Below the pieces are notes generated by a model. That model saw nothing but the letters and a program-made list of their open reading frames with translations. It was not told the DNA's origin and did no database searches. This document shows positions 1 to 64,000 of a stretch of 64,000 nt of DNA, one piece after another (the stretch's first letter is position 1; each line of letters opens with the position of its first letter). Source of the DNA: a virus (taxonomy: Duplodnaviria; Heunggongvirae; Uroviricota; Caudoviricetes); IMG/VR virus record IMGVR_UViG_3300045051_000014. One strand, 5' to 3'. Made by a program: the position numbers and the translations under genes.

Positions 1-369
1 ATGATGGACAAGATGAAAGGCATCCATGCGTCTGTCAAGGCGAAGGGAACCGGCAAGGTCATTATGAACACCGCACGGCAGGACTTTGACGACAAGCACA
101 AGTTCCTCGACACCTTCCGGCAGCATGGCGTGGACATTGACGATATCCATGTCCACCGTGCCGGTAACATCAAGGGCATGAGCGTCGGTCAAGCGAAGAA
201 TGAAGTCATACGAAAACACCTAAATACGGGTAACTACAAGAGCGTAAGCCTTTACGACGATTCCATCGAAAACCTGAATCACTTCAAAGAGTTATCCAAA
301 GAGCATCCCGACGTAAAGTTCAAAGCATACCACGTTCAACCAGACGGGCGAATTAAGCACCACAAGTGA
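1..369 (+). CDS. HAD-superfamily-like phage protein (probably 5'-truncated at window edge)
   Basis: ORF track; K...LYDDSIENL resembles HAD motifs III/IV of phage phosphatase-like proteins. Confidence 0.45.
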   Translation: MMDKMKGIHASVKAKGTGKVIMNTARQDFDDKHKFLDTFRQHGVDIDDIHVHRAGNIKGMSVGQAKNEVIRKHLNTGNYKSVSLYDDSIENLNHFKELSKEHPDVKFKAYHVQPDGRIKHHK

Positions 370-378
370 GACTATACC

Positions 379-744
379 ATGGCAATCTATACATTCAGAA
401 ACAAGAAAACAGGCAGGACAAAAGAATATGAAATGCCCATCAAGGAATACGACCAATTCAAGATCGACAACCCGCATCTAGAACGCATCATCGACCCCGT
501 AGGTATTGGCTTTCAGTTAGCAGGACAAGGCAACAAGACCATAACAGAACTAGCAGCAAAACGTGATCCCGCATGGGGCGAAGTATTATCGAAGATAGGA
601 CAGCAGAATCTAGACAGCCCATTGAATTCAGATTTCGCAAAGAACAAGACCATCAAGAGGCTCAGAGCAGAAGCAGTAGTAGAGAAACATGCCAAGATGC
701 AAGAAAAGCAACGCAAAGAACGTGCGCGAAAAGTCAAAAACTAA
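379..744 (+). CDS. FmdB-like small phage protein (Cys-less), typical upstream neighbour of phoH in T4-like phages
   Basis: N-terminus MAIYTFRNKKTG...DNPHLERII; synteny with phoH. Confidence 0.5.
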   Translation: MAIYTFRNKKTGRTKEYEMPIKEYDQFKIDNPHLERIIDPVGIGFQLAGQGNKTITELAAKRDPAWGEVLSKIGQQNLDSPLNSDFAKNKTIKRLRAEAVVEKHAKMQEKQRKERARKVKN

Positions 745-773
745 CATCGACATTGTACAAGGTGATTCAGCCG

Positions 774-805
774 GGGCAGGCACTCGTAAGGGTGCCTGCC
801 CTTTT
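774..805 (+). terminator. Rho-independent terminator
   Basis: GGGCAGGCAC/GTGCCTGCCC perfect 10-bp stem followed by TTTT. Confidence 0.8.
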
Positions 806-832
806 CATTTCTACAGCCCAAAAGGGAAACCC

Positions 833-1519
833 ATGTCCAATAAGAAGCAGAAGCGACCAGAACATTTTTCACTGCGTACCGTGAAGCCACTGAATTATGC
901 GCAGCAAACAACGTTCGAAGCATGGCACGCTGACCAACACCTGTTGCTCCACGGAGTCGCAGGAACCGGTAAGACCTATCTCTCCCTCTACCTTGCCCTC
1001 AAGGAGATTCTACGTCCCGATACGACCTACGAACAGATCATCATCGTCCGCTCCACCGTTCCTTCCCGCGACATGGGATTCCTCCCCGGCAAGGTGGACG
1101 AGAAAGCGAAGGTCTATGAAGAACCCTACCGCGAGATTTGCGATGACCTGTTTGGACGCGGCGATGGCTACGATATCCTCAAGATGAAGAAACTGGTTCA
1201 CTTCACCACAACCTCGCATCTGCGCGGTCTGACTTTCAAGAACGCAATCGTGATCGTGGACGAGTGCCAAAACATGATTCTACAGGAGTTGGATACCATC
1301 GTGACTCGCGTGGGTGACAATTGCCGTATCATCTTCTGCGGTGACTTCCGGCAGACCGACTTGCAGAAGGAGAAGGAAAAGTCCGGACTGCACACGTTCC
1401 TGCGCATTCTGGACGATACCAAATACTTCGAACGGATCGAATTCGGTCCCGACGATATCGTGCGCTCTGGATTGGTCAAGGCATACATCTTATCCAAATT
1501 AGAGCTAGGAATCGTCTAA
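833..1519 (+). CDS. phoH: PhoH-family ATPase
   Basis: Walker A GVAGTGKT, DMGFLPG, RGLTF, IVDECQN, FCGD motifs; start moved to ATG 833, downstream of the terminator. Confidence 0.95.
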   Translation: MSNKKQKRPEHFSLRTVKPLNYAQQTTFEAWHADQHLLLHGVAGTGKTYLSLYLALKEILRPDTTYEQIIIVRSTVPSRDMGFLPGKVDEKAKVYEEPYREICDDLFGRGDGYDILKMKKLVHFTTTSHLRGLTFKNAIVIVDECQNMILQELDTIVTRVGDNCRIIFCGDFRQTDLQKEKEKSGLHTFLRILDDTKYFERIEFGPDDIVRSGLVKAYILSKLELGIV

Positions 1520-1528
1520 TCACGACAC

Positions 1529-1665
1529 GAATCGCGACACCATGACGCGATTCTGCAAGTAAACCTTGATTCTGCAAGTACGCAATCACGGACCTTAAGC
1601 CGCTATGGTCCGTGATTGCAATCCTAATCCGGATAAGGTGCTATATTTGATACCTTATCCGGGTT
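1529..1665. repeat. Cluster of three tandem inverted repeats in a non-coding gap
   Basis: GAATCGCG/CGCGATTC (1529-1553), GCAATCACGGACC/GGTCCGTGATTGC (1582-1619), AATCCGGATAAGGT/ACCTTATCCGGGTT (1626-1665); direct repeat GATTCTGCAAGTA twice. Confidence 0.85.
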
Positions 1666-1717
1666 AAGGGGCTTTTTATAGCTCATTATTGAGCCGCTAT
1701 AATTATTCGAATTAGGC

Positions 1718-1746
1718 TTGACACCGACTGAAAAGGGGTGTATAAT
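1718..1746 (+). promoter_or_regulatory. Consensus sigma70-type early promoter
   Basis: TTGACA-17 bp-TATAAT, upstream of the exonuclease gene. Confidence 0.9.
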
Positions 1747-1792
1747 GACTGTGTGGACTTTGAATGGTAACTTTTAAGATTATAGGATCATT

Positions 1793-2479
1793 GTGGGTTT
1801 TCTACACGTAAAGCATGAGTTTCCTACACTCTTAAAGGAAACAGCAGAAGATGGCAGTCGAATCTATCTCACACCGGATGGTAAACGCTATCCCTCTGTG
1901 ACTACCGTTATTGCACCGCATAACAAAGCTGCTATCGACAAGTGGAAGGACCGAGTAGGTCATGCCAAGGCTAAGAAGATATCCGAGAATGCGTCAGAGC
2001 GTGGGGATATCGTTCACCTTGCATTAGAAGCACTTCTCAACAATTACTCGACCGGTGAAATCGTTAAAACGATGATGCCGCACGCCAAGCATGTCTATCT
2101 GAACATGAAGACTGAGCTAGAGCGTCGGCTGACAGAAGTTCACGGATTAGAACAGCCATTGTTCTCACACAAATTACGCTTGGCAGGAACCACAGATTGT
2201 ATAGCAAAATATGACAATCTCTTGTCCATCGTTGACTTCAAGACCGCTCTTAGACTCAAGAAGACCGAATACGTTCAAGGCTATTTCATGCAGCTTGCGG
2301 CATATGCGTTCATGTTCGAAGAAATGACAGGACACCGCATTGAGCAGGGTGTGATTCTAATCGGCGTGGATGGTGAAACCTTCGCGCAGACGTTTCGACT
2401 TCCTCGCGACAAGTTCGGTCCCTACCTCAAAGAGATAGTCTCTTGGAGAGATAAATACGAACAGGGAGAAGCAGCATGA
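1793..2479 (+). CDS. PD-(D/E)XK exonuclease (lambda-exo/Cas4-like, T4-like phage exonuclease)
   Basis: YPSVTTV, RG..VH, LAGTTDCIA, IVDFKT, YFMQLAAYA motifs; GTG start. Confidence 0.85.
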   Translation: MGFLHVKHEFPTLLKETAEDGSRIYLTPDGKRYPSVTTVIAPHNKAAIDKWKDRVGHAKAKKISENASERGDIVHLALEALLNNYSTGEIVKTMMPHAKHVYLNMKTELERRLTEVHGLEQPLFSHKLRLAGTTDCIAKYDNLLSIVDFKTALRLKKTEYVQGYFMQLAAYAFMFEEMTGHRIEQGVILIGVDGETFAQTFRLPRDKFGPYLKEIVSWRDKYEQGEAA

Positions 2480-2565
2480 GCGTACTGGCACTGGCTTTTA
2501 TCACGATCATCGGCGTATCCCTGATTGCCACTTTTGGCACAGACGATGACGACAACGAGGAATAA
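2476..2565 (+). CDS. 29-aa membrane peptide (MSVLALAFITIIGVSLIATFGTDDDDNEE)
   Basis: ATG overlaps the preceding stop (ATGA); one hydrophobic helix and an acidic tail; below ORF-track size cutoff. Confidence 0.5.
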   Translation: MSVLALAFITIIGVSLIATFGTDDDDNEE

Positions 2566-2569
2566 TCAA

Positions 2570-2734
2570 ATGAGCGGACTACTAGTTGGAGAAGTTTTGG
2601 TTGTGGTTCTTGCGGTGGGCGGCTTCGGCTACTTCATCTACAAGAAGGTCACTGCTAAGAAGGAAACCTCTGGCACCGGAACGGGTGGCGGCGGTGGCGG
2701 TTCGAAGGGTGGCGGTAGCGTCAATCAGGTCTAA
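2570..2734 (+). CDS. Small single-pass membrane protein with Gly-rich tail
   Basis: ATG 2570 after GAGG; hydrophobic N-terminus, then KK and [14 protein letters not shown]. Confidence 0.6.
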   Translation: MSGLLVGEVLVVVLAVGGFGYFIYKKVTAKKETSGTGTGGGGGGSKGGGSVNQV

Positions 2735-3573
2735 TGATTAAAGACGATTCCCGACTTCGACAGAAAGCTTGGTCAGATTACAGAATGCGAATGCGAGAAG
2801 AGATTCAGGGCAAGGGTTATCCCAAGGCTCTCTCCGAAGTCGGGAAGGTCGCACTGATCTGTATTGCGAAGGATGAAGATCGCTACATCGAAGAGTGGAT
2901 CGAATATCACTTGAAGCTAGGTGTGGACAGTATCTACATCTACGAAAACGACTGGCGTTCTAATCTAGGATGGCATGAACAGATTGACACGATTCCCTTC
3001 GATGGAAAGCATCGACAGGTCTATGCGTACAATCACTGGTTGTTCAGTAGTGAAGCCGAATACTTCGATTGGGCAATCTTCATTGATGTGGACGAGTTCA
3101 TAGTCTTGAAGCAGCATTCCTCTATTCAGGAGTTCTTGCGCGACTATGGAAATCTTCCAGAAGGTGTGGATGCCATTGCGGTGAATTGGATGATGTTTGG
3201 TGATAGCGGCGTGAGTGAGAGTGAGGGTTCCGTACTGGAACGATTCACACACAGAGGCGCGGTTCCAGACAGGCACATCAAGAGCATCGTGCGGCTGAAC
3301 GGCGACCGAATGATGCTGACGACACACAACACGTTCGGCTACTGGATAGACACGAACGGCAAGGTAGGCGAAGGACAGAACAATTTTGACGGTAATGGCG
3401 ATGTGATTCAGATCAATCACTATTACTGTAAGACGAAAGAAGAATTTATTCGAAAGGTGAATCGTGGCAGAGCGGACTGTGGATTGCTCTGGAACGAGTG
3501 GGATTTCGATCAGTACAATCAAAACGAAGTTGAAGACCTCACGGCACTCAACTTCATCAAGGGGAAGAAATGA
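2734..3573 (+). CDS. Glycosyltransferase (GT-A fold; GT2-like/GT92-like)
   Basis: ICIAKDE..YIEEWIEYH..LGVD.IYIYEND, W.IFIDVDEFI (DxD motif), INHYY.KT.EEF..K..RG. Confidence 0.85.
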   Translation: MIKDDSRLRQKAWSDYRMRMREEIQGKGYPKALSEVGKVALICIAKDEDRYIEEWIEYHLKLGVDSIYIYENDWRSNLGWHEQIDTIPFDGKHRQVYAYNHWLFSSEAEYFDWAIFIDVDEFIVLKQHSSIQEFLRDYGNLPEGVDAIAVNWMMFGDSGVSESEGSVLERFTHRGAVPDRHIKSIVRLNGDRMMLTTHNTFGYWIDTNGKVGEGQNNFDGNGDVIQINHYYCKTKEEFIRKVNRGRADCGLLWNEWDFDQYNQNEVEDLTALNFIKGKK

Positions 3574-3800
3574 GCGATACAACGGAAGTAGTGGCAGCAG
3601 CACCAGTAGACCGCAAGGAAGAGAAGCGATTCAATTCGCGCAAGTTCATGTTCTCTGTGGGCATCTGGTTCGCAGGCACCGTAGGTTGGGCAACCCACCT
3701 GATGACTGCCGCAGAGTGGACCGAGTTCTCACGTTGGATTCTGACGCTTTACCTGATCGGTAATGTGTCCGAGTCTGCACTGAGCTTTCTGAGGAAGTAA
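3570..3800 (+). CDS. Small two-TM membrane protein (possible holin)
   Basis: SRKFMFSV followed by two hydrophobic helices and a basic C-terminus. Confidence 0.5.
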   Translation: MSDTTEVVAAAPVDRKEEKRFNSRKFMFSVGIWFAGTVGWATHLMTAAEWTEFSRWILTLYLIGNVSESALSFLRK

Positions 3801-3801
3801 C

Positions 3802-4137
3802 ATGTGGAACTATAAGGCACGTTGCTACCGAGTGGTTGACGGTGACACCTATGACGTAACCGTGGATCTTGGATTCAACATCCACCACAACATTCGGTTG
3901 CGTCTGCGTGGAGTCAATACTCCTGAAATCTTCGGTGCTACTGCATCCGAAGAGGGTAAGAGAGCCGCTGAGTTTGTCAGAGGCTTGCTTGAGAATAAGG
4001 ACGTTGTGGTTACAACGTACAAGGCTCAACCTTCTACCTTCAATCGCTATGAAGCGGATGTGATGGTGTTGGTTGAAGGTGTGCCAGTGGATATTGCCAC
4101 GCACATTGTTGAACAAGGATACGGAATAAGGGTTTGA
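3802..4137 (+). CDS. Thermonuclease (SNase)-like nuclease
   Basis: RVVDGDT.D...DLGF, RLRGVNTPE motifs. Confidence 0.75.
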   Translation: MWNYKARCYRVVDGDTYDVTVDLGFNIHHNIRLRLRGVNTPEIFGATASEEGKRAAEFVRGLLENKDVVVTTYKAQPSTFNRYEADVMVLVEGVPVDIATHIVEQGYGIRV

Positions 4138-4140
4138 TTA

Positions 4141-4446
4141 TAGTGGTATGATGTGAAGTGAAGGTGCTTTGGACGCGGGTTCGACTCCCGCCTGCTCCAC
4201 CAAAAGAATTCTCGCGTTAGAGCCACCATCGAAAGGTGACGTATGGCAGGGAATGTAAGCCGAGAGTTCTTTTTATGGGGCAGTCAAGGTTTCGACAGGG
4301 CAAGATAGCGGAACGGACCACTAGAGAGGCGACTGACTTAATCAGCGCAAAAACTGTAAAAGCAAACGAAGACTTTTACTCGCAGGAAATGGCACTAGCT
4401 GCCTGATCCAGACGGAGCATGACCCACTTGGCAACAGAATGGGTCA
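4141..4446 (+). ncRNA. ssrA: Circularly permuted (two-piece) tmRNA: acceptor piece ~4141-4202, intervening segment 4203-4276, coding piece 4277-~4446
   Basis: T-arm GCGGG-TTCGACT-CCCGC then CTGCTCC-A-CCA lies upstream of GGGGCAG..GGTTTCGAC; the 7-bp acceptor stem pairs with a G3:U alanyl determinant; helix-2 pairings CAGGGCA/TGCTTTG and ACCACTA/TAGTGGT; tag frame 4362-4406 ANEDFYSQEMALAA*. Confidence 0.92.
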
Positions 4447-4449
4447 CGG

Positions 4450-4478
4450 CAAGGGGAGGCAACTCCCCTTGTCTTTTT
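4450..4478 (+). terminator. Rho-independent terminator of the tmRNA gene
   Basis: CAAGGGGAG-GCAA-CTCCCCTTG followed by TCTTTTT. Confidence 0.85.
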
Positions 4479-4507
4479 CAAAGTCGCAACACATGGAGGA
4501 AAATAAC

Positions 4508-5110
4508 ATGCGCCGACTAATGACTTTGGTGATGATGCTTTTCGTGATGACAATGCCGGTACACGCTGACGAATCCACGCCAGAAGATGCTACCCCAATT
4601 CTCTCTTCTATCAACTCCGTTGGCGAAGCGATAATCGGACTTCGCAACGACATAATTGATTTCGTGATTCCAACCATTCGTATTCCCAAGGACGTTCCTG
4701 CAAAGGAAGTGAAGTGCCTTGCGGACAACATTTACTTCGAAGCGAAGAACGAACCTTACGAGGGGCAGCTTGCAGTCGCGCAGGTTACTCTTAATCGTGT
4801 CGATCATCCCGAATACCCTAAGACGGTATGTGGTGTGGTCTGGCAGCAGAACAAGGATCGTCGCACCGGCAGAAAGGTCGCTCAGTTCTCATGGACATTA
4901 GACGGAAAGCCAGACGTTCCTAAGTCTAAGACGGCTTACGAACAGGCATACTCCGTCGCAGAAGAGGCATTGCTTTATGGCACGCAATCTGCTATCATAG
5001 GGACTGAGGCACTGTTCTATCACGCTAATTACGTGAAGCCACGTTGGGCGCGGCAGATGGAACGGATTGCCAGAATTGGAAACCACATCTTTTATCAACC
5101 AAGAATCTAA
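4508..5110 (+). CDS. SleB/CwlJ-like cell wall hydrolase (Hydrolase_2) with N-terminal signal peptide
   Basis: CLADNIYFEAKNE, AVAQVTLNRV, YPKTVCGVV, QFSW, ALFYHANYVKPRW, IGNHIFY; GGAGG SD before ATG 4508. Confidence 0.9.
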   Translation: MRRLMTLVMMLFVMTMPVHADESTPEDATPILSSINSVGEAIIGLRNDIIDFVIPTIRIPKDVPAKEVKCLADNIYFEAKNEPYEGQLAVAQVTLNRVDHPEYPKTVCGVVWQQNKDRRTGRKVAQFSWTLDGKPDVPKSKTAYEQAYSVAEEALLYGTQSAIIGTEALFYHANYVKPRWARQMERIARIGNHIFYQPRI

Positions 5111-5331
5111 TGCCAACTAGAGAAGAAAAGAACGAGTTCTCGGAGAAAATCATGCTCCGAATGCAGGAACTCAATACAGACTGCCTCGACGCAATGGTAA
5201 CATATTGCGAAGAGGTCGGTCTGGAAATGGAAGTTGCCGCAACGCTAGTCAACGATATTCTCAAGGAACAGTTGGAAGATGCGTTCGCGGAACTGAACTA
5301 CATTGAGAAGAGTAGCAAGCTGCCGCTATGA
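5110..5331 (+). CDS. gp33: Late transcription coactivator gp33-like
   Basis: F...I..........LDA...YCEE.GLE.E....L....LKE.LE.....LNY.....KLPL pattern; synteny with gp59 and gp32. Confidence 0.85.
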   Translation: MPTREEKNEFSEKIMLRMQELNTDCLDAMVTYCEEVGLEMEVAATLVNDILKEQLEDAFAELNYIEKSSKLPL

Positions 5332-5609
5332 AGCTTCCGCAGGACTACACCAAACTGACTCCCAAGCAGCGAAAGCTTGTGCGAGAAGAGTACGCCAGAC
5401 AACAGAACGACATGTGCATGTATTGCCATGCGAGTCTGGACTATGATCCGCCCGAATGGATTCTTCAAAAGCAAGTCAATTGGGATCTGTTTCCACCACA
5501 CTTTTTGAAACACCACGTTCACTTACAACACAATCACGCCACAGGCATGACAGAGGGTGCGGTTCACGCATACTGTAATGCGGTGATGTGGCAATATGAA
5601 GGTCGATGA
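5328..5609 (+). CDS. Endonuclease VII-like His-Me finger protein
   Basis: QQND-CMYC...LQHNHATG..EGAVH..CN resembles the EndoVII Q.G.CxxC..DHDH.TG.VRG.LC..CN motif. Confidence 0.5.
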   Translation: MKLPQDYTKLTPKQRKLVREEYARQQNDMCMYCHASLDYDPPEWILQKQVNWDLFPPHFLKHHVHLQHNHATGMTEGAVHAYCNAVMWQYEGR

Positions 5610-5610
5610 T

Positions 5611-5778
5611 ATGAGCGAGAACACCGCACTTGTGCTGATGATGCTATTGGCACTGATCTGGAACATTGCCCTTTGGGGTGGATTCCTCTACGTGATCATT
5701 GCAATGAACCAGTCATGGTGGCTGATTCTGGTTCCCCTATTCTTTACTGTCTTCCCCAAGAGTAAATCCGATGAGTGA
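5611..5778 (+). CDS. Small two-TM membrane protein
   Basis: Hydrophobic 55-aa ORF in a tightly coupled operon. Confidence 0.55.
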   Translation: MSENTALVLMMLLALIWNIALWGGFLYVIIAMNQSWWLILVPLFFTVFPKSKSDE

Positions 5779-6022
5779 TAACAAGACAAAGCTATTACAG
5801 GAAGTGATCGCATTCTTCAATTCGGTGGGCGTAACACCGGGACGCGGCAGGGATGGCGACCTCATGAGCCGCATCATGGCAGAGGTGGAAAACGATCCTA
5901 CCGCGCCGCCTGTGCTAGTCTCTTTCAATCCTAATCAGAGAATGCAATGTCCTCTGTGCAAGCATCCCGACTTTAACGAATGTGGTTGCCCTGCCGACGA
6001 GCAGATGGCAGCGATGATGTAA
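5771..6022 (+). CDS. Hypothetical protein with C-terminal CPLC..CGC putative Zn site
   Basis: Coupled ORF; stop overlaps the gp59 start. Confidence 0.55.
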   Translation: MSDNKTKLLQEVIAFFNSVGVTPGRGRDGDLMSRIMAEVENDPTAPPVLVSFNPNQRMQCPLCKHPDFNECGCPADEQMAAMM

Positions 6023-6633
6023 TGAACGGCTACGAAGTATTCTGCATCTATCAGGCAGTGAAGCTTCACTTCACCACCGACACCTATTGCTTCTTCAAGT
6101 ATAACGGAAAGGTGGCAACAAAACCCGCAGGCTTTGAGAAGCGCAAGGACAAGTACATGTTTCACCGGCTCGCTCGCAATCTACGCGACGAGGAAGTGGT
6201 GGGGTTCTTTGTGTCTAATTTCCTGATGAAGCAGAAGGCATGGACGCAGGATTTCCTTGAACCGGAAGCGAAGGAAACGTACACCGCATGGCGCAAGAAA
6301 ATCGACGCACTCTCATACACGTTCGATCAGGACATGACTAAGATCATCGAAGAAATGGACAAGCGTGACATGGGCATTGCCGCCATGTTCAAGCCACCCG
6401 CAGACGGATCCTATCCTCTAATCTGGACGATGATGAATCAGGGTGACATTCAATTCGAAACCATGGTCATTCTGCACGGCATGACCGGCGTACTCGACCT
6501 GTGGGATACGAAGTATAATTCTGATTTCATCTACGAGAAGACTTCTAAGCTCATACGCAAGTACGAGCCTTTCTTGGGATTGGACGTACCCAAGTTCAAA
6601 AAGATCGTCCAAAAGCACTTGACCGCAGCATGA
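6022..6633 (+). CDS. gp59: Helicase loader gp59
   Basis: M.GYEVF..YQAVKLHFT...Y.FFKYNGK, F.KRKDKY.F.RLA; start moved to ATG 6022. Confidence 0.9.
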   Translation: MNGYEVFCIYQAVKLHFTTDTYCFFKYNGKVATKPAGFEKRKDKYMFHRLARNLRDEEVVGFFVSNFLMKQKAWTQDFLEPEAKETYTAWRKKIDALSYTFDQDMTKIIEEMDKRDMGIAAMFKPPADGSYPLIWTMMNQGDIQFETMVILHGMTGVLDLWDTKYNSDFIYEKTSKLIRKYEPFLGLDVPKFKKIVQKHLTAA

Positions 6634-6647
6634 GAATGCTATATAAT
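6619..6647 (+). promoter_or_regulatory. sigma70-type promoter for gp32
   Basis: TTGACC-17 bp-TATAAT. Confidence 0.8.
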
Positions 6648-6714
6648 GATTGTACATTATGAATACTGTGGATAAGACTAATACTTCAATACGTTAATAC
6701 AAGGAAATACGCAA

Positions 6715-7605
6715 ATGGCAATTGATTTCAAATCTCTCAAAAAGTCCTCTGGACTCACCGACAAACTCACCAAGGCAATCGAAGACAAGAACAAGGGTTC
6801 TTTCGCCAAGGATGACGACCGGTTCTGGCAACCCGAAGTAGACAAGGCAGGTAACGGTTACGCAATCGTTCGCTTGCTCGACGCTCCCGCAGTGGACGGC
6901 GAAGATGCTCTTCCGTGGGTTCAAATCTTCAATCACGGCTTTCAGGGTTCCGCAGGATGGTACATCGAAAACTGCCCAACTACGGTTGGCGGTAAGTGTC
7001 CCGCTTGCGAACACAACAACAAGTTGTGGAACTCCGGTGTCGATAAGGACAAGGATACCGTCCGTAAGCAGAAGCGTCGGCTTGGATATGTTTCCAATGT
7101 CCTGATCATTTCTGACAAGGCGCATCCTGAGAACGAAGGTAAGGTCAAACTGTATCGTTACGGCAAGAAGATCTTCGACAAGATTCAGGAAAAGCTCACC
7201 CCTCAGTTCGAAGACGAAACGGCAATCAATCCGTTCGACTTCTGGAAGGGTGCCAACCTCAAGATCAAGATCCGCAATGTCGAAGGCTATCGTAACTACG
7301 ACAAGAGTGAATTCGATGAAATCTCAGCCGTCTACGAAGACGACAAGAAGATCGAAGCCCTCTGGAAGAGCCTGCATTCGCTCAAGCAGTTTGTCGCTCC
7401 GGACCAGTTCAAGTCCTTCGATGAACTGAGCGACCGCCTCAACCGTGCGTTGGGTGCCGGTGGTGCTGCCGCAGCACGCGCTCCGAAGATCGAAGACGCG
7501 ACTGCACCGTGGGAAGAGCCTAAGAAGGCAGAACCCCGCAAGACAGCCGAGAGTGTGGCAGTAGACGACGACCTCGACTACTTCAACAAACTCGCACAGG
7601 AGTAA
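6715..7605 (+). CDS. gp32: Single-stranded DNA-binding protein gp32
   Basis: DDRFWQP..DKAGNGYA.VR.L, WYIENC.TT.G.KCP.C, NPFDFWKGANLKIKIR.VEGYRNYDKSEF, acidic tail DDDLDYFNKLA. Confidence 0.97.
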   Translation: MAIDFKSLKKSSGLTDKLTKAIEDKNKGSFAKDDDRFWQPEVDKAGNGYAIVRLLDAPAVDGEDALPWVQIFNHGFQGSAGWYIENCPTTVGGKCPACEHNNKLWNSGVDKDKDTVRKQKRRLGYVSNVLIISDKAHPENEGKVKLYRYGKKIFDKIQEKLTPQFEDETAINPFDFWKGANLKIKIRNVEGYRNYDKSEFDEISAVYEDDKKIEALWKSLHSLKQFVAPDQFKSFDELSDRLNRALGAGGAAAARAPKIEDATAPWEEPKKAEPRKTAESVAVDDDLDYFNKLAQE

Positions 7606-7700
7606 TCTCGGGACAATTTACCCACGGTAGAGGTTGATCACCCACGATTTGAAGATGATCCGGAATTGATCACCGGGGATTCAGATAGGGTAAATTGGAG

Positions 7701-7730
7701 AGGGCGTGCCGAAGGGTGCGCCCTTTTTTT
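7701..7730 (+). terminator. Rho-independent terminator after gp32
   Basis: AGGGCGTGCC-GAAG-GGTGCGCCCT followed by a T-run. Confidence 0.8.
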
Positions 7731-7734
7731 GCGT

Positions 7735-7741
7735 CTAAATA
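7735..7741 (+). promoter_or_regulatory. T4-type late promoter (CTAAATA)
   Basis: Variant of T4 TATAAATA directly before gp4; the same motif recurs before many structural genes. Confidence 0.75.
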
Positions 7742-7746
7742 CTGGT

Positions 7747-8172
7747 ATGGCATACAGTGGACGCTTTACACCGCAGAACCCCCAAAAGTACCTCGGCAAT
7801 CCGACAGGCATCATCTATCGCAGCCTGTGGGAGCGCCGAGTCATGGTCTATTGTGACACCAATTCAGCCGTCCTAGAATGGTCTTCCGAAGAGATTGTCA
7901 TCCCTTACGTGTCGCCGGTTGACGGCAAGGTTCACCGGTACTTCCCCGATTTCTTCATTCGGACCAAAGCCGGGGCAACCATTCTGGAAGTCAAGCCGGA
8001 AAAGCAGACTCAGATGCCGGTCAATAAGAATAAGAAGGTCAACAGGAAGTACCTACGGGAAGTCCTGACCTATGGCGTGAACGATGCCAAGTGGAAAGCA
8101 GCCACGGAATACTGCCTAGATAGGGGATGGAAGTTCAAAGTCATCACCGAGAAAGACTTGGGGATTAAGTAA
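7747..8172 (+). CDS. gp4: Head completion nuclease gp4
   Basis: MAYSGRF.P.NP.KY.GNP..IIYRSLWE, W.SEEI.IPY.SP.DGK.HRYFPDF, NDAKW.AA..YC. Confidence 0.92.
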   Translation: MAYSGRFTPQNPQKYLGNPTGIIYRSLWERRVMVYCDTNSAVLEWSSEEIVIPYVSPVDGKVHRYFPDFFIRTKAGATILEVKPEKQTQMPVNKNKKVNRKYLREVLTYGVNDAKWKAATEYCLDRGWKFKVITEKDLGIK

Positions 8173-8720
8173 TGGCAGCATCAGTATGGGAACGCCTGCG
8201 ACAGCAGATGAAGACTGCCGGGATTCTACCTCGGACGGTCGCGGCTCGCCAGTGGTACGGGGCGGTCATTAACCGTGTCCGTATTCCTACTAATCGGTCT
8301 AATATTCTTAATGATCCCCGAAAAGCGACTGCACACGCCTTGATCGGGCGTATGTACTGCTATCACTATAGACCGAAATATGAAGATGTATTACCAGTAT
8401 GGGACCAGTTTCCCCTTGTTTTGCCTATGGAAATTTACCCTGACGGATTCCTCGGATTGAATTTGCACTATTTGGACCCGTACAACCGGCTTGCCCTTCT
8501 GGAACTCCTGCACGATTTCATCACTAACACTAAATATGACGACTCGACTAGGTTTAAGTTGTCTTATAGTGTGCTGAACGGTATCAAGAAGTACGATATC
8601 ATGAAGCCCTGCATCAAGCGATATCTCCTAGAGTATATGGAATCGTCCATGATCTATGTCGAGCCGGATCAGTGGGAGCTAGCTTGCTTGCTGCCATTCG
8701 AACGGTTCCACCACAACTAA
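8172..8720 (+). CDS. gp2: DNA end protector gp2
   Basis: IGRMY.Y.Y.PKY...LP.WD.FPLV, GFLGLNLHYL, PCIKRYL motifs. Confidence 0.9.
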   Translation: MAASVWERLRQQMKTAGILPRTVAARQWYGAVINRVRIPTNRSNILNDPRKATAHALIGRMYCYHYRPKYEDVLPVWDQFPLVLPMEIYPDGFLGLNLHYLDPYNRLALLELLHDFITNTKYDDSTRFKLSYSVLNGIKKYDIMKPCIKRYLLEYMESSMIYVEPDQWELACLLPFERFHHN

Positions 8721-8729
8721 GGTACGTCC

Positions 8730-9503
8730 ATGTTTCCAGATGCATTCCTAGCTCACGCTGCCGCCCATGCAGATTTCTCAAAACCATCCAAGTTCCTTGT
8801 GATGATCTTTCAGCCATCCGGATTGGTTTCCGGTGGACTCTTGGGTGGACTGATCGGGCAGACAAAGGCAACTCGCGCCCTAATGAAGCCATTGAATACG
8901 GCAGGTCTTGCATTCCAGTGCGAACAGGCAACTCTTCCCGGCTATTCCATCAACACCGTTGAACAAAAAGTCTTCGGTGCGCCATTCTCCATTGCAGCCA
9001 ACCCCGGCGACTACATGCCTCTGGAACTCACGTTCATCAGCATGGGCGACCTATGGGAGCGCAAGTTCTTTGAGGACTGGATGGAGTTCATTATGCCGAA
9101 GGGTAGCGCACGAAGCGGCGCAAGAAGTCTTGCTGCGGAAGGAATGAGATTTGCCAGTGAGATTACTGGATTGGTCAGTCTGGATGCGGCATCCAGAGCG
9201 GCAGGATCGGTCCTGTATCGCGACGAATACATCAGCACGGTTCAGGTCATTTCCCTCCACGACACCGGAATTCCTAATGCTCGTTACACATTCGAAGAAG
9301 CCTATCCTGTGGCAGTCGCACCCTCGCCGCTGAATTGGGGTGACGATGGCATTCAAAGAGTTACGGTGACTTTCAAGTATACCAATTGGAGCCGCGAAGA
9401 GAATCTAATCAAGCAGATCTACGACAAGTTCGGTAAGAATGCCGGTGTGTTTGTTGATGACTTTATCAATGGTCTTCCTCCTACCGGTCGAAGTGGTTTA
9501 TAA
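8730..9503 (+). CDS. gp54: Baseplate tail-tube initiator (gp54/gp19-fold)
   Basis: SKPSKF.V, FQCEQATLPG, ERKFFEDWM.FI, EEAYP.AV...PL.W, VTVTFKY. Confidence 0.65.
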   Translation: MFPDAFLAHAAAHADFSKPSKFLVMIFQPSGLVSGGLLGGLIGQTKATRALMKPLNTAGLAFQCEQATLPGYSINTVEQKVFGAPFSIAANPGDYMPLELTFISMGDLWERKFFEDWMEFIMPKGSARSGARSLAAEGMRFASEITGLVSLDAASRAAGSVLYRDEYISTVQVISLHDTGIPNARYTFEEAYPVAVAPSPLNWGDDGIQRVTVTFKYTNWSREENLIKQIYDKFGKNAGVFVDDFINGLPPTGRSGL

Positions 9504-9519
9504 ACAAAGGTGAAAGATA

Positions 9520-10236
9520 ATGCTACCCAAGATTGAATATCCTCTCTATGAAATTTACCTCCATTCGCTAGATCGTCGGGTCAAGTTCAGACCCTTCCTA
9601 GTGAAAGAAGAAAAGATTCTACTCATGGCAAAGGAAGCGAAGGATGCAGATAGCGCCAAGCTTGCTGTCATGCAGATCATTCAGAACTGTGCGGCTGAAC
9701 CACTCGACGTAGAGACTCTGCCGCTGTTCGATATTGAAATGCTGTTCGTGAAGCTTCGCGCCAAGAGCGTAGGTGAATCGGTCAAGCTTGTCTTCAACTG
9801 CAAGAATGAAGTTGAAGGCAAGCCGTGTGACACTAATACGGATTACACCCTTGATCTGGAAAAGGTCAAGTACGAGATTCCGGATGGTCACGATCCAAAA
9901 GTCATGATCACCGACACGGTTGGAGTACGGCTCAAGTATCCGACGATCAGCAGCACGCTGCATGTCGAAACGAACGAAGCCTATGACAAGATGCTCGCTA
10001 TTCTTCTGGACGGAATCGAATACATCTTCGATGCCGACTCAGTAACAAAGCGCGAAGACTGTACGGATGCACAGTTGATTGAGTTCATCGAATCTCTCAC
10101 ACCAGAGTTCTTTGAACAGGTCAGAACCTTCTACAGAACCTCTCCAAAGGTGGTTCTTGAAGATAGGGTCAAGTGCAAAAAGTGCGGCTTCGAACATAAC
10201 CTACACACGGAGAACCTCCTCGATTTTTTTATCTGA
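9520..10236 (+). CDS. gp26: Baseplate hub subunit gp26
   Basis: LPKI.YP.YE, FRPFLVKEEKILLMA, FDIE.LF.KLRAKSVGE, C-terminal CKKCG..H...L.DFF. Confidence 0.92.
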   Translation: MLPKIEYPLYEIYLHSLDRRVKFRPFLVKEEKILLMAKEAKDADSAKLAVMQIIQNCAAEPLDVETLPLFDIEMLFVKLRAKSVGESVKLVFNCKNEVEGKPCDTNTDYTLDLEKVKYEIPDGHDPKVMITDTVGVRLKYPTISSTLHVETNEAYDKMLAILLDGIEYIFDADSVTKREDCTDAQLIEFIESLTPEFFEQVRTFYRTSPKVVLEDRVKCKKCGFEHNLHTENLLDFFI

Positions 10237-10424
10237 TGCTTGGCTATGATACGCTTGAAGGTTTCATGCGTACCAATTGGGCAATGATGCAGCACCACAA
10301 ATACTCTCTCAGCGACCTTGAGAATGCAATCGCGTGGGAAAGACAGGTGTACATCATGATGACGACGATTTACATCAAGGAAGAGAACGAACGGATCAAA
10401 CTAGAAAGGCAGACTAGACGCTAA
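10236..10424 (+). CDS. gp51: Baseplate hub assembly catalyst gp51
   Basis: L..F.RTN.A.MQHHKYSLSDLEN...WER.VY. Confidence 0.88.
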   Translation: MLGYDTLEGFMRTNWAMMQHHKYSLSDLENAIAWERQVYIMMTTIYIKEENERIKLERQTRR

Positions 10425-12442
10425 TGGCAAAAGAAACAACAGATGTAGCACAGCAGCAGTTTGCATGGCAGACTACTTCTAATGTAAGTAAGGCTATGAT
10501 CGGTGCAGGTTCGGCAGGAAAGAGTCGAATCGCTGCCGGTGTCAGTGCTGCGTGGAAAGCCAAGACGGGATCCATGTATTCCGGAGCGGACACGACCAGT
10601 GTTGCGCGTGTTCTTCGACTTTTCGGCAAGGATAATGCCGCCAAGTGGTATGACCGATTCTTCGCAAAGGAGACTCAACGCGCCGAGCGCGCCTCTCGCG
10701 ATGCCGAGACTACGCCAGACAAAATCGAAACTCAGATTGAGTTAGTCACCGGACTACTCACTGCACAGGGTAAGCGTCTGGATGCCATTCATGGTCTGTT
10801 GGATGCAGTGGCAAGCGAAGTCACATCTATTCGAACCATGCTCTCCCCAAAGGCAGTGGTCATCAAGGGAACCTCCGGTAAGAATCGAAACGTCCAATAC
10901 AATCCACTGGCACCACCCGGAAGCCAATACGCAGAAATTACATCGTCCGGTGCGCTCACTCATAAGAAGCTCTCCGAGAAGGACAAGGAAGTTGCGGGTC
11001 GCCGCATTGCCCTAGAGACTGCCAAGCTCGTTCTCAAGGTCATGGAAGAAGAGAATGGCAAGGTTGAACTGCGCAAGAAGTTTGCGTGGAAGGAAGACGA
11101 TGAGCGATACAAGGTCAAGGATCCGGTTGCAGAGTTGGGTAAGAAGATTGACCACATTGGCGAAGCCTTGGATGAAATGAAGAAGCGCGGCGGATTCCTT
11201 ACTACCATCATGACCATGATTGGTTCTGCACTGAGTATGCTTTCTTCATTCCTCGCACCTGCCGGTCTGGTCGCTCTTGCAGGCGCTCTCGGTTATGCCG
11301 TGGGCAGCTACCTTTCCGAGAAGTTCAAGCTCTCAGAGCGAATTGGCGATGCCGTCGATTGGGCATTGAATAAGGTGGGTTTGGGTAACACCGAGAAAAA
11401 GCGAGAACGAGAATATCAAGACATGATCAATTCCAAGATTGCTGATGCCAATCTCAAACTAATCGGAACGGATTGGAAGGCTGTCGGTCTTGGAACATAT
11501 GAACGTTCTGATGGCAAGGTTTTCAAGGGTCCAGATCTACCAGAAGAAACAAAAGAACTGTTCAGACAACGTGGTGTTGGAGCATTCTCTAGGGATACAC
11601 CACCCGCACCACAAACATCATTCTCTAGTCAGGAACCCGTCAAGGGACCGACTGGCGAACTTAGAAATGCACCGGCAGCAAATCCTGAAAAGGAACTGCT
11701 CGACCTGATCGCAAGTGGTGAGGGTACCGATGACGCAACGGCACAGAAGAAAGGATTTGCCAGTGGCTATGATACAACCGTGTTCTATGGTAAGTATGGT
11801 AAGGACTTCAACGGCAAGCCTGTCTCTAAGTTGACGTTGGGCGAACTGCGCCTGATGCAAAAGGGAATGATTGAGAAGCAGAAGAAGCTAGGCATTCCTG
11901 CCGATAAGCGGTCTTCTGCCGCAGGCAAGTATCAGTTCACATACTCGACTCTATTCGGAGAGGGTGGCAAGCCCGGTCTGATCGAAGAGTTGGGAATCAG
12001 AATGGCAGAGACTTTCTCACCACAGATGCAGGACAGACTGGCGCTCGCTCTTCTGGATAAGGAAGGTCTTTCCAAGGTCAAGAGAGGTGAAATGTCGATT
12101 GAGGAATTCCAAGAAGGAATTTCCGGTCGATGGGCATCGGTCGCGGATCCAGATACAAACAAGGGTAAGTATCACGGACAGAATGCGCGAGTTCGCAACG
12201 AAGACATTCAGCCTGTATTGACTTCCTTGGGTAAGCAGATTGACGAAGGCTCACGGCAGAATGCGGCAGCAAACAGTCCTGCTAACGTCACCGTAGTTGC
12301 TCCACAGCAACAGACGGTGGTGAACAACGTGCCTAATCCCGCCCCACCACGCCCTGTTCAGAAGGCTAATGTGTTGGCTAACGAGCCATCGTTTGTTCGC
12401 GGCGCGTTGGGTAACATTCCTCACCCCACGAATCTACGATAA
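10424..12442 (+). CDS. Tape-measure/baseplate hub protein (gp29 position) with C-terminal lysozyme-like domain
   Basis: Helical N-terminus, hydrophobic Ala/Gly segment, then LLDLIASGEG...SAAGKYQF..STL...FSPQMQD.LA..LL; lies between gp51 and gp48. Confidence 0.75.
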   Translation: MAKETTDVAQQQFAWQTTSNVSKAMIGAGSAGKSRIAAGVSAAWKAKTGSMYSGADTTSVARVLRLFGKDNAAKWYDRFFAKETQRAERASRDAETTPDKIETQIELVTGLLTAQGKRLDAIHGLLDAVASEVTSIRTMLSPKAVVIKGTSGKNRNVQYNPLAPPGSQYAEITSSGALTHKKLSEKDKEVAGRRIALETAKLVLKVMEEENGKVELRKKFAWKEDDERYKVKDPVAELGKKIDHIGEALDEMKKRGGFLTTIMTMIGSALSMLSSFLAPAGLVALAGALGYAVGSYLSEKFKLSERIGDAVDWALNKVGLGNTEKKREREYQDMINSKIADANLKLIGTDWKAVGLGTYERSDGKVFKGPDLPEETKELFRQRGVGAFSRDTPPAPQTSFSSQEPVKGPTGELRNAPAANPEKELLDLIASGEGTDDATAQKKGFASGYDTTVFYGKYGKDFNGKPVSKLTLGELRLMQKGMIEKQKKLGIPADKRSSAAGKYQFTYSTLFGEGGKPGLIEELGIRMAETFSPQMQDRLALALLDKEGLSKVKRGEMSIEEFQEGISGRWASVADPDTNKGKYHGQNARVRNEDIQPVLTSLGKQIDEGSRQNAAANSPANVTVVAPQQQTVVNNVPNPAPPRPVQKANVLANEPSFVRGALGNIPHPTNLR

Positions 12443-12445
12443 ATA
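12439..12445 (+). promoter_or_regulatory. T4-type late promoter (ATAAATA) overlapping a stop codon
   Basis: Motif directly upstream of gp48. Confidence 0.7.
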
Positions 12446-12471
12446 GCACACCACTCCGAGAGTAAGAACGA

Positions 12472-13581
12472 ATGAGCTTCATCGACACAATCAATAAAAA
12501 CGTCAAGCAAGTTGGCGGTGTAATCAAAGAATCCTTTGGTCCGCTTTCCATTCTTGAGTCGTCTTACCGTGATCGTGTGGGCAGCGACCTTCGATACCCG
12601 TTGGACGTAGGTAGCGCAAACCGCTATCCTCACACCGTACAATTTCAGACTTGGCTTCCAAAGCCGATTCCTATTGCCTCTTCTGATCCTGACGAACAGA
12701 AGCTTTTCGACACTCAGGGAAAGAACATTGGTCAGAAGATCATGGGCGCACTCTCAAGCACAAAAGAAAAGCTAGAGAATCGCGGCGTTCCTACAGAAGC
12801 CTATCCCGGCATGGACATGCGTGTAAACAAGAATCAGAGATACAATCAGCGTATGTTTGATTTCACTCGTCGCGCCGTTCCCTCGGATCTGATCACCATG
12901 TACTCTCCTGTTTCGTGGATGGATCGTCACAACAACGCATACAACGAACAGTCGATGACTGCCGCATTCGGTGCTATCGGCGCGGTTGTCGAAGCTGCGT
13001 CTTCGATTCTAGAAGAATACAAGTCCGATGCCGACTGGCGCAAGAACCTTGGTAACATGGTTAACAAAGCCGGTGAAGTTGCCAATGGACCGGCAGGCAT
13101 GGAAGTCATTGGCGGTGTGCTAAGTGGATTGGGAATGGATGGTGCAGTAGTCCGCGATGCAGGACTGACCGCAATGGGCTATGCCATGAATCCTCAGTTC
13201 GAAATGCTCTATGGTGGAACCAACCTCAGAGAGTTCCAATTCGACTTCATTATGACTCCACGCAACGAAAAGGAAGCCGAAACGATCAAGAACATCATCA
13301 AGGCATTCAAGTGGCACGCTTCGCCAGAATATGTGAAGGGACAGGGACGTTACATCATTCCACCTTCCTACTTTGACATTACCTTCTGCTTCAACGGTGC
13401 CATGTCACCTTGGCTACCAGTTATTTCCACCTGCGTTCTCAAGACGGTGGACGTAGACTATTCGGGCGGTATTGACCAGTGGGCAACTCATGCGGACGGT
13501 TCGCCTGTTCAGACTAAGATGACTCTGGTATTCTCAGAACTGGAAATGATGCACAAGACCCTCCGTAAGATGGGATACTAA
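12472..13581 (+). CDS. gp48: Baseplate tail-tube cap gp48
   Basis: AMNP.FEMLY.G..LREFQFDF.M.PRN.KEA..I..II..FK.H..P, P..F.I.F, CVL..VDVDY. Confidence 0.9.
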   Translation: MSFIDTINKNVKQVGGVIKESFGPLSILESSYRDRVGSDLRYPLDVGSANRYPHTVQFQTWLPKPIPIASSDPDEQKLFDTQGKNIGQKIMGALSSTKEKLENRGVPTEAYPGMDMRVNKNQRYNQRMFDFTRRAVPSDLITMYSPVSWMDRHNNAYNEQSMTAAFGAIGAVVEAASSILEEYKSDADWRKNLGNMVNKAGEVANGPAGMEVIGGVLSGLGMDGAVVRDAGLTAMGYAMNPQFEMLYGGTNLREFQFDFIMTPRNEKEAETIKNIIKAFKWHASPEYVKGQGRYIIPPSYFDITFCFNGAMSPWLPVISTCVLKTVDVDYSGGIDQWATHADGSPVQTKMTLVFSELEMMHKTLRKMGY

Positions 13582-13583
13582 TC

Positions 13584-14270
13584 ATGGAATACTTCGCACA
13601 GATTCCGGCAGTTGTCTACCCATCCATACAGGATAATGGGGCAACCAACGTTGCGCTCACCAATATTCTAACCCGTTCGGCATTCCTACGCGAAATCGTT
13701 GAGAATTCGGCACTCTTCTATGAGTATCAGGTTAAGGATGGTGAGACACCCGAAGTCATTGCGGATAAGCTCTATGGCGACCCGAAGCGATTCTGGATCG
13801 TCCTGCTCTTCAACAATCTCTCTAATCCGTCTTATGACTTTCCATTGGTTCAAGAACAACTCAACGCATTCATCGAATCCAAGTACGGAACAAGCCTTGC
13901 AGTGGCGCAGTCTACCATTCACCACTATGAAGAGCGCATCACTTCCATCGTGTATTTCAATGCGGTAGAACAGTCCAGAAGTGAGAACACGTACACGATC
14001 AGCTATTATGTGCAGGACGAGAATACTGGCATTGCCATTCCTCGACCATCCCTTCCATCAATACCGGACTCATGTATTGACGGTCCTACGACCACAGAAA
14101 CATTTGCCAATGGTATCTCGGTTGTTACCTCCACGAAGTATTGTAACGTGACGAATTACACGTATGAGTTTCTGGAGAACGAGAAGCGTAGAAGCATTCG
14201 CCTGTTGGACGTTCAGTACGTTCTTACGGTCGAAAGCGAATTCCGGAGATTGATGGCTGATGGCAACTGA
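13584..14270 (+). CDS. gp53: Baseplate wedge protein gp53
   Basis: YF...P...Y, Y.VKDGETPE.IA.KLYGD....WIVLL.N, NE.RR.I.LL...Y. Confidence 0.9.
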   Translation: MEYFAQIPAVVYPSIQDNGATNVALTNILTRSAFLREIVENSALFYEYQVKDGETPEVIADKLYGDPKRFWIVLLFNNLSNPSYDFPLVQEQLNAFIESKYGTSLAVAQSTIHHYEERITSIVYFNAVEQSRSENTYTISYYVQDENTGIAIPRPSLPSIPDSCIDGPTTTETFANGISVVTSTKYCNVTNYTYEFLENEKRRSIRLLDVQYVLTVESEFRRLMADGN

Positions 14271-15564
14271 TAACACAACAACCACGCCTCCTATTCCTAG
14301 CGATGAGTACGTAGATAGCGTAGACTTTCGAACAAGGTCCGTTCTACATATCTCAGCCGATGGTAAGTCGCGAGACATTACCAATCTAGTGCTAGAGATT
14401 CAGGTTCGGCAAGACATGTACCTCGGATTCATGAGCGGTGAAATGCTTGTGGTGGATGGTATTGATCTTCATTCGCGTTCGGCAATGCACGGCAACGAAT
14501 ACATCTTCCTACATCTGACCGAGCCGGATCAGAACGTTTCGATCAAGAAGGCATTCCGCATCTACAAGTTGGGCAATCGTTTTCCGATTACCTCTGGTGG
14601 ACAGCGATATGTCATCTACTTTGCGTCGGTTGAACTGTTCGAATCCTCACAGAAGAAGATCAGCAAGGCATACAAGAGTTCCACTGTATCGGATGTTGCG
14701 AAGGATATTATCAAGAACTACTTGATGGTAGACGACGAACGTATCATCGTGGATGAAACCACGGATTCACAGGATATTATCGTTCCGTTTCTACATCCGG
14801 CAGAGGCATTGAACTGGCTCGCATCCCGCGCCTACTCACAGGATGCCACATGCTTCATGTTCTATGAGAATCTGAACGGATACAACTTTCGCTCTCTTTC
14901 ATCCGTCTTCAAGGCACCGTCGCCGGTCAAGGTTCCGTTTGTTTTCGAAAACAAGCAGGGTATGAAGCAGTTGGACATGGACAAGTACACTCTCGACAAC
15001 ATAGAGAGTAAGAAGGATTTCGATTCGCTTTCTACTCTGACTTCCGGTGGCGTTGCGCTGTCCCTGCTAGGACTGGATCCAATCGCACAGTCCAGAACTA
15101 AGACTGAGTATGGGCAGGACACATTGCCGACGCTCTTCAAGAATCCGGCAATGACTAATCCAGATAATCTCTTCAAGAAGACCGATGCTTACGCACTCAC
15201 CTATCTACAGACTCCGATAACTCGTTCTGAGAAGTTTGTGAAAAGAATCATGAGCCTTGCGACTCTCAATAACTCTCAGTTGGAAATCACGGTTCCCGGC
15301 AGTATGCGCCTACAGGTAGGAACGACAGTTTCACTTCGCATTCCTTATGCCACCACACCGTCTGATGATTCGGAGATATGGGACAGGCGCAAGAGTGGTA
15401 AATATTTGATCGTTGCCGCGAACCACAAGTTCGATATGTCTAACCACAGATTCAATACCCTATTGCTTCTGGCGCGAGATTCGATGCCAGAGGCTCTGCC
15501 GCAGGCAGACAATCAGCTTCCAGATAAGATTCGGAAGCTCAATGCGAAGGCGAACAAAGAATGA
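14260..15564 (+). CDS. Baseplate hub protein (gp27-like)
   Basis: Between gp53 and gp5; ISKAY...S, P..A.NWLA, F.FYEN..GYNF.SL, VPG...L.VG, SGKYLI.A..H.F. Confidence 0.75.
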   Translation: MATDNTTTTPPIPSDEYVDSVDFRTRSVLHISADGKSRDITNLVLEIQVRQDMYLGFMSGEMLVVDGIDLHSRSAMHGNEYIFLHLTEPDQNVSIKKAFRIYKLGNRFPITSGGQRYVIYFASVELFESSQKKISKAYKSSTVSDVAKDIIKNYLMVDDERIIVDETTDSQDIIVPFLHPAEALNWLASRAYSQDATCFMFYENLNGYNFRSLSSVFKAPSPVKVPFVFENKQGMKQLDMDKYTLDNIESKKDFDSLSTLTSGGVALSLLGLDPIAQSRTKTEYGQDTLPTLFKNPAMTNPDNLFKKTDAYALTYLQTPITRSEKFVKRIMSLATLNNSQLEITVPGSMRLQVGTTVSLRIPYATTPSDDSEIWDRRKSGKYLIVAANHKFDMSNHRFNTLLLLARDSMPEALPQADNQLPDKIRKLNAKANKE

Positions 15565-16607
15565 ACGACATGCGCTACTTTCTAGGTAAGGAAGGATTCG
15601 TCTGGTGGATGGGTGTGGTCGAAGACCGCAACGATCCAGACCAGTTAGGTCGCGTGCGCGTTCGCTGCTTTGGCTGGCACACGGATGACAAGAGTTTGAT
15701 ACCCACAGATGCATTGCCTTGGGCGCATCCTGTGCATCCGGTTTCCGTGCCAGCCTCTTACACTCCGAAAGAGGGTGATTGGGTTGTGGGCTTCTTTGCG
15801 GACGGAGATTCCGCACAACAGCCAGTCATTCTCGGTGTTCTTACGGGCAAGCCAAAAGAGAAGCCGGATGCTGCCGCAGGATTCTCGGATCCCGCAGGCG
15901 TATATCCAAAGCGTCTGAATGAATCAACAATGAATCGTCTTTCGCGTGGGCGCAAAGACGGCACGATTCATGAGACTCGCTCCCGCAATCTCAAGAAGGG
16001 CGTAAAGAAGGTCGGAGGTTCCACATGGAACGAACCGGAGCCTACCTTTGCACCACAGTATCCTTTCAACTTTGCCATTGAATCCGAATCCGGTCACTCG
16101 TTCGAACTGGACGATACCACAGGCAAGGAACGTGTTCATCTGGCGCACAAGAATGGATCCTACATTGAGTTCGACTCGCAGGGAAATCGTGTCGAGAAGA
16201 TTGTAAAGGACAAGTTTACAGTGGTAGTGGGTAATGATAATATCTCCATCGACGGTATCTGTAATATTACCGTGACTGGCGATTGCAATCTCAAGACGGG
16301 TGGAAGTCTCAACATCGAAGCGTCTAAGAACGTCAATATCTCCGCAGGCAAGGATGTTCGCATCAAAGCCGGTGGTAAGTTCATGGCAGAAGGCAACACA
16401 GTGGACGTAAAGGGCAAAGGCGCAGTCAAGGTCGGCGGCGGTGGCAAGCTATCGCTCAAGGGCAAGTCCACGGCTGTACAGGGATCGTCCGTTACGCTAG
16501 GCGGCAAGGTCGCTAACAAGGTCAAGACGAAGCACGGCATTGGCAAGATTCTGCCTACCGGATCCGCATCCTCTCCATCTAACACCGGCTTGAAGAGTCC
16601 CTCATAA
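15561..16607 (+). CDS. gp5: Baseplate central spike gp5 (OB-fold plus beta-helix, no lysozyme domain)
   Basis: FVWW.GVVEDRNDP..LGRVRVRC.G.H, P.EG.WVVGFF.DG..AQQP..LG, ESESGH.FE.DDT.G.ER.H..H..GSY.E. Confidence 0.92.
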   Translation: MNDMRYFLGKEGFVWWMGVVEDRNDPDQLGRVRVRCFGWHTDDKSLIPTDALPWAHPVHPVSVPASYTPKEGDWVVGFFADGDSAQQPVILGVLTGKPKEKPDAAAGFSDPAGVYPKRLNESTMNRLSRGRKDGTIHETRSRNLKKGVKKVGGSTWNEPEPTFAPQYPFNFAIESESGHSFELDDTTGKERVHLAHKNGSYIEFDSQGNRVEKIVKDKFTVVVGNDNISIDGICNITVTGDCNLKTGGSLNIEASKNVNISAGKDVRIKAGGKFMAEGNTVDVKGKGAVKVGGGGKLSLKGKSTAVQGSSVTLGGKVANKVKTKHGIGKILPTGSASSPSNTGLKSPS

Positions 16608-18247
16608 TGGCTACCGTATCTACCACTTACACTAAGGCAATCGACGCTATCCGTGGAGCTATCAAGCTCATGGACGAGCGGCGCGGCGGCTTGACTAAGG
16701 CTGACGTAATTCCATTCGAAGATGAAATGAACGGGCTATCGGGCGAGATTCTCAATCTGGAACTCTCAGAGCAATTAGTCATTCAGAATGGCAACGCGGA
16801 AATCATTGCGCGAGCATTGTCTGTGGGTGTCACCGTCGAGCTTCATGATTCTGTATTGCCAAAGGAAGACCGTGCCGAGAGTGAGTTTGACGTAACCACT
16901 CTCACGGCAAAGCAACTCTACCCACGCACCGAAAGTGTGCGTATTGTCACCGGCACGATTCCACCTACTTCTAATACCGTAGCAAACGTAGCACCCGGAA
17001 CGCCTGTCACCACGGATACTATCGTCCTTTCCGAAGAGGAAGAGATTGATCCGGTGTTCGAAGAGATTGACGACGAAGCGGCAAGTCAGACCGAAGAGCC
17101 TCTTGCAACGCAGCAGAACGAAACGATTCCGTACCTCTCAGATGCCATGACTCAGCTTGCGCTTACTGCGGCTGCGAATGCGAATGGTTTGCAAGCAGGA
17201 CTGACCACGTTCTCGTACAATCCGCTCGCGTCACTGATTGAGAACACTAAGACACTACTGCTCTACTACACCGCAGGCAACTATGCGAATCTGAACACCG
17301 AGCTATCGGGTGTCTCTACGGATCCTCTACTTGCGGCAGAGTACAAGGAACTACAGAACTCCATCGGTGGTAACGATGGTCTATCTGAGTGTGTGGCGCA
17401 GCTAGACAACTTCAAGGATCATACGGATCGCCTGTCTGGTCTGGTATTAGACTCTGACTCTCCGAATGCCGAGCCAACCGACGATTCGACGGATGACTTC
17501 CTGACCCTGAATGACTTCTCGGGTGGTCCGACGCTGATCTTCACGTTCAATGCCCGTAAGTTCCGGTCGGCAAAATATCTCATTCAGGCATCCTCAGACC
17601 TGACGGATCGTGGGCATCAGGCAACAGAAATCTACATTCTACATGATAACCATCAGGCATTCACCCGCGAAGTGACTTCCATCTATACGCAGGAGCCGTT
17701 TGTTACCTTTACCACTCGTCTTTTGAACAACAATGTGGAAGTCTTTGCGACCTCCAATGTCTCTAATACTAATTTCGTGATTTCTGGCACCCGTCTACAG
17801 ATTGCGAAGGCTTCCAAGTCCTATGCCGAATTGAGTCAGCAGAAGGTCATCGAACTGCATGAACTCATGGCAGTCTATCTGGACGACGGTGTGGACTACG
17901 TAGCCCTCTGTTCGGCATCCCTGCTCAAGCCACCTCTGGTCGCTAACCTTGCGCGGGACTTCCGCGACATGCTCGTTACGGTTTCCAACGGCGGCTTCCT
18001 GACACAATCCACAGCAGCAAAGCAGGCGGGATTGCTCCAATGGGCAGCGACCCTCCGTTCCAGACGGCAGGAGATTCAGGCACAGATGGATACCGATTGG
18101 AACAACTTTGTCGAAACCCGCCGCAAAGCCGAAGCGTTCGACATTGCCTACAACCTCACGGTCGCGTATACGGACGAGAGTGGAAATGCCATTCCGTCAG
18201 CTACGCTAAATAGTGCGACAATCCAAGCAATTGAGTCAGAAGCATAA
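16607..18247 (+). CDS. Putative virion structural protein of unknown function
   Basis: 546-aa coupled ORF between gp5 and gp25; internal FRSAKYLIQ...EI..LHD domain. Confidence 0.6.
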   Translation: MATVSTTYTKAIDAIRGAIKLMDERRGGLTKADVIPFEDEMNGLSGEILNLELSEQLVIQNGNAEIIARALSVGVTVELHDSVLPKEDRAESEFDVTTLTAKQLYPRTESVRIVTGTIPPTSNTVANVAPGTPVTTDTIVLSEEEEIDPVFEEIDDEAASQTEEPLATQQNETIPYLSDAMTQLALTAAANANGLQAGLTTFSYNPLASLIENTKTLLLYYTAGNYANLNTELSGVSTDPLLAAEYKELQNSIGGNDGLSECVAQLDNFKDHTDRLSGLVLDSDSPNAEPTDDSTDDFLTLNDFSGGPTLIFTFNARKFRSAKYLIQASSDLTDRGHQATEIYILHDNHQAFTREVTSIYTQEPFVTFTTRLLNNNVEVFATSNVSNTNFVISGTRLQIAKASKSYAELSQQKVIELHELMAVYLDDGVDYVALCSASLLKPPLVANLARDFRDMLVTVSNGGFLTQSTAAKQAGLLQWAATLRSRRQEIQAQMDTDWNNFVETRRKAEAFDIAYNLTVAYTDESGNAIPSATLNSATIQAIESEA

Positions 18248-18639
18248 TGGCAGTCACCCAACGACAATTCAAAGATATCGACATGAACTTCACGGCACAT
18301 CCCGTCACTGGCGATGTGGCTAAGAAGGTCGGTGATGCTGCCATCATTCAGTCCCTCAAAAACCTGTTGAGTACGGGTAAGTATGAGCGGCTAATGCAGC
18401 CAAACATCTACTCTAATTTGAAACAGCAGTTGTTTCAACCCTTGGACAATATTACAGCGTCAGCCATTGGTAACGAGGTACGTTCGGTCATCACTAAACA
18501 TGAACCGCGAGTCGATCTAGTGGAAGTTAACGTGACTCCGGATTATGATGGAAATGGATATTCCTGTTCCATCACATTCTTCATCGTCAATCAAACAGAC
18601 CCGATTACCGTAGACCTCTTCTTGGAGCGAATCAGATGA
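18247..18639 (+). CDS. gp25: Baseplate wedge subunit gp25
   Basis: FKDIDMNF..HPVTGD, AI.QSLKNL..T...ER, I.K.EPRV.L. Confidence 0.93.
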   Translation: MAVTQRQFKDIDMNFTAHPVTGDVAKKVGDAAIIQSLKNLLSTGKYERLMQPNIYSNLKQQLFQPLDNITASAIGNEVRSVITKHEPRVDLVEVNVTPDYDGNGYSCSITFFIVNQTDPITVDLFLERIR

Positions 18640-18788
18640 AAACTTTTAAAGAACTAAGAGAGGGCTTGATGTATCAGGGTAAGCCCATGTTGCCTAGAAC
18701 AAAGAAACCAGAACAGACCGTCAAGAAGGCTACCGTGGGTGGTCACAAGAAGTTCCAGAAGCGAGCAAGTAGGAAGATCGGACAATGA
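18636..18788 (+). CDS. 50-aa basic protein beginning MKTFKELRE (putative capsid-internal protein)
   Basis: Read manually: MKTFKELREGLMYQGKPMLPRTKKPEQTVKKATVGGHKKFQKRASRKIGQ*; overlaps the gp25 stop (ATGA) and the gp6 start. Confidence 0.7.
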   Translation: MKTFKELREGLMYQGKPMLPRTKKPEQTVKKATVGGHKKFQKRASRKIGQ

Positions 18789-20839
18789 CCACACCAACTA
18801 AGATCACAGAACTGGACTTTGACACGATCAAAGCCAATCTGAAAGACTTCCTCAAGTCTCAGCCAGAGTTCTCGGACTACAACTTCGATGGATCCGGTCT
18901 TTCCATCCTGCTCGACGTTCTTGCGTACAATACGCATTACATGGGCTACTACATGAACATGATGGCGAACGAAATGTTCATCGACACCGCACAACTGCGG
19001 CAGTCGGTCGTTTCCCACGCCAAGCTCCTCGGCTATACTCCGCGCTCTCGCGTTGCATCCCAAGCTACGATCAATGTTGCATTTCAGGAAGTCGTCGGCG
19101 GATCCAATTCCGCAATGACCCTACCCAAGTTCACTAAGTTTACGTCGGCTCCGAAGGATGGCAAGAGCTACACCTTTGTCACGGTCGAGCAACGAGTCGC
19201 TTCCAAGAACAATGCAGGCTACTTCAACTTCGAAAACCTACAGATCAAGGAAGGCAACCCTGTCTCCTACGTCTTCACCTACGATGCACAGACCAACGAG
19301 AAGCAGGTATTCGTTCTGCCAGATGAGGGTATTGATACCTCGACCCTGACCGTTCAGGTGCAGAAGAGTGCCACGAACTTTGCCCTCGACACCTACGAAC
19401 TTGCACAGGACTCCACTTCGGTTGTCTCGGATGCACTCGTCTATTACCTAGAAGAGAATCGTAACGGTCGCTATCAGATCAGCTTCGGTGATGGCGTGCT
19501 AGGACAGTCACTAGATAATGGAAATATCGTGATTGTGTCCTATGTCGTGACTTCGGGTGATGCGGCAAATGGTATTCGTACCTTCAATCTCTCCGACAAT
19601 CCAATGCCGGGAGCGACTGCCACTATCGTCCTGACTACCGAATCCTCTTCGGGCAAGCTAGAAGAAACCACCGAGAACATCAAGTTCACCGCACCGAAGA
19701 GCTTCATTGCTCAGAACCGTGCCGTGACTAAGAATGATTACGTGGCTTTGATCAATAAGAACTACCCATACTTCGACTCGGTTGCGGTGTGGGGTGGCGA
19801 AGAGAACGTTCCTCCGGTCTACGGTAAGATCTTCTTCTCGGTCAAGCCTCGCGGCAACTATGAAGTCACGCAGACAGAGATTCAGCAGCTTAAGGATGAC
19901 GTTATCGCACCTATCTCGGTCCTGACGGTTACGCCTGAGTACATTGCTCCGGACTACAACTACATGAACTTCATCATTGATGTGGTCTACGATCCACGCA
20001 AGACGACAAAGACGGCGGGTGGTATTCAAACCGCAGTCTACAATGCCGTCCTACAGTTCTCCAACGACTATCTCAATACGTTCAACAACACGTTCAAGAT
20101 GAGCAAGCTGATTCGTGCAGTGGATGATGCGGATCCTTCGATTGAGAACAACTCCATTCGCGTCCTCATTGAGAAGCGTTTCCGCCCTCTTCTGAACCAG
20201 TCTAAGTCATATAAGATCGACTTCTATGTGCCGCTCAAGAAGGGAACCGCACTGGACCGTCTGTACTCCGAGCCAAGCTTCGGCTACATTGACGAGTTCA
20301 ACATCGAACGTGTCGCATTCATCGAAGAAGTTCCTCAGTCCTTCACCGGCATTGACGAAATCGAAGTGCTTGCGACGGGCGACCAATATACCTCCATTCC
20401 TACGATCACCATCGAAGGTGACGGTCAGGGTGCGACTGCCGAAGCAGTCATCGTCAACGGCAAGCTCAAGAGCGTTGTCGTCACGAACTCCGGTTCAGGC
20501 TATTCAGCAGCCGTAGCGCGTGTCGTCGGTGGCGAAGGTTCGGGCGCAGAACTCCGTTGCGTCCTACAGGGCAAGAAGGGTACGCTTCGAATCTTCTACT
20601 ATGATGTAAACAACATCAAGCGTGTGATCAACTCTAACGCAGGCACCATCTACTATGACGATGGCTACCTCGTTCTGGATAGCTTCATGCCGACGTATGT
20701 TTCGGATCCTTATGGTACGCTGACGTTCAAGGCAAACCCTAATACGAACGTCTTCTCGACAACCCGAAATGCAATTCTCACTCTGGACGAAACAGATCCG
20801 GCAGCAATCGACATTAGAGTTAGCGCGGTAACGCAGTAA
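18785..20839 (+). CDS. gp6: Baseplate wedge subunit gp6
   Basis: ITELDFD.IK.NLK.FLK.Q.EF.DYNF.GSGLS.LLD.LAYNTHY, QNRAVT.NDY, VWGGEEN.PP.YGK. Confidence 0.95.
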   Translation: MTTPTKITELDFDTIKANLKDFLKSQPEFSDYNFDGSGLSILLDVLAYNTHYMGYYMNMMANEMFIDTAQLRQSVVSHAKLLGYTPRSRVASQATINVAFQEVVGGSNSAMTLPKFTKFTSAPKDGKSYTFVTVEQRVASKNNAGYFNFENLQIKEGNPVSYVFTYDAQTNEKQVFVLPDEGIDTSTLTVQVQKSATNFALDTYELAQDSTSVVSDALVYYLEENRNGRYQISFGDGVLGQSLDNGNIVIVSYVVTSGDAANGIRTFNLSDNPMPGATATIVLTTESSSGKLEETTENIKFTAPKSFIAQNRAVTKNDYVALINKNYPYFDSVAVWGGEENVPPVYGKIFFSVKPRGNYEVTQTEIQQLKDDVIAPISVLTVTPEYIAPDYNYMNFIIDVVYDPRKTTKTAGGIQTAVYNAVLQFSNDYLNTFNNTFKMSKLIRAVDDADPSIENNSIRVLIEKRFRPLLNQSKSYKIDFYVPLKKGTALDRLYSEPSFGYIDEFNIERVAFIEEVPQSFTGIDEIEVLATGDQYTSIPTITIEGDGQGATAEAVIVNGKLKSVVVTNSGSGYSAAVARVVGGEGSGAELRCVLQGKKGTLRIFYYDVNNIKRVINSNAGTIYYDDGYLVLDSFMPTYVSDPYGTLTFKANPNTNVFSTTRNAILTLDETDPAAIDIRVSAVTQ

Positions 20840-23800
20840 TGGCAACAGCAGAGAAAACAGTATCCGCGTTGATCAACCGGCAACTGCCGGATTTCGTTCG
20901 CGCAGACCACCCCAAGTTCAAGCAGTTCCTTGAAGCCTACTACCGTTGGCTTGAGGACGAGAGCAAGGGTAATACTGTCTATCACATCATGCGTTCGGGT
21001 GAATATCGTGACATTGACTCGACGCTAGACCCATTCATTCGCCTGTTCAAGCAGGAACTTCTGCCGTACTTCCCCGAAAGAAGCGAACTGGATCTAGTCA
21101 AGATCCTTAAGGGCGCACGTAACTTCTATATCAAGAAGGGTTCCGAAGAGTCTGTCAAGTGGCTCTTCCGCGTTCTGTTCGGTCAGGATGTGGAAATCTA
21201 CTATCCGAAGCAGCAGATTCTTATTGCATCGGACGGCAAGTGGAAGCTTCCACAGGCATTCCAGTTGACGCTATCGGCAAATAACCAAAGCATCGACCCC
21301 AATCTACTAGAGAAGCACAAGGCTACCGGTTCTATCTCCAAGGCAACTTGTGTCATCGAATCGGCAAACAAGACGGTAGATCGCACGTTCGGTGCAGAAA
21401 TTCTTGAACTGTACGTTTCGAACGTTCAGAAGAGTTTCGTCAACGGTGAAAACCTTGAGATTCCTTACACCGACGAAAACGGCGTAGAACAGGTATTTGT
21501 CGAAAAGATCATCGGCGCAATTTCGAACATCTATGTGGATTCGAATATTCGTACAGACCCACAGCAGAAGCGCCGTGGTCTGACATATAATGTCGGTGAT
21601 CCTATCGTTGTCTTTGGTGGTCTGGCTAACACGGCTGACGCAAAGGATGCCGTTGCAGTGGTCGGCAATGTCACAGTAGGATCCATCGAAGGTCTTTCGG
21701 TCATCTTCCCCGGCTACGGCTACCGCACTTATTCGAACACAGAAACGGTAGTCTATCGTTCCGTGGGTGACGATCCTAATGCTAACCTTTCCACCGACAT
21801 TCGCGTTGCCGGTATCAATACGTTCGATACGGGTAACTCTCAGAACAGTTTCCTTGAGAGTGTTTCTGTGGACAAGATGCCGATTGAGTACATGGCAAAC
21901 ACACTGATCAACAGTGCCGACTATGCCGTTCTTACCGGGAACTCCCGCAACATCGTCATCGTAATCTCGGGCGAAGCTTCCGACACATGGTTCACGGACG
22001 ACTTCTGCTATGCTAACTCTAATGGATCGTTCCAGACAGCCAACTTCACAGCACAGATTCTAACCGCGAACACCGGTTGGACGGGTGCGAACAAGACGGT
22101 CGTTCTCTACAACGTGGCTAACACGGTTCCTCTTACCACCAGTGGATTCCTCATTGGCGCGAACACGTTGACCTTTGTGAACGCATCCAAGGTGGTCAAC
22201 GTAGTGAGCATCACGGCTGAAACGATTCCTGCGAACTCGTCTTCGCAAATCAAGCAAGTGCTGACGTTCGAATCAATTGATACGGGTGGTGTCGCACTCT
22301 ACAACATTTTGAACGGTGGCTACGGCTTCCGCTCGACTCCGCAGATTAGCACTAAGTCCTACTATGACACGTACCTCTCCGAGAACTATGCCTACGGAAC
22401 GGCAAACAATGCTCTCTACCGTCAGGAACTTGGAGTCTTTGGTAAGATTGCGCATGTCTACATCAACAACCCCGGAAGCGGCTACGCCAATGGTGATGCC
22501 ATCACCGTCACCGGTCGCGGCTATGGCTTCACCGGCTACGTCAACGTCGGTGCTAACGGCTCCATCGTTTCTACCACGATCACGAATCGTGGCGAAGGCT
22601 ACACCGGCACTCGTACTGTGACCGTAGGTGGTGCAGGTGCGGGTGCATCCCTCACGGCATATGGCTTCGGTGAAGGTGTGACCGTGGGTGTCGAAACGGG
22701 TGCAATCGGTCGCGTGAAGGATATTCGCCTGACCTATCGCGGATTCGACTACATCGAAACGCCTCTGGTTTCGCTCAAGGTCGTTGACATGATCATCGAC
22801 GGCATTCTGGAATCCGAATCCCTATCCGAAGGTGAGCGTGTGTATCAGGGTGCGACTCTTGAGACTGCAACCTTCCAAGGCATCATCAAGTCCTACAACC
22901 GCTCGACTCGCCTGCTACGCCTGTTCAACTTCTCGGGTAACTCTTTCGGTAACTTCAATAAGACATTGCAGTTCACATCCGAAGGTGGTGTGACGTTCTT
23001 TGTCGATCCGAATCTGGCTTCGCGAGTTCCGGCACCGGAAGACTATCCACCAGAAGTGGTCGCTGCCGGTCTGGACAATCCATGGTTCTATGGTAACGGT
23101 AAGGCAAAGGCTATCGCAGAGTTCTTCGCGGGTCTGATCAAGTTCAACGGCTTCTACATCAATACGGACGGCTTCCTATCCTCGGACAAGAAGTTACAGG
23201 ACGACAAGCAGTATCACAATTATTCTTACGTCATCGAATCTGAGAAGAGCCTTGCTGAGTACGAGAACACCATGAAGGATATCGTACATCCTATCGGTAT
23301 GTCCATGCTCTCCAAGATGGTTTCCCGTTCGGAACTGCCAGAATTCATCGTTACGGAATCCATCGTTTCCACCAATCCGGCAATCAAGGTTGGTTCCACC
23401 ATCACGATTGCTAACTCGGCAAACGTCAGGGTTACGGGTACAGGCACCGAATTCACCAATACGGCATATGCGGCTGTGGGTGATATGCTCTGGATCAAGG
23501 ACACCGACAACGAGCTACGGTCGCAAGCCAAGACGATCACGGCAATTGCCAACAATACCTCGCTCAACGTAGAGTCCAACTTCATCTACGTAGGTCAGGG
23601 AAGGCTCACCACCAACGCAGGTAACAACGTTGCGTACATTACCGGCAATGTCAATGTGGTCGGACACTTTATGCAGACGGGCGATGTGATTCGCTTCAAC
23701 CGTGGCAACACGGCAGCAAACATCGAAAGCTACACCATTACCCTCGGATCCGGCAATGCAATCACCCTAAATAACAACGCGAATACCACTAACACCGGAC

Positions 23801-23868
23801 TAGTCTATCATGTGGTACCGGATTACAGTGCCAACTATGACTATGAAATCATCAAGGTAACGGAATAA
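20839..23868 (+). CDS. gp7: Baseplate wedge initiator gp7-like
   Basis: QLPDFVR.D.P.F..FLEAYY.WLE, FY.KKGSEES...LFR.LF, LQD...Y.NYSYVI.S, ...HP.GM. Confidence 0.88.
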   Translation: MATAEKTVSALINRQLPDFVRADHPKFKQFLEAYYRWLEDESKGNTVYHIMRSGEYRDIDSTLDPFIRLFKQELLPYFPERSELDLVKILKGARNFYIKKGSEESVKWLFRVLFGQDVEIYYPKQQILIASDGKWKLPQAFQLTLSANNQSIDPNLLEKHKATGSISKATCVIESANKTVDRTFGAEILELYVSNVQKSFVNGENLEIPYTDENGVEQVFVEKIIGAISNIYVDSNIRTDPQQKRRGLTYNVGDPIVVFGGLANTADAKDAVAVVGNVTVGSIEGLSVIFPGYGYRTYSNTETVVYRSVGDDPNANLSTDIRVAGINTFDTGNSQNSFLESVSVDKMPIEYMANTLINSADYAVLTGNSRNIVIVISGEASDTWFTDDFCYANSNGSFQTANFTAQILTANTGWTGANKTVVLYNVANTVPLTTSGFLIGANTLTFVNASKVVNVVSITAETIPANSSSQIKQVLTFESIDTGGVALYNILNGGYGFRSTPQISTKSYYDTYLSENYAYGTANNALYRQELGVFGKIAHVYINNPGSGYANGDAITVTGRGYGFTGYVNVGANGSIVSTTITNRGEGYTGTRTVTVGGAGAGASLTAYGFGEGVTVGVETGAIGRVKDIRLTYRGFDYIETPLVSLKVVDMIIDGILESESLSEGERVYQGATLETATFQGIIKSYNRSTRLLRLFNFSGNSFGNFNKTLQFTSEGGVTFFVDPNLASRVPAPEDYPPEVVAAGLDNPWFYGNGKAKAIAEFFAGLIKFNGFYINTDGFLSSDKKLQDDKQYHNYSYVIESEKSLAEYENTMKDIVHPIGMSMLSKMVSRSELPEFIVTESIVSTNPAIKVGSTITIANSANVRVTGTGTEFTNTAYAAVGDMLWIKDTDNELRSQAKTITAIANNTSLNVESNFIYVGQGRLTTNAGNNVAYITGNVNVVGHFMQTGDVIRFNRGNTAANIESYTITLGSGNAITLNNNANTTNTGLVYHVVPDYSANYDYEIIKVTE

Positions 23869-23869
23869 T

Positions 23870-25486
23870 ATGAGCAAAGCAGCCATTACTCCACTTCTCA
23901 AGTATGAGATTGTGGAAATCATCAAAGCCAACGTGTTCCCCACCTATGCGAACACGTATCTGGCTATTGGTCGCCCTGTCCGTTGGGGTGACGCCTCGGA
24001 TCCGGAAGCCAACACCGAAATCGAAGATGTGGTCTATACGACCAACTACGTGAACCAGACCTTCCGCGACATGATCGCAATGAAGAAGGTCGCTGCCGCA
24101 GATACCGCTCTTGTCGTCCCTCGCGTGGATTGGGTTGCCAATACCACCTATGACGAATATCGTGACTCTCTGGAACTCCTCTCCCATACCGACAAGCTGA
24201 CGCTGACTGGCACCGTCAATGCGACCGGCAACCTCATTACGTCCAACACGGCAGTATTCACTGGCAATCTGTCGGTGGGCAACACGATCACACTGAACAC
24301 CGAATCCAAGCAAGTCATCGGCGTGAATGCCACTCACATTGTCGTCAACACTAATTTCACTTACTCCGTGACCAACGGCACACTAGTAAGAACCGACAAC
24401 ACCTATCCGCGCTTTGCCAATACGTTCTACGTGCGCAACTCCAAGGATCAGGTATTCAAAGTCCTTCACAACGGATCAGACAACGGAACTGGACTCCCTT
24501 CCACCATTGAGCCTACGATTGATATCGACGGACAGCTTCCTGAAAACCCATACATCGAAACGGCTGATGGATATAAGTGGAAGTATCTCTACACGATTCC
24601 TTACGGCTTGAAGCAGAAGTTCTTCACGAAGAACTGGATGCCGGTCACGGACGATAACGCAGTGGTCGCAGGCTCGACGGACGGGCGCATTGATATCATC
24701 GAAATTCATGACGGTGGTACGGGCTACTTCCTCGACAACGGTGAATCGGGTAACTCTAATTCGTTGTCCATCATTACGGTCACTGGCGACGGTACCGGTG
24801 CAGTGGTCACGGCAAAGGTTCAGTCGGGTGTCATCACCGAAGTCAACGTGCTGAATGGTGGTTCGGGCTATACCTATGCCGACATATCCATTGACGATCC
24901 AGACCAGTTGCCATCCGGTAACGTGGCAGATCTTGCCGCAGCTATTTCTCCACCGGGAGGTCACGGATCCAATCCTCGTAAGGAACTTGGATGCTACTCG
25001 GTCATGACTTCCGTGGACTTTGTGGGTACCGAAGGCGACACGATTCCTGTCGGCACGGACGTTGTTCCGTTCGACTTCCGCCAGATCGTCCTGTTGCGCG
25101 ACCCTATGTTGGCTAACGGCACCTTTGCCAATGGCAGCGTTTATCGCACCACAACCAAACTATCCCTGACGGACCCCGGCTCGACTAACTATACCAATGA
25201 CGAAACCGTGTACACCGGAACGAGCGAAGCGACCGCAACGTTCACCGCAACCGTAGTCAATTGGGATCCTAATACCAATGAGTTGTTCGTAAACAACATT
25301 CGTGGCGAGCCAACCGTGGGTTCCACCCTGACAGGCTCAGTCTCGGCAGCGACTTCGACCGTCCTCGGCGTGGAAGAGCCAGATATTGCGCTGTTTACCG
25401 GGGATCTCCTATATATTGAGAACAGACAGAAAATCGTTCGCGATGCCGACCAGACCGAGCAAATTCGCCTCGTTCTATCATTCTAA
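23870..25486 (+). CDS. gp8: Baseplate wedge subunit gp8
   Basis: DMIAMKKV...D...VVPR.DW, FYV.NS...VFK.L.N, DGYKWKYLYTI, SPPGGHG.NP..ELG. Confidence 0.92.
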   Translation: MSKAAITPLLKYEIVEIIKANVFPTYANTYLAIGRPVRWGDASDPEANTEIEDVVYTTNYVNQTFRDMIAMKKVAAADTALVVPRVDWVANTTYDEYRDSLELLSHTDKLTLTGTVNATGNLITSNTAVFTGNLSVGNTITLNTESKQVIGVNATHIVVNTNFTYSVTNGTLVRTDNTYPRFANTFYVRNSKDQVFKVLHNGSDNGTGLPSTIEPTIDIDGQLPENPYIETADGYKWKYLYTIPYGLKQKFFTKNWMPVTDDNAVVAGSTDGRIDIIEIHDGGTGYFLDNGESGNSNSLSIITVTGDGTGAVVTAKVQSGVITEVNVLNGGSGYTYADISIDDPDQLPSGNVADLAAAISPPGGHGSNPRKELGCYSVMTSVDFVGTEGDTIPVGTDVVPFDFRQIVLLRDPMLANGTFANGSVYRTTTKLSLTDPGSTNYTNDETVYTGTSEATATFTATVVNWDPNTNELFVNNIRGEPTVGSTLTGSVSAATSTVLGVEEPDIALFTGDLLYIENRQKIVRDADQTEQIRLVLSF

Positions 25487-25497
25487 GAGAGTAAGCA

Positions 25498-28400
25498 ATG
25501 GAATTCAACATCGAACCGTATAATGATGACTTCGAACAGAACGCGAAGGATAACAACTATCTGAAAATCCTGTTCAAGCCGGGATTCTCGGTACAGGCTC
25601 GCGAACTGACTCAGATTCAGTCCATTCTACAGAACCAGATCAAGTCCTTTGGCGACCACATCTTTCAGGACGGCTCGCCTGTCATCGGCGGCAACGTATC
25701 GCTCGATAACAGTGTTACGTACATCAAGCTAGACGAAACCTACAACAACGAAGACGTAGAACTCGACCTGTTCGTGAATCAGGTCATTGTCCGTGACTCC
25801 GACTCTCTGGTTCAGGCAAAGGTTCTCGCATCGTACTTCCCTTCCGGTGGTACGCCTACCCTGATGATCAAGTATATCTCGGGTGTGGACTTCTCGGACG
25901 GTGACGTATTCCGTGTCGCAGGCACCACAACCCGCGCCAAGCTGATCGACTCGGCTGCATCTGGCAAGGGTACGATTGCATCCATCAACGACGGTATCTT
26001 CTACGTTGACGGATATTTCGTCACCGTGACCCCACAGACTGCGGTTGTCGCAGCCTACAGCCAGAACGCAAACGTAAAGATCGGTTTGGAAGTAACGGAC
26101 GAAATCGTAGACTACGCGATTGATGCCACGTTGCTTGACCCTGCACAGGACAGCTTCAATTATCAGGCTCCCGGCGCAGATCGGTATCAGTTCGGGCTGA
26201 CCCTCTCCACTCGTCCACTCGACACCGCAGTTGACGAATCCAAGTTCTTCGAACTCATGCGAGTCGAGAACGGCGCAATCACGAAGCAAGTCAAGTACGC
26301 CATCTACTCCGAAATCGAAAAGACTCTCGCACGTAGAACGTTTGACGAATCGGGTGACTACACGGTTACACCTTTCCGCGCATCCATCAGTGAGTCGCAG
26401 AACACCGAGAACTACATCATCAATCTGGAGCCGGGTAAGGCATACGTCAAGGGCTTTGAGTTCGAAACCATCGGCACCGTCCGCATGGAAGTTCCAAAAC
26501 CACGTACCGTGGGCATCGACACGCGCTCCATGGTAGACATTGACTTCGATACATCCTACGGCAATTACCTTAAGTTCAAGAACGTATGGGGTTCGAACGG
26601 CACCAACTTCATCAACATCACCACCTATGATACGGTTGACCTCCATTGCGTAGACGCGGCAAACGTTAACGTAGGTGTGTCGCTTGCAGGCAACACATCC
26701 TTCTATGCCAACACGAAGATCGGTACGGCAAAGATTCGTGCTATCCGTCGCGATATCGCAGCACAAGACGGTGTGGCAAACGTAGACTCCAACGGTGTCT
26801 TCGACTTCTACTTCACCGACATGCAGATCAAGCCAAGAGTCCTTGTGATTCCTACTGGCTCGACCTCGACCACCGTGAAGCTGCCACCTCTGGCATCCCG
26901 CGTGGCAAACGCATATCAGAACACCACGATTACGGTTCTACCTATCTCGTTGACTCCGGTTCCTAATGTCAACACGGCAAACGTCTATATCAACAGCACG
27001 CGCATCAACGCTAACTCGACCATCAATACGGCACCGTTCCCCGGTGTGGTTTCAGTAGGTCAGATCGTTCGCGTGGGCGACGAAGTTCGTGAAGTCGTCA
27101 ACGTGGCTTCCAACTACCTGCTCGTCAACTCCGCATTCACGAAGACGGTAGACAACGGCGGTACTGCACCTAACGTGCAGATTCTCGTTCAGTCCACCTA
27201 CTCTTCGAACGTCACCAATCAGGTGCGTAGAATCGCATCGTATGATGGCACGACTCAAGTGGCAACGCTCGACCGTGCATGGGACGAAAACGCAGTTCCG
27301 GCAAACAACACGGTCATTCAGTTGAACTTCGCAGTCTCCGACCTGACCTCGTTCATTAAGCCAAACGCAACGTTCACTAAGGCTAATGCCCATGCGAACA
27401 TTGCCGTACAGTCCTTGCTGATCGACGGATCCACGGAACTCTTTGAGCCGTCCGACAAGCGATTGATCTACCCTCTACCTCAGAACACGATCAAGCGTGG
27501 ATCCCTCAACAACGTAGACTATAACTCTTGGAAGTACATTCAGGCAACCGGTGCTGCCGGTGTCTTTACGCTTTCCCTAGAAGCCTACGAGTCGATTCCT
27601 TGGACGATTACTAACTCTAATCTGGAAGACAACCTGATCGTTGTTGTGCGCGAAGCTTCCGGCACCTACGCAAACGGTACGGTTCTCAAGCTCAACTCGG
27701 GCGAAGTCACAACCGGAATCGGATCCCTTGTGGTCACGTTGCCTGCTACCGTAGGTAAGATCGACGCATATGTTCTCGTCAAGCAGAACAATGCCGAAGA
27801 TCGTAAGCGCACGAAGACCTTCCGTTCGAACACTGCACTGTCTACCGCTCCATTCAACTATCCTCTGGATACGGGTGTGAACGCAGACTATACGGTTGCT
27901 GTGCCTAACGTCGGCAACGTTGCCAAAATCAACCTCACCAACGGTCTGATCTTTGTCATTGATCCTGCCGTCACGAAGATCTTCCCCGGCGACTCCATCA
28001 GTCTCTACGTTCCCGACGTAGTGAACATCCGTGCCATTCTCAAGGGCAATGCGACTTCCGTTGCGACCTCGACCAATTACGAAGATATCACGGAACACTT
28101 TGCAATCGACCTTGGACAGACTGAAGAACTATATGATCATGCGAAGATCACACTCAAGAGTGGATTCCCTTCGCCTAATGCGAAGCTCACCATTCACTGT
28201 GACTTCTACGAGCATACGTATCCCGCAGGTGCGACCTACTTCTCGGTAGACTCGTATGCGGATTCGATCTATCAAGCCGGTCAGATTCCTATCTACTTCT
28301 CCGAAGTGACGGGAACCTACTTCCTGCGTGACTGCCTCGACTTCCGCCCAACGCGCCGCATCGGTGTTTCAGACGGAACCATCGACACAGCCATTCTACC

Positions 28401-29508
28401 GGATCCTAACTCGGCAACAGAATTGAGCTTCGACTACTATCTACCTCGCGTAGACAAGTTGGTGCTTTCGAAGAACAAGGAATTCCGCATCATCAAGGGC
28501 GTATCGTCGCCTGCGCCAATTCCGCCAGATGACTCCGAAGACGCAATGACTCTCTACAATATCTACCTTGCGCCATTCGTAGCTTCCTCTGAGGATATCC
28601 GCCTGCGTTACGTCGAGAACCGTCGCTATACCATGAAGGATATCTCGCGCATTGACAAGCGTGTGGAACAGTTGGAATACTACACTTCGCTGAACAACAT
28701 CGAAGGTCTTGCTCTTGCCGACCCTGCGAAGTACGCAGACGGCACGGACAAGACGAAGTATGGTATCATTGGCGAGGGCTTCAAGAACTTCAACATTGCT
28801 GACTACAAGGATCCAGACTTCAACTGCTCTATGGATGAAGGTGAAATGGGTCCATACGTGGGCAACGTTCCGTTCTCCATGAAGCCAATCTCCATGACGG
28901 GTCTACGTCAGCATGATCGTACTCTTACCCTTGAATACACCGAAGAAGTCATGGTCGCACAGCCAGTGACGAGCAACAAGCTTGTCTCCGTGCAGCCATT
29001 CCTCTTCGCTCAGTTCATCGGTGACATTAAGCTGTCTCCTGAAATGGACTATTGGGTATCCGAAGAACTCAAGCCTGACGTTCTACGCGCACCAGAAATT
29101 GATGATCGCATTCGTGCCATCTACAACTCTGAGCGTGCTGCCGAAAGAGCGCGTGAGCCAGTGGCACAGCCTACGGTTCCTACGCCAACCTCGGATGCGT
29201 CGAGCATTATCTCCACTGTTCCGGGTAACAACCCACCGGCAGCGAATAGCTTCTGGAACGTTCCAACGACGACTCCGGTGACACCACCATTGGTTCCATC
29301 TATCTCGTTCACGGCACTGAACAGGAACAGACGCTCGCGTAGCATCTTCGACAACATTCGCTTGCTGTTCCCTGTGGTCAAGAACACGGCTCCTGCGCCA
29401 ATTCCACCGGCACCTAGCTCGGCACTGCCAGTCTACACGGCACCTATTCGTGCTAGCGGTGGTGGCGGCGGCTTCCGCACCGGAATGACTCAAGTGAACA
29501 TGGTATAA
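25498..29508 (+). CDS. Large virion structural protein, VrlC/DUF4815-like N-terminal part
   Basis: FNIEPYNDDF, Y.KILFKPG..VQARELTQIQSILQNQI, ARRTFDESGDY, NRRYTMKDI..I.KR...LEYYTSL. Confidence 0.85.
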   Translation: MEFNIEPYNDDFEQNAKDNNYLKILFKPGFSVQARELTQIQSILQNQIKSFGDHIFQDGSPVIGGNVSLDNSVTYIKLDETYNNEDVELDLFVNQVIVRDSDSLVQAKVLASYFPSGGTPTLMIKYISGVDFSDGDVFRVAGTTTRAKLIDSAASGKGTIASINDGIFYVDGYFVTVTPQTAVVAAYSQNANVKIGLEVTDEIVDYAIDATLLDPAQDSFNYQAPGADRYQFGLTLSTRPLDTAVDESKFFELMRVENGAITKQVKYAIYSEIEKTLARRTFDESGDYTVTPFRASISESQNTENYIINLEPGKAYVKGFEFETIGTVRMEVPKPRTVGIDTRSMVDIDFDTSYGNYLKFKNVWGSNGTNFINITTYDTVDLHCVDAANVNVGVSLAGNTSFYANTKIGTAKIRAIRRDIAAQDGVANVDSNGVFDFYFTDMQIKPRVLVIPTGSTSTTVKLPPLASRVANAYQNTTITVLPISLTPVPNVNTANVYINSTRINANSTINTAPFPGVVSVGQIVRVGDEVREVVNVASNYLLVNSAFTKTVDNGGTAPNVQILVQSTYSSNVTNQVRRIASYDGTTQVATLDRAWDENAVPANNTVIQLNFAVSDLTSFIKPNATFTKANAHANIAVQSLLIDGSTELFEPSDKRLIYPLPQNTIKRGSLNNVDYNSWKYIQATGAAGVFTLSLEAYESIPWTITNSNLEDNLIVVVREASGTYANGTVLKLNSGEVTTGIGSLVVTLPATVGKIDAYVLVKQNNAEDRKRTKTFRSNTALSTAPFNYPLDTGVNADYTVAVPNVGNVAKINLTNGLIFVIDPAVTKIFPGDSISLYVPDVVNIRAILKGNATSVATSTNYEDITEHFAIDLGQTEELYDHAKITLKSGFPSPNAKLTIHCDFYEHTYPAGATYFSVDSYADSIYQAGQIPIYFSEVTGTYFLRDCLDFRPTRRIGVSDGTIDTAILPDPNSATELSFDYYLPRVDKLVLSKNKEFRIIKGVSSPAPIPPDDSEDAMTLYNIYLAPFVASSEDIRLRYVENRRYTMKDISRIDKRVEQLEYYTSLNNIEGLALADPAKYADGTDKTKYGIIGEGFKNFNIADYKDPDFNCSMDEGEMGPYVGNVPFSMKPISMTGLRQHDRTLTLEYTEEVMVAQPVTSNKLVSVQPFLFAQFIGDIKLSPEMDYWVSEELKPDVLRAPEIDDRIRAIYNSERAAERAREPVAQPTVPTPTSDASSIISTVPGNNPPAANSFWNVPTTTPVTPPLVPSISFTALNRNRRSRSIFDNIRLLFPVVKNTAPAPIPPAPSSALPVYTAPIRASGGGGGFRTGMTQVNMV

Positions 29509-29511
29509 ATA
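29504..29511 (+). promoter_or_regulatory. Perfect T4 late promoter TATAAATA
   Basis: Overlaps the stop of the preceding ORF; 29 nt before the next ATG. Confidence 0.8.
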
Positions 29512-29539
29512 AACGGTTCCACAGTAAGGTATAAGCATA

Positions 29540-32500
29540 ATGGCTGACGTAACACAAGCAACAGTGGTAGGCGAATCCACCCTGATTCCGTACATGCGGA
29601 GACAGGACATTGCATTCGATGCAAACAATCTACGCCCTCGCAAGATGGCGCGTATCTTTGTAGACGAAATCGCAATGAACGGCTTTGCTCAGAAGGGCAA
29701 CAAGCTCGTTCTGAACTCTGAGAAGATCCTCACCGTTGTCGCTAACTCTGCTTACACCGTTGCCGTAGGTGACTGGCTCTATCAGGGTTCATCCAATGCC
29801 GCACCGACCTTCTCGGCAAACCTCAAGTCCTATGTCTCGGGAACCGGCACTCTGACCATCAATGGCATGAGCGGCAACTTCGACAGTTCTGCAAAGGTCT
29901 ACATCGAAAAGGCAAACGGAGTCACCACCTTTGAGGCTACGGTCACGAAGGAAGTTAACTCTAATACGTCTGACATTTTCGCAATGTCAGAAGGTCTGAT
30001 CAATGCCAACACCCGCACGTTCATGCGCTGCATCGGATCGTCGGGTGAGAACATCCTGTACGTTTCCGAAAACTTCATCAACATCAACGTCCATGCCATC
30101 GGCGCTAACTCGCTACAGGCAGGCGCATTTACGGAAGGCGACCTCGTATATCAGACCACCGCATCCAATCAGTTCGGCAATGCAGTATTCACCGCAAAGG
30201 TTGAATACTACGATGTGGACACCGGCTCGCTAGCTCTTACGCCTCTTTCTGGCACGATCAATATCGCGGCAGCAACCACTCAGTCCTCGACACTCTGGAA
30301 CTCTTCCAAGGCATCGACTCAGCCGCTTCGTGTGGGTGGCTATAAGCAGGTAGACTTTGCGGCAGGTAATCGTGTTGCCTCGGTGTCTTCACCATCTAAG
30401 AACGTTGCCGTTGTCACCTATGAACATCACTCTGGCGCGATTGCCAACGTATCGGCAAACCTCTCGCAGATTCACCTGAACGCGACCGCTAACACGGTAG
30501 CAGTTGGTAACGTCATCTACGTCACCGCAGGCACCGGCTTGGGTCAGTTCCGTCGCGTCACGGCAATCTCTGGCAAGACGGTCACATTGCACGCCGACCT
30601 CTCGGTTGCTCCTACTTCTAATACCAAATACTCCATCGGCAATTTCGTTGTCGATGAGAATGGTTCGCTCAATGGTATCGTCAACATTCCGGAAGAGCCT
30701 AACTTCAAGTTCAAGACCGGCGAGCGTCTAATCACGATCACCGACGTAGACTATCTGGAATCCGACGACTACACGATGAAGGCATCGGGTCGCTTCGCAT
30801 CTGGTGGATTGCGCAACTCCATGCAGCGTATTAACCTCACTCCGGTCATGCGTCCACTGCCTGAAATTCCACCGGCAATTCCGGTTGTGCCACCACCACC
30901 TACTGCGCGTCCTGTTTCGCCACCGGCACCGGTTACGCCAGTTCCACCTGCGCGTCCAATCTCGCTAATTCCTCGTCGCCCTATTCGCGACCCAATTGCA
31001 CAGACCTTCTGGACTCCAAAGCCAGACACCAACAAGGTCAGCTACGGTGTGTTCGTCACTTCCGTCGAAATCTTCTTCGGTAACAAGCCATCGGTTGCTC
31101 GCGGATCGTTGCAGTTGCCTGTACAGGTCAAGATCGCAGAAGTGGTCAACGGATTCCCTACGCAGAACTTCCTTGCCGAAGCTACGGTCAAGTGCAAGGA
31201 CGTTAAGATTTCCACTGCACCTTCGGTCAACGATCCAGACACGATCACGAAGTTCACCTTCCGTGATCCTGTGTTCCTTGCGCCGGATACTGAGTATGCC
31301 ATTGTGGTTGTCTCTGATTCTCCGGAATACGAGTGCTATGTGGCAGAACTCGGCGGCAACGTGCTTGGCGCAGACCCTCCTCAGAGAATCTCTGAACAGC
31401 CATATGCCGGTTCGTTCTTCCGTTCGCAGAACTCTTCGACTTGGACTCCATACCAGAACGAAGACCTGATGTTCGTGATCAACAAGGCACGCTTCTCGGG
31501 TATGGGTAGCGCATCGTTCCAGTTGAAGGATGTACCTACGTTCGACATGAACGTAGATCGTATGTTCATCAATGCGGATCAGCTATCCTTCCCTGTCTCG
31601 GCAATCGACTTCAAGGTTAAGGGTGTATTCAAGTCCAACTCGGCATTCGATAACTACACTCAGATCAAGCCTCAGACGATTTTCAAGTATGGCGACCTGA
31701 TGGACGCATCCAACAAGGAAACGTCCGGAAGCTTCCTCAACACTCGTAAGCTTGAAACCGGCAACGCCAACTCCGTACAGGTTCTAACTGAACTTGTGAC
31801 GACGGATCCGGACGTTTCGCCAGTGTTCAATATCGAAACACTTGCCGTTGTTCCTGCGGATCATGAGATTAACAATGCCGGTATCTCTAATACGGTCATT
31901 TCGATCACCAATCCGGGTGCAGGCTACAACGCATTCGTGACCTCGGGCAACGCAATTCGCGGTGGTGCTAATACCTCTCAGAATAATGTCGCTCAATTGT
32001 TCCGTGAGACTTATCTCGCCAACAACTTCAACATCGGCTTCTACTACGTCACGGTAGGAACGGATGGCTACGGTTCGGGAGCAGAAGGCTTTGCGGTTGC
32101 CAACACGGACGGATCCAACACGGTCAACTACATCGTGATGACCTCGGAAGGTTCGGGCTACCTCAAGACTCCGACGCTCGCAATTGCCAACGGCAATGCC
32201 GCATCGGGTATGATTCCTGCGTCTGCCGTGGCTCAAGGTGAGAACGGTTCGCGTGGTGGTAACATGGCATGTCGCTACATCACTCGCCAGATCACTCTGG
32301 AAGACGGTTTTGAAGCAGGCGACCTTCGCGTGTTCATGGATGCTGTACGTCCTAACGGTACCGATATCCATGTCTACTACAAGGTGCTTGGATCCGAAGA
32401 TCCCGGTCGCTTCTCGGACAAGACTTGGCAGCTAATGTACAAGGTCAAGGATACGAAGTCCAAGGATGCCCGTCAGGTCATCGAATTGCAGTTCCGTCCC

Positions 32501-32662
32501 GACCTTCTTGAGAATGAACTCAAGTACGTCGAGAACGGTCAGCAGTATCCTATTGGCGGCAAGTTCAAGTATTTCGCCATCAAGGTCTGCCTCACCGCAG
32601 TCGATACCACTGTCGCGCCTTGGGTACAGAACTTGAGAATCATTGCTACTCCGGAAGGCTGA
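29540..32662 (+). CDS. Large virion structural protein, VrlC/DUF4815-like C-terminal part
   Basis: IPYMR, DPIAQTF, GVFVTSV..FF..K, PVFL....EYAIV, GSFF.SQN.STW...Q.EDL.F, FKYFAIK. Confidence 0.82.
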   Translation: MADVTQATVVGESTLIPYMRRQDIAFDANNLRPRKMARIFVDEIAMNGFAQKGNKLVLNSEKILTVVANSAYTVAVGDWLYQGSSNAAPTFSANLKSYVSGTGTLTINGMSGNFDSSAKVYIEKANGVTTFEATVTKEVNSNTSDIFAMSEGLINANTRTFMRCIGSSGENILYVSENFININVHAIGANSLQAGAFTEGDLVYQTTASNQFGNAVFTAKVEYYDVDTGSLALTPLSGTINIAAATTQSSTLWNSSKASTQPLRVGGYKQVDFAAGNRVASVSSPSKNVAVVTYEHHSGAIANVSANLSQIHLNATANTVAVGNVIYVTAGTGLGQFRRVTAISGKTVTLHADLSVAPTSNTKYSIGNFVVDENGSLNGIVNIPEEPNFKFKTGERLITITDVDYLESDDYTMKASGRFASGGLRNSMQRINLTPVMRPLPEIPPAIPVVPPPPTARPVSPPAPVTPVPPARPISLIPRRPIRDPIAQTFWTPKPDTNKVSYGVFVTSVEIFFGNKPSVARGSLQLPVQVKIAEVVNGFPTQNFLAEATVKCKDVKISTAPSVNDPDTITKFTFRDPVFLAPDTEYAIVVVSDSPEYECYVAELGGNVLGADPPQRISEQPYAGSFFRSQNSSTWTPYQNEDLMFVINKARFSGMGSASFQLKDVPTFDMNVDRMFINADQLSFPVSAIDFKVKGVFKSNSAFDNYTQIKPQTIFKYGDLMDASNKETSGSFLNTRKLETGNANSVQVLTELVTTDPDVSPVFNIETLAVVPADHEINNAGISNTVISITNPGAGYNAFVTSGNAIRGGANTSQNNVAQLFRETYLANNFNIGFYYVTVGTDGYGSGAEGFAVANTDGSNTVNYIVMTSEGSGYLKTPTLAIANGNAASGMIPASAVAQGENGSRGGNMACRYITRQITLEDGFEAGDLRVFMDAVRPNGTDIHVYYKVLGSEDPGRFSDKTWQLMYKVKDTKSKDARQVIELQFRPDLLENELKYVENGQQYPIGGKFKYFAIKVCLTAVDTTVAPWVQNLRIIATPEG

Positions 32663-32667
32663 TGCTA

Positions 32668-32880
32668 ATGAAACTTAAAGTTCGTGAGAATGAACGACTG
32701 GTTCGGGACTCGGGCAACCTTGCCATCCTGAATACGGATCGTTCGGTTCTTACGGCTCATGAACAGAAGATGGCAAGGCTTCGCAAGGAGCAGGCTCATG
32801 AGCAAGAGCTAAATAGTCTAAAACGCGATGTGACAGAAATCAAGGATCTGTTGCAACAACTTCTACAACAGAGAAAGTAA
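32668..32880 (+). CDS. Conserved small coiled-coil phage protein following VrlC-like genes
   Basis: KV....LVRD....AILNTD...L...E.K...EL..LK.DV.EIK.LL..LL; alternative start 32662. Confidence 0.7.
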   Translation: MKLKVRENERLVRDSGNLAILNTDRSVLTAHEQKMARLRKEQAHEQELNSLKRDVTEIKDLLQQLLQQRK

Positions 32881-32883
32881 CCC

Positions 32884-35217
32884 ATGACCAGTAGCGTAAA
32901 CGTTTCCACAGTCGTAGTCGCCAATACGTTCGACCAATGGCGCATTCAGACGAATCTTCTCAAAGATGACGTTAACGAAATTGCGCGTGGTGATTTCGTC
33001 AAGCCTACGGGTAACGTGACCCTCACTGTGGGTCGCATCGTTCTTCCTAATGCAACGGGAACCATGTTGGACGTTACCGCAGACGCTCGCGTTTCCGGTA
33101 AGATTTCGGTCAAGAACATCGAACAGGACGGTGGTGCTGCGTATCTCTATTCGGATTCTACGGATATCAAGTTCCGTGCAGGCGACGGTACGTTCCATGC
33201 CAACGGCAACACGCGCACTCGCTTCCTTTACAACAATACGTTCTTCTCCGGAGCCAACGTCAATGCGACAGGCTTCATTGAAACTACCGGAACCTATGCT
33301 AACGGCAACGTGATCATGAACGTGGCAAACGTTCTGGTCGTCCGTTCGGTTGCCAACAGTTCCAACGTCTACATCACAGGCAACGTTCAGGTTTCAAACG
33401 TAGCAACGATTGGCAATGCCCGAATCACTCTGGCAAACACCACTACCGAGAACGTCTTCACGCTCCATGCAAATACGACGGGCGCAACGGCAAACTTTGC
33501 CAACGCATACTTTGCCAACACAAATACGGTCAATGCGGTCATCGGCACAGCCAATGTCCAGACTCGCCTGAACGCAACCTCGGCAAACATCACAACCGCA
33601 AACGTTGCGACACTCAACGTTGCCGCTGCCGGTGCCACCGCAAACTTCGCAAACGTTACACTGGCTAACACGACGACAACCAACGCATCTATCGGTGTGT
33701 TGAATGTGACGACTCGCGAGAACGTGGTTCTGGCTAACATTGTCACGGCAAACATCGGCACGTTGAATGTATCGGGTGATGCACGCATCGCTACGGGCAA
33801 CGTCACGACTCTGAATGTAGTCACCGGTAATATCGGAACTCTATCGGTCACAAGCCTCTCGGTAACGGATCCAATCTCGGCTCCTTCCGAAACGGATTCC
33901 TCCTCCTACCGCCTGCGCGTTTCGCAGTCCACTCGCGGCGACGGTACGTTCGGTGTCTTCCAAGGCACGACGAATGGTAACGCACAGATCGCATTCTCTT
34001 CTACGTCTAATACGTGGCAGGCAACCGCAAACGATCTTGGCGGATCGTCCACTCTCATTACTACTGCAAATGTTAAGTCTACTTACGCCAACGAATCGGC
34101 AAACGTCGGTTCGCTCACGGTGGTCAAGGGTGCGAACGACAATGCTCTCGCAGCTTTTGCCTCTTCGAACGTGGCAGCTAACACGGTACGTGTCTCGGCA
34201 CAGTCTGCATCGACCATTCACAATGCTCAGTTGAACTTCATCAACTCGGCATCCATCAATGTCTCGGTCACGACGGGTGCAACGGGTAACGCAAACATTT
34301 CCTTCACTGCAAACTCTTCGAACCCGGCATTGCTAGGTCCACAGGGTATTCAGGGTACAACTGGCATTCAGGGATCTACGGGTCCACAGGGTATTCAGGG
34401 TGTTCAGGGAACAAAGGGAACGGATGGTATCATCGGTTCTAATGGATCGCAGGGTACGACAGGTGCGCAGGGTGCCACCGGTTCACAAGGAACGACCGGT
34501 GCTAACGGATCGAATGGTTCTCAGGGAACGACCGGTGCGAACGGTTCAGCCGGATCGCAGGGTATTCAGGGTGTGCAGGGAACGACCGGCGCGAACGGAT
34601 CGAATGGTACGCAAGGTGCGACCGGTGCTAACGGATCGAATGGTGCGCAGGGTTCTACCGGTGCCACAGGCTCGACGGGTTCGACGGGTGCGCAAGGTAT
34701 TCAGGGTATCACCGGTACGCAGGGTACGACAGGATCGCAGGGTGTCATCGGTGCTACTGGTCCTTCGACCGCAATTAACGCATCCAACAGTTCGGGTGGT
34801 AACTTCCACCTTGTCGGTGTCTCGTCATTCGGTTCTAACTACACACCTTACATCTACTCAGGCGTAGTCTACATGAACAACGGCGCGGTCTATGCAACAG
34901 ACTTTGCCGCAACCTCGGATGCTCGCCTCAAGAACGTTCTTGGATTTGTGGATGGTGCGAACGAACTTCTCGGTAGAATCAACGGCATTCGATACACATG
35001 GAACTCACTCGGAGAAAGCCTCGGATTCAAGAGTTCACATTCTGAGGGAGTGGAGCTTGGTGTTCTTGCACAGGAAGTCGAAGCAGTTCTTCCAGAAGCC
35101 GTACATACGGATGAGAATGGATACAAGAGAGTTTCGTATGACCGCTTGATTCCTGTTCTGCTTGAGGCAATCAAGGATCTTAATGCTCGTATCAAGGTAC
35201 TGGAAGCAAAAGAGTAA
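32884..35217 (+). CDS. Tail fibre with collagen-like segment and C-terminal S74 intramolecular chaperone
   Basis: N-terminal NTFDQWR..TN; G-X-Q repeats ~34336-34763; TSDARLKN..., GVLAQEVEAVLPEAV, VSYD.LIPVLLEAIKDL. Confidence 0.85.
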   Translation: MTSSVNVSTVVVANTFDQWRIQTNLLKDDVNEIARGDFVKPTGNVTLTVGRIVLPNATGTMLDVTADARVSGKISVKNIEQDGGAAYLYSDSTDIKFRAGDGTFHANGNTRTRFLYNNTFFSGANVNATGFIETTGTYANGNVIMNVANVLVVRSVANSSNVYITGNVQVSNVATIGNARITLANTTTENVFTLHANTTGATANFANAYFANTNTVNAVIGTANVQTRLNATSANITTANVATLNVAAAGATANFANVTLANTTTTNASIGVLNVTTRENVVLANIVTANIGTLNVSGDARIATGNVTTLNVVTGNIGTLSVTSLSVTDPISAPSETDSSSYRLRVSQSTRGDGTFGVFQGTTNGNAQIAFSSTSNTWQATANDLGGSSTLITTANVKSTYANESANVGSLTVVKGANDNALAAFASSNVAANTVRVSAQSASTIHNAQLNFINSASINVSVTTGATGNANISFTANSSNPALLGPQGIQGTTGIQGSTGPQGIQGVQGTKGTDGIIGSNGSQGTTGAQGATGSQGTTGANGSNGSQGTTGANGSAGSQGIQGVQGTTGANGSNGTQGATGANGSNGAQGSTGATGSTGSTGAQGIQGITGTQGTTGSQGVIGATGPSTAINASNSSGGNFHLVGVSSFGSNYTPYIYSGVVYMNNGAVYATDFAATSDARLKNVLGFVDGANELLGRINGIRYTWNSLGESLGFKSSHSEGVELGVLAQEVEAVLPEAVHTDENGYKRVSYDRLIPVLLEAIKDLNARIKVLEAKE

Positions 35218-35223
35218 TCCTGC

Positions 35224-36201
35224 ATGGCAACCGTTACTAATCCTGCATCGCTGAATTCGGTTAAGAGTGTATTTGGTGGACCTAACAATCTCCGTGCGTA
35301 TCTGCGCGGCGGTACGTATGTGTTGGGTATTGCCAACGCATATCCAAACATTGCGGCATCCGGAACACTTCTTCTTTCTGGATTTGCGGGTACGGTGAAG
35401 CCGGTTACGTATCTTCCTGCTAATACAGATTCGACCAACTCCCCACCACCGGGAGTGTCGGCATATGCAGAAATTGAAATCGGTGGAGCTTCCAACACCA
35501 CAGTTAAGTATAATAGTACCGCAACTTGGAGGCTCGCAGGAAATCCCGGCGACTATGAAGTTTACTTTCAGAAGAACAGTGGAACTACTCCTGCGGGATC
35601 AGCCGTTAATACATGGTTGAATCTTGCTACGACTCGTACATGGAGTCTATCACAGGCTCCAACGAATAACAATAAGACCACTTACGGACAATTGTTAATT
35701 CGTATGAGCGCATCACCATTCACAACGCTGAATACCGCAGGCGTATGGATGTACGTGTTCGCTGAATCTAACCAGTGTCCAACGTGCTGCTTCACACCAG
35801 ACACGCTTATCTCCATGGCAGATGGAACCACAAGAGCAATCGTTGCCGTCATGGTGGGCGATTGGATCATGGTCCGTGGTGGAACGAAGCAAGTCACCGA
35901 AGTCATCACACGGACGAATCGGGTCATGTACCAGATTCAGTTCGCAGACGGTCGCATTCTCAATGCCTCGGAAGACCACCCTCTCTACGTGGTGGACAAG
36001 GGCTACGCAGCCATCAACCCCGGTGTCGGTGGAATGTACAAGGACTTGGGCATTCCAGATCAGTTGTACGTGGGCGACCTCGTTCTCGACTCGGAAGGCA
36101 AAGAGAACCAGATTGTGTCTATCACTGAGCTTGACTATCCAGAAACGGTCTACACCTTCGCAGAGAGTGAGTTCTACGCCAACGGTATGCTCGTCTACTA
36201 A
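35224..36201 (+). CDS. Putative fibre-tip protein with C-terminal Hint domain
   Basis: N-terminal SL..VK..FGG.N.L..Y; CPTC-CFTPDTLI.MADG..., SEDHP, VY....FYANGMLV. Confidence 0.75.
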   Translation: MATVTNPASLNSVKSVFGGPNNLRAYLRGGTYVLGIANAYPNIAASGTLLLSGFAGTVKPVTYLPANTDSTNSPPPGVSAYAEIEIGGASNTTVKYNSTATWRLAGNPGDYEVYFQKNSGTTPAGSAVNTWLNLATTRTWSLSQAPTNNNKTTYGQLLIRMSASPFTTLNTAGVWMYVFAESNQCPTCCFTPDTLISMADGTTRAIVAVMVGDWIMVRGGTKQVTEVITRTNRVMYQIQFADGRILNASEDHPLYVVDKGYAAINPGVGGMYKDLGIPDQLYVGDLVLDSEGKENQIVSITELDYPETVYTFAESEFYANGMLVY

Positions 36202-36236
36202 TTCCCTAAATAGGTGGAATCCTCAGAGGAATTTCC

Positions 36237-36569
36237 ATGTACGCAGAACTTACCATTGACCAAGGCACTACGTTTTCGTCCACCATTAACCTCACGAACG
36301 ACGACAACACACCTATCGACTTGACGGGACATTCCTTTTCCTGTCAGGTTCGCAAGTCCTATTACTCGACTAATGCGACAGCCAACATTGCCGTTACGGT
36401 AGAAGGTGCCAATACCGATGGTGTTGTGCGCCTGACCCTAGACTCAGCCAACACTGCTAACATCAAGCCGGGGCGCTATCTATACGACCTTAAGATGACC
36501 GACGAAGCCAATACGGTCATTCGTGTTGTCGAAGGCATCGTCACGATCACGCCACAGGTTAGCAGATAA
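36237..36569 (+). CDS. Conserved phage virion adaptor protein (BppU-like Ig fold)
   Basis: L.IDQGTTF....L...P.DLTG......R..Y.S, G.V.L.L...T..I.PGRY.YD, R..EG.V...P.V. Confidence 0.7.
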
Positions 36570-39500
36570 TGAAAGTAGAGATTAAGTCTCAGAACAAGGT
36601 CGGAAAGGTTGAGGTATCCCCGGTAGCATCCGTAGGAACCGTCAACATTCGAACCGGTGTTCCCGGTCCTGCCGGTGTTGCCGGTAATACGACCATTATC
36701 AGCGATACCTTTGTTGCGGGTGCCGCTCAGACGGCTTATCCTCTTTCTTATGAGCCTTATGGCGAAGATTTTGTCATCGTTACTCTTAACGGTGTCACAC
36801 AGACTCCTAATACCCATTACAATCTAAGCGGCAACACGCTGAACTTCATCACCGCTCCGGATCAGGGTGACAACATCGAAGCTCGTATCTTTACTTCCGT
36901 TGGCATCGTCAGTGGAAGTCAGGGTTTGACCGGTGCGCAAGGAACAAAAGGATCACAGGGAACCACAGGCATTCAGGGAACGCAAGGTGTACAAGGTCTG
37001 GATGGTCTGTATGCGGCACAAGGTATTCAGGGACCGCAGGGTGCAGATGGTATTCAAGGTACTGCCGGTGTCCTAGGTGGCGATGGTGCGCAAGGCATTC
37101 AGGGTCTTCAAGGTCTGACAGGTGCCGGTACTCAGGGCGCTACGGGTTCACAAGGAACTCAAGGCGTACAAGGTCGTCAAGGTGTGACCGGAACGGGAAC
37201 GCAAGGTGCAACTGGTTCTCAGGGTCTTACTGGAACTGGCACACAGGGCGCGACGGGTTCTCAAGGTCTAACAGGAACCGGAACTCAGGGAGCTACTGGC
37301 TCGCAGGGAACTCAGGGTGTTCAGGGTCAAACCGGCTCTGGATCGCAGGGTGCTACCGGATCACAAGGTTCTACTGGTATTCAGGGATCCACTGGTACTC
37401 AAGGTCTGACTGGCGCAGGAACTCAAGGTGCCACAGGTTCTCAAGGTGTTCAGGGTCTTACTGGCACAGGCACTCAGGGTGCGACAGGATCGCAGGGTCT
37501 TACCGGATCCGGCACGCAAGGTGCTACGGGTTCGCAAGGCGCAACCGGTTCACAAGGTACGCAAGGTCTGACTGGTGCTGGAACACAGGGCACAACGGGT
37601 TCTCAGGGTGTGCAAGGAACCACTGGTCTACAGGGTTTGACCGGTGCCGGAACTCAAGGTTCGACCGGCTCTCAGGGTGTTCAAGGTACACAAGGCATTC
37701 AGGGTACCACCGGTCTACAGGGTCTTACGGGTACTGGAACTCAAGGTTCAACAGGTACTCAAGGTTCTACCGGTACGCAAGGCACGACGGGTTCTCAAGG
37801 AACTCAGGGTGTACAAGGCTTGCAGGGTACGGTAGGTACTGCCGGTGACAGATACTCAACGACCTCCGCAACCTCCCTCACAATTGGTACGGGCAACAAG
37901 CAACTTACCATCGGAACTGGACTGGCTTATTCTGCCGGTCAGTCAGTCGTCATTGCAAACAACGCAACGAACAAGATGGAAGGTTCTGTTTCCGCGTACT
38001 ACACCGCAAACGGAACCATGGTCGCATCCATTGCAACCACAGGTGGATCCGGCACGTTCAACGTGTGGGATGTTAACCTCGGTGGTGCGGCAGGTGCAGA
38101 CGGTGCGCAGGGTGTTCAAGGAACGACAGGTTCGCAAGGTGTTCAAGGAACGACGGGCATTCAGGGTAACACTGGCACGCAAGGCGTACAGGGTCTAACC
38201 GGTGCAGGAACACAAGGCGCAACTGGATCGCAGGGTTCGACCGGTACACAAGGCACAACAGGCTCGCAAGGTTTGACCGGAACTGGAACTCAGGGTTCGA
38301 CTGGTACACAAGGTACCACCGGATCTGGAAGTCAAGGTGTTCAAGGCACCACAGGTTTGCAAGGATCTACTGGAACCGGTACTCAGGGAGCAACCGGTAC
38401 TCAGGGTCTTACCGGAACTGGCACGCAAGGTGTACAGGGAACGACTGGTTCTCAGGGTCTAACAGGCACCGGTACGCAAGGCGCGACTGGATCACAGGGT
38501 TTGACTGGAACAGGAACGCAAGGTGTTCAAGGAACCACAGGTCTACAAGGATCAACGGGTACAGGAACGCAAGGTGCCACCGGTTCGCAGGGTCTTACGG
38601 GTTCCGGAACTCAAGGTGTTCAGGGAACCACTGGATCACAAGGTCTTACTGGCACCGGCACACAGGGAACGACCGGTTCTCAAGGTGTACAAGGTCTACA
38701 GGGTGTTCAGGGTACGACAGGCGGCGAAGGCGTTTCCGCAGGATCGACTGCGTATCGCTTCGACACAAGCACGGTTGACTCTGATCCCGGTGCAGGTAAG
38801 CTCAAGTTTAACAACGGCAACCTCACGCTTGCAACCCTCATGTGGGTTGACAACGTAAATGATCCGGCAGTCGATATCTCCGCATTCCTCAACGCGACGA
38901 ACGTGGGCGACAGGCTGTACGTGCAGAGAACGACTGATGCGGCAGTGTTCTTCTACTACACCGTTACGAGTAAGACGAATAAGACGGGCTACTACGAATT
39001 CGGTCTGACGCTAATCAATAACGGCACCGGCACCGTATTCACCAACAACGAAAAGATTTTCCTTGCCGTAGGCTATCGCGGTGCGCAGGGTGTACAGGGT
39101 GCGACCGGAACAGGAACGCAAGGAACCACTGGTTCTCAGGGTACACAAGGAACCACTGGATCACAGGGTCTAACAGGCGCAGGAACTCAAGGCGTTCAAG
39201 GTACAACAGGTTCTCAGGGTCAGACCGGCGCAGGTACACAAGGAACCACTGGATCGCAAGGTACACAAGGTCTAACTGGTGCAGGCACTCAGGGTGCAAC
39301 TGGTACTCAGGGTGTTCAAGGCACGACGGGTAATCAGGGTACAACTGGTGCGGGAACTCAAGGTGCCACCGGTACTCAAGGTGTGCAAGGCACAACTGGT
39401 CTGCAAGGTCTGACCGGTGCGGGAACGCAAGGCGCAACTGGATTGCAGGGTGTTCAGGGAACAACGGGTTCTCAAGGTGTTCAAGGAACTCAGGGTGTTC

Positions 39501-41068
39501 AGGGTAATCAGGGTGATGCGGCTGGAATGAGATACAATTTCAGCACCAACACTACGGACACTGATCCGACGACTGGTATCTTCAAGTTCAACAACGCAAC
39601 AATCGCTTCCGCAACGTTGATGTATATTGACAACACGGATCGCGGCAGCGTTGACATGACTGCATTTATTGATTCGTGGGATGACTCTACCGACACAAAC
39701 AAGGGTCATATCTACATCAATTCAAACGTAAACAGCGACACATCATATTTCATCTTCCGCGTTACGGGTGCGGTGATTGATGGAACAGGCTATAGAAAGG
39801 TTCCTATTGCGTTTGTTGCCGGAAACACACTCACTGATGGTGAGATTTGTGTTATCTATTTCAACGCAACGGGCGACATTGGTGCGCAGGGTATACAAGG
39901 AACGACAGGAACTCAAGGCGTACAAGGAACGACTGGTCTACAAGGCACGACGGGTACTGGTACGCAAGGTACAACCGGTACTACAGGCACTCAGGGTTCG
40001 ACTGGTACTCAAGGTACGACCGGAGCAGGTACGCAGGGTGTCCAAGGCACAACCGGTATTCAAGGATCTACGGGTACTCAGGGAACAACTGGAAGTGGAT
40101 CGCAGGGTGTTCAAGGCACGACTGGTATTCAAGGAACCACTGGTGCTGGAACTCAGGGTGTACAAGGCACTACGGGAATTCAGGGATCGACCGGAACTCA
40201 AGGTACCACCGGAGCAGGCACGCAGGGTGTTCAAGGTACGACAGGTCTACAGGGAACCACAGGCGCGGGAACTCAAGGTGTTCAGGGAACCACTGGCATT
40301 CAAGGGTCCACTGGTACTCAGGGTGTTCAGGGAACGCAGGGTGTTCAAGGTCGTCAAGGTACAACCGGAACGGGTACGCAGGGTGCGACCGGTGCGTTGT
40401 CGCCGTGGACGAAGAAGACTACAGCTTACACGCTACTCAATAATGATCGTATCATTGTCGATTCGTCAGGCGGTACCTTCAACCTCACGTTGCCTGCAAC
40501 TCCATCCGAAGGAACGTATGTACAGATCACGGATGGTGCAAGTCTACAAACTACGCCAGTCACAGTCCTGCGCAACGGTTCTACAATCGAAGGTGTCGCA
40601 GATGACCTCTCGCTCACTATCGGCAATACCACTTACGAATTGATCTACTCAGGATCCACATGGCATGTCACCGCACAAGCCGGTTCGAAGGGTGATGGTG
40701 GTGCGCAAGGAACGACAGGTGCGCAAGGTGTTCAAGGAACGATTGGCGCACAGGGTCCGACGAACCTTCCTCTAAATACTCAGACAGCCGGATATACGCT
40801 TGTTCTTTCGGATGCAGGCAAGCTAATTTCCATCACAACCGGTGGTGTCATCATTCCCGCTAACTCTTCTGTCAACTTCCCAAGAGGAACGATGGTCAGC
40901 ATTTACAATGATTCGGCTGCAAACCAGTCGCTCTCGATCACGACCGATACGTTGAGACTCGGCGGAACCGCAACCACAGGAACGATGAACATTGTGCAGC
41001 GTGGTATCGCGACTGTCCTCAAGGTGGCTAACACCGAATGGGTCGCATCCGGCGCAGGAGTAGGCTAA
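36569..41068 (+). CDS. Long collagen-like fibre protein (1499 aa), multiple G-X-Y blocks separated by globular knobs
   Basis: Extensive [10 protein letters not shown]-type repeats; duplicated knob YxFxTxTxDxDP..G..KFNN; C-terminal NTQT..YTL..SDAGK domain. Confidence 0.85.
36914..40760 (+). repeat. Interrupted 9-nt-periodic coding repeat (collagen-like G-X-Q/G-X-T), approximate bounds
   Basis: Dozens of degenerate CAAGGT/CAGGGT/ACTGGT units. Confidence 0.9.
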
Positions 41069-41069
41069 C

Positions 41070-41507
41070 ATGCCAATGCAGCAGATGGCACTCATGCACT
41101 ATAAGGCTCCTCCTGCCGGTGGTGGTGGAGATTCGGCATATCTTGAAAATGTTGCTTTGGTATTACCGGCTATCACTTCGGCGCAGGTAATTTTCAATAC
41201 TGCGAGCGGTAATATTGAATACATTGAAGATTCTTCTATAAAAAACACATACACATGGAAGACTGGAACCGGCGCACTAACTGACTATGATGCTAAGTAT
41301 ATAGAAACTGTAGCAACCGGACCCGTTTCCCTAGCAGGTAGCGCAGTAAATGCTTGGATTACGATGGCATTAAACACACCATCATGGAGTTTGGGTGCTG
41401 GTGCAACAGATAGCGTTAGTTCTGGATATTTGCTAATTAGAAATAACCTTAGTCTACAAGAACTTGCGAATGTCACGCTAGAAATACGAACGAACGCATT
41501 CGCATAA
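41070..41507 (+). CDS. Putative fibre-tip/adhesin protein
   Basis: Follows the fibre gene; shares a TW..DY..GSAVN.W..WSL..G.LLIR motif with 35224 and 49135; AT-richer codons. Confidence 0.6.
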   Translation: MPMQQMALMHYKAPPAGGGGDSAYLENVALVLPAITSAQVIFNTASGNIEYIEDSSIKNTYTWKTGTGALTDYDAKYIETVATGPVSLAGSAVNAWITMALNTPSWSLGAGATDSVSSGYLLIRNNLSLQELANVTLEIRTNAFA

Positions 41508-41519
41508 CGGAATAATGAA

Positions 41520-42116
41520 ATGGCACAAGACGTAAAAACAGTTCTCGGCAGTAACTTCACTGGTCCACAGGGAATTCAGGGAGCAACCGGTGCAGGCACG
41601 CAAGGTGTTCAAGGCACTACTGGCATCCAAGGCAACCTAGGAACTCAAGGTACAACAGGCGCAGGCACGCAAGGTGTTCAGGGAACCACAGGAACCGGAA
41701 CTCAGGGTGTTCAAGGTACGACCGGTGCCGCAGGTCCGCGCACGCTCAACTTCCTGATTTCGGGTGGCGGCGCGGCGATTACGACAGGCGCAACAGAAGC
41801 CGCTCAGACAAAGGGCTATATCTATACCTCACAGAACCTCGTCATTGATTCGTGGTCGTTGCTCTCCAACGCATCCGGAACAATCGTTGTAGATATCTGG
41901 ACAGGAACGTATTCTGCATTCCCAACGTTGGTTCTCGCATCGTCTACTACACAAAGACCTCGACTCTCAGCCGCGTCGAAGAACACCGCATCGAACTCAG
42001 GCATGACGATCACGAACATTGCCGCAGGTAACGTCATTCAGTTCCGTGTGAACAGTGTCGCGACAGTTGACGTAACAGACGTTACGGTGGTCATGAACGT
42101 TATTGCTACATCATAA
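41520..42116 (+). CDS. Short collagen-like fibre protein
   Basis: G-X-Q repeats ~41560-41735, then a beta-rich C-terminal domain. Confidence 0.75.
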   Translation: MAQDVKTVLGSNFTGPQGIQGATGAGTQGVQGTTGIQGNLGTQGTTGAGTQGVQGTTGTGTQGVQGTTGAAGPRTLNFLISGGGAAITTGATEAAQTKGYIYTSQNLVIDSWSLLSNASGTIVVDIWTGTYSAFPTLVLASSTTQRPRLSAASKNTASNSGMTITNIAAGNVIQFRVNSVATVDVTDVTVVMNVIATS

Positions 42117-42131
42117 TAGGTGATTTAAGAC

Positions 42132-42863
42132 ATGCCTCGTCCATCAGTACGATCACAAGCGAATACAACCGGTACGACCGCAATCTCGTTGACTCCACCC
42201 GCAGGGCATCAGGTCAATGACCTAATGATCGTGGGTATCGAATCCGCGAACGAAGCCGCAGCAACATGGGCATCCGTATTCTCTGCCGCAGGATGGAATG
42301 CTATTCCTGCCGGTGCCGGTGGTCCTCATCCCGGCTTAGGAACCGCAGCCGCCGCGAACGCAACTCGACTCACGCTATTTTGGCGGCGGGCTGCGAACAC
42401 CACAATGCCTGTCATCGACATTGCGGACTCGGGCGACCACACTTCTGCGGGTCTTCTCATTATTCAGGATGCGAACACGACTGTCGATCCTCCATGGGAA
42501 CTCGCAGCGAATACAAGTCAGGCTACGAACACGACGACGATTTCGTTCAACTCATTCACTACGACGAATGCGAACACTCTAATCGTTCACTTCGCAGGCG
42601 TGGACACAGACACCGCTGCCGCACAGGGTTCTGCGCCGACAAACGGCAACCTATCCAACCTCACTGAGCATATCGACGTATTCGCATCGGGTCAGGACGG
42701 TGGTGGTATCATCGTCTTGTCGGGTGGTAAGGCTACCGCAGGCTCTACGGGTAATACGACACTCACTCTTGCGACGACAGAAATCTTCACCACATGGAGT
42801 GCGGCAATCTTGGGAACTCCGGATGCTGTTATTAGACCATGGGCGCAAGCCGTATTCATCTAA
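42132..42863 (+). CDS. Putative virion protein (possible partner of the 41520 fibre)
   Basis: Thr/Ala-rich beta domain (P.G...NDL.IV); coupled to the fibre gene. Confidence 0.6.
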   Translation: MPRPSVRSQANTTGTTAISLTPPAGHQVNDLMIVGIESANEAAATWASVFSAAGWNAIPAGAGGPHPGLGTAAAANATRLTLFWRRAANTTMPVIDIADSGDHTSAGLLIIQDANTTVDPPWELAANTSQATNTTTISFNSFTTTNANTLIVHFAGVDTDTAAAQGSAPTNGNLSNLTEHIDVFASGQDGGGIIVLSGGKATAGSTGNTTLTLATTEIFTTWSAAILGTPDAVIRPWAQAVFI

Positions 42864-42890
42864 ATACCGGGAACACTCCGGAAGAGTAAC

Positions 42891-44855
42891 ATGCCAAATA
42901 AGCCTACCTCAAAACAAATTCTCATTAGCGCAAACAACGCACTGGCTAACATCGTGTTGGCAAACGGTGTTGTCAACGCGACTGAGATTCAGGTGGGTGG
43001 TACACTCGTCATCAACTCCGAAGGCTATTTCGTCGGTACAGGTGGCGGTGGTGGCGGCACGCAAGGTGCGACGGGTGCGCAAGGTATTCAGGGAACGAGT
43101 GGCTATGTCGGTAGTGATGGTGCGCAAGGTGTTCAAGGTACAACCGGATCCGGATCACAAGGCACGACTGGTTCGCAAGGATCCACAGGTACGCAGGGAA
43201 CAACAGGTTCTCAAGGCACCACAGGCTCACAGGGTTTGACTGGAACTGGTACTCAAGGCGCTACAGGATCACAGGGTCTTACGGGAACGGGTACTCAAGG
43301 TGCCACAGGCTCTCAAGGATCTACTGGTACCCAAGGCACAACCGGATCACAGGGAACGACTGGCTCACAAGGTTTGACCGGAACTGGAACTCAGGGTGCG
43401 ACAGGTTCTCAAGGAACCACAGGCTCACAAGGCGTTCAAGGTCTAACTGGCGCAGGCACGCAAGGCACAACCGGCTCGCAGGGTTCAACTGGAACTCAAG
43501 GTGTTCAGGGACTAACCGGTGCCGGAACTCAGGGAGCTACTGGCTCACAAGGTTCTACTGGTACTCAGGGCGTTCAAGGTCTAACTGGATCCGGATCGCA
43601 AGGTGTGCAAGGAACGACCGGTTCACAAGGTCTTACTGGTACAGGCACGCAAGGTGCAACAGGTACTCAAGGCGTTCAGGGTCTTACCGGTTCTGGATCA
43701 CAAGGCACAACTGGATCGCAAGGGTCCACTGGCACTCAAGGTGTTCAGGGTCTGACGGGCGCGGGAACTCAGGGCGTACAAGGAACGACCGGTATTCAGG
43801 GTAACACTGGCATTCAAGGCACTCAAGGTGTTCAGGGTCTAACTGGTGCAGGAACACAGGGCGCGACGGGTGGTGGAACCGCTGCCGGATCGAACACCGA
43901 AATTCAGTTCAATAATAATGGTGTGGTTGGCGCTTCGGCAAATTTAACGTTTGATCTTGCATCGAACACCGCATTCGTATATGCCATTAACGTTGCAACG
44001 GATTTGCAACTTACTACATTCAACCCATCTACACCACCATCGACCGGTAATGTTTTGATTTTCGGTCGAAGTGTCGGTGGACGAATGATGCCTGCATTCA
44101 TGGGTCCATCGGGTTTGGATTCTTCGTTGCAACCAATTCTCGCAAGAAATCGGGTTTCGTGGATTCAATGGACGGGTACTGCGGCACTCGCCAACTCTCA
44201 AATGGGTTTGCCTGCTGCACCAACATATACTGGAACACAAACTGCCAGAACACCAAGCGCAACAAGCTTTTATCAATCTATTCGCCGTCTTGGATTGGTG
44301 AGTGCCGCTACCGCAGGATCAAACAGTTCAATGCGTGTTGCGTCTACACACTGGCTACGCGGCAATACAGCAGGTATGGGTGGATTCCACTATATTGTGA
44401 GATTCGGTGTTGCCGATGCTGCGGTGGTTTCGTCTGCGAATATGTTTGTTGGGTTGACTAACACTTCTACACTATTTGCTAACTCTGCAAATGTAGCGAC
44501 ACTTGCAAACACGATTGGTGTAGGTCAGGTGGGAACAAGTAACAACCTACAGATTATTACTAATTTGAATAGTGCCACCGCACATCTGATCGACACAGGA
44601 TTACTATGTAACGTTGGTAACGCTGCCGTTTGGGATGTTGCAATGTTTGCTGCCCCTAATGATGATAAGGTTCAGTTTGGTATCACCAATATTGCAAATA
44701 CGGCACAAACATACAACACCACGATCACCGCTAATTCGGTGAACTTGCCACTTGGTAATACTATGCTATGTCCGTACATCTGGCGTACTAATGGTGGTGC
44801 GGCATCAGCCGTTGCAGTAGACCTGATCAGTCTGTATATCGAAACCGATAGTTGA
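42891..44855 (+). CDS. Collagen-like fibre protein with lectin-like C-terminal domain
   Basis: G-X-Q repeats ~43056-43870; [12 protein letters not shown] module; preceded by late promoter CTAAATA 42860-42866. Confidence 0.8.
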
Positions 44856-44892
44856 TCGTCTAAATAGGGTGACACTATCCCTAGGATAAACC

Positions 44893-47800
44893 ATGGCAGA
44901 CTTTCCTTCCAATCCGACCATCGGCACGATCTTCACTTCCAACGATGGTACATCATGGGAGTGGGACGGTTATTCGTGGAAAGCGGGTGGTGGACTCGGC
45001 GGTGGCGGCGGAATCTCAGAGATTTACGTATCCGCGAACTCCGCATCGACCGTCAATGCGAACGGTCTGAACTTCATCAATTCGGCAACCGTCCTTGTCA
45101 ATGTCGTTCCCGGCGTGACAGGTAATGCCAATGTCTCGTTCTCTTCTGCTCCCGGTCCTCAAGGTACTACCGGCATTCAGGGTTCCACCGGCATTCAAGG
45201 AACGCAGGGTGTTCAGGGATTGCAGGGACCACAAGGCACGACAGGTATTCAGGGTGCAACCGGCATTCAAGGTTTGACCGGTATTCAAGGAACTCAAGGC
45301 GTACAGGGAACCACAGGAATTCAAGGATCGACTGGTATACAAGGATCGACGGGTACTCAAGGTTCGACCGGTACACAGGGATCGACTGGTACACAAGGCA
45401 CGCAGGGTGTTCAGGGTCGCCAAGGAACTACAGGCTCTCAAGGCGCGACAGGTACGCAGGGTTCGACGGGTATTCAAGGTTCTACTGGTATTCAGGGATT
45501 CACCGGCTCGCAGGGAACTCAAGGTGCAACCGGTTCTCAGGGAACGCAAGGTGTACAGGGACGACAAGGCGTACAAGGTCTTGATGGTCTATTCGCGGGA
45601 CAAGGTGCAACCGGTGCGCAGGGTCCACAGGGCGTTCAAGGTGTCGAAGGTGGTTCGGGCGTAACTACACTACAGACCAATCAATACACATCGACGGCAA
45701 ACCAGACTGTCTTCACACTAAGCACTTCTGTAGTGAGTGAGAAGTACGTCTTCGTCACTCGCAACGGTGTCGTTCTCGTTCCTACTTCACACTATACGGT
45801 TGCCGGATCGACGCTAACACTTACCTCTAATACTCAGGCAGGCGATATCATCGAAGCTCGCGTCTTCGAAACATTGGGTGTAGGTATTCAGGGTGTGCAG
45901 GGTGTACAAGGAACGACCGGCACTCAGGGTGCAACTGGCACACAAGGTTTGACAGGCATACAGGGATCGACGGGTACACAAGGTTTTACTGGTGCGCAGG
46001 GAACTCAAGGTGTTCAGGGAACCACCGGCATTCAAGGTCTAACTGGTATTCAGGGTTCGACGGGTCTGCAAGGTATTCAGGGTCCGCAGGGAACCACTGG
46101 TATTCAAGGATCGACAGGTACGCAGGGAGTAACCGGCTCACAAGGCACTCAAGGTGTGCAGGGTCGCCAAGGTGTTCAGGGAACGACCGGCATTCAGGGT
46201 GCGACGGGTACACAGGGAACTCAAGGTCTGACTGGCGCAGGCACTCAAGGTGCTACTGGTTCTCAGGGTACGACAGGCTCTACCCCTGCCATCGGCGGTG
46301 CCAACACGCAGATTCAATTCAACAACAATGGTGTGTTGGGTGGATCGGCAAACCTTGTATTCAATCTCAACGGCAACACATTCACGACGAACTACGGTGT
46401 GTTCTCTGGTGGTGGATTAGAAGTTCAAGGACTCTATCCTCAAGTTAAGTGGTATCAGAGTGACGGTGCCGTAAACGAAAAGAACTCCGTAATGTTGGTG
46501 GACGGTGGATCGTGGGATATTCGTTTCTACGACGATGCAAGCTCGGCATACGGAACACCAATAAACATTCAACGAACCGGCATCAATCCAACCACGATAA
46601 CGTTGAATGCCAACGTTCAATTTATCAGCACGGCAGAACCAACCGCACTTCTCTATCGCGATGCTCAAGCAAATGGAGTGGGTGTCGGTCTGCTTTATTG
46701 GGATGGAAAGAACGCATCTGGTACTCGCGTATCTTACGCACGCCTACAGACCGAGATTTCTTCCAACGTTGCGGGTGCGCATACTGGCGCATTCCAGATT
46801 GAGACTTCGCAAGCCGGAGCAATGCTTCCGGTAATCACGGCTAATGGCGCACTTGTTGGTATCGGAACTGTCAGCCCACAAGCATCACTTGATGTGAATG
46901 GAAGCGTCAGAATTAAGGAGAATGGATCGCAACTCACCCTGAATGAATCAGACGGTCCTGATCCTGTAGATAGAGGCATTGTTGAAGTTAATTTGGGCAA
47001 CTTCAACATCTATACCCATGACAACTCCACGAATACGTGGAGACTGCCATTCTCAGCAAATATTGCGACGGGTAATGTCACAATCGGAAACTGGCAAGTA
47101 TCTGGTTCGGATCAAGGTGTTCAGCGACTCGCACAAAGTACCGAAGTTTTCACCTATGACGGTGACAACCTCGCGCACTACGGACTCTCGTACTATCCGG
47201 ACAGTGGCAACGGCGGAACGACGGCTGCGTTGTCTGGATACTATGGTATCAAGTTCTTTACTTCTGGTGTTCATGCGTACTCCATCGACTCGGGTGGAAC
47301 TCTAATCAGCAGAAAAAACGGTGCAGAAGTCACCCCGCTCGCGCTATACAATGATACCGCAAGCCAGTTGGTAAACACAAGCATTCGAATTGGATATAGC
47401 ACCAGTGGCTATGGTTGGAAGGTCACTAGCAACAACAATCCATCTTCACAGTACGCAGGACGCTTGGAGTTCTGGCGCGGCAACGGTGGATATGCTCTGG
47501 CAGGATATTTCAACAATGACGGACAGTTTATTCTTCCTAGCGCAAATGTTGGTATCGGTTCCAGTGCCACAGCACCATCTTCACCGCTCAACGTAGACAA
47601 TGGTTCCTCTCGACTACACATTGGTTACAACGGAAGCCAGAACTACATTGATGGTTCTGACACATATTTCCGCACCTATGCGGGTGATACAAACTTCTAT
47701 CTTGTAAGCAACACCAAGATCATTCACTATGCGGGTATTGTATCTGACTCATTCCAAAACACAGACTTACAGCGTTCATTGAATCCGAAGGGTGGTGCGC

Positions 47801-48843
47801 GTGGATCGCGAACCATCACTGAAACGGGCTACATTGCCATCAAGCTGCCAACTGCACGATTGAACTCGGACTCCATGATGTGCTTCACGGTCAACATCTA
47901 CGACTATGCGGGTGGATCAGAAGCTCAAGGACGACAGATTCGTATCTATGGTTACAACTATGGTGGTGGTTGGTTCAACTGTGGCGCGACAGATCTTTGC
48001 GCAAACGGATCCATGACACCGCTTGAAGTTCGCTTTGGTCACGATGGTACGCGCAATATTGTCTGGATCGGAAGTTCAGGAACCGTCTGGAACTATCCAC
48101 AAATTAGCGTTGTAGATCACCAAGCGGGATATTACACATCTGCTGATTGGGCGCAGGGATGGGATATTACCATCACAACTACTCTCAATACGGTCAGTGT
48201 GGGTCCGCTTTACACCAACAAAGCAATCGTATCTAACTACGAAAACTCGGCATGGTTGGAACCGAATAAAGATGGATCATATGGTCAGTGGCAGATCAGC
48301 GGTTCCAAGGGAAGCTATGGTGGAATTTTGGACACCTATTCTGGTGTCAACTGGATGTATGATAATGCGGGTAATGGTGGATTCTATCGGGCTGCATCCT
48401 ACGGATGGAGCCAGTATTACAGTGCAACAAATGCCTGCCTAGGTGTCTACGGCAGCACCACATCATCTTCCTACAAACTCTATGTCTCTGGTGCTATCTA
48501 CGCAACAGGCGACATTGTGGCATTCTCGGATCGTCGCCTCAAGGAAAACATTTACACGATTGAGAATCCACTCGACAAGGTGCTAAGACTTCGCGGTGTT
48601 AACTTCAACCGCATTGACGATCCTGACAAGAAGCTACAGATGGGTGTCATTGCGCAGGAAGTTCTGGAAGTGGTTCCAGAAGTCGTCACACACTCCGAGA
48701 AGACAGACGCGGAAGGTAACGCAGGCGAAGAATACGGAGTCAACTACGGTGCGCTAGTCGGCGTACTGATCGAAGCAGTGAAGGAACTCAACGCGAAGGT
48801 TGAGGCACAGGCAGAACTAATCAGGAAACTAACCAATGGCTAA
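44893..48843 (+). CDS. Long tail fibre with collagen-like blocks, mosaic beta domains and S74 chaperone
   Basis: N-terminal FPSNPT.G..F...G..W.WDG..W; repeats ~45154-46285; FSDRRLKENI, GVIAQEV..VVPEVV, VNYG.LVG.LIEAVKEL. Confidence 0.87.
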   Translation: MADFPSNPTIGTIFTSNDGTSWEWDGYSWKAGGGLGGGGGISEIYVSANSASTVNANGLNFINSATVLVNVVPGVTGNANVSFSSAPGPQGTTGIQGSTGIQGTQGVQGLQGPQGTTGIQGATGIQGLTGIQGTQGVQGTTGIQGSTGIQGSTGTQGSTGTQGSTGTQGTQGVQGRQGTTGSQGATGTQGSTGIQGSTGIQGFTGSQGTQGATGSQGTQGVQGRQGVQGLDGLFAGQGATGAQGPQGVQGVEGGSGVTTLQTNQYTSTANQTVFTLSTSVVSEKYVFVTRNGVVLVPTSHYTVAGSTLTLTSNTQAGDIIEARVFETLGVGIQGVQGVQGTTGTQGATGTQGLTGIQGSTGTQGFTGAQGTQGVQGTTGIQGLTGIQGSTGLQGIQGPQGTTGIQGSTGTQGVTGSQGTQGVQGRQGVQGTTGIQGATGTQGTQGLTGAGTQGATGSQGTTGSTPAIGGANTQIQFNNNGVLGGSANLVFNLNGNTFTTNYGVFSGGGLEVQGLYPQVKWYQSDGAVNEKNSVMLVDGGSWDIRFYDDASSAYGTPINIQRTGINPTTITLNANVQFISTAEPTALLYRDAQANGVGVGLLYWDGKNASGTRVSYARLQTEISSNVAGAHTGAFQIETSQAGAMLPVITANGALVGIGTVSPQASLDVNGSVRIKENGSQLTLNESDGPDPVDRGIVEVNLGNFNIYTHDNSTNTWRLPFSANIATGNVTIGNWQVSGSDQGVQRLAQSTEVFTYDGDNLAHYGLSYYPDSGNGGTTAALSGYYGIKFFTSGVHAYSIDSGGTLISRKNGAEVTPLALYNDTASQLVNTSIRIGYSTSGYGWKVTSNNNPSSQYAGRLEFWRGNGGYALAGYFNNDGQFILPSANVGIGSSATAPSSPLNVDNGSSRLHIGYNGSQNYIDGSDTYFRTYAGDTNFYLVSNTKIIHYAGIVSDSFQNTDLQRSLNPKGGARGSRTITETGYIAIKLPTARLNSDSMMCFTVNIYDYAGGSEAQGRQIRIYGYNYGGGWFNCGATDLCANGSMTPLEVRFGHDGTRNIVWIGSSGTVWNYPQISVVDHQAGYYTSADWAQGWDITITTTLNTVSVGPLYTNKAIVSNYENSAWLEPNKDGSYGQWQISGSKGSYGGILDTYSGVNWMYDNAGNGGFYRAASYGWSQYYSATNACLGVYGSTTSSSYKLYVSGAIYATGDIVAFSDRRLKENIYTIENPLDKVLRLRGVNFNRIDDPDKKLQMGVIAQEVLEVVPEVVTHSEKTDAEGNAGEEYGVNYGALVGVLIEAVKELNAKVEAQAELIRKLTNG

Positions 48844-49135
48844 CTCAAGCATTACATTCTCATGGTACGATGAATCGGCAAACACGACCGATATCTACGT
48901 CCACGAATTCTCACAGGCAAACTATGATCGCATCATCGAAGCGGGACGTTATGCATTTGGCACCATGAATGCGCAAACGATGCTGATGGAACTGGTGAGC
49001 AAGAATAAGGCGCGTAAGCAGACCTGTAAAGAATCAGTTCAGATCTGGAAAGATCGCGCACGGCAGCTAGAAATCTCCCTCGCGACGGCAAACACGGCAG
49101 CGAACATTCCACCGATTGACTCTACGGAAGTCTAA
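48836..49135 (+). CDS. Hypothetical protein (possible fibre assembly chaperone)
   Basis: Coupled ORF between fibre and tip genes. Confidence 0.5.
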   Translation: MANSSITFSWYDESANTTDIYVHEFSQANYDRIIEAGRYAFGTMNAQTMLMELVSKNKARKQTCKESVQIWKDRARQLEISLATANTAANIPPIDSTEV

Positions 49136-49689
49136 TGACTCTACCCACGGTAAATCTCGCAGCATCGGCAATTCAGACGGAGTACGGTGGTTCCAACCCT
49201 GTTGCTCTGTCTGAATACTATTCTGCGTGTACGAACGTGGCAACGTCGGGAACAATCAAGTATGCTCAGTTCCTAGGAACTACAAAACCGGCAAGCGGCA
49301 CGACACGATTGGATGCCGAGACACTGGTAGCTCATGGTATTCACTCGGCAACTTGTAACACTGTTTTCTTCGCCAATGGTACATCGCAACAGATTGTAGA
49401 CGGCGACATTACAGCCACAGGCGCAGGAAGCTATACTTGGCTACAGGGTGGCGCGGCAGGTGACTACGAAATCAAAGCCACAAAGACCGCAGGAACCGCA
49501 GCCGGAACGTTCTCTTCTGGATGGGCAAATGACACATGGGCAGCAATGTCTACAAACAGAAATGTATCTCTAACCAGAACCGCATTTGGAGTTGCTACGG
49601 TGACGTTGAGCATTTCCATTCGTTATACTTCTAATTCCACGGTCATCAACACGGCGACTACATCCATGAGTTCTGAGGCAGACAAGTAA
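49135..49689 (+). CDS. Putative fibre-tip/adhesin protein
   Basis: N-terminal AIQTEYGGSNPVALSEYY, paralogous to 51235. Confidence 0.7.
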   Translation: MTLPTVNLAASAIQTEYGGSNPVALSEYYSACTNVATSGTIKYAQFLGTTKPASGTTRLDAETLVAHGIHSATCNTVFFANGTSQQIVDGDITATGAGSYTWLQGGAAGDYEIKATKTAGTAAGTFSSGWANDTWAAMSTNRNVSLTRTAFGVATVTLSISIRYTSNSTVINTATTSMSSEADK

Positions 49690-49690
49690 C

Positions 49691-50254
49691 ATGTCATACG
49701 TAGACACACAACGAGAAATTGCCATCCTGTTTCCACACAAAACAGGAACGCATACGATTAGAACAATTCTGAAAGACCACGGAAGGATTCAACACGTAAA
49801 GCTACAGGGTGTTTGGAGTCACGAAACTCTAGACTATCTAAGGGCAACGTATCCCAACATCTACTCCTACGATGTGTATGCGTTCTACCGGGAGCCGGTC
49901 GAGCGATTCATGTCATTCGTGGCATACAACTATCGAAAGTTTCCACTGATGAAGCCGTGGACGAACGTTCACGATTACATTGAGGAATATGGATACTTCG
50001 CACCGCAGACTCGGTGGCTGACTCACCACACAGCCGACGTTCAACTTCTGGACTTCCGCAAGTTCGAAAGCGAACTTCGCAAGCTTCTGAATCGGTTGGA
50101 CATTCCTAACACCATCGACATTCCTAAGTTGAATAAGAGCGACAACAGGAAGTCGGTCGAGTCTCTGGCTCCCGACGAGATTCAAGCCATCAAGACAGTC
50201 ATGAAGGAAGAGGTGGACTTCTTTGAATCCAAGGGCATCAAGTTCAACATCTAA
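49691..50254 (+). CDS. Sulfotransferase-like protein (Sulfotransfer_2-type)
   Basis: PHKTGTHT (5'-PSB-like), YAFYREPVERFMS (3'-PB-like), PQ..W, P.LNKS. Confidence 0.75.
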   Translation: MSYVDTQREIAILFPHKTGTHTIRTILKDHGRIQHVKLQGVWSHETLDYLRATYPNIYSYDVYAFYREPVERFMSFVAYNYRKFPLMKPWTNVHDYIEEYGYFAPQTRWLTHHTADVQLLDFRKFESELRKLLNRLDIPNTIDIPKLNKSDNRKSVESLAPDEIQAIKTVMKEEVDFFESKGIKFNI

Positions 50255-50264
50255 ATAAGCAGCC

Positions 50265-51233
50265 ATGGCATACAATAGACCCACCGCAAATCAAGTCAAT
50301 CTAGGTTCTACGAATCTGGATCAGGTTATCAATGCCTCGGGAACGTGGATTGGTAGCCCTACCGGTTTGCAGGGTCCGACAGGATCGCAGGGTGTGCAGG
50401 GTTCAACCGGCTCACAAGGCGTGCAGGGTGTACAAGGTCGGCAGGGAACGACAGGAACTCAAGGCACAACCGGAGCGCAAGGTGTTCAGGGAACAACCGG
50501 TATACAAGGCACAACCGGCATTCAGGGAACGACCGGTGTTCAAGGTCTAACTGGACCCACTGGCAACCAATTGACGGTTGCCGATACTCGTAATACGGCT
50601 ACTACACCGGAAACATTAGCCTCGCCTCTGATTTCATTCGACTTCAAAGGCAACTCAACCGAAGGTCTTTCGGACGGTGGAACCTACTTTGGTGAGTTTA
50701 CATTCCGCAAGTACGGTAGCACTACCGACTGGACGGGTGGACCCTCTCACCAGTTGGGATTCACAGAAAACGCCAACGTCTTCCTTCGTGTTGGAACGAG
50801 TACGACATGGGGTGCTTGGGGACGATTGCTCAAAGAGAACACTAATTGTAATGTGGCATCGCTCGGTGTGGGAACCAACCCTTCGGGTACTGCCGGTGAA
50901 ATTCGTGCGACCAACAACATCACCGCATACTACTCGGACATGCGCCTCAAGGACAAACTCTATACTATTCCTGATGCGCTTGCCAAGGTCATGTCACTCT
51001 CAGGATTCTTCTTTACGCCTAATCAGGTCGCACAGGATTTGGGTTATGAACTCAAGCGAGAAGTCGGTGTCTCGGCACAGGAAGTCCAAGCCGTTCTACC
51101 AGAAGCCGTTGCGCCTGCACCTATTGATGAACAATACCTCACCGTCCGCTATGAGAAACTGGTGCCGCTACTGATCGAAGCCATCAAAGAACTCAAGCTT
51201 GAGGTTGAATTACTCAAAGCCAAGGTGCAGTGA
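50265..51233 (+). CDS. Short collagen-like fibre with S74 chaperone
   Basis: G-X-Q repeats ~50365-50565; [40 protein letters not shown]; late promoter CTAAATA 50251-50257. Confidence 0.85.
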
Positions 51234-51234
51234 C

Positions 51235-52728
51235 ATGGCAGTTCCTACTTACCCTAGCGCAATCACGCTAACCGATATTCAGACCGAATTCGGCGGAAGC
51301 AATCCTGCGTCACTGAACGAATACTACTCGGGTGGAACCTATGTCGCATCCGGCATTGCGAACTCCACCGGCACCGTCATTCCGACTTCGGGCGCAATCA
51401 ACTTCCTGAACTTCTCGGGTGCGGTTTCATTCCCGGTTGACCCGACACAGCCTACCGTTACACTAGACCACTTCCACGGTAAGTGGTCTTGGGGTAATGA
51501 GCAAATGTATGACCTGTTTCAGAGTAATAAAACAGGTCACATCTACGCCAGAGCCGGAAATAACCTTCTTTGGTGTCTGGATGGATCGGGCGCAAAAGTA
51601 TTCGCGAACACGTATACTACAGGACAGGGTGCTTGGGCTGTCTCTGAAAGAAATCCATATTACATCTACTGGAAGAGTGGATCTGGAAGTTCGCTCGTAT
51701 TTGGAAAAACCTCCAATACTGGAACAATAGTAAAACAATCCAACATTTCTTGGGGAACATCAAATACTTCGATTTGGATTTACGGCTTGAAGCCCACATC
51801 CGGAACTGCCAATGCGAACACTTCTCTCTATGGAATATTTGCAAGCAACGTCAATTCTGGTAATTGTACAACCAGTATTGTCAAAATCAATGCAAGTGAC
51901 ATGACTACAGTTGAGTGGGCGAAGACAACTTCGGTCATCGGCTCGGATGTGACAGCCAACATCAGACCAAATTACATCTACACTACGGCTGACGAAAGTG
52001 CTGTCATTGTTTCTGGTCAGAGAACTACAACCAATACCGTAGTGTTGGTACTAGCGGCATCGGATGGAGCCACACAACAAAGTTGGCAGACCGCACCAAA
52101 TTACGAAATCAAGCGCAAGCCAACGTCGGCTAACAACATTGCGTTGTCGTATGTACAATATTTCAGTTTGAAATCCAATACCGGAGCAAATGTTGCTAAC
52201 CTGTATATTTCCAATACATCGTGGACAGGCGCATATGCTTCTTATATCTATGACATAGACTACGATTCCAATATATACTGCGCGGCGCGTAGGCAGGTGG
52301 GCAACACATCTGAAATTGTTGCCACGATTGCGAAATACAATACTTCCGGAACTCGACAGTGGCAAATAAAGATTGGAACAACGAACTCAGCAAATGGTGT
52401 GTTGATTAATAGTTTCAGTGCCTCAAATAACAGGCTTGTCCTCCAACTACAAGAATTCACCGAGACTTGGGACGGTTTTAAGTGGTATACGAGTGGTTTT
52501 GGTGTAGTCAGGTATCTAAGTATTGATGCCGCATCTGGTAACACCGGAACCATGGGTGAGTATACTCTCACTAGTGATACTACGAGTATTTGGTCTACGG
52601 GAACCGGAAACATTGGATTGTGGTCATATACATACAGCCCAAGAACCACCTATGATTTCACACTCGCGGCTAATACCCTTGGCACCGGAACGGCTAATAC
52701 TGGAACCTTCACGAAGACAGCACTATGA
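51235..52728 (+). CDS. Putative fibre-tip/adhesin protein with beta-propeller-like body
   Basis: N-terminal ITLTDIQTEFGGSNPASLNEYYSGG; repeated D.SG..W-like blades; start moved to ATG 51235. Confidence 0.7.
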   Translation: MAVPTYPSAITLTDIQTEFGGSNPASLNEYYSGGTYVASGIANSTGTVIPTSGAINFLNFSGAVSFPVDPTQPTVTLDHFHGKWSWGNEQMYDLFQSNKTGHIYARAGNNLLWCLDGSGAKVFANTYTTGQGAWAVSERNPYYIYWKSGSGSSLVFGKTSNTGTIVKQSNISWGTSNTSIWIYGLKPTSGTANANTSLYGIFASNVNSGNCTTSIVKINASDMTTVEWAKTTSVIGSDVTANIRPNYIYTTADESAVIVSGQRTTTNTVVLVLAASDGATQQSWQTAPNYEIKRKPTSANNIALSYVQYFSLKSNTGANVANLYISNTSWTGAYASYIYDIDYDSNIYCAARRQVGNTSEIVATIAKYNTSGTRQWQIKIGTTNSANGVLINSFSASNNRLVLQLQEFTETWDGFKWYTSGFGVVRYLSIDAASGNTGTMGEYTLTSDTTSIWSTGTGNIGLWSYTYSPRTTYDFTLAANTLGTGTANTGTFTKTAL

Positions 52729-53429
52729 TCATTTCACCAGACAAAACCAAGGTCTTCCTTGCCGTCACAAAGAACGGTTCGACTACCGTTGAATACCTAC
52801 TGTCTCAGATTCCCGGTGTCATCTATCTGGATCATATGCGGGTGAAGCATGGGGATCGCGGAACTCTTCAAACTCAAACGGAAATAAATCCACTGGTCGC
52901 AGATGTGAATGCACAGACAATAGAGTGCTATGCGTTTATTCGCAATCCTGTGGATCGTTTCTTCTCGGCATGTAATTATCTCAAGAGATTTCCATATTCT
53001 CTTGTTAATTTGTTTCCAGAGAAATTCAGTGTCGAAGAATTCTCAATTCCAACTAACGACCCTCCGCGCCAATGGAGTTTGGCTGAGTGGCTTTCTATGC
53101 CGCTATCTCTAAGAACGAGAATTCGCAATCTGACCATAGAGGATTTTCTAAGTATTCCTGAGTATAAACTCGGCTACGTGATACGAGAGCAGTCCCACTG
53201 GTTTGATTTGGGAACTACAGGACTTCGATATGATGACTTCCAGAATGAAGTCCGCAGGCTGATCACCCTATTTGGTGGCGACCCTACGGTAAATATCCCC
53301 AACCTGAACGCTGCGGACGATTTTCCAACGGTTACACAGTACGTTAGAACCCACGACATTTACATGGAAATGTTCCGCCGTTACGAGCGGGACTATCGGC
53401 TATTAGAAGCCTACGGAATGGATCATTAA
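52725..53429 (+). CDS. Second sulfotransferase-like protein (Sulfotransfer_2-type)
   Basis: MIIS....FL.VTKNGSTT, YAFIRNPVDRFFSA, EQS.W, RYDD, P.LN, Y..DY. Confidence 0.75.
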   Translation: MIISPDKTKVFLAVTKNGSTTVEYLLSQIPGVIYLDHMRVKHGDRGTLQTQTEINPLVADVNAQTIECYAFIRNPVDRFFSACNYLKRFPYSLVNLFPEKFSVEEFSIPTNDPPRQWSLAEWLSMPLSLRTRIRNLTIEDFLSIPEYKLGYVIREQSHWFDLGTTGLRYDDFQNEVRRLITLFGGDPTVNIPNLNAADDFPTVTQYVRTHDIYMEMFRRYERDYRLLEAYGMDH

Positions 53430-53440
53430 GGAGAACAACA

Positions 53441-53737
53441 ATGAAAATTCGCCCCGTCTACAACTTCATCCTACTGCGCCGGTCTTGGATCGGCGGGATC
53501 ACTATCTACCCTTTCATCTTCTTCAAGCGCAAGAAAGAGGAAGTCACTGATCGCCTGTTTCGGCACGAACTGGAACATATCTATCAGGTTCGGGAAGAGG
53601 GTTGGCTCAAGTTCTACATTACCTACCTATGGGAGTCCATTCGCCATGGCTATAAGGGTAATAAGTACGAAATCGCTGCCGACCTGATGGAGAATACCCC
53701 GCTCACTCCCCAAGAGCGAGCATTGAAAGACTCCTAA
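53441..53737 (+). CDS. Small HExxH putative zinc metallopeptidase (DUF4157-like)
   Basis: GITIYPFIF, LFRHELEHIYQ, N.YE..A. Confidence 0.6.
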   Translation: MKIRPVYNFILLRRSWIGGITIYPFIFFKRKKEEVTDRLFRHELEHIYQVREEGWLKFYITYLWESIRHGYKGNKYEIAADLMENTPLTPQERALKDS

Positions 53738-53741
53738 ATAG

Positions 53742-54131
53742 ATGACAGACCCTTTGGAGAATGACATGACGATTACATACACTTGGGATATCCTCTCCCT
53801 CACGAAGAAAGACTTCCCGGCACTCGGATTGACCGATGTGGTGGTTGCCGTCGAGTGGAAAAAGACCGGTACGAATGAATCCGGCAAGACGTTCGATTAC
53901 GTCTGCCTTACCTCCGTTGCGCCACCAACTCAAGCCGAAGGGTTCAAGGATCTGGACGACCTGACCGAAGAAGAGGTCATTGCATGGGTGGTTGCCGGAA
54001 TTGATCCGGATTCGATGCGTGCCATTGACGAGCATATCACTCGCCAGTTGACCGAAGATCCAGTCAAGGAAGTGGTTGTTCCGTGGGTCAAGAAGGCACA
54101 AAAGAAGGCTTCTAAGAAGGGGAGCAAGTAA
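53742..54131 (+). CDS. Conserved hypothetical phage protein often found in fibre regions
   Basis: TYTW.I..L...VV..V.W..TG, F..LTEE.V.AWV; late promoter CTAAATA 53734-53740. Confidence 0.6.
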   Translation: MTDPLENDMTITYTWDILSLTKKDFPALGLTDVVVAVEWKKTGTNESGKTFDYVCLTSVAPPTQAEGFKDLDDLTEEEVIAWVVAGIDPDSMRAIDEHITRQLTEDPVKEVVVPWVKKAQKKASKKGSK

Positions 54132-54955
54132 TGGCAAACCCAACCGACAGAGCATCCCTCAAGGACTACTGCCTGCGCAAGCTAGGCTTTCCGGTCATTG
54201 ATATTAACGTGGACGACGATCAGGTAGAAGACCGTATTGACGATGCGCTACAGACCTATGCTGAGTTCCATTACGATGCGACTCATGCCGACTATCTGAT
54301 GGTCAAGATGACTCCGGAAATGCTCGCGAATGGTTCCAACATTGCGTCTGCAACCAATGCCAACGGGTCCATTGCGAACTCTACATATTCGTGGATTCCT
54401 CTGCCGGATAACGTCATGGGTGTCTCTCGCATCTTCCCTCTCACCGGAACGACTATTTCGGGTGGCGGAAGTTCGGCAGACTTCAACATTTTCGACCTGA
54501 ACTACCAGTTGCGCCTGAACGAGCTTTATGAATTCACCAGTTCATCCTACCAGTATTACTGGATTGCCCGTACTCACCTTCGAATGCTTGAGCTACTTCT
54601 AATCGGTCAGAATCCAATTCGATTCAACAAGCACATGGGTCGCCTGTACATCGACATGCATTGGCGTTCGCCCGAAGTACCGGCAAACACCTACATGCTG
54701 ATCGAATGCACTCGCGTTCTGGATCCGGTGGAATTCCCCAAGATCATGAACGATAAGTGGCTCAAGGAATACGCCACCCAACTGATCAAGCGTCAGTGGG
54801 GTGAGAACATGAAGAAGTACGGCAACTATACGCTTCCGGGTGGTATGGTCATCAATGGTCAGGGAATCTACGAGGAAGCTATCGCAGACATTGCTCGGTT
54901 GGAACTCCAACTCCGCGACACATGGGAAGAGCCACCACAGTTCCTTATTGGATAA
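54131..54955 (+). CDS. gp13: Neck protein gp13
   Basis: P..R..LKDYCLRKLG.PVI.INVDDDQVEDRID.AL, ND.WLK.YAT.LIK.QWG.N..KY....LPGG. Confidence 0.95.
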   Translation: MANPTDRASLKDYCLRKLGFPVIDINVDDDQVEDRIDDALQTYAEFHYDATHADYLMVKMTPEMLANGSNIASATNANGSIANSTYSWIPLPDNVMGVSRIFPLTGTTISGGGSSADFNIFDLNYQLRLNELYEFTSSSYQYYWIARTHLRMLELLLIGQNPIRFNKHMGRLYIDMHWRSPEVPANTYMLIECTRVLDPVEFPKIMNDKWLKEYATQLIKRQWGENMKKYGNYTLPGGMVINGQGIYEEAIADIARLELQLRDTWEEPPQFLIG

Positions 54956-54958
54956 GCC

Positions 54959-55873
54959 ATGCCAACGTCAGTTTACTTCAACAATCAGAACGCGACTCGG
55001 GAGCAGATGCTCCTTGAGGATCTTGTCATTGAGAGCATTCGCAATCATGGCATTGACGTTTACTATCTGCCACGAACCTCTCAGGCAGTTCTAGACGACC
55101 TGTTCGGTGATGATCCGGTCAAGTATTATGATCAGGCTATCAAGATCGACATGTACCTTGAAACCTTCCAAGACTTCGGCGGTCAGCAGGAATTCTTCTC
55201 CAAGTTCGGCTTGCAGATTGAAAAGACGGCTAGACTGGCTGTGGCTCGTCGCACCTTTGAGAAGTACATTTCCCAAAGCCTGCGCCTGATGCCGAAGGAA
55301 GGCGACCTTATCTACATGCCTATTCAGCGAAAGCTAATGGAAATTAGATTCGTGGAACGCGACATGTCCTTCTTCCAGTTGGGTAAGGTGGTTCCTTACA
55401 TGTACGGGTTGTCTTTGGAAACCTTCAAGTACAACGGCGAGTTCATCAACACCGGCATCGAAGAGATTGACAACGTGGCAGACGAATCGGCACAGTCCAT
55501 CAACTACTACGTATCGAACACTTCCTATGGATCCTCGGCAACGTTTGCCAGAGGCGAGGTTGCGTTCCAAGGCGCAAATACCTCTTCCAATGTGTTCGGA
55601 ATTGTGGTATCCTTTGACAGACCGGCAGGCGTATTGCGTCTGCGTAATATCCGTGGCGAGTTTGTCACCACCGCAAATGCGAACACGATTACGGGTCAGA
55701 CTTCCGGCGCGACCGCAAATCTAGTATCGTACACGCTCCTCTACAATGCAACGATTCCGCAGGGTGACGTTGCCGACAACGTGATCATCGAAGCCGAAGC
55801 CGGATCGTCTACGGGTGCGCCGGGAAGTGGCGTAATTGACTTCTCTGAGAACAATCCATTTGGTGAGCCATAA
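54959..55873 (+). CDS. gp14: Neck protein gp14
   Basis: EQ.L.EDL..ESI...G.DVYYLPR, FFSKFGL, P.EGDLIY, FFQLGK, FSE.NPFGE. Confidence 0.95.
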   Translation: MPTSVYFNNQNATREQMLLEDLVIESIRNHGIDVYYLPRTSQAVLDDLFGDDPVKYYDQAIKIDMYLETFQDFGGQQEFFSKFGLQIEKTARLAVARRTFEKYISQSLRLMPKEGDLIYMPIQRKLMEIRFVERDMSFFQLGKVVPYMYGLSLETFKYNGEFINTGIEEIDNVADESAQSINYYVSNTSYGSSATFARGEVAFQGANTSSNVFGIVVSFDRPAGVLRLRNIRGEFVTTANANTITGQTSGATANLVSYTLLYNATIPQGDVADNVIIEAEAGSSTGAPGSGVIDFSENNPFGEP

Positions 55874-56877
55874 TGCTGAACTATAACGGTGAACAGATTC
55901 ACTACTATCACCGCATCATCCGTAAACTGGTGGTCGCGTTCGGCTCGCTGTTCAATAACATGCGACTGGTGCGCTATGCCAACGACGGCGTGACGGAGAT
56001 TGAGCGCATCAACGTGCCGCTTATGTACGCATCGAAGGAAAAGTTCTACATGCGTATCTCTAATTCTCCGGACTTTGTGAATCCGGTGAACCTGACCCTG
56101 CCGCGCATGGCATTCGAAATGAACGGTATCTCCTACGATCCGCTGCGCAAGATCTCTAATCATACTGAGATTTTCGCACAGGGAACCCCGCTCGGCTTGA
56201 AGAAAGCACGCTATACGCCCTACAACTTCGACTTCAACCTGTACTGCTTTGTCCGCAATACCGAAGACGGCGCACAGATCGTGGAGCAGATTCTTCCGTT
56301 CTTCACGCCCGACTACACGCTGACGCTGGACTTTGTGGGCATTGACGACATGAAGCTCGACGTTCCGGTAGTGTTCAACTCCATTACCTACGATGACTCG
56401 CATGAAGGTGATCCTGAGTCCACTCGTAGCATCATCTGGACGCTGAACTTCACGGCAAAGGCGTTCATGTTCGGACCTATCGGGGACATTCGCCCTATCA
56501 AGAAGTCGATTGCCAATATCTACGACAACACCTATGAGACTAATCCGTTGCGCGAAATGACACTCGCAGAAGGCGCAGGCGACTACAAGTACAACGAAAT
56601 GGTCTTTCAGGGTCGCGATGTTTCAGAGGCAGATGCCACGGCATACGTCCGCAATTGGAGTGCCAACTCTAATACAATCATCGTCTACGACACCAACGGC
56701 ACCTTCAAGGCAAATACGATTCTTGTCGGCGCAGTCTCCGGAGCTAAGTATAACGTGGCATCCTTCAACGTGGCGAATACCATTCTCGCACAGATCACGG
56801 TCGAGCCTACACCTAACACTGCAAACACGGAAGCCGAAGCATTCGGATTCTCTACGAACATAACCGAGTACATGTAA
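55873..56877 (+). CDS. gp15: Tail sheath stabilizer/completion gp15
   Basis: YH..IRK.VVAFG.LFN, VPL.Y..KEKF, LPRM.FEM..I.YD..RK, EQILPFF.P. Confidence 0.95.
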   Translation: MLNYNGEQIHYYHRIIRKLVVAFGSLFNNMRLVRYANDGVTEIERINVPLMYASKEKFYMRISNSPDFVNPVNLTLPRMAFEMNGISYDPLRKISNHTEIFAQGTPLGLKKARYTPYNFDFNLYCFVRNTEDGAQIVEQILPFFTPDYTLTLDFVGIDDMKLDVPVVFNSITYDDSHEGDPESTRSIIWTLNFTAKAFMFGPIGDIRPIKKSIANIYDNTYETNPLREMTLAEGAGDYKYNEMVFQGRDVSEADATAYVRNWSANSNTIIVYDTNGTFKANTILVGAVSGAKYNVASFNVANTILAQITVEPTPNTANTEAEAFGFSTNITEYM

Positions 56878-56878
56878 T

Positions 56879-57334
56879 ATGAGTGAAGTCGAAAAGAACC
56901 TCGACGCAATTCTGGAAGTTGCCGAAGAGGTTGTGGTCGAAGCAGAAGTGGTCGGTGAGATTGTTGTTGCAGAGCAACATCCAGTTGCCACCATCACCGA
57001 CGATCCACAGCCTAACACTAATCGGGACGTAGAGTTTGACTACGAGTTCTCCCGCACGACCCACCGCGACCTGATCGAACAGGGGCAGGAAGCCCTCGGG
57101 GATCTTCTCAAGGTTGCCAAAGAGGGTCAGCATCCGCGAGCCTATGAAGTGGCTGCGAACATGCTCAAGAGCCTTTCCGACATGACTGACAAGCTCATGG
57201 TGCTTCACAAGCAAAAGAAAGAACTGGATGGCAGAGAAGGCGGTCCTGCACCTACCCAACAGACCGTTAACATCGACAAGGCTGTATTCACCGGCAGCAC
57301 GGCTGACCTATTGAAGCAGATCAAGAATGGTTGA
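56879..57334 (+). CDS. gp16: Terminase small subunit gp16
   Basis: DY...R.....LI..G..AL..L..VA....HPRAYEV, F.GST.DL.K. Confidence 0.95.
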   Translation: MSEVEKNLDAILEVAEEVVVEAEVVGEIVVAEQHPVATITDDPQPNTNRDVEFDYEFSRTTHRDLIEQGQEALGDLLKVAKEGQHPRAYEVAANMLKSLSDMTDKLMVLHKQKKELDGREGGPAPTQQTVNIDKAVFTGSTADLLKQIKNG

Positions 57335-58961
57335 TATCATCGACTTTCGCCCCTATTTGGGCAACAAGAAGCTCAAGCGCGTCGGCGTAAAACAAAGCAT
57401 GACGCAAGAGCAGGTGAACGAGTACGTTCGCTGCGCCAAAGACGCTGAGTATTTCATTCAGAAGTACGTCAAGATCATCACTCTGGACAAGGGTTTGGTG
57501 AACATCGACCTGTACCCATACCAGAAAGAAGCCGTTCCGGTCATCGTTCAGAACCGTCAGGTCATCATCAAGGCGGGTCGTCAGATTGGTAAGACGACTC
57601 TGACCGTGGGCATCATCCTCTGGTACGTCCTGTTCAACGAAGCCAAGACGGTCGCGATTCTGGCAAACAAGGCTAAGACCGCTCGCGAAATTCTGAACCG
57701 TATCAAGGTGGCATACGAAGAACTGCCGCACTGGATTCAGCAGGGTGTCCGTATCTGGAACAAGGGTGACATTGAGCTAGAGAACATGTCCCGCGTTCTG
57801 GCTGACTCTACCGCGTCGAGCGCAATCCGTGGTTGGTCTATTAACTTCCTTTACTTGGACGAATTCGCGTTCGTTCCAAACAACATTGCCGAAGAGTTCT
57901 TCACCTCGGTCTATCCGACCATCACCTCGGGTGAAACGGCAAAGATTCTCATTTCGTCCACACCAAACGGCATGAACCACTACTACAAGATGTGGATCGA
58001 CGCGGTGGAAGGGCGGAACGGCTTCAAGACCATCGACGCAAACTGGCGCTCGGTTCCGGGGCGCACGGCAGAATGGGCAGAGCGTCAGCGCAAGGCGCTC
58101 GGTGACGAGAAGTACATGCAGGAAATGGAGTGCGAATTCCACGGCTCCTCGGGAACCCTCATTTCCGGTCGCGTGCTGAAAACCCTAGCTTTCGTCAAGC
58201 CGGAAACCCTAGAATCCATCGTCGGGCTATGCTTCTACCAAAAGCCTCAACCGGGACGGAAATACGTACTGGTCGCGGATACCTCGCGTGGAAAAGGACT
58301 TGACTATTCGGCTTTCGTGGTCATAGATGTAACTGAAATTCCATATAAGGTCGTCTGTACCTACAAGGACAATGATATTAGTCCTATCTTGTATCCTTCC
58401 ATCATTGCAAAGATCGCAAAGTGGTACAATGAGGCGTATGCTCTAGTTGAAATTAATGATAACGGGCAACAGGTGGTTGACTCCCTGTTCGATGACTACG
58501 AGTACGAGAACATTCTATCCACTCAGATTTCCAAGAACAAGGTCACGCTGTCTTGGGCAATGGGTGGAACCGGTGCGGCGCGGGGTATTCTGACCACCAA
58601 ATCGGTCAAGCGCCTCGGCTGCTCCCTCATGAAGTCCCTGATTGAGTCCTACCAGTTGACGTTCCAAGACTTCAACATTATTAGCGAACTCTCGACTTTC
58701 ATAAATAAGCGTAACAGTTACGAAGCAGATGAGGGGTCGAACGACGACCTCGTAATGTGTCTAGTCCTGTTCTCATGGATGACTAACCAACCGTTCTTTT
58801 CGGATCTTTGCAATACCAATATCAAGGAAAAGCTCTACCGAGAACAGATGGCACAAATCGACAACCAAATGCTTCCATCCCCACTCTACAACGACGGTCA
58901 AGGCACTGCCGATACCCGCTACGTAGAAGAAGGAAGTGTATGGGAAATAGTGAGCCACTAG
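57327..58961 (+). CDS. gp17: Terminase large subunit gp17
   Basis: GRQIGKT Walker A, YLDEFAF, IISSTPNG.NH, DTSRG.G.DYS, NDDLVM. Confidence 0.98.
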   Translation: MVDIIDFRPYLGNKKLKRVGVKQSMTQEQVNEYVRCAKDAEYFIQKYVKIITLDKGLVNIDLYPYQKEAVPVIVQNRQVIIKAGRQIGKTTLTVGIILWYVLFNEAKTVAILANKAKTAREILNRIKVAYEELPHWIQQGVRIWNKGDIELENMSRVLADSTASSAIRGWSINFLYLDEFAFVPNNIAEEFFTSVYPTITSGETAKILISSTPNGMNHYYKMWIDAVEGRNGFKTIDANWRSVPGRTAEWAERQRKALGDEKYMQEMECEFHGSSGTLISGRVLKTLAFVKPETLESIVGLCFYQKPQPGRKYVLVADTSRGKGLDYSAFVVIDVTEIPYKVVCTYKDNDISPILYPSIIAKIAKWYNEAYALVEINDNGQQVVDSLFDDYEYENILSTQISKNKVTLSWAMGGTGAARGILTTKSVKRLGCSLMKSLIESYQLTFQDFNIISELSTFINKRNSYEADEGSNDDLVMCLVLFSWMTNQPFFSDLCNTNIKEKLYREQMAQIDNQMLPSPLYNDGQGTADTRYVEEGSVWEIVSH

Positions 58962-58966
58962 ATTTC

Positions 58967-58973
58967 CTAAATA
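58967..58973 (+). promoter_or_regulatory. T4-type late promoter (CTAAATA) for gp18
   Basis: Intergenic, upstream of the GGAG SD and gp18. Confidence 0.75.
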
Positions 58974-59011
58974 ATCAGCAATTCAGAATTCCCTAACAGG
59001 AGTAGACCCAA

Positions 59012-60742
59012 ATGACATTCCAAGTATCTCCCGGCGTAAACACTTCCGAAATTGATCTAACGACAGTAATTCCTGCCGTTTCGACCTCTTCCGGTGCAGT
59101 AGCGGGTCCGTTTGAGTGGGGTCCGGTGAAGTCCGTGCGCCAAGTTACCAACGAGAACGAGCTAGTCTCCCTGTTCGGTAAGCCAACCACGAATACGGCA
59201 CAGACCTTCTTCACCGCAGCAAGCTTCCTTGCCTACGCAAGTGACCTTCGCGTAATTCGTGCAGCGAACACCACATCGTACAACGCTATCGGCGGTACGG
59301 GTACTCCTGTTGCCGTTCACTGCCCTAACGAAGAAGCGTTCGAAGCTAACAACAGCCTCAACACGATCAACGCATCGGTTGCAATGGCACGTTTCCCCGG
59401 CGTACTTGGCAACTCGCTCAAGGTTTCGATTTGGGCAAACACCACGGCAGCACTGTCGGCATGGACCTACGGTTCGCTCTTCGACAAGAAGCCGGGAACT
59501 TCCTACTTTGTTTCTAGCTCCTTCAACAATGCAACGGCTAACGACGAATTGCACCTTGTCGTTGTTGACGAAGACGGCGCTATCACTGGCGTTGCTAACA
59601 CGGTCCTTGAGAAGTTCGCAAATCTCTCCAAGGCAACCAATGCCAAGAACGAGTCTGGTGAGTCGATCTTCTGGAAGGACGTTATCTTCCGCAAGTCGAA
59701 GTACATCTACATCACCGGCAACCCATACAACTCGACCGGTACGGTTGCTGATAACTGGAACGTTCCTGCAAATGGTTCGTCCTCGTTCCAAGAAACTCAG
59801 GGTACAGTCACCGCAAACGGCAACAGTTTCTCGCTAGACAGCGGTACTTCCGTTGCTCCTACGAACGGTGACGTTCAGGCAGCATACGACCTGATCGCAA
59901 ACTCTGAAAAGGTTGACGTTCAGTTGGTCATGACCGCAGGACACAACGAAGTTGTTTCCAAGTACGTCATCGACAACATCGTAGAAGTCCGTAAGGATGC
60001 GGTCGCATTCCTCTCGCCTGCACTTGCAAACGTGACGGCATCGGACGCAACCACCGCAGTTGTCAACTACCGCAACAACGCACTCGGTAACGTTTCGACT
60101 TCCTACGCAGTCATGGACTCGGGTTGGAAGTACATGTACGACAAGTACAATGACACGTACCGTTGGGTGCCTCTGAACGGTGACATTGCCGGTCTATGCG
60201 CACGTACCGACACGGATCGTGACCCATGGTTCTCGCCTGCCGGTCTTGTCCGTGGTCAGATCAAGAACGTCATCAAGCTTGCATACAACCCAACGAAGGC
60301 AGAACGTGACACGCTTTACAAGGCAGGCATCAACCCTGTCGTATCCTTCACTGGCGAAGGCACGATGTTGTTCGGTGACAAGACGCTACTCGGTCGCCCA
60401 TCGGCATTTGACCGTATCAACGTCCGTCGCCTCTTCATCACGCTTGAAAAGAGCATTGCAAGAGCAGCACGTTCCAGCCTGTTTGAGTTCAACGATGAAT
60501 TCACTCGCGCACAGTTCGTGAACTTGGTTGAGCCATTCCTGCGTACTGTTCAGGGTCGCCGTGGTATCTACGACTATCGCGTAGTCTGCGACGAAACCAA
60601 CAACACGCCAGAAATCATTGACCGCAACGAATTCGTTGGCGATATCTACGTCAAGCCTGCTAAGAGCATCAACTTCATCCAGTTGAACTTTGTCGCAGTC
60701 CGGACTGGTGTTGCCTTTGAAGAAGTCGTCGGCAAGTTCTGA
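59012..60742 (+). CDS. gp18: Tail sheath protein gp18
   Basis: SPGV...EIDLT, WFSPAG..RGQI, GDKT...SAFDRINVRRLF, FVGDIYVKPA.SINFI.LNFVA.RTGV.F.E. Confidence 0.98.
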   Translation: MTFQVSPGVNTSEIDLTTVIPAVSTSSGAVAGPFEWGPVKSVRQVTNENELVSLFGKPTTNTAQTFFTAASFLAYASDLRVIRAANTTSYNAIGGTGTPVAVHCPNEEAFEANNSLNTINASVAMARFPGVLGNSLKVSIWANTTAALSAWTYGSLFDKKPGTSYFVSSSFNNATANDELHLVVVDEDGAITGVANTVLEKFANLSKATNAKNESGESIFWKDVIFRKSKYIYITGNPYNSTGTVADNWNVPANGSSSFQETQGTVTANGNSFSLDSGTSVAPTNGDVQAAYDLIANSEKVDVQLVMTAGHNEVVSKYVIDNIVEVRKDAVAFLSPALANVTASDATTAVVNYRNNALGNVSTSYAVMDSGWKYMYDKYNDTYRWVPLNGDIAGLCARTDTDRDPWFSPAGLVRGQIKNVIKLAYNPTKAERDTLYKAGINPVVSFTGEGTMLFGDKTLLGRPSAFDRINVRRLFITLEKSIARAARSSLFEFNDEFTRAQFVNLVEPFLRTVQGRRGIYDYRVVCDETNNTPEIIDRNEFVGDIYVKPAKSINFIQLNFVAVRTGVAFEEVVGKF

Positions 60743-60748
60743 TAAATA
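60742..60748 (+). promoter_or_regulatory. T4-type late promoter (ATAAATA) for gp19
   Basis: Immediately after the gp18 stop. Confidence 0.75.
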
Positions 60749-60776
60749 GCTAATAGGCTCACAGGAGTAATCACAG

Positions 60777-61361
60777 ATGTTCAACGTAGACAATTTCAGA
60801 ACAGCCATGCAGTTTGACGGCGCACGCCCTAATCTGTTTGAGGTTGTGTTGCAGTTCCCCGCATACGTGCAGCTTGCAGGTCAGGCAACGTCGCTTTCAC
60901 GATTCTTTGTGAAGACGGCGCAGCTTCCCGGCAGCACGATTGGTGCGGTCACTGTTCCATACTTCGGCAGAGAAGTCAAGGTCGCAGGCAACCGTACATT
61001 CGCAGACTGGACGGTAACAGTGCTGAATGACGAAGACTTCACGATTCGCAACGCATTCGAACGTTGGCACCGTGGTATTAACGGCAACCAGAGCAACCTT
61101 CGCGAGCCGGGTGCAGTCAGCACTTCGCCTCTCGCACCGGGAACCTCTTATTCCGTCGATGCCGAAGTGTATCAGTATTCGAAGGCAGGCGGCGCACCAA
61201 TCAAGAAGTATCGCTTCATCGGTATGTTCCCTAACGACATTGCACCAATCGACCTAGATTGGGGTTCGAACGATACGGTCGAAGAGTTCTCGGTAACGCT
61301 TTCGTACCAGTATTGGCAGAGTGAAGATACGAAGTCTGCTGTTCCGCAGGCATCGGCTTAA
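60777..61361 (+). CDS. gp19: Tail tube protein gp19
   Basis: GARPNLFEV, AQLPGS.IG...VPYFGR..K.AG.RTF.DWTVT..NDEDF..R.AFE.W. Confidence 0.97.
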   Translation: MFNVDNFRTAMQFDGARPNLFEVVLQFPAYVQLAGQATSLSRFFVKTAQLPGSTIGAVTVPYFGREVKVAGNRTFADWTVTVLNDEDFTIRNAFERWHRGINGNQSNLREPGAVSTSPLAPGTSYSVDAEVYQYSKAGGAPIKKYRFIGMFPNDIAPIDLDWGSNDTVEEFSVTLSYQYWQSEDTKSAVPQASA

Positions 61362-61368
61362 TTGAAAT

Positions 61369-61402
61369 GAGAGGGGTGGATTCACTGCCCCTCTCTTCCT
61401 TT
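61369..61402 (+). terminator. Probable terminator after gp19
   Basis: GAGAGGGGTGG/CTGCCCCTCTC hairpin followed by TTCCTTT. Confidence 0.7.
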
Positions 61403-61420
61403 GATATGGAGTTCTAACTA

Positions 61421-63028
61421 ATGGCAATTAACCTATTCGGTTGGCAAATTTCTCGCACTGCGGATCAAGATACCATTGAAACGCAGGCACCGGCTATTGC
61501 CCCACCGCAGACCGACGACGGTGCATATGTTATCAATGCAGGCGCACTCGGCGGTTACTACGGCACCTACCTCAACCTAGAATCCGCATTCAAGAACGAG
61601 AACGAGCTAATCTCTCGTTATCGTACCATGGCAATGCAGCCCGAAGTGGAATCAGCAATTGATGAAATCGTCAATGAAGCGATTGTCCACGACGATAAGG
61701 GTATGTCTGTCGAACTCATGACGGACGAACTGGAACAACCAGAAAACATCAAGCAGATGCTACGCGAAGAGTTCAAGCAACTCCTGCGTATGCTAGACTT
61801 CGACAACAATGGTGCAGATATCTTCCGCCGTTGGTACGTCGATGGTCGCCTGTTCTATCAGGTGCAGATTGACGACACGAATCCACGCAACGGAATCATC
61901 GGACTCGTCTACCTCGACCCACGCAAGATCCGTAAGATTCGTACTGTCGTCAAGGACAAGGATCCACGTACCGGCGTAGAGTTCGTCAAGGGATACGCAG
62001 ACTTCTACGTGTACAACGACAAGAGCATGACGAGTGGCAACATGGTCATGTCCTCACCTGTCGATGCATCACTCAAGATCGCAGAAGACGCAGTTGTAAA
62101 CATCAACTCTGGTCTGATGGATGTGAGCCGTAACATGGTTCTGTCCTATCTTCACAAGGCTATCAAGCCACTCAATCAGTTGCGCATGATTGAAGACGCA
62201 GTGGTTATCTACCGTCTATCGCGTGCGCCAGAACGTCGCGTGTTCTACATCGACGTTGGTAATCTGCCTAAGATGAAGGCAGACCAGTACATGAACGATA
62301 TCATGACGAAGTTCCGTAACAAGATCGTCTATGATGCACAGACAGGCGAAGTCAAGGACGACCGCAAGTTCACTTCCATGATCGAAGACTTCTGGATTCC
62401 GCGCCGTGGTGAAGGTAAGTCTACCGAAATCACTACGCTGCCTGCGGGACAGAGCCTCGGTCAATTGGACGATGTGAAATACTTCGAAGAAAAGCTTTAC
62501 AAGTCACTCAACGTTCCTATCTCACGCCTACTACCACAGCAGGGTTTCAGCCTAGGACGCTCTAACGAAATCACTCGCGAAGAGTTGAAGTTCCACAAGT
62601 TTGTCGAGCGTCTGCGTGCCAAGTTCTGTACGCTGTTCGATGAACTCATGAAGCGTCAGCTTGCTCTCAAGGGCATTGCAACCTATGACGAATGGGATCA
62701 GATCAAGGAAGCCGTTTACTATGACTTCCTAGAAGACAACAACTTCTCAGAACTCAAGGATGCAGAACTCCTCAACAACCGTATCATGACGCTCAATGCC
62801 GTCACCCCATACGTCGGTCTGTACTACTCTATGCAGTGGGTCAAGAAGAACGTTCTGCATCTGACCGAGGAAGAGATTGAGGAAATCAATGCCGAGATTG
62901 AGGAAGAGCAGGAAATGCAGATGGCAATCGCTGCCGCAGAGCAGGCAAAGCAGATGGTCATGACCTCGACTCAGCTTCCAACTAATCTAAATACAAGTGG
63001 ACTTCCACCGACACAACCCGGAGCTTAA
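61421..63028 (+). CDS. gp20: Portal protein gp20
   Basis: LI.RYR.MA..PEV.SAI.EIVNEAI, RRWYVDGR, LSYLHKAIKP.NQLRMIEDA.VIYRLSRAPERR.FYIDVGNLPK.KA.QY. Confidence 0.98.
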   Translation: MAINLFGWQISRTADQDTIETQAPAIAPPQTDDGAYVINAGALGGYYGTYLNLESAFKNENELISRYRTMAMQPEVESAIDEIVNEAIVHDDKGMSVELMTDELEQPENIKQMLREEFKQLLRMLDFDNNGADIFRRWYVDGRLFYQVQIDDTNPRNGIIGLVYLDPRKIRKIRTVVKDKDPRTGVEFVKGYADFYVYNDKSMTSGNMVMSSPVDASLKIAEDAVVNINSGLMDVSRNMVLSYLHKAIKPLNQLRMIEDAVVIYRLSRAPERRVFYIDVGNLPKMKADQYMNDIMTKFRNKIVYDAQTGEVKDDRKFTSMIEDFWIPRRGEGKSTEITTLPAGQSLGQLDDVKYFEEKLYKSLNVPISRLLPQQGFSLGRSNEITREELKFHKFVERLRAKFCTLFDELMKRQLALKGIATYDEWDQIKEAVYYDFLEDNNFSELKDAELLNNRIMTLNAVTPYVGLYYSMQWVKKNVLHLTEEEIEEINAEIEEEQEMQMAIAAAEQAKQMVMTSTQLPTNLNTSGLPPTQPGA

Positions 63029-63033
63029 CAGCA

Positions 63034-63960
63034 ATGACCACCGCTAACCACCTAATCAATGCACTTGCCGCACAGGATCGTGACGCTGCAAATAGCGCAT
63101 TTGAAGCCTCCATTCAGGAGCGTCTATCTGACTATATGGAAGTCCGTAAGGTTGAACTCGCTTCGACCATCATGGACGATCTACAGGAAGGTCAGGGCAT
63201 GGACGCACAACGTCGGTGGGTCCGTCAGGTAGCTTCGATTGGCAAGGAGTATGCACAAACGGAACGCGGACACAAGGTTTCCGTCAACCGTGGTGAACTT
63301 AAGGCAGTCGCACGCAAGTATTTCAAGACCTATGGTGGTTCTAAGGGTCATGGCTCAGAGTTCGTAGAGCGCGGTGCAAAGGCAGTCAAGGATGCCCGTC
63401 AGACGCTCAAGGCAAGAGGCGTTATTCCCTCGCTACGCAAGGAAGAAGCTCTAGACGAAGGCGGTCCTACTCGTAAGCACTTTCAGCAAGTCGCAGACCT
63501 GTTGAAGAACATTCCAGACGAAGCAAAGCGCAAGGAACTCGCACAACATCACGCAGGCTTGTTCAAGGCTCAGAATCCACGTTTTGACCACAAGCGTTTC
63601 TTTGCCGCCGCTGGCGTGAACGAAGAGACTCAGCTAGACGAAGTGGTAGAAGGCGGTTCCAAGGTCGCTTCTAATGCACAGTTGGGCAAGAACGTAGTCG
63701 CAAACATTCGCCGTGCAACGCAGGCTCTCAAGCTCAAGGGTGTCAATCCTAATGTCGCTGCCGCAGCCCACAAGGATTTTGCAAAGCTCGTTGCCAAGAA
63801 TCCAAAGGCTCCCGGCTATGCACTACTCCGCAAGCTTGCTCCTGCAAAGGCACAAGCCGTACAGTCTTTGACGCAGGCAGGCGTACCATTGGGCAGCGCA
63901 CTCGACGCACACCCAACGGAATTCAATCAGGTCGTTCAGCGTATCAAGCGGTTCAAGTAA
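63034..63960 (+). CDS. Prohead core protein (gp67-like N-terminus) with long extension
   Basis: Directly after gp20; LI.A......A...FE..I......E.RK.ELA; repeated LxE motifs. Confidence 0.7.
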   Translation: MTTANHLINALAAQDRDAANSAFEASIQERLSDYMEVRKVELASTIMDDLQEGQGMDAQRRWVRQVASIGKEYAQTERGHKVSVNRGELKAVARKYFKTYGGSKGHGSEFVERGAKAVKDARQTLKARGVIPSLRKEEALDEGGPTRKHFQQVADLLKNIPDEAKRKELAQHHAGLFKAQNPRFDHKRFFAAAGVNEETQLDEVVEGGSKVASNAQLGKNVVANIRRATQALKLKGVNPNVAAAAHKDFAKLVAKNPKAPGYALLRKLAPAKAQAVQSLTQAGVPLGSALDAHPTEFNQVVQRIKRFK

Positions 63961-63961
63961 T

Positions 63962-64000
63962 ATGAAGTTCAAGGATCTACGTTCTAAGTTGAATGAGGAT
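63962..64000 (+). CDS. Start of next prohead/internal protein (MKFKDLRSKLNE...), truncated by window end
   Basis: ATG 63962; MKFK.L...LNE resembles T4-type capsid-targeted N-termini. Confidence 0.55.
   Translation, partial: MKFKDLRSKLNED

Follow-up and report, generated by a model that had tools for sequence, protein, structure and literature searches.

Genomic context of the tmRNA gene

At positions 4142-4478 of the + strand, the window (the whole stretch of DNA analysed, 64 kb in length) very probably carries a working two-piece tmRNA gene of the betaproteobacterial (Rhodocyclaceae) type, in the genome of an uncultured T4-like myovirus from rhizosphere soil. The gene is placed between a staphylococcal-nuclease-like ORF of 111 aa (3802-4137, + strand; Pfam PF00565), which stops 4 nt 5' of the tmRNA helix 2, and a cell-wall hydrolase ORF of 200 aa (4508-5110, + strand; Pfam PF07486), which has its own GGAGG ribosome-binding site. 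Phage homologues of the latter are annotated as endolysin or cell wall hydrolase, and the encoded protein is probably the endolysin.

All large frames are carried by the + strand, and the gene content is that of a T4-like myovirus: PhoH, nucleases, gp59, gp32, baseplate hub and wedge, collagen-like tail fibres, neck proteins, TerL, sheath, tube and portal are all encoded on the same strand as the tmRNA gene. TerL is 47-49% identical to the terminases of Melnitz, Pelagibacter phage Mosig and cyanomyophages. The first 20 kb of the window, compared by megablast with GenBank phages, gave 0 matches, so no close cultured relative is known. The whole stretch was found in three rhizosphere metagenome runs, which are probably its source. 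As a separate observation, four adjoining ORFs (777, 1499, 654 and 1316 aa) at 32884-48843 all match collagen-like tail-fibre families; this module contains many repeats and is unusually large for a T4-like phage.

Since tmRNA genes frequently serve as integration sites (PMC11915505), the locus might be taken for a host ssrA flanking an integrated prophage, or for an attP remnant; some IMG/VR contigs whose tags have 10 residues could be such cases. For the window this can hardly be credited: phage genes lie on both sides of the tmRNA gene and occupy the entire 64 kb, on a single strand and in the order of T4-like phages, and no integrase was found among the about 40 ORFs scanned. Neither a second tmRNA copy nor an att-like duplicate of the tmRNA 3' end is present in the window and the GC content is even along it (48-54%), which argues for a phage gene rather than a host ssrA at a prophage border.

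Detection and structure of the two pieces

The only RNA gene that ARAGORN called in the 64 kb is a permuted tmRNA, which has the tag ANEDFYSQEMALAA; no tRNA genes were called in the window. Two Rfam covariance models matched the locus above their gathering scores and over their full length: RF04321 (tmRNA_permuted) with 137.5 bits (gathering score 47; model positions 1-213 of 213) and RF01850 (beta_tmRNA) with 115.8 bits (gathering score 84; model positions 1-331 of 331). The expected helices were also obtained by folding the segment 4140-4480 without priors, with a thermodynamic z of -5.8 versus shuffles. An earlier note, made from the letters of this DNA, had assigned to this place a phage tmRNA that is circularly permuted and has an intact tag ending in LAA. 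ARAGORN, Rfam and the flanking phage genes all agree with that reading, and the acceptor stem with its G3:U pair, the T-arm, helix 2, the tag, the 3' hairpin and the terminator were all found, with coordinates within one base. The one correction concerns the tmRNA 3' end, which had been set at 4191-4202: strand, A and CCA stand, while CTGCTCC begins at 4192.

The acceptor piece (4142-4202), on which Rfam alignments, ARAGORN and the fold agree, contains the 5' strands of helix 2 (4142-4146 and 4165-4171) and the T-arm (4175-4191, with 4175-4179 paired to 4187-4191 in the Rfam alignments and in the fold), and ends with the acceptor 3' strand CTGCTCC (4192-4198), the discriminator A4199 and an encoded CCA (4200-4202). 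The 5' part of the coding piece (4277-4361; Rfam alignments and fold) opens with the acceptor 5' strand GGGGCAG (4277-4283; G3 is 4279). The order is thus permuted, the 3' acceptor strand with its CCA (4192-4202) lying upstream of the 5' strand. Together they form a 7-bp acceptor stem, in which G4279.U4196 represents the alanine identity pair G3:U70. A D-loop analogue (4284-4295) is followed by the 3' strands of helix 2 (4296-4302 and 4318-4322), which pair as 4142-4146/4318-4322 and 4165-4171/4296-4302; the middle of this helix is irregular and poorly paired in the Rfam alignments. The pseudoknot-1-type region (4323-4348) contains a 7-bp bulged hairpin (4329-4336/4342-4348), pseudoknot stem 1 having here only 2 Watson-Crick pairs, and an A-rich lead-in stands directly 5' of the resume codon.

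The tag frame starts at the alanine resume codon GCA, runs for 14 codons (4362-4403; ANEDFYSQEMALAA, as called by ARAGORN) and ends in a hydrophobic LAA followed by the stop codon TGA (4404-4406). In the E. coli tag, the N-terminal AAN..Y is the site of the SspB adaptor and the C-terminal LAA that of ClpX; we take the window tag to be a similar one, with four extra residues (SQEM) between the SspB and ClpX sites. The Caulobacter tag, AANDNFAEEFAVAA, is extended in a comparable manner, an acidic insert preceding its hydrophobic AA end.

The 3' end of the coding piece (4420-4478) is made of a hairpin (4420-4426/4440-4446; RF01850 alignment and fold) and of an intrinsic terminator (stem 4448-4473, T run 4474-4478; terminator scan and fold), and the two (4420-4446 and 4448-4473) correspond, in the alignment, to the final two helices of RF01850. 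After the tag there are, therefore, just two simple hairpins where other tmRNAs have pseudoknots 2-4, as is typical of RF01850.

No sigma-70-type promoter was found upstream of the gene on the + strand, including the gap after the nuclease-like ORF. The conserved TATAGT at 4139-4144 was rejected as a -10 box, since it overlaps the covarying outer strand of helix 2. As no such promoter is present, the gene is probably transcribed by read-through from the upstream genes of the early region, with transcription ending at the terminator (4448-4478) and processing likely to follow.

The intervening segment

The two pieces are separated by a segment of 74 nt (4203-4276), which is predicted to be excised, in view of its fold and low conservation. 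Its ends (4203-4214/4261-4272) form, in the predicted fold, a 12-bp stem that prolongs the acceptor stem, and TTAT (4273-4276) remains outside this stem as a leader before G1. No conserved gene is found inside this spacer (4203-4276). Two open frames were considered and rejected as genes, an ORF of 56 aa that shares the frame of the tag (4236-4406) and a frame of 21 codons with its ATG at 4243: both fall in the spacer, a segment that is unalignable between close relatives.

Spacers were delimited by T-loop anchoring in the viral loci L003-L210 and L331-L343. Most of the long viral spacers end with TGAT right before G1, the window having TTAT. The median spacer length is 60 nt in viral genes (up to 165), against 4 nt in chromosomal Rhodocyclaceae-type genes, a contrast that is descriptive, drawn from sets gathered by pattern scans and from phylogenetically non-independent counts, with possible proviruses containing host ssrA on the viral side. 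Of the unique viral spacers at least 40 nt long (111), 90% have ends that pair over at least 8 bp, in prolongation of the acceptor stem; the corresponding figure for shuffled spacers is 0%, the shuffles of no spacer averaging 8 bp of end pairing or more. The CTCT/AGAG motif of the spacer stem was also considered as a general signal and discarded: it is limited to the sub-lineage of the window (8/111), and thus reflects shared ancestry.

Conservation in viral relatives

The nearest relatives of the gene are all viral, being found on the IMG/VR contigs L336 (48.8 kb; tag ANESTYSQEMALAA), L161 (7.4 kb; tag ANEDFYSQELALAA), L002 and L332; the last two share the tag ANADVYEEVRLAA with L342, on contigs of up to 99 kb. 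The order nuclease-tmRNA is repeated in L161 and L002, and in L161 the hydrolase follows, as in the window. When the window is compared with these nearest relatives, identity is 87-99% in the acceptor piece and in the 5' part of the coding piece and about 78% in the flanking DNA, whereas the spacer, with only about 30-55%, is unalignable.

Paired positions change in a compensatory way. The T-arm stem is GCGGG/CCCGC in the window and AUGGG/CCCAU in L161, and the outer part of helix 2 is AGUGG/CCACU in the window, GGUAG/CUACC in L334 and GGUUG/CAACC in Moby. The genes compared had been selected by patterns fixing CTCCACCA, GGGG and GGTTTCGAC, so that the invariance of G1-G4 and of G3:U is there by construction; the 3 free acceptor pairs, the 5 T-arm pairs and the 7 inner helix-2 pairs are kept in 94-100% of 154 unique viral genes, with two to six pair types each. 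The free pair 4334-4344 of the pseudoknot-1 hairpin is Watson-Crick in 141/141 relatives, as G-C, U-A or C-G.

Within the clade, the ALAA codons of the tag show synonymous changes, M is replaced with L, and TGA, TAA and TAG are exchanged with one another. Synonymous changes of this kind, together with interchangeable stop codons, are the signature of a translated frame. Sequence comparison thus indicates that the gene is under selection in phages, RNA and tag alike, as judged from the much higher identity of the mature parts relative to the spacer, the compensatory pairs and the synonymous changes in the tag.

A further IMG/VR contig with a related permuted tmRNA (L338) also carries a tRNA cluster and, at 2888-3335, a GOLLD RNA (RF02032, 204 bits).

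RNA type, origin and host

When the locus was analysed by cmscan, beta_tmRNA was kept as the best member of the tRNA/tmRNA clan over a lower-scoring overlapping member, and it outscored the alpha type (RF01849). The window also shares with Rhodocyclaceae chromosomes a block of the pseudoknot-1 region, GGCGAC-N-GAC-N-TAATC-N-GCGC. A scan for this block, covering 185,579 species with one genome each, gave at least 120 matches; those listed belong almost only to Rhodocyclaceae-type Betaproteobacteria (Azonexus/Dechloromonas, Accumulibacter, Thauera, Azoarcus, Propionivibrio and Aromatoleum among the genera), and the Rhodocyclaceae-type chromosomal genes among them are all permuted. In a maximum-likelihood tree, the window gene belongs to a clade of five genes, all of them viral (support 100/98), which sits in a larger clade (99/98) together with Rhodocyclaceae genes and several viral lineages. 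By these sequence features the RNA is of the betaproteobacterial (Rhodocyclaceae) type, not of the alphaproteobacterial one. The clan call, the marker block and the tree placement leave the hint of an alphaproteobacterial host, given in the earlier note, unsupported.

The same tree bears on the origin of the gene. Phages acquire fragments of host ssrA by imprecise excision (PMC9004378), and the locus might be a gene recently captured from a host, now decaying or carried along as a neutral hitch-hiker; that no promoter was found upstream would fit this. That the locus is such a functionless remnant is, nevertheless, very unlikely. The viral clade of the window is not embedded in the bacterial group; identity to the best bacterial matches amounts to only about 73-77%, in blocks of about 90 nt; the mature parts are far more conserved than spacer or flanks, with compensatory changes; and the gene order is repeated in relatives that are 78% identical at the DNA level. 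A maintained and working phage gene is the reading followed below.

The type of the RNA is a poor guide to the host of the phage. Menderavirus phages carry a beta-type two-piece tmRNA, whereas a full-length one-piece tmRNA (190-197 bits) was found in each of the five Stenotrophomonas and Dyella genomes tested, from species other than S. maltophilia, the host of these phages; moreover, the phage Melnitz has an alpha-type gene and a betaproteobacterial host (PMC9004378). As a caution, the class of the host is not identified by the structural type of the tmRNA that a phage carries.

The same five Xanthomonadales genomes were also found to carry a second, permuted tmRNA of the beta type, scoring 128-144 bits (L280 351-703, L240 1330-1678 and L266 2017-2329; also L257 and L306). 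The tags of these second genes are 13-18 residues long, as in ANADYYDQDEEVILRVA, and that of Dyella is identical to the tag of the IMG/VR contig L335. No phage genes could be recognised within 8 kb of the second gene of Stenotrophomonas rhizophila (L280).

Comparison with known systems

Two-piece tmRNAs of phages, which the earlier note had presented as a departure from mostly one-piece forms, are already published and abundant, and the window adds one example. They made up 53 of the 133 unique phage tmRNAs in a census of early 2021 (PMC9004378), and the tmRNA of Marzo, a T4-like Stenotrophomonas phage, has been described as 'Betaproteobacter-class' (PMC8928761). Some GenBank phage records annotate the gene as ssrA or tmRNA, and more than 200 IMG/VR contigs carry the permuted-tmRNA signature, a lower bound obtained from two pattern scans. 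The type being both described and common in viral databases, the novelty of the locus is lowered, a possibility that the earlier note had itself raised.

The Rhodocyclaceae-type two-piece tmRNA (RF01850) corresponds to the 'third lineage' of Sharkady and Williams 2004, as this work is cited in PMC11915505. Chromosomal genes of this type are permuted like the window gene, and share with it all RF01850 helices, including the two 3' hairpins, the block of the pseudoknot-1 region and the tree clade. They differ in being chromosomal instead of phage-borne, in their spacers (median 4 nt, versus 74 nt in the window), in their tags (10 residues, such as ANDERFALAA and ANDEQFAIAA, in 37/38 unique genes among the matches listed, the exception having 11, versus 14 in the window) and in their sequence, which is about 73-77% identical to the window in conserved blocks.

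Among phages, the gene is matched in format by that of Menderavirus (Moby, Mendera, Marzo, IME-SM1 and Bhz51), T4-like myoviruses with a permuted beta-type tmRNA whose spacer is long and self-pairing (56-71 nt) and whose tag is extended to 14 residues, VAANDDSYTVRIAA. The two tmRNAs are, however, only about 66% identical, the Menderavirus gene is part of a tRNA cluster while no tRNA genes are found in the window, and the phages are not close relatives, giving no megablast match. Melnitz, a phage of Methylophilales, and the pelagimyophages are also T4-like myophages, of aquatic or soil origin, with the nearest TerL (48-49% identity) and a permuted tmRNA in the early region, and no phage smpB is reported for them (PMC9004378), as none is found in the window; the Melnitz gene, however, is of the alphaproteobacterial type and is associated with a glutamine riboswitch (PMC9004378), while the window gene is of the beta type and no riboswitch was matched by Rfam within the window. 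The two-piece tmRNA of Caulobacter, due to Keiler, Shapiro and Williams 2000 (as cited in PMC11915505), works on the principle proposed here for the window, with a permuted gene, an excised segment and two paired RNAs, but on an alpha-type scaffold (RF01849) and from a chromosomal gene. The tmRNAs of mycobacteriophage cluster C1 are, like that of the window, phage-encoded rescue RNAs relying on host SmpB; they are one-piece, with standard gene order (RF00023), and the DS6A form has no tag frame (PMC11915505).

Possible expression and proposed working

Contigs at least 95% like the mature tmRNA pieces are present in soil and sediment metatranscriptome assemblies. One of them, a soil contig of 248 nt, matches 4152-4205 with 0 differences and 4275-4387 with 3 differences, and joins both mature pieces through a different spacer of 81 nt; it derives, therefore, from a relative. 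This contig is either a precursor RNA or DNA carry-over. A close relative of the phage is, in any case, present in another soil study, and is possibly transcribed there. By sequence match, these contigs faintly hint at expression of the tmRNA, and they may be DNA carry-over.

A six-frame search of the window with a Rhodocyclaceae SmpB query was empty, in line with the earlier note, and no smpB was found in two related phage records that are 100% complete according to CheckV (Moby, 159 kb; an IMG/VR contig, 188 kb), analysed with the Pfam SmpB model, which was positive on control genomes. With smpB absent from the window and from both complete relatives, host SmpB would be needed.

From the sequence, the structure and the selection on RNA and tag, we infer processing, charging, use of host SmpB and benefit as follows. 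The precursor would fold with the 74-nt spacer paired on itself (4203-4214/4261-4272), TTAT being left as a leader. The spacer would then be excised by the tRNA-processing enzymes of the host, with RNase P cutting before G4277 and 3' trimming stopping at the CCA that ends at 4202. Two products are predicted, of about 61 nt for the acceptor piece and about 200 nt for the coding piece, which would stay associated through the acceptor stem and helix 2. Host AlaRS would charge the RNA through G3:U70 and A73, and host SmpB and EF-Tu would deliver the charged RNA to ribosomes stalled on broken messages. Translation would resume at GCA 4362, appending AANEDFYSQEMALAA, that is (A)ANEDFYSQEMALAA, a putative degron with a ClpX-type LAA end. 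The likely benefit for the phage would be a larger capacity for ribosome rescue while host mRNA is being destroyed, with recycling of truncated proteins; recycling of amino acids and relief from RNA-cleaving defences are more speculative candidates for a lytic phage.

A phage without its own SmpB must compete for that of the host, and the RNA might act mainly as a decoy or competitor, occupying host SmpB, AlaRS or stalled ribosomes and damping host trans-translation. A tag-less tmRNA-like RNA of mycobacteriophage DS6A did inhibit the endogenous tmRNA in E. coli (PMC11915505). In the window, however, the tag frame is intact and its peptide is conserved, through synonymous changes and interchangeable stop codons, and the elements for resumption are all kept (helix 2, the pseudoknot-1-type hairpin, the A-rich lead-in and the GCA resume codon); a role chiefly as a decoy is, accordingly, unlikely, and trans-translation with tagging is the preferred reading.

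Tags and spacers in the family

Tags of 12 or more residues are found in 66 of 159 unique viral genes (42%), a count which, like that of the chromosomal 10-residue tags, is descriptive, comes from pattern-scan sets of phylogenetically non-independent genes, and may include, on the viral side, proviruses carrying host ssrA. The commonest extended tags follow the pattern AN[DE]xx[YF]-x-E-xx-[AR]LAA, as in ANDDVYFEDFALAA, ANDAFYGEDRLAA and ANENSYFEEFALAA, and tags of 24-33 residues occur in a few viral genes (loci L003-L210, ARAGORN). All 16 extended-tag loci submitted to Rfam matched tmRNA_permuted, and beta_tmRNA was kept in all 15 with a clan call.

Tags of 12-14 residues appear, from their sequences, to contain a short and mostly acidic insert (here SQEM) between the AAN..Y adaptor motif and ALAA. 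Such an insert could change the handover of tagged proteins to ClpXP-type proteases of the host during infection. Similarly, the long spacer with paired ends could be an insulated processing cassette, which may be swapped or may even hold genes. It is a tentative and still doubtful idea that the beta-type two-piece tmRNAs of phages and mobile elements form long-lived lineages of their own, set apart by extended tags and long spacers.

Taken alone, the window is of small significance, as one well-formed example that mends an unannotated stretch of a metagenomic phage. The patterns of tag length, spacer length and end pairing across the family, on the other hand, could show what phages gain from carrying a rescue RNA of their own.

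Follow-up and report, generated by a model that had tools for sequence, protein, structure and literature searches.

Host range in tailed phages is determined at the fibre tip, and, to our knowledge, the combination of a trimeric fibre with a monomeric adhesin is structurally understood so far only for relatives of the T-even coliphages. In phage S16, the Gp38_N domain attaches the gp38 monomer to the trimeric S74 fibre gp37 (PDB 6F45; PMC6851490), using three Trp-tipped helices as three pseudo-equivalent elements on the three fibre chains (PMC6851490). In our Pfam searches, S16 gp37 carried S74 at residues 638 to 698, and S16 gp38 consisted of Gp38_N (PF21721, residues 1 to 41, match 1.1e-19) followed by GP38 (PF05268, residues 46 to 249). 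In the Alteromonas phages V22 and A5, the genes for 'transient caps' likewise come right behind the fibre gene, and predictions place these caps at the distal end of the fibre (PMC10579305).

The window analysed here, a 64-kb stretch of DNA from a T4-like phage, holds six collagen-repeat fibre genes between positions 32884 and 53429 (Pfam Collagen repeats at 32884, 36569, 41520 [weak], 42891, 44893 and 50265). The open reading frames that a sequence-only reading had named in this array were all present, on the plus strand, and are given below with their neighbors.

32884..35217, + strand: fibre 1, 777 aa; Pfam Collagen (2.2e-22) and a C-terminal Peptidase_S74 domain (1.9e-8)
35224..36201, + strand: putative tip protein 1, 325 aa; three-repeat module in a diverged form (aa 1 to ~58), Ig-like beta-sandwich (61 to 183), Hint/BIL domain (189 to 325)
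36237..36569, + strand: Ig-like protein, 110 aa; phrog_1084, also resembling the 'L-shaped tail fibre assembly' family phrog_3304
36569..41068, + strand: fibre, 1499 aa; six collagen blocks (Pfam Collagen 2.2e-74), without an S74 domain
41070..41507, + strand: partner of the 1499-aa fibre, 145 aa; beta-sandwich as in tip proteins 1 and 2, another N-terminus, without the module
41520..42116, + strand: short collagen-repeat fibre-like protein, 198 aa; phrog_5073 tail fibre (4e-12), weak Pfam Collagen
42132..42863, + strand: 243-aa protein, adjoining the 41520 gene
42891..44855, + strand: collagen-repeat fibre, 654 aa; Pfam Collagen 1.3e-23, without S74 and without a partner gene
44893..48843, + strand: fibre 2, 1316 aa; collagen repeats and Pfam S74 (7.2e-16)
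48836..49135, + strand: 99-aa open reading frame separating fibre 2 from the putative tip gene, overlapping both neighbors
49135..49689, + strand: putative tip protein 2, 184 aa; N-terminal module (aa 1 to ~52), then an Ig-like beta-sandwich
49691..50254, + strand: sulfotransferase-like gene 1, 187 aa; phrog_3347 (6.5e-5), weak assignment
50265..51233, + strand: fibre 3, 322 aa; collagen repeats and Pfam S74 (3.1e-8)
51235..52728, + strand: putative tip protein 3, 497 aa; module in its canonical form (aa 1 to 62), then a beta-propeller-like domain
52725..53429, + strand: sulfotransferase-like gene 2, 234 aa; phrog_3347 (1.9e-4), weak assignment

As seen, each of the three S74 fibres has a motif-bearing partner gene after it, on which a six-frame regular-expression search and Pfam agreed. 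The motif FGG..P..L..Y occurs exactly three times in the 64-kb window, at the N-termini of the 35224, 49135 and 51235 proteins. The 35224 and 51235 genes lie directly behind their S74 fibres, and the 99-aa open reading frame 48836 separates 44893 from 49135. Five cassettes had been proposed, and the module is present in three of them and absent from the other two. The pair 36569 and 41070 nevertheless has real support, since the 41070 protein shares its beta-sandwich with the 35224 and 49135 proteins (BLASTP E values of 5e-7 and 6e-4). For the pair 41520 and 42132, adjacency was the sole link found; the 42132 protein had no match in the family search and, in the protein atlas, fell only among viral hypothetical clusters. 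The sulfotransferase-like genes reported behind two cassettes have weak phrog_3347 matches but stay below the curated threshold (for 52725, Pfam Sulfotransfer_2 gave 16.8 bits, with a cut-off of 22). Two side observations concern the small genes of the array: homologues of the 36237 protein are often found behind S74 fibre genes elsewhere, and the 48836 reading frame is kept in a close relative (L002).

The three S74 domains scored 34.9 (32884), 58.7 (44893) and 34.2 bits (50265) for Peptidase_S74 (PF13884), against a cut-off of 22. The S-D-x-R-x-K cleavage motif, with its Ser and Lys, is kept at the start of all three (SDARLK, SDRRLK and SDMRLK, respectively); in the endosialidase literature, these two residues are the catalytic ones. 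Self-cleavage of the fibres would be expected before S678 in fibre 1 (..DFAAT|SDARLK, about nucleotide 34915), before S1212 in fibre 2 (..GDIVAF|SDRRLK, about nucleotide 48526) and before S224 in fibre 3 (about nucleotide 50934).

The N-termini of the three partners align over about 62 residues with 44 to 49% identity and are divergent beyond. The shared segment is a module of ~60 residues built of three pseudo-repeats, with the consensus SG.LSLSDIQTEFGG / NPISLSEYYaGG / SGAIS..NFYG. No matching entry was found in Pfam, NCBIfam, PHROG or the PDB, and five module N-termini (three from the window and two from related loci) gave zero Pfam matches at E<=10, Gp38_N included. A profile search of 1.84 billion representatives recovered 3,703 clusters at E<=1e-3, with proteins of 75 to 835 aa, and for 147 of the 150 best clusters the match begins no later than residue 10. 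What stands behind the module varies among a gp38-type glycine-rich adhesin, a beta-propeller, an Ig-like sandwich and a Hint domain; over 82 distinct module proteins, Pfam assigned GP38 in 15 and Gly_rich_2 in 14, with DUF7483 or RCC1 in some others. In the window, the AlphaFold2 model of tip protein 3 (pLDDT 79) matched propellers (CylK, 7ron, at 7e-8), and that of tip protein 1 reached a pLDDT of 92. From their position and variability, the distal domains of the window's tip proteins most likely bind receptors.

A Hint fold is predicted for the final 137 residues of the 35224 protein (Foldseek match to the BIL2 structure 6y75, 3.2e-10; VIA Z score of 20.5 against 6tmm, with an rmsd of 1.8 A over 138 residues). 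The domain carries Cys189 and His252 and ends in ..ANGMLVY; C189 (Cys1) and H252 (the block-B His) are invariant in 60/60 Hint-bearing homologues. Its scores lie below the Pfam gathering thresholds (29.2 versus 32.1 bits for Hom_end_hint and 21 versus 29.7 for Hint), so that fold and motifs are the basis of the assignment. The fold, Cys1 and block-B His are common to BIL/Hedgehog-type Hint domains such as Tetrahymena BUBL BIL2 (PDB 6tmm/6y75), whereas the 35224 domain terminates a phage fibre-tip protein, for which both self-removal and transfer of the tip protein are possible. Both a C-terminal Asn and a downstream nucleophile are absent, which leaves N-terminal cleavage or transfer chemistry only. 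Most likely, the domain cuts itself off through N-terminal cleavage at Cys189; the remaining tip protein, of 188 aa, would then be similar in size to the one encoded by 49135.

To relate the module to fibre ends, 80 viral loci with 81 module open reading frames were picked solely by the module. In these contigs, 40/81 module reading frames start at most 50 nt downstream of an S74 fibre gene, a linkage beyond chance. About 30 more module genes lie behind fibres that lack S74 and stop at the would-be cut strand (..NVTAYGTV), and the mature end of the upstream protein fits [DN][VI]..[YF] in 66/78 adjacent pairs. Sampled from the other side by the fibre peptide alone, S74-less fibres ending in ..GNVTAYGT[VIM] have a module reading frame within 60 nt downstream in 61 of 72 cases; among the other 11, the downstream reading frames that were sampled encode a diverged three-repeat variant with the ISLND/VSLND/SFSE strands kept. 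The enrichment expected from the sequence-only reading was found: module genes are strongly associated with the position immediately following a fibre that ends in ..[DN][VI]TA[YF]. In the cultured phages, phiM9 gp135 (module) follows the S74-bearing gp134, and JC1 gp60 (module) follows the tail fibre gp59. A given fibre end is not enough to determine the partner: ..NITAYY|SD is common to S74 fibres in general, and when 85 such fibres were drawn by S74 similarity, only 12 had a module gene next. In the window, the 35224 module and the end of its fibre, DFAAT, are both diverged.

The proposed docking of the module on cleaved fibre ends also gained support from complex prediction, using three copies of fibre 50265 (residues 101 to 223) and one copy of the 51235 protein (residues 1 to 80). 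The complex reached an ipSAE, the model's own confidence, of 0.86 (runs of 0.85, 0.89 and 0.86), compared with 0.00 for the best of three controls. In the tool's calibration, the ipSAE mark was reached by 58/80 solved complexes and 2/110 mismatched pairs, counts that apply only roughly here because self-supplied alignments were used. The runs had at least 79% of contacts in common, with a partner pLDDT of at least 86. Since the module has no sequence match among PDB chains (best E value of 0.26), the score is unlikely to stem from a solved homologue already known to the model. On each fibre chain, the six C-terminal residues are predicted to contact module residues 6 to 13, 23 to 28 and 52 to 58, which are the three repeat strands, suggesting a 3:1 interface in which one module caps the fibre trimer.

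Overall, we propose, with a probability of roughly 0.7, that a monomeric tip protein uses the module as its attachment domain and caps the S74-cleaved trimer. The fibre trimer would form with the aid of its C-terminal S74 chaperone, which would then cut itself off at the SD.RLK site and bare the same C-terminal strand (..NITAYY, ..DIVAF) on all three chains. A single module would cap the trimer, its three repeat strands each pairing with a different chain's C-terminal strand, and the threefold fibre would thereby carry a single asymmetric distal domain (the propeller of 51235, the Ig-like sandwich of 49135 and 35224, or a gp38-type domain in many relatives), most likely the receptor-binding part. 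The phage would have three or more S74 fibres, differing in their tips, and further fibres docked otherwise.

A more far-reaching version, which we put forward only tentatively, holds that the module acts as a single-chain 'registration clamp' that grips the three C-termini, nucleates the trimer, replaces S74 in S74-less fibres with the same terminal strand and then stays in place to form the foot of the tip adhesin, the tip of the 35224 lineage being also matured or covalently transferred by its own Hint domain. It appears rather unlikely that module proteins are instead assembly factors, like T4 gp38 or the Alteromonas S74-like 'transient caps', which bind the end during folding and are absent from the virion. 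Their gene position directly behind the fibre is that of T4 g38 and Alteromonas gp27/gp9 (PMC12032242, PMC10579305), and the fact that S74-less fibres essentially always precede a module fits a folding role; on the other hand, the module is also found behind fibres with their own S74 chaperone, shows no similarity to S74 at the profile level (0.1% probability in hhalign) and joins a conserved anchor to large hypervariable distal domains (75 to 835 aa; gp38-adhesin GRM, propeller, RCC1, DUF7483), which is the signature of receptor binding and not of a chaperone. The only proteome found, that of phage JC1, in which gp60 was not detected in virions, is uninformative either way on virion presence, because the fibre gp59 was likewise undetected (PMC9144972).

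That the module proteins are structural but docked elsewhere, on the baseplate or the fibre shaft, with adjacency reflecting co-regulation of late tail genes, we regard as improbable. Some module genes do not stand beside a fibre, as in 253-kb Vibrio phages, where the module protein is distant from any fibre gene, and at a few other loci, and most S74 fibres are not followed by a module gene. Yet the tie is to one specific upstream C-terminal strand, with or without S74, adjoining start and stop codons frequently overlap, no predicted contact lies outside the last six fibre residues, the controls score 0.00, and the module takes the place of Gp38_N in gp38-type proteins. The idea that the motif is a conserved leader or paralogous remnant without docking function, the three genes being unrelated accessory genes duplicated within this phage lineage, can draw on the three copies in one genome and the beta-sandwich shared by two of the proteins but was already disfavored and is very improbable given about 3,700 clusters from many phage types with unrelated distal domains, near-invariant positions that make up the repeat pattern and a module pLDDT of about 88 to 90 in the AlphaFold2 model of the 35224 protein.

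If the attachment reading holds, the gp37-gp38 design of T2 and S16 would extend to thousands of environmental phage proteins, and annotators could spot tip adhesins among genes of uncultured phages that are now 'hypothetical'. It would also explain how one conserved fibre end bears diverse receptor-binding domains (gp38-type, propeller, RCC1, DUF7483) and would offer a compact plug for tip swaps in laboratory phage-host pairs. The obligate pairing of S74-less fibres with the module, as well as the role of Hint-tipped variants in fibre folding or maturation, becomes directly testable.

The parallel with T2 and S16 drawn in the sequence-only reading is apt. In T2, T6 and S16, as in the window, the fibre carries an S74 chaperone and the tip protein (a putative one in the window) comes from the next gene, with a conserved N-terminal dock and a variable distal part. 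Many module proteins bear the same GP38 glycine-rich domain; the window's own partners had zero matches to Pfam GP38 (PF05268), their distal parts being a propeller and Ig-like sandwiches. One module relative (P0111) combines the module at residues 1 to 62 with GP38 at residues 72 to 296, and comparison with S16 gp38 places the module where Gp38_N, the known trimer-attachment domain, would be. Rather than the undescribed system suggested in that reading, it amounts to a variant of the known gp37-gp38 design. In contrast to the Alteromonas caps, which are trimeric S74 homologues, the module is unlike S74, is predicted at one copy per trimer and comes with large variable domains. In contrast to S16 Gp38_N, it is predicted to pair by strands with the extreme fibre C-termini and not to insert Trp into pockets, and it also serves fibres without any S74. 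We conclude that the module is probably a second attachment domain, unrelated in sequence to Gp38_N, for monomeric tips that would be carried by the virion on S74-processed fibres.

The window derives from a T4-like myovirus and sits on a 172-kb contig in the protein database; its baseplate wedge, terminase, sheath and portal genes follow one another in a T4-like arrangement. The portal shares ~52% identity with its counterparts in Methylophilales phage Melnitz and in cyanomyophages; a search for near-identical DNA among cultured phages found no near relative. From 32884 to 53429 every gene lies on the + strand, closely spaced, and collagen-type G-x-y repeats occur in six of the encoded proteins. 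Of these, the three named here by their start coordinates (32884, 44893 and 50265) end in a Peptidase_S74 domain (S74, a self-cleaving chaperone) above the Pfam cut-off, with intact SD.RLK motifs. A sequence-only reading had proposed that each S74 fibre is followed by a gene bearing a shared motif, and this was borne out: a six-frame search found exactly three copies in the 64 kb, one at the N-terminus of each gene after an S74 fibre (35224, 49135 and 51235), with a 99-aa ORF intervening in the middle case. The three N-termini align over ~62 residues, hereafter the module, and diverge beyond. The features are as follows.

From 32884, + strand: first S74 fibre
From 35224, + strand: tip protein; module, Ig-like sandwich and C-terminal Hint/BIL domain
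36237-36569, + strand: 110-aa Ig-like protein (phrog_1084)
From 44893, + strand: second S74 fibre
48836-49135, + strand: 99-aa ORF between fibre 44893 and tip gene 49135, overlapping both; conserved in the close relative L002
From 49135, + strand: tip protein; module and Ig-like sandwich
From 50265, + strand: third S74 fibre
From 51235, + strand: tip protein; module and beta-propeller-like domain

The 99-aa ORF had no family match, and no homologue was found outside L002. In the S74 sample, 16 loci encode a homologue of the 110-aa protein a short distance 3' of an S74 fibre gene (L091:4436-4777, L088:5463-5804 and 14 more); this appears to be a second family that recurs beside these fibres. 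Upstream, the interval separating the baseplate wedge genes from the first fibre (25498-32662) encodes two very large proteins of 1336 and 1040 aa that are conserved in the 131-kb relative L244 (phrog_358; DUF4815 in L244). In a relative at ~58% identity the first cassette, made up of S74 fibre, module-Hint protein and 110-aa protein, is retained but the fibres beyond it differ, a pattern typical of a fast-changing host-recognition locus.

A profile built from the three N-termini was searched against 1.84 billion proteins, yielding 3,703 representative clusters at E<=1e-3 and 611 at 1e-10. Of the 150 top-ranking matches, 147 began within 10 residues of the N-terminus; protein length ranged from 75 to 835 aa. 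When 51 copies were aligned, conservation was high to about residue 62, and the sequences were unalignable beyond. Read directly off the consensus, the module appears to consist of three pseudo-repeats, SG.LSLSDIQTEFGG, NPISLSEYYaGG and SGAIS..NFYG. No family match was obtained in Pfam, even at E 10, or in NCBIfam and PHROGs; no sequence relative was found among PDB chains, and the literal motif strings did not occur in a literature text search. Kinship with the S74 domain itself was ruled out (hhalign probability 0.1%). A diverged variant (..SGAISLNDIHVEAGG..SLNDADIR..SFSEWYG; L163:3138-4118, L170:3138-4097 and L226:3132-4262, for example) keeps the three strands and escapes the HMM, so that the family exceeds the clusters counted.

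Next, 80 viral-contig loci were fetched by the module alone. Among their 81 module ORFs, 40 begin no more than 50 nt from the 3' end of an S74-domain ORF, the stop codon of the one often overlapping the start codon of the other, and a further 9 have an S74 ORF farther upstream. Nearly all of those without an S74 neighbour (~30 of 31) are preceded by an ORF ending ..LDASGNLTVvGNVTAYGTV, the strand that in S74 fibres directly precedes the SD.RLK cleavage site. Overall, [DN][VI]..[YF] was found at the mature end of the upstream protein in 66 of 78 adjacent pairs; as the pairs belong to a few clades, covariation between fibre end and module would not be independent of phylogeny. Two reverse samples were drawn. 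Of 85 S74 fibres selected by S74 similarity, only 12 precede a module gene, indicating that the fibre end is generic and the module optional. The idea of this end as a specific docking signal is weakened, since most of the S74 fibres without a module gene bear the same end. Sampling by C-terminal peptide gave a module gene after 61 of 72 S74-less fibres, and the sampled ORFs downstream of the remaining 11 begin with the diverged variant. These fibres belong to a large class (L162-L241; e.g., L019:1949-3481 and L029:1163-1606) that lacks S74 and stops at ..GNVTAYGT[VIM], the strand at which S74 fibres undergo cleavage; virtually every one precedes a module gene, and in most cases its stop codon overlaps the start codon of that gene.

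No conserved third gene, such as a chaperone, was found 3' of the module genes, where the neighbours vary. Among cultured phages, module proteins annotated as hypothetical include phiM9 gp135, after the S74-bearing gp134, and JC1 gp60, after the tail fibre gp59; the module is also present in Agrobacterium, Ralstonia, Xanthomonas and Vibrio phages. The JC1 virion proteome is uninformative on the module, because fibre gp59 is absent from it as well as gp60; the paper on phiM9 presents no mass spectrometry. In 253-kb Vibrio phages the module gene does not adjoin a fibre gene. One module protein of Vibrio phage 6E35.1a (QZI87587.1; L001:6980-7513) has a tail rich in Ser and Thr and is annotated as a putative cell wall mannoprotein; its neighbours are non-structural genes, and all fibre genes are far away.

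For the third window pair, a complex of three mature 50265 fibre chains (residues 101-223) and a single 51235 N-terminus (residues 1-80) was predicted from custom alignments with 51 paired loci. The ipSAE, a measure of the model's own confidence rather than of binding, was 0.86 (0.85, 0.89, 0.86) versus 0.00 in the best of three controls; in the calibration of the tool, 58 of 80 solved complexes attained this mark, as did 2 of 110 mismatched pairs, counts that apply only roughly here. Runs had at least 79% of contacts in common, with partner pLDDT of at least 86. In the model, the last six residues (NITAYY) of all three fibre chains contact the three repeat strands of the module (residues 6-13, 23-28 and 52-58). 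A single chain with internal pseudo-threefold symmetry would thereby cap a threefold fibre, a simple explanation for the repeats. Such a cap would also account for the N-terminal position of the module throughout the proteins examined and for the lack of any fusion to a fibre among them, because fusion would force a 3:3 stoichiometry. Together, the genomic association, the shared fibre ends and this predicted interface support the proposal that the motif-bearing segment is a docking module.

What follows the module varies. Among 82 distinct module proteins, Pfam GP38 was found in 15 and Gly_rich_2 in 14, and others carry DUF7483 or RCC1; their overall consensus is rich in glycine. The Ig-like middle domain gave only generic beta-sandwich matches (Z 6-7), from which no function can be derived; the window's distal domains are putative receptor binders. 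The last 137 residues of 35224 (aa 189-325, window 35788-36201) resemble BIL and intein structures (Z 20.5, rmsd 1.8 A over 138 residues). The same combination of fibre-tip protein and C-terminal Hint domain is present in at least 60 homologues, and in 60 of 60 Cys189 and His252 are kept and the protein ends at ..ANG[MVI]LVY, with no C-extein. By established intein and Hedgehog chemistry, such an end leaves only N-terminal cleavage or transfer possible. The domain could serve in maturation by removing itself, or act as a thioester-based transfer device; in the former case a 188-aa product would remain, near the size of the 49135 protein.

Cassettes had also been proposed for fibres without S74. 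The 41070 protein, after an S74-less 1499-aa fibre, does have the sandwich of 35224 and 49135, on a different N-terminus and without the module, which fits different docks for different fibre ends. For the 41520-42132 pair, however, adjacency is the sole support, and the 42132 protein had no informative match. Inside its fibre array, L244 encodes a 315-aa glycine-rich gp38-like protein (L244:14619-15566) with a different start and no module-profile match, suggesting another docking solution. The sulfotransferase-like genes noted after two cassettes are present, but their label reflects weak matches; as a general cassette part they were ruled out, with homologues in three loci only (L149, L127 and L002, the last from a close relative).

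Overall, the module tip proteins are best described as a widespread variant of the gp37-gp38 tip-adhesin design. In phage S16, gp37 has a Pfam S74 domain at 638-698 and is cut at ..DLNVS|SDRRIK, and gp38 consists of Gp38_N (1-41) and GP38 (46-249). The module-bearing relative P0111 has the module at 1-62 and GP38 at 72-296 (profile 10-216), so that the module occupies exactly the Gp38_N position; phmmer found no match between P0111 and S16 gp38, though Pfam GP38 matches P0111. Crystal structure 6F45 contains one gp38 on a gp37 trimer, its three-helix N-terminal domain inserting three Trp residues every 120 degrees (PMC6851490); each gp38 adhesin is a modular monomer (PMC12032242), and a C-terminal S74 on a coliphage fibre was earlier taken to signal a gp38-like adhesin (PMC12143355). 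The principle is therefore already known; what is new is the attachment domain, how widely it occurs and its deployment on fibres without S74. Whereas S16 gp38 docks through the three-helix, Trp-bearing Gp38_N, the window's tip proteins would dock through a module of three strand repeats, as predicted for 51235.
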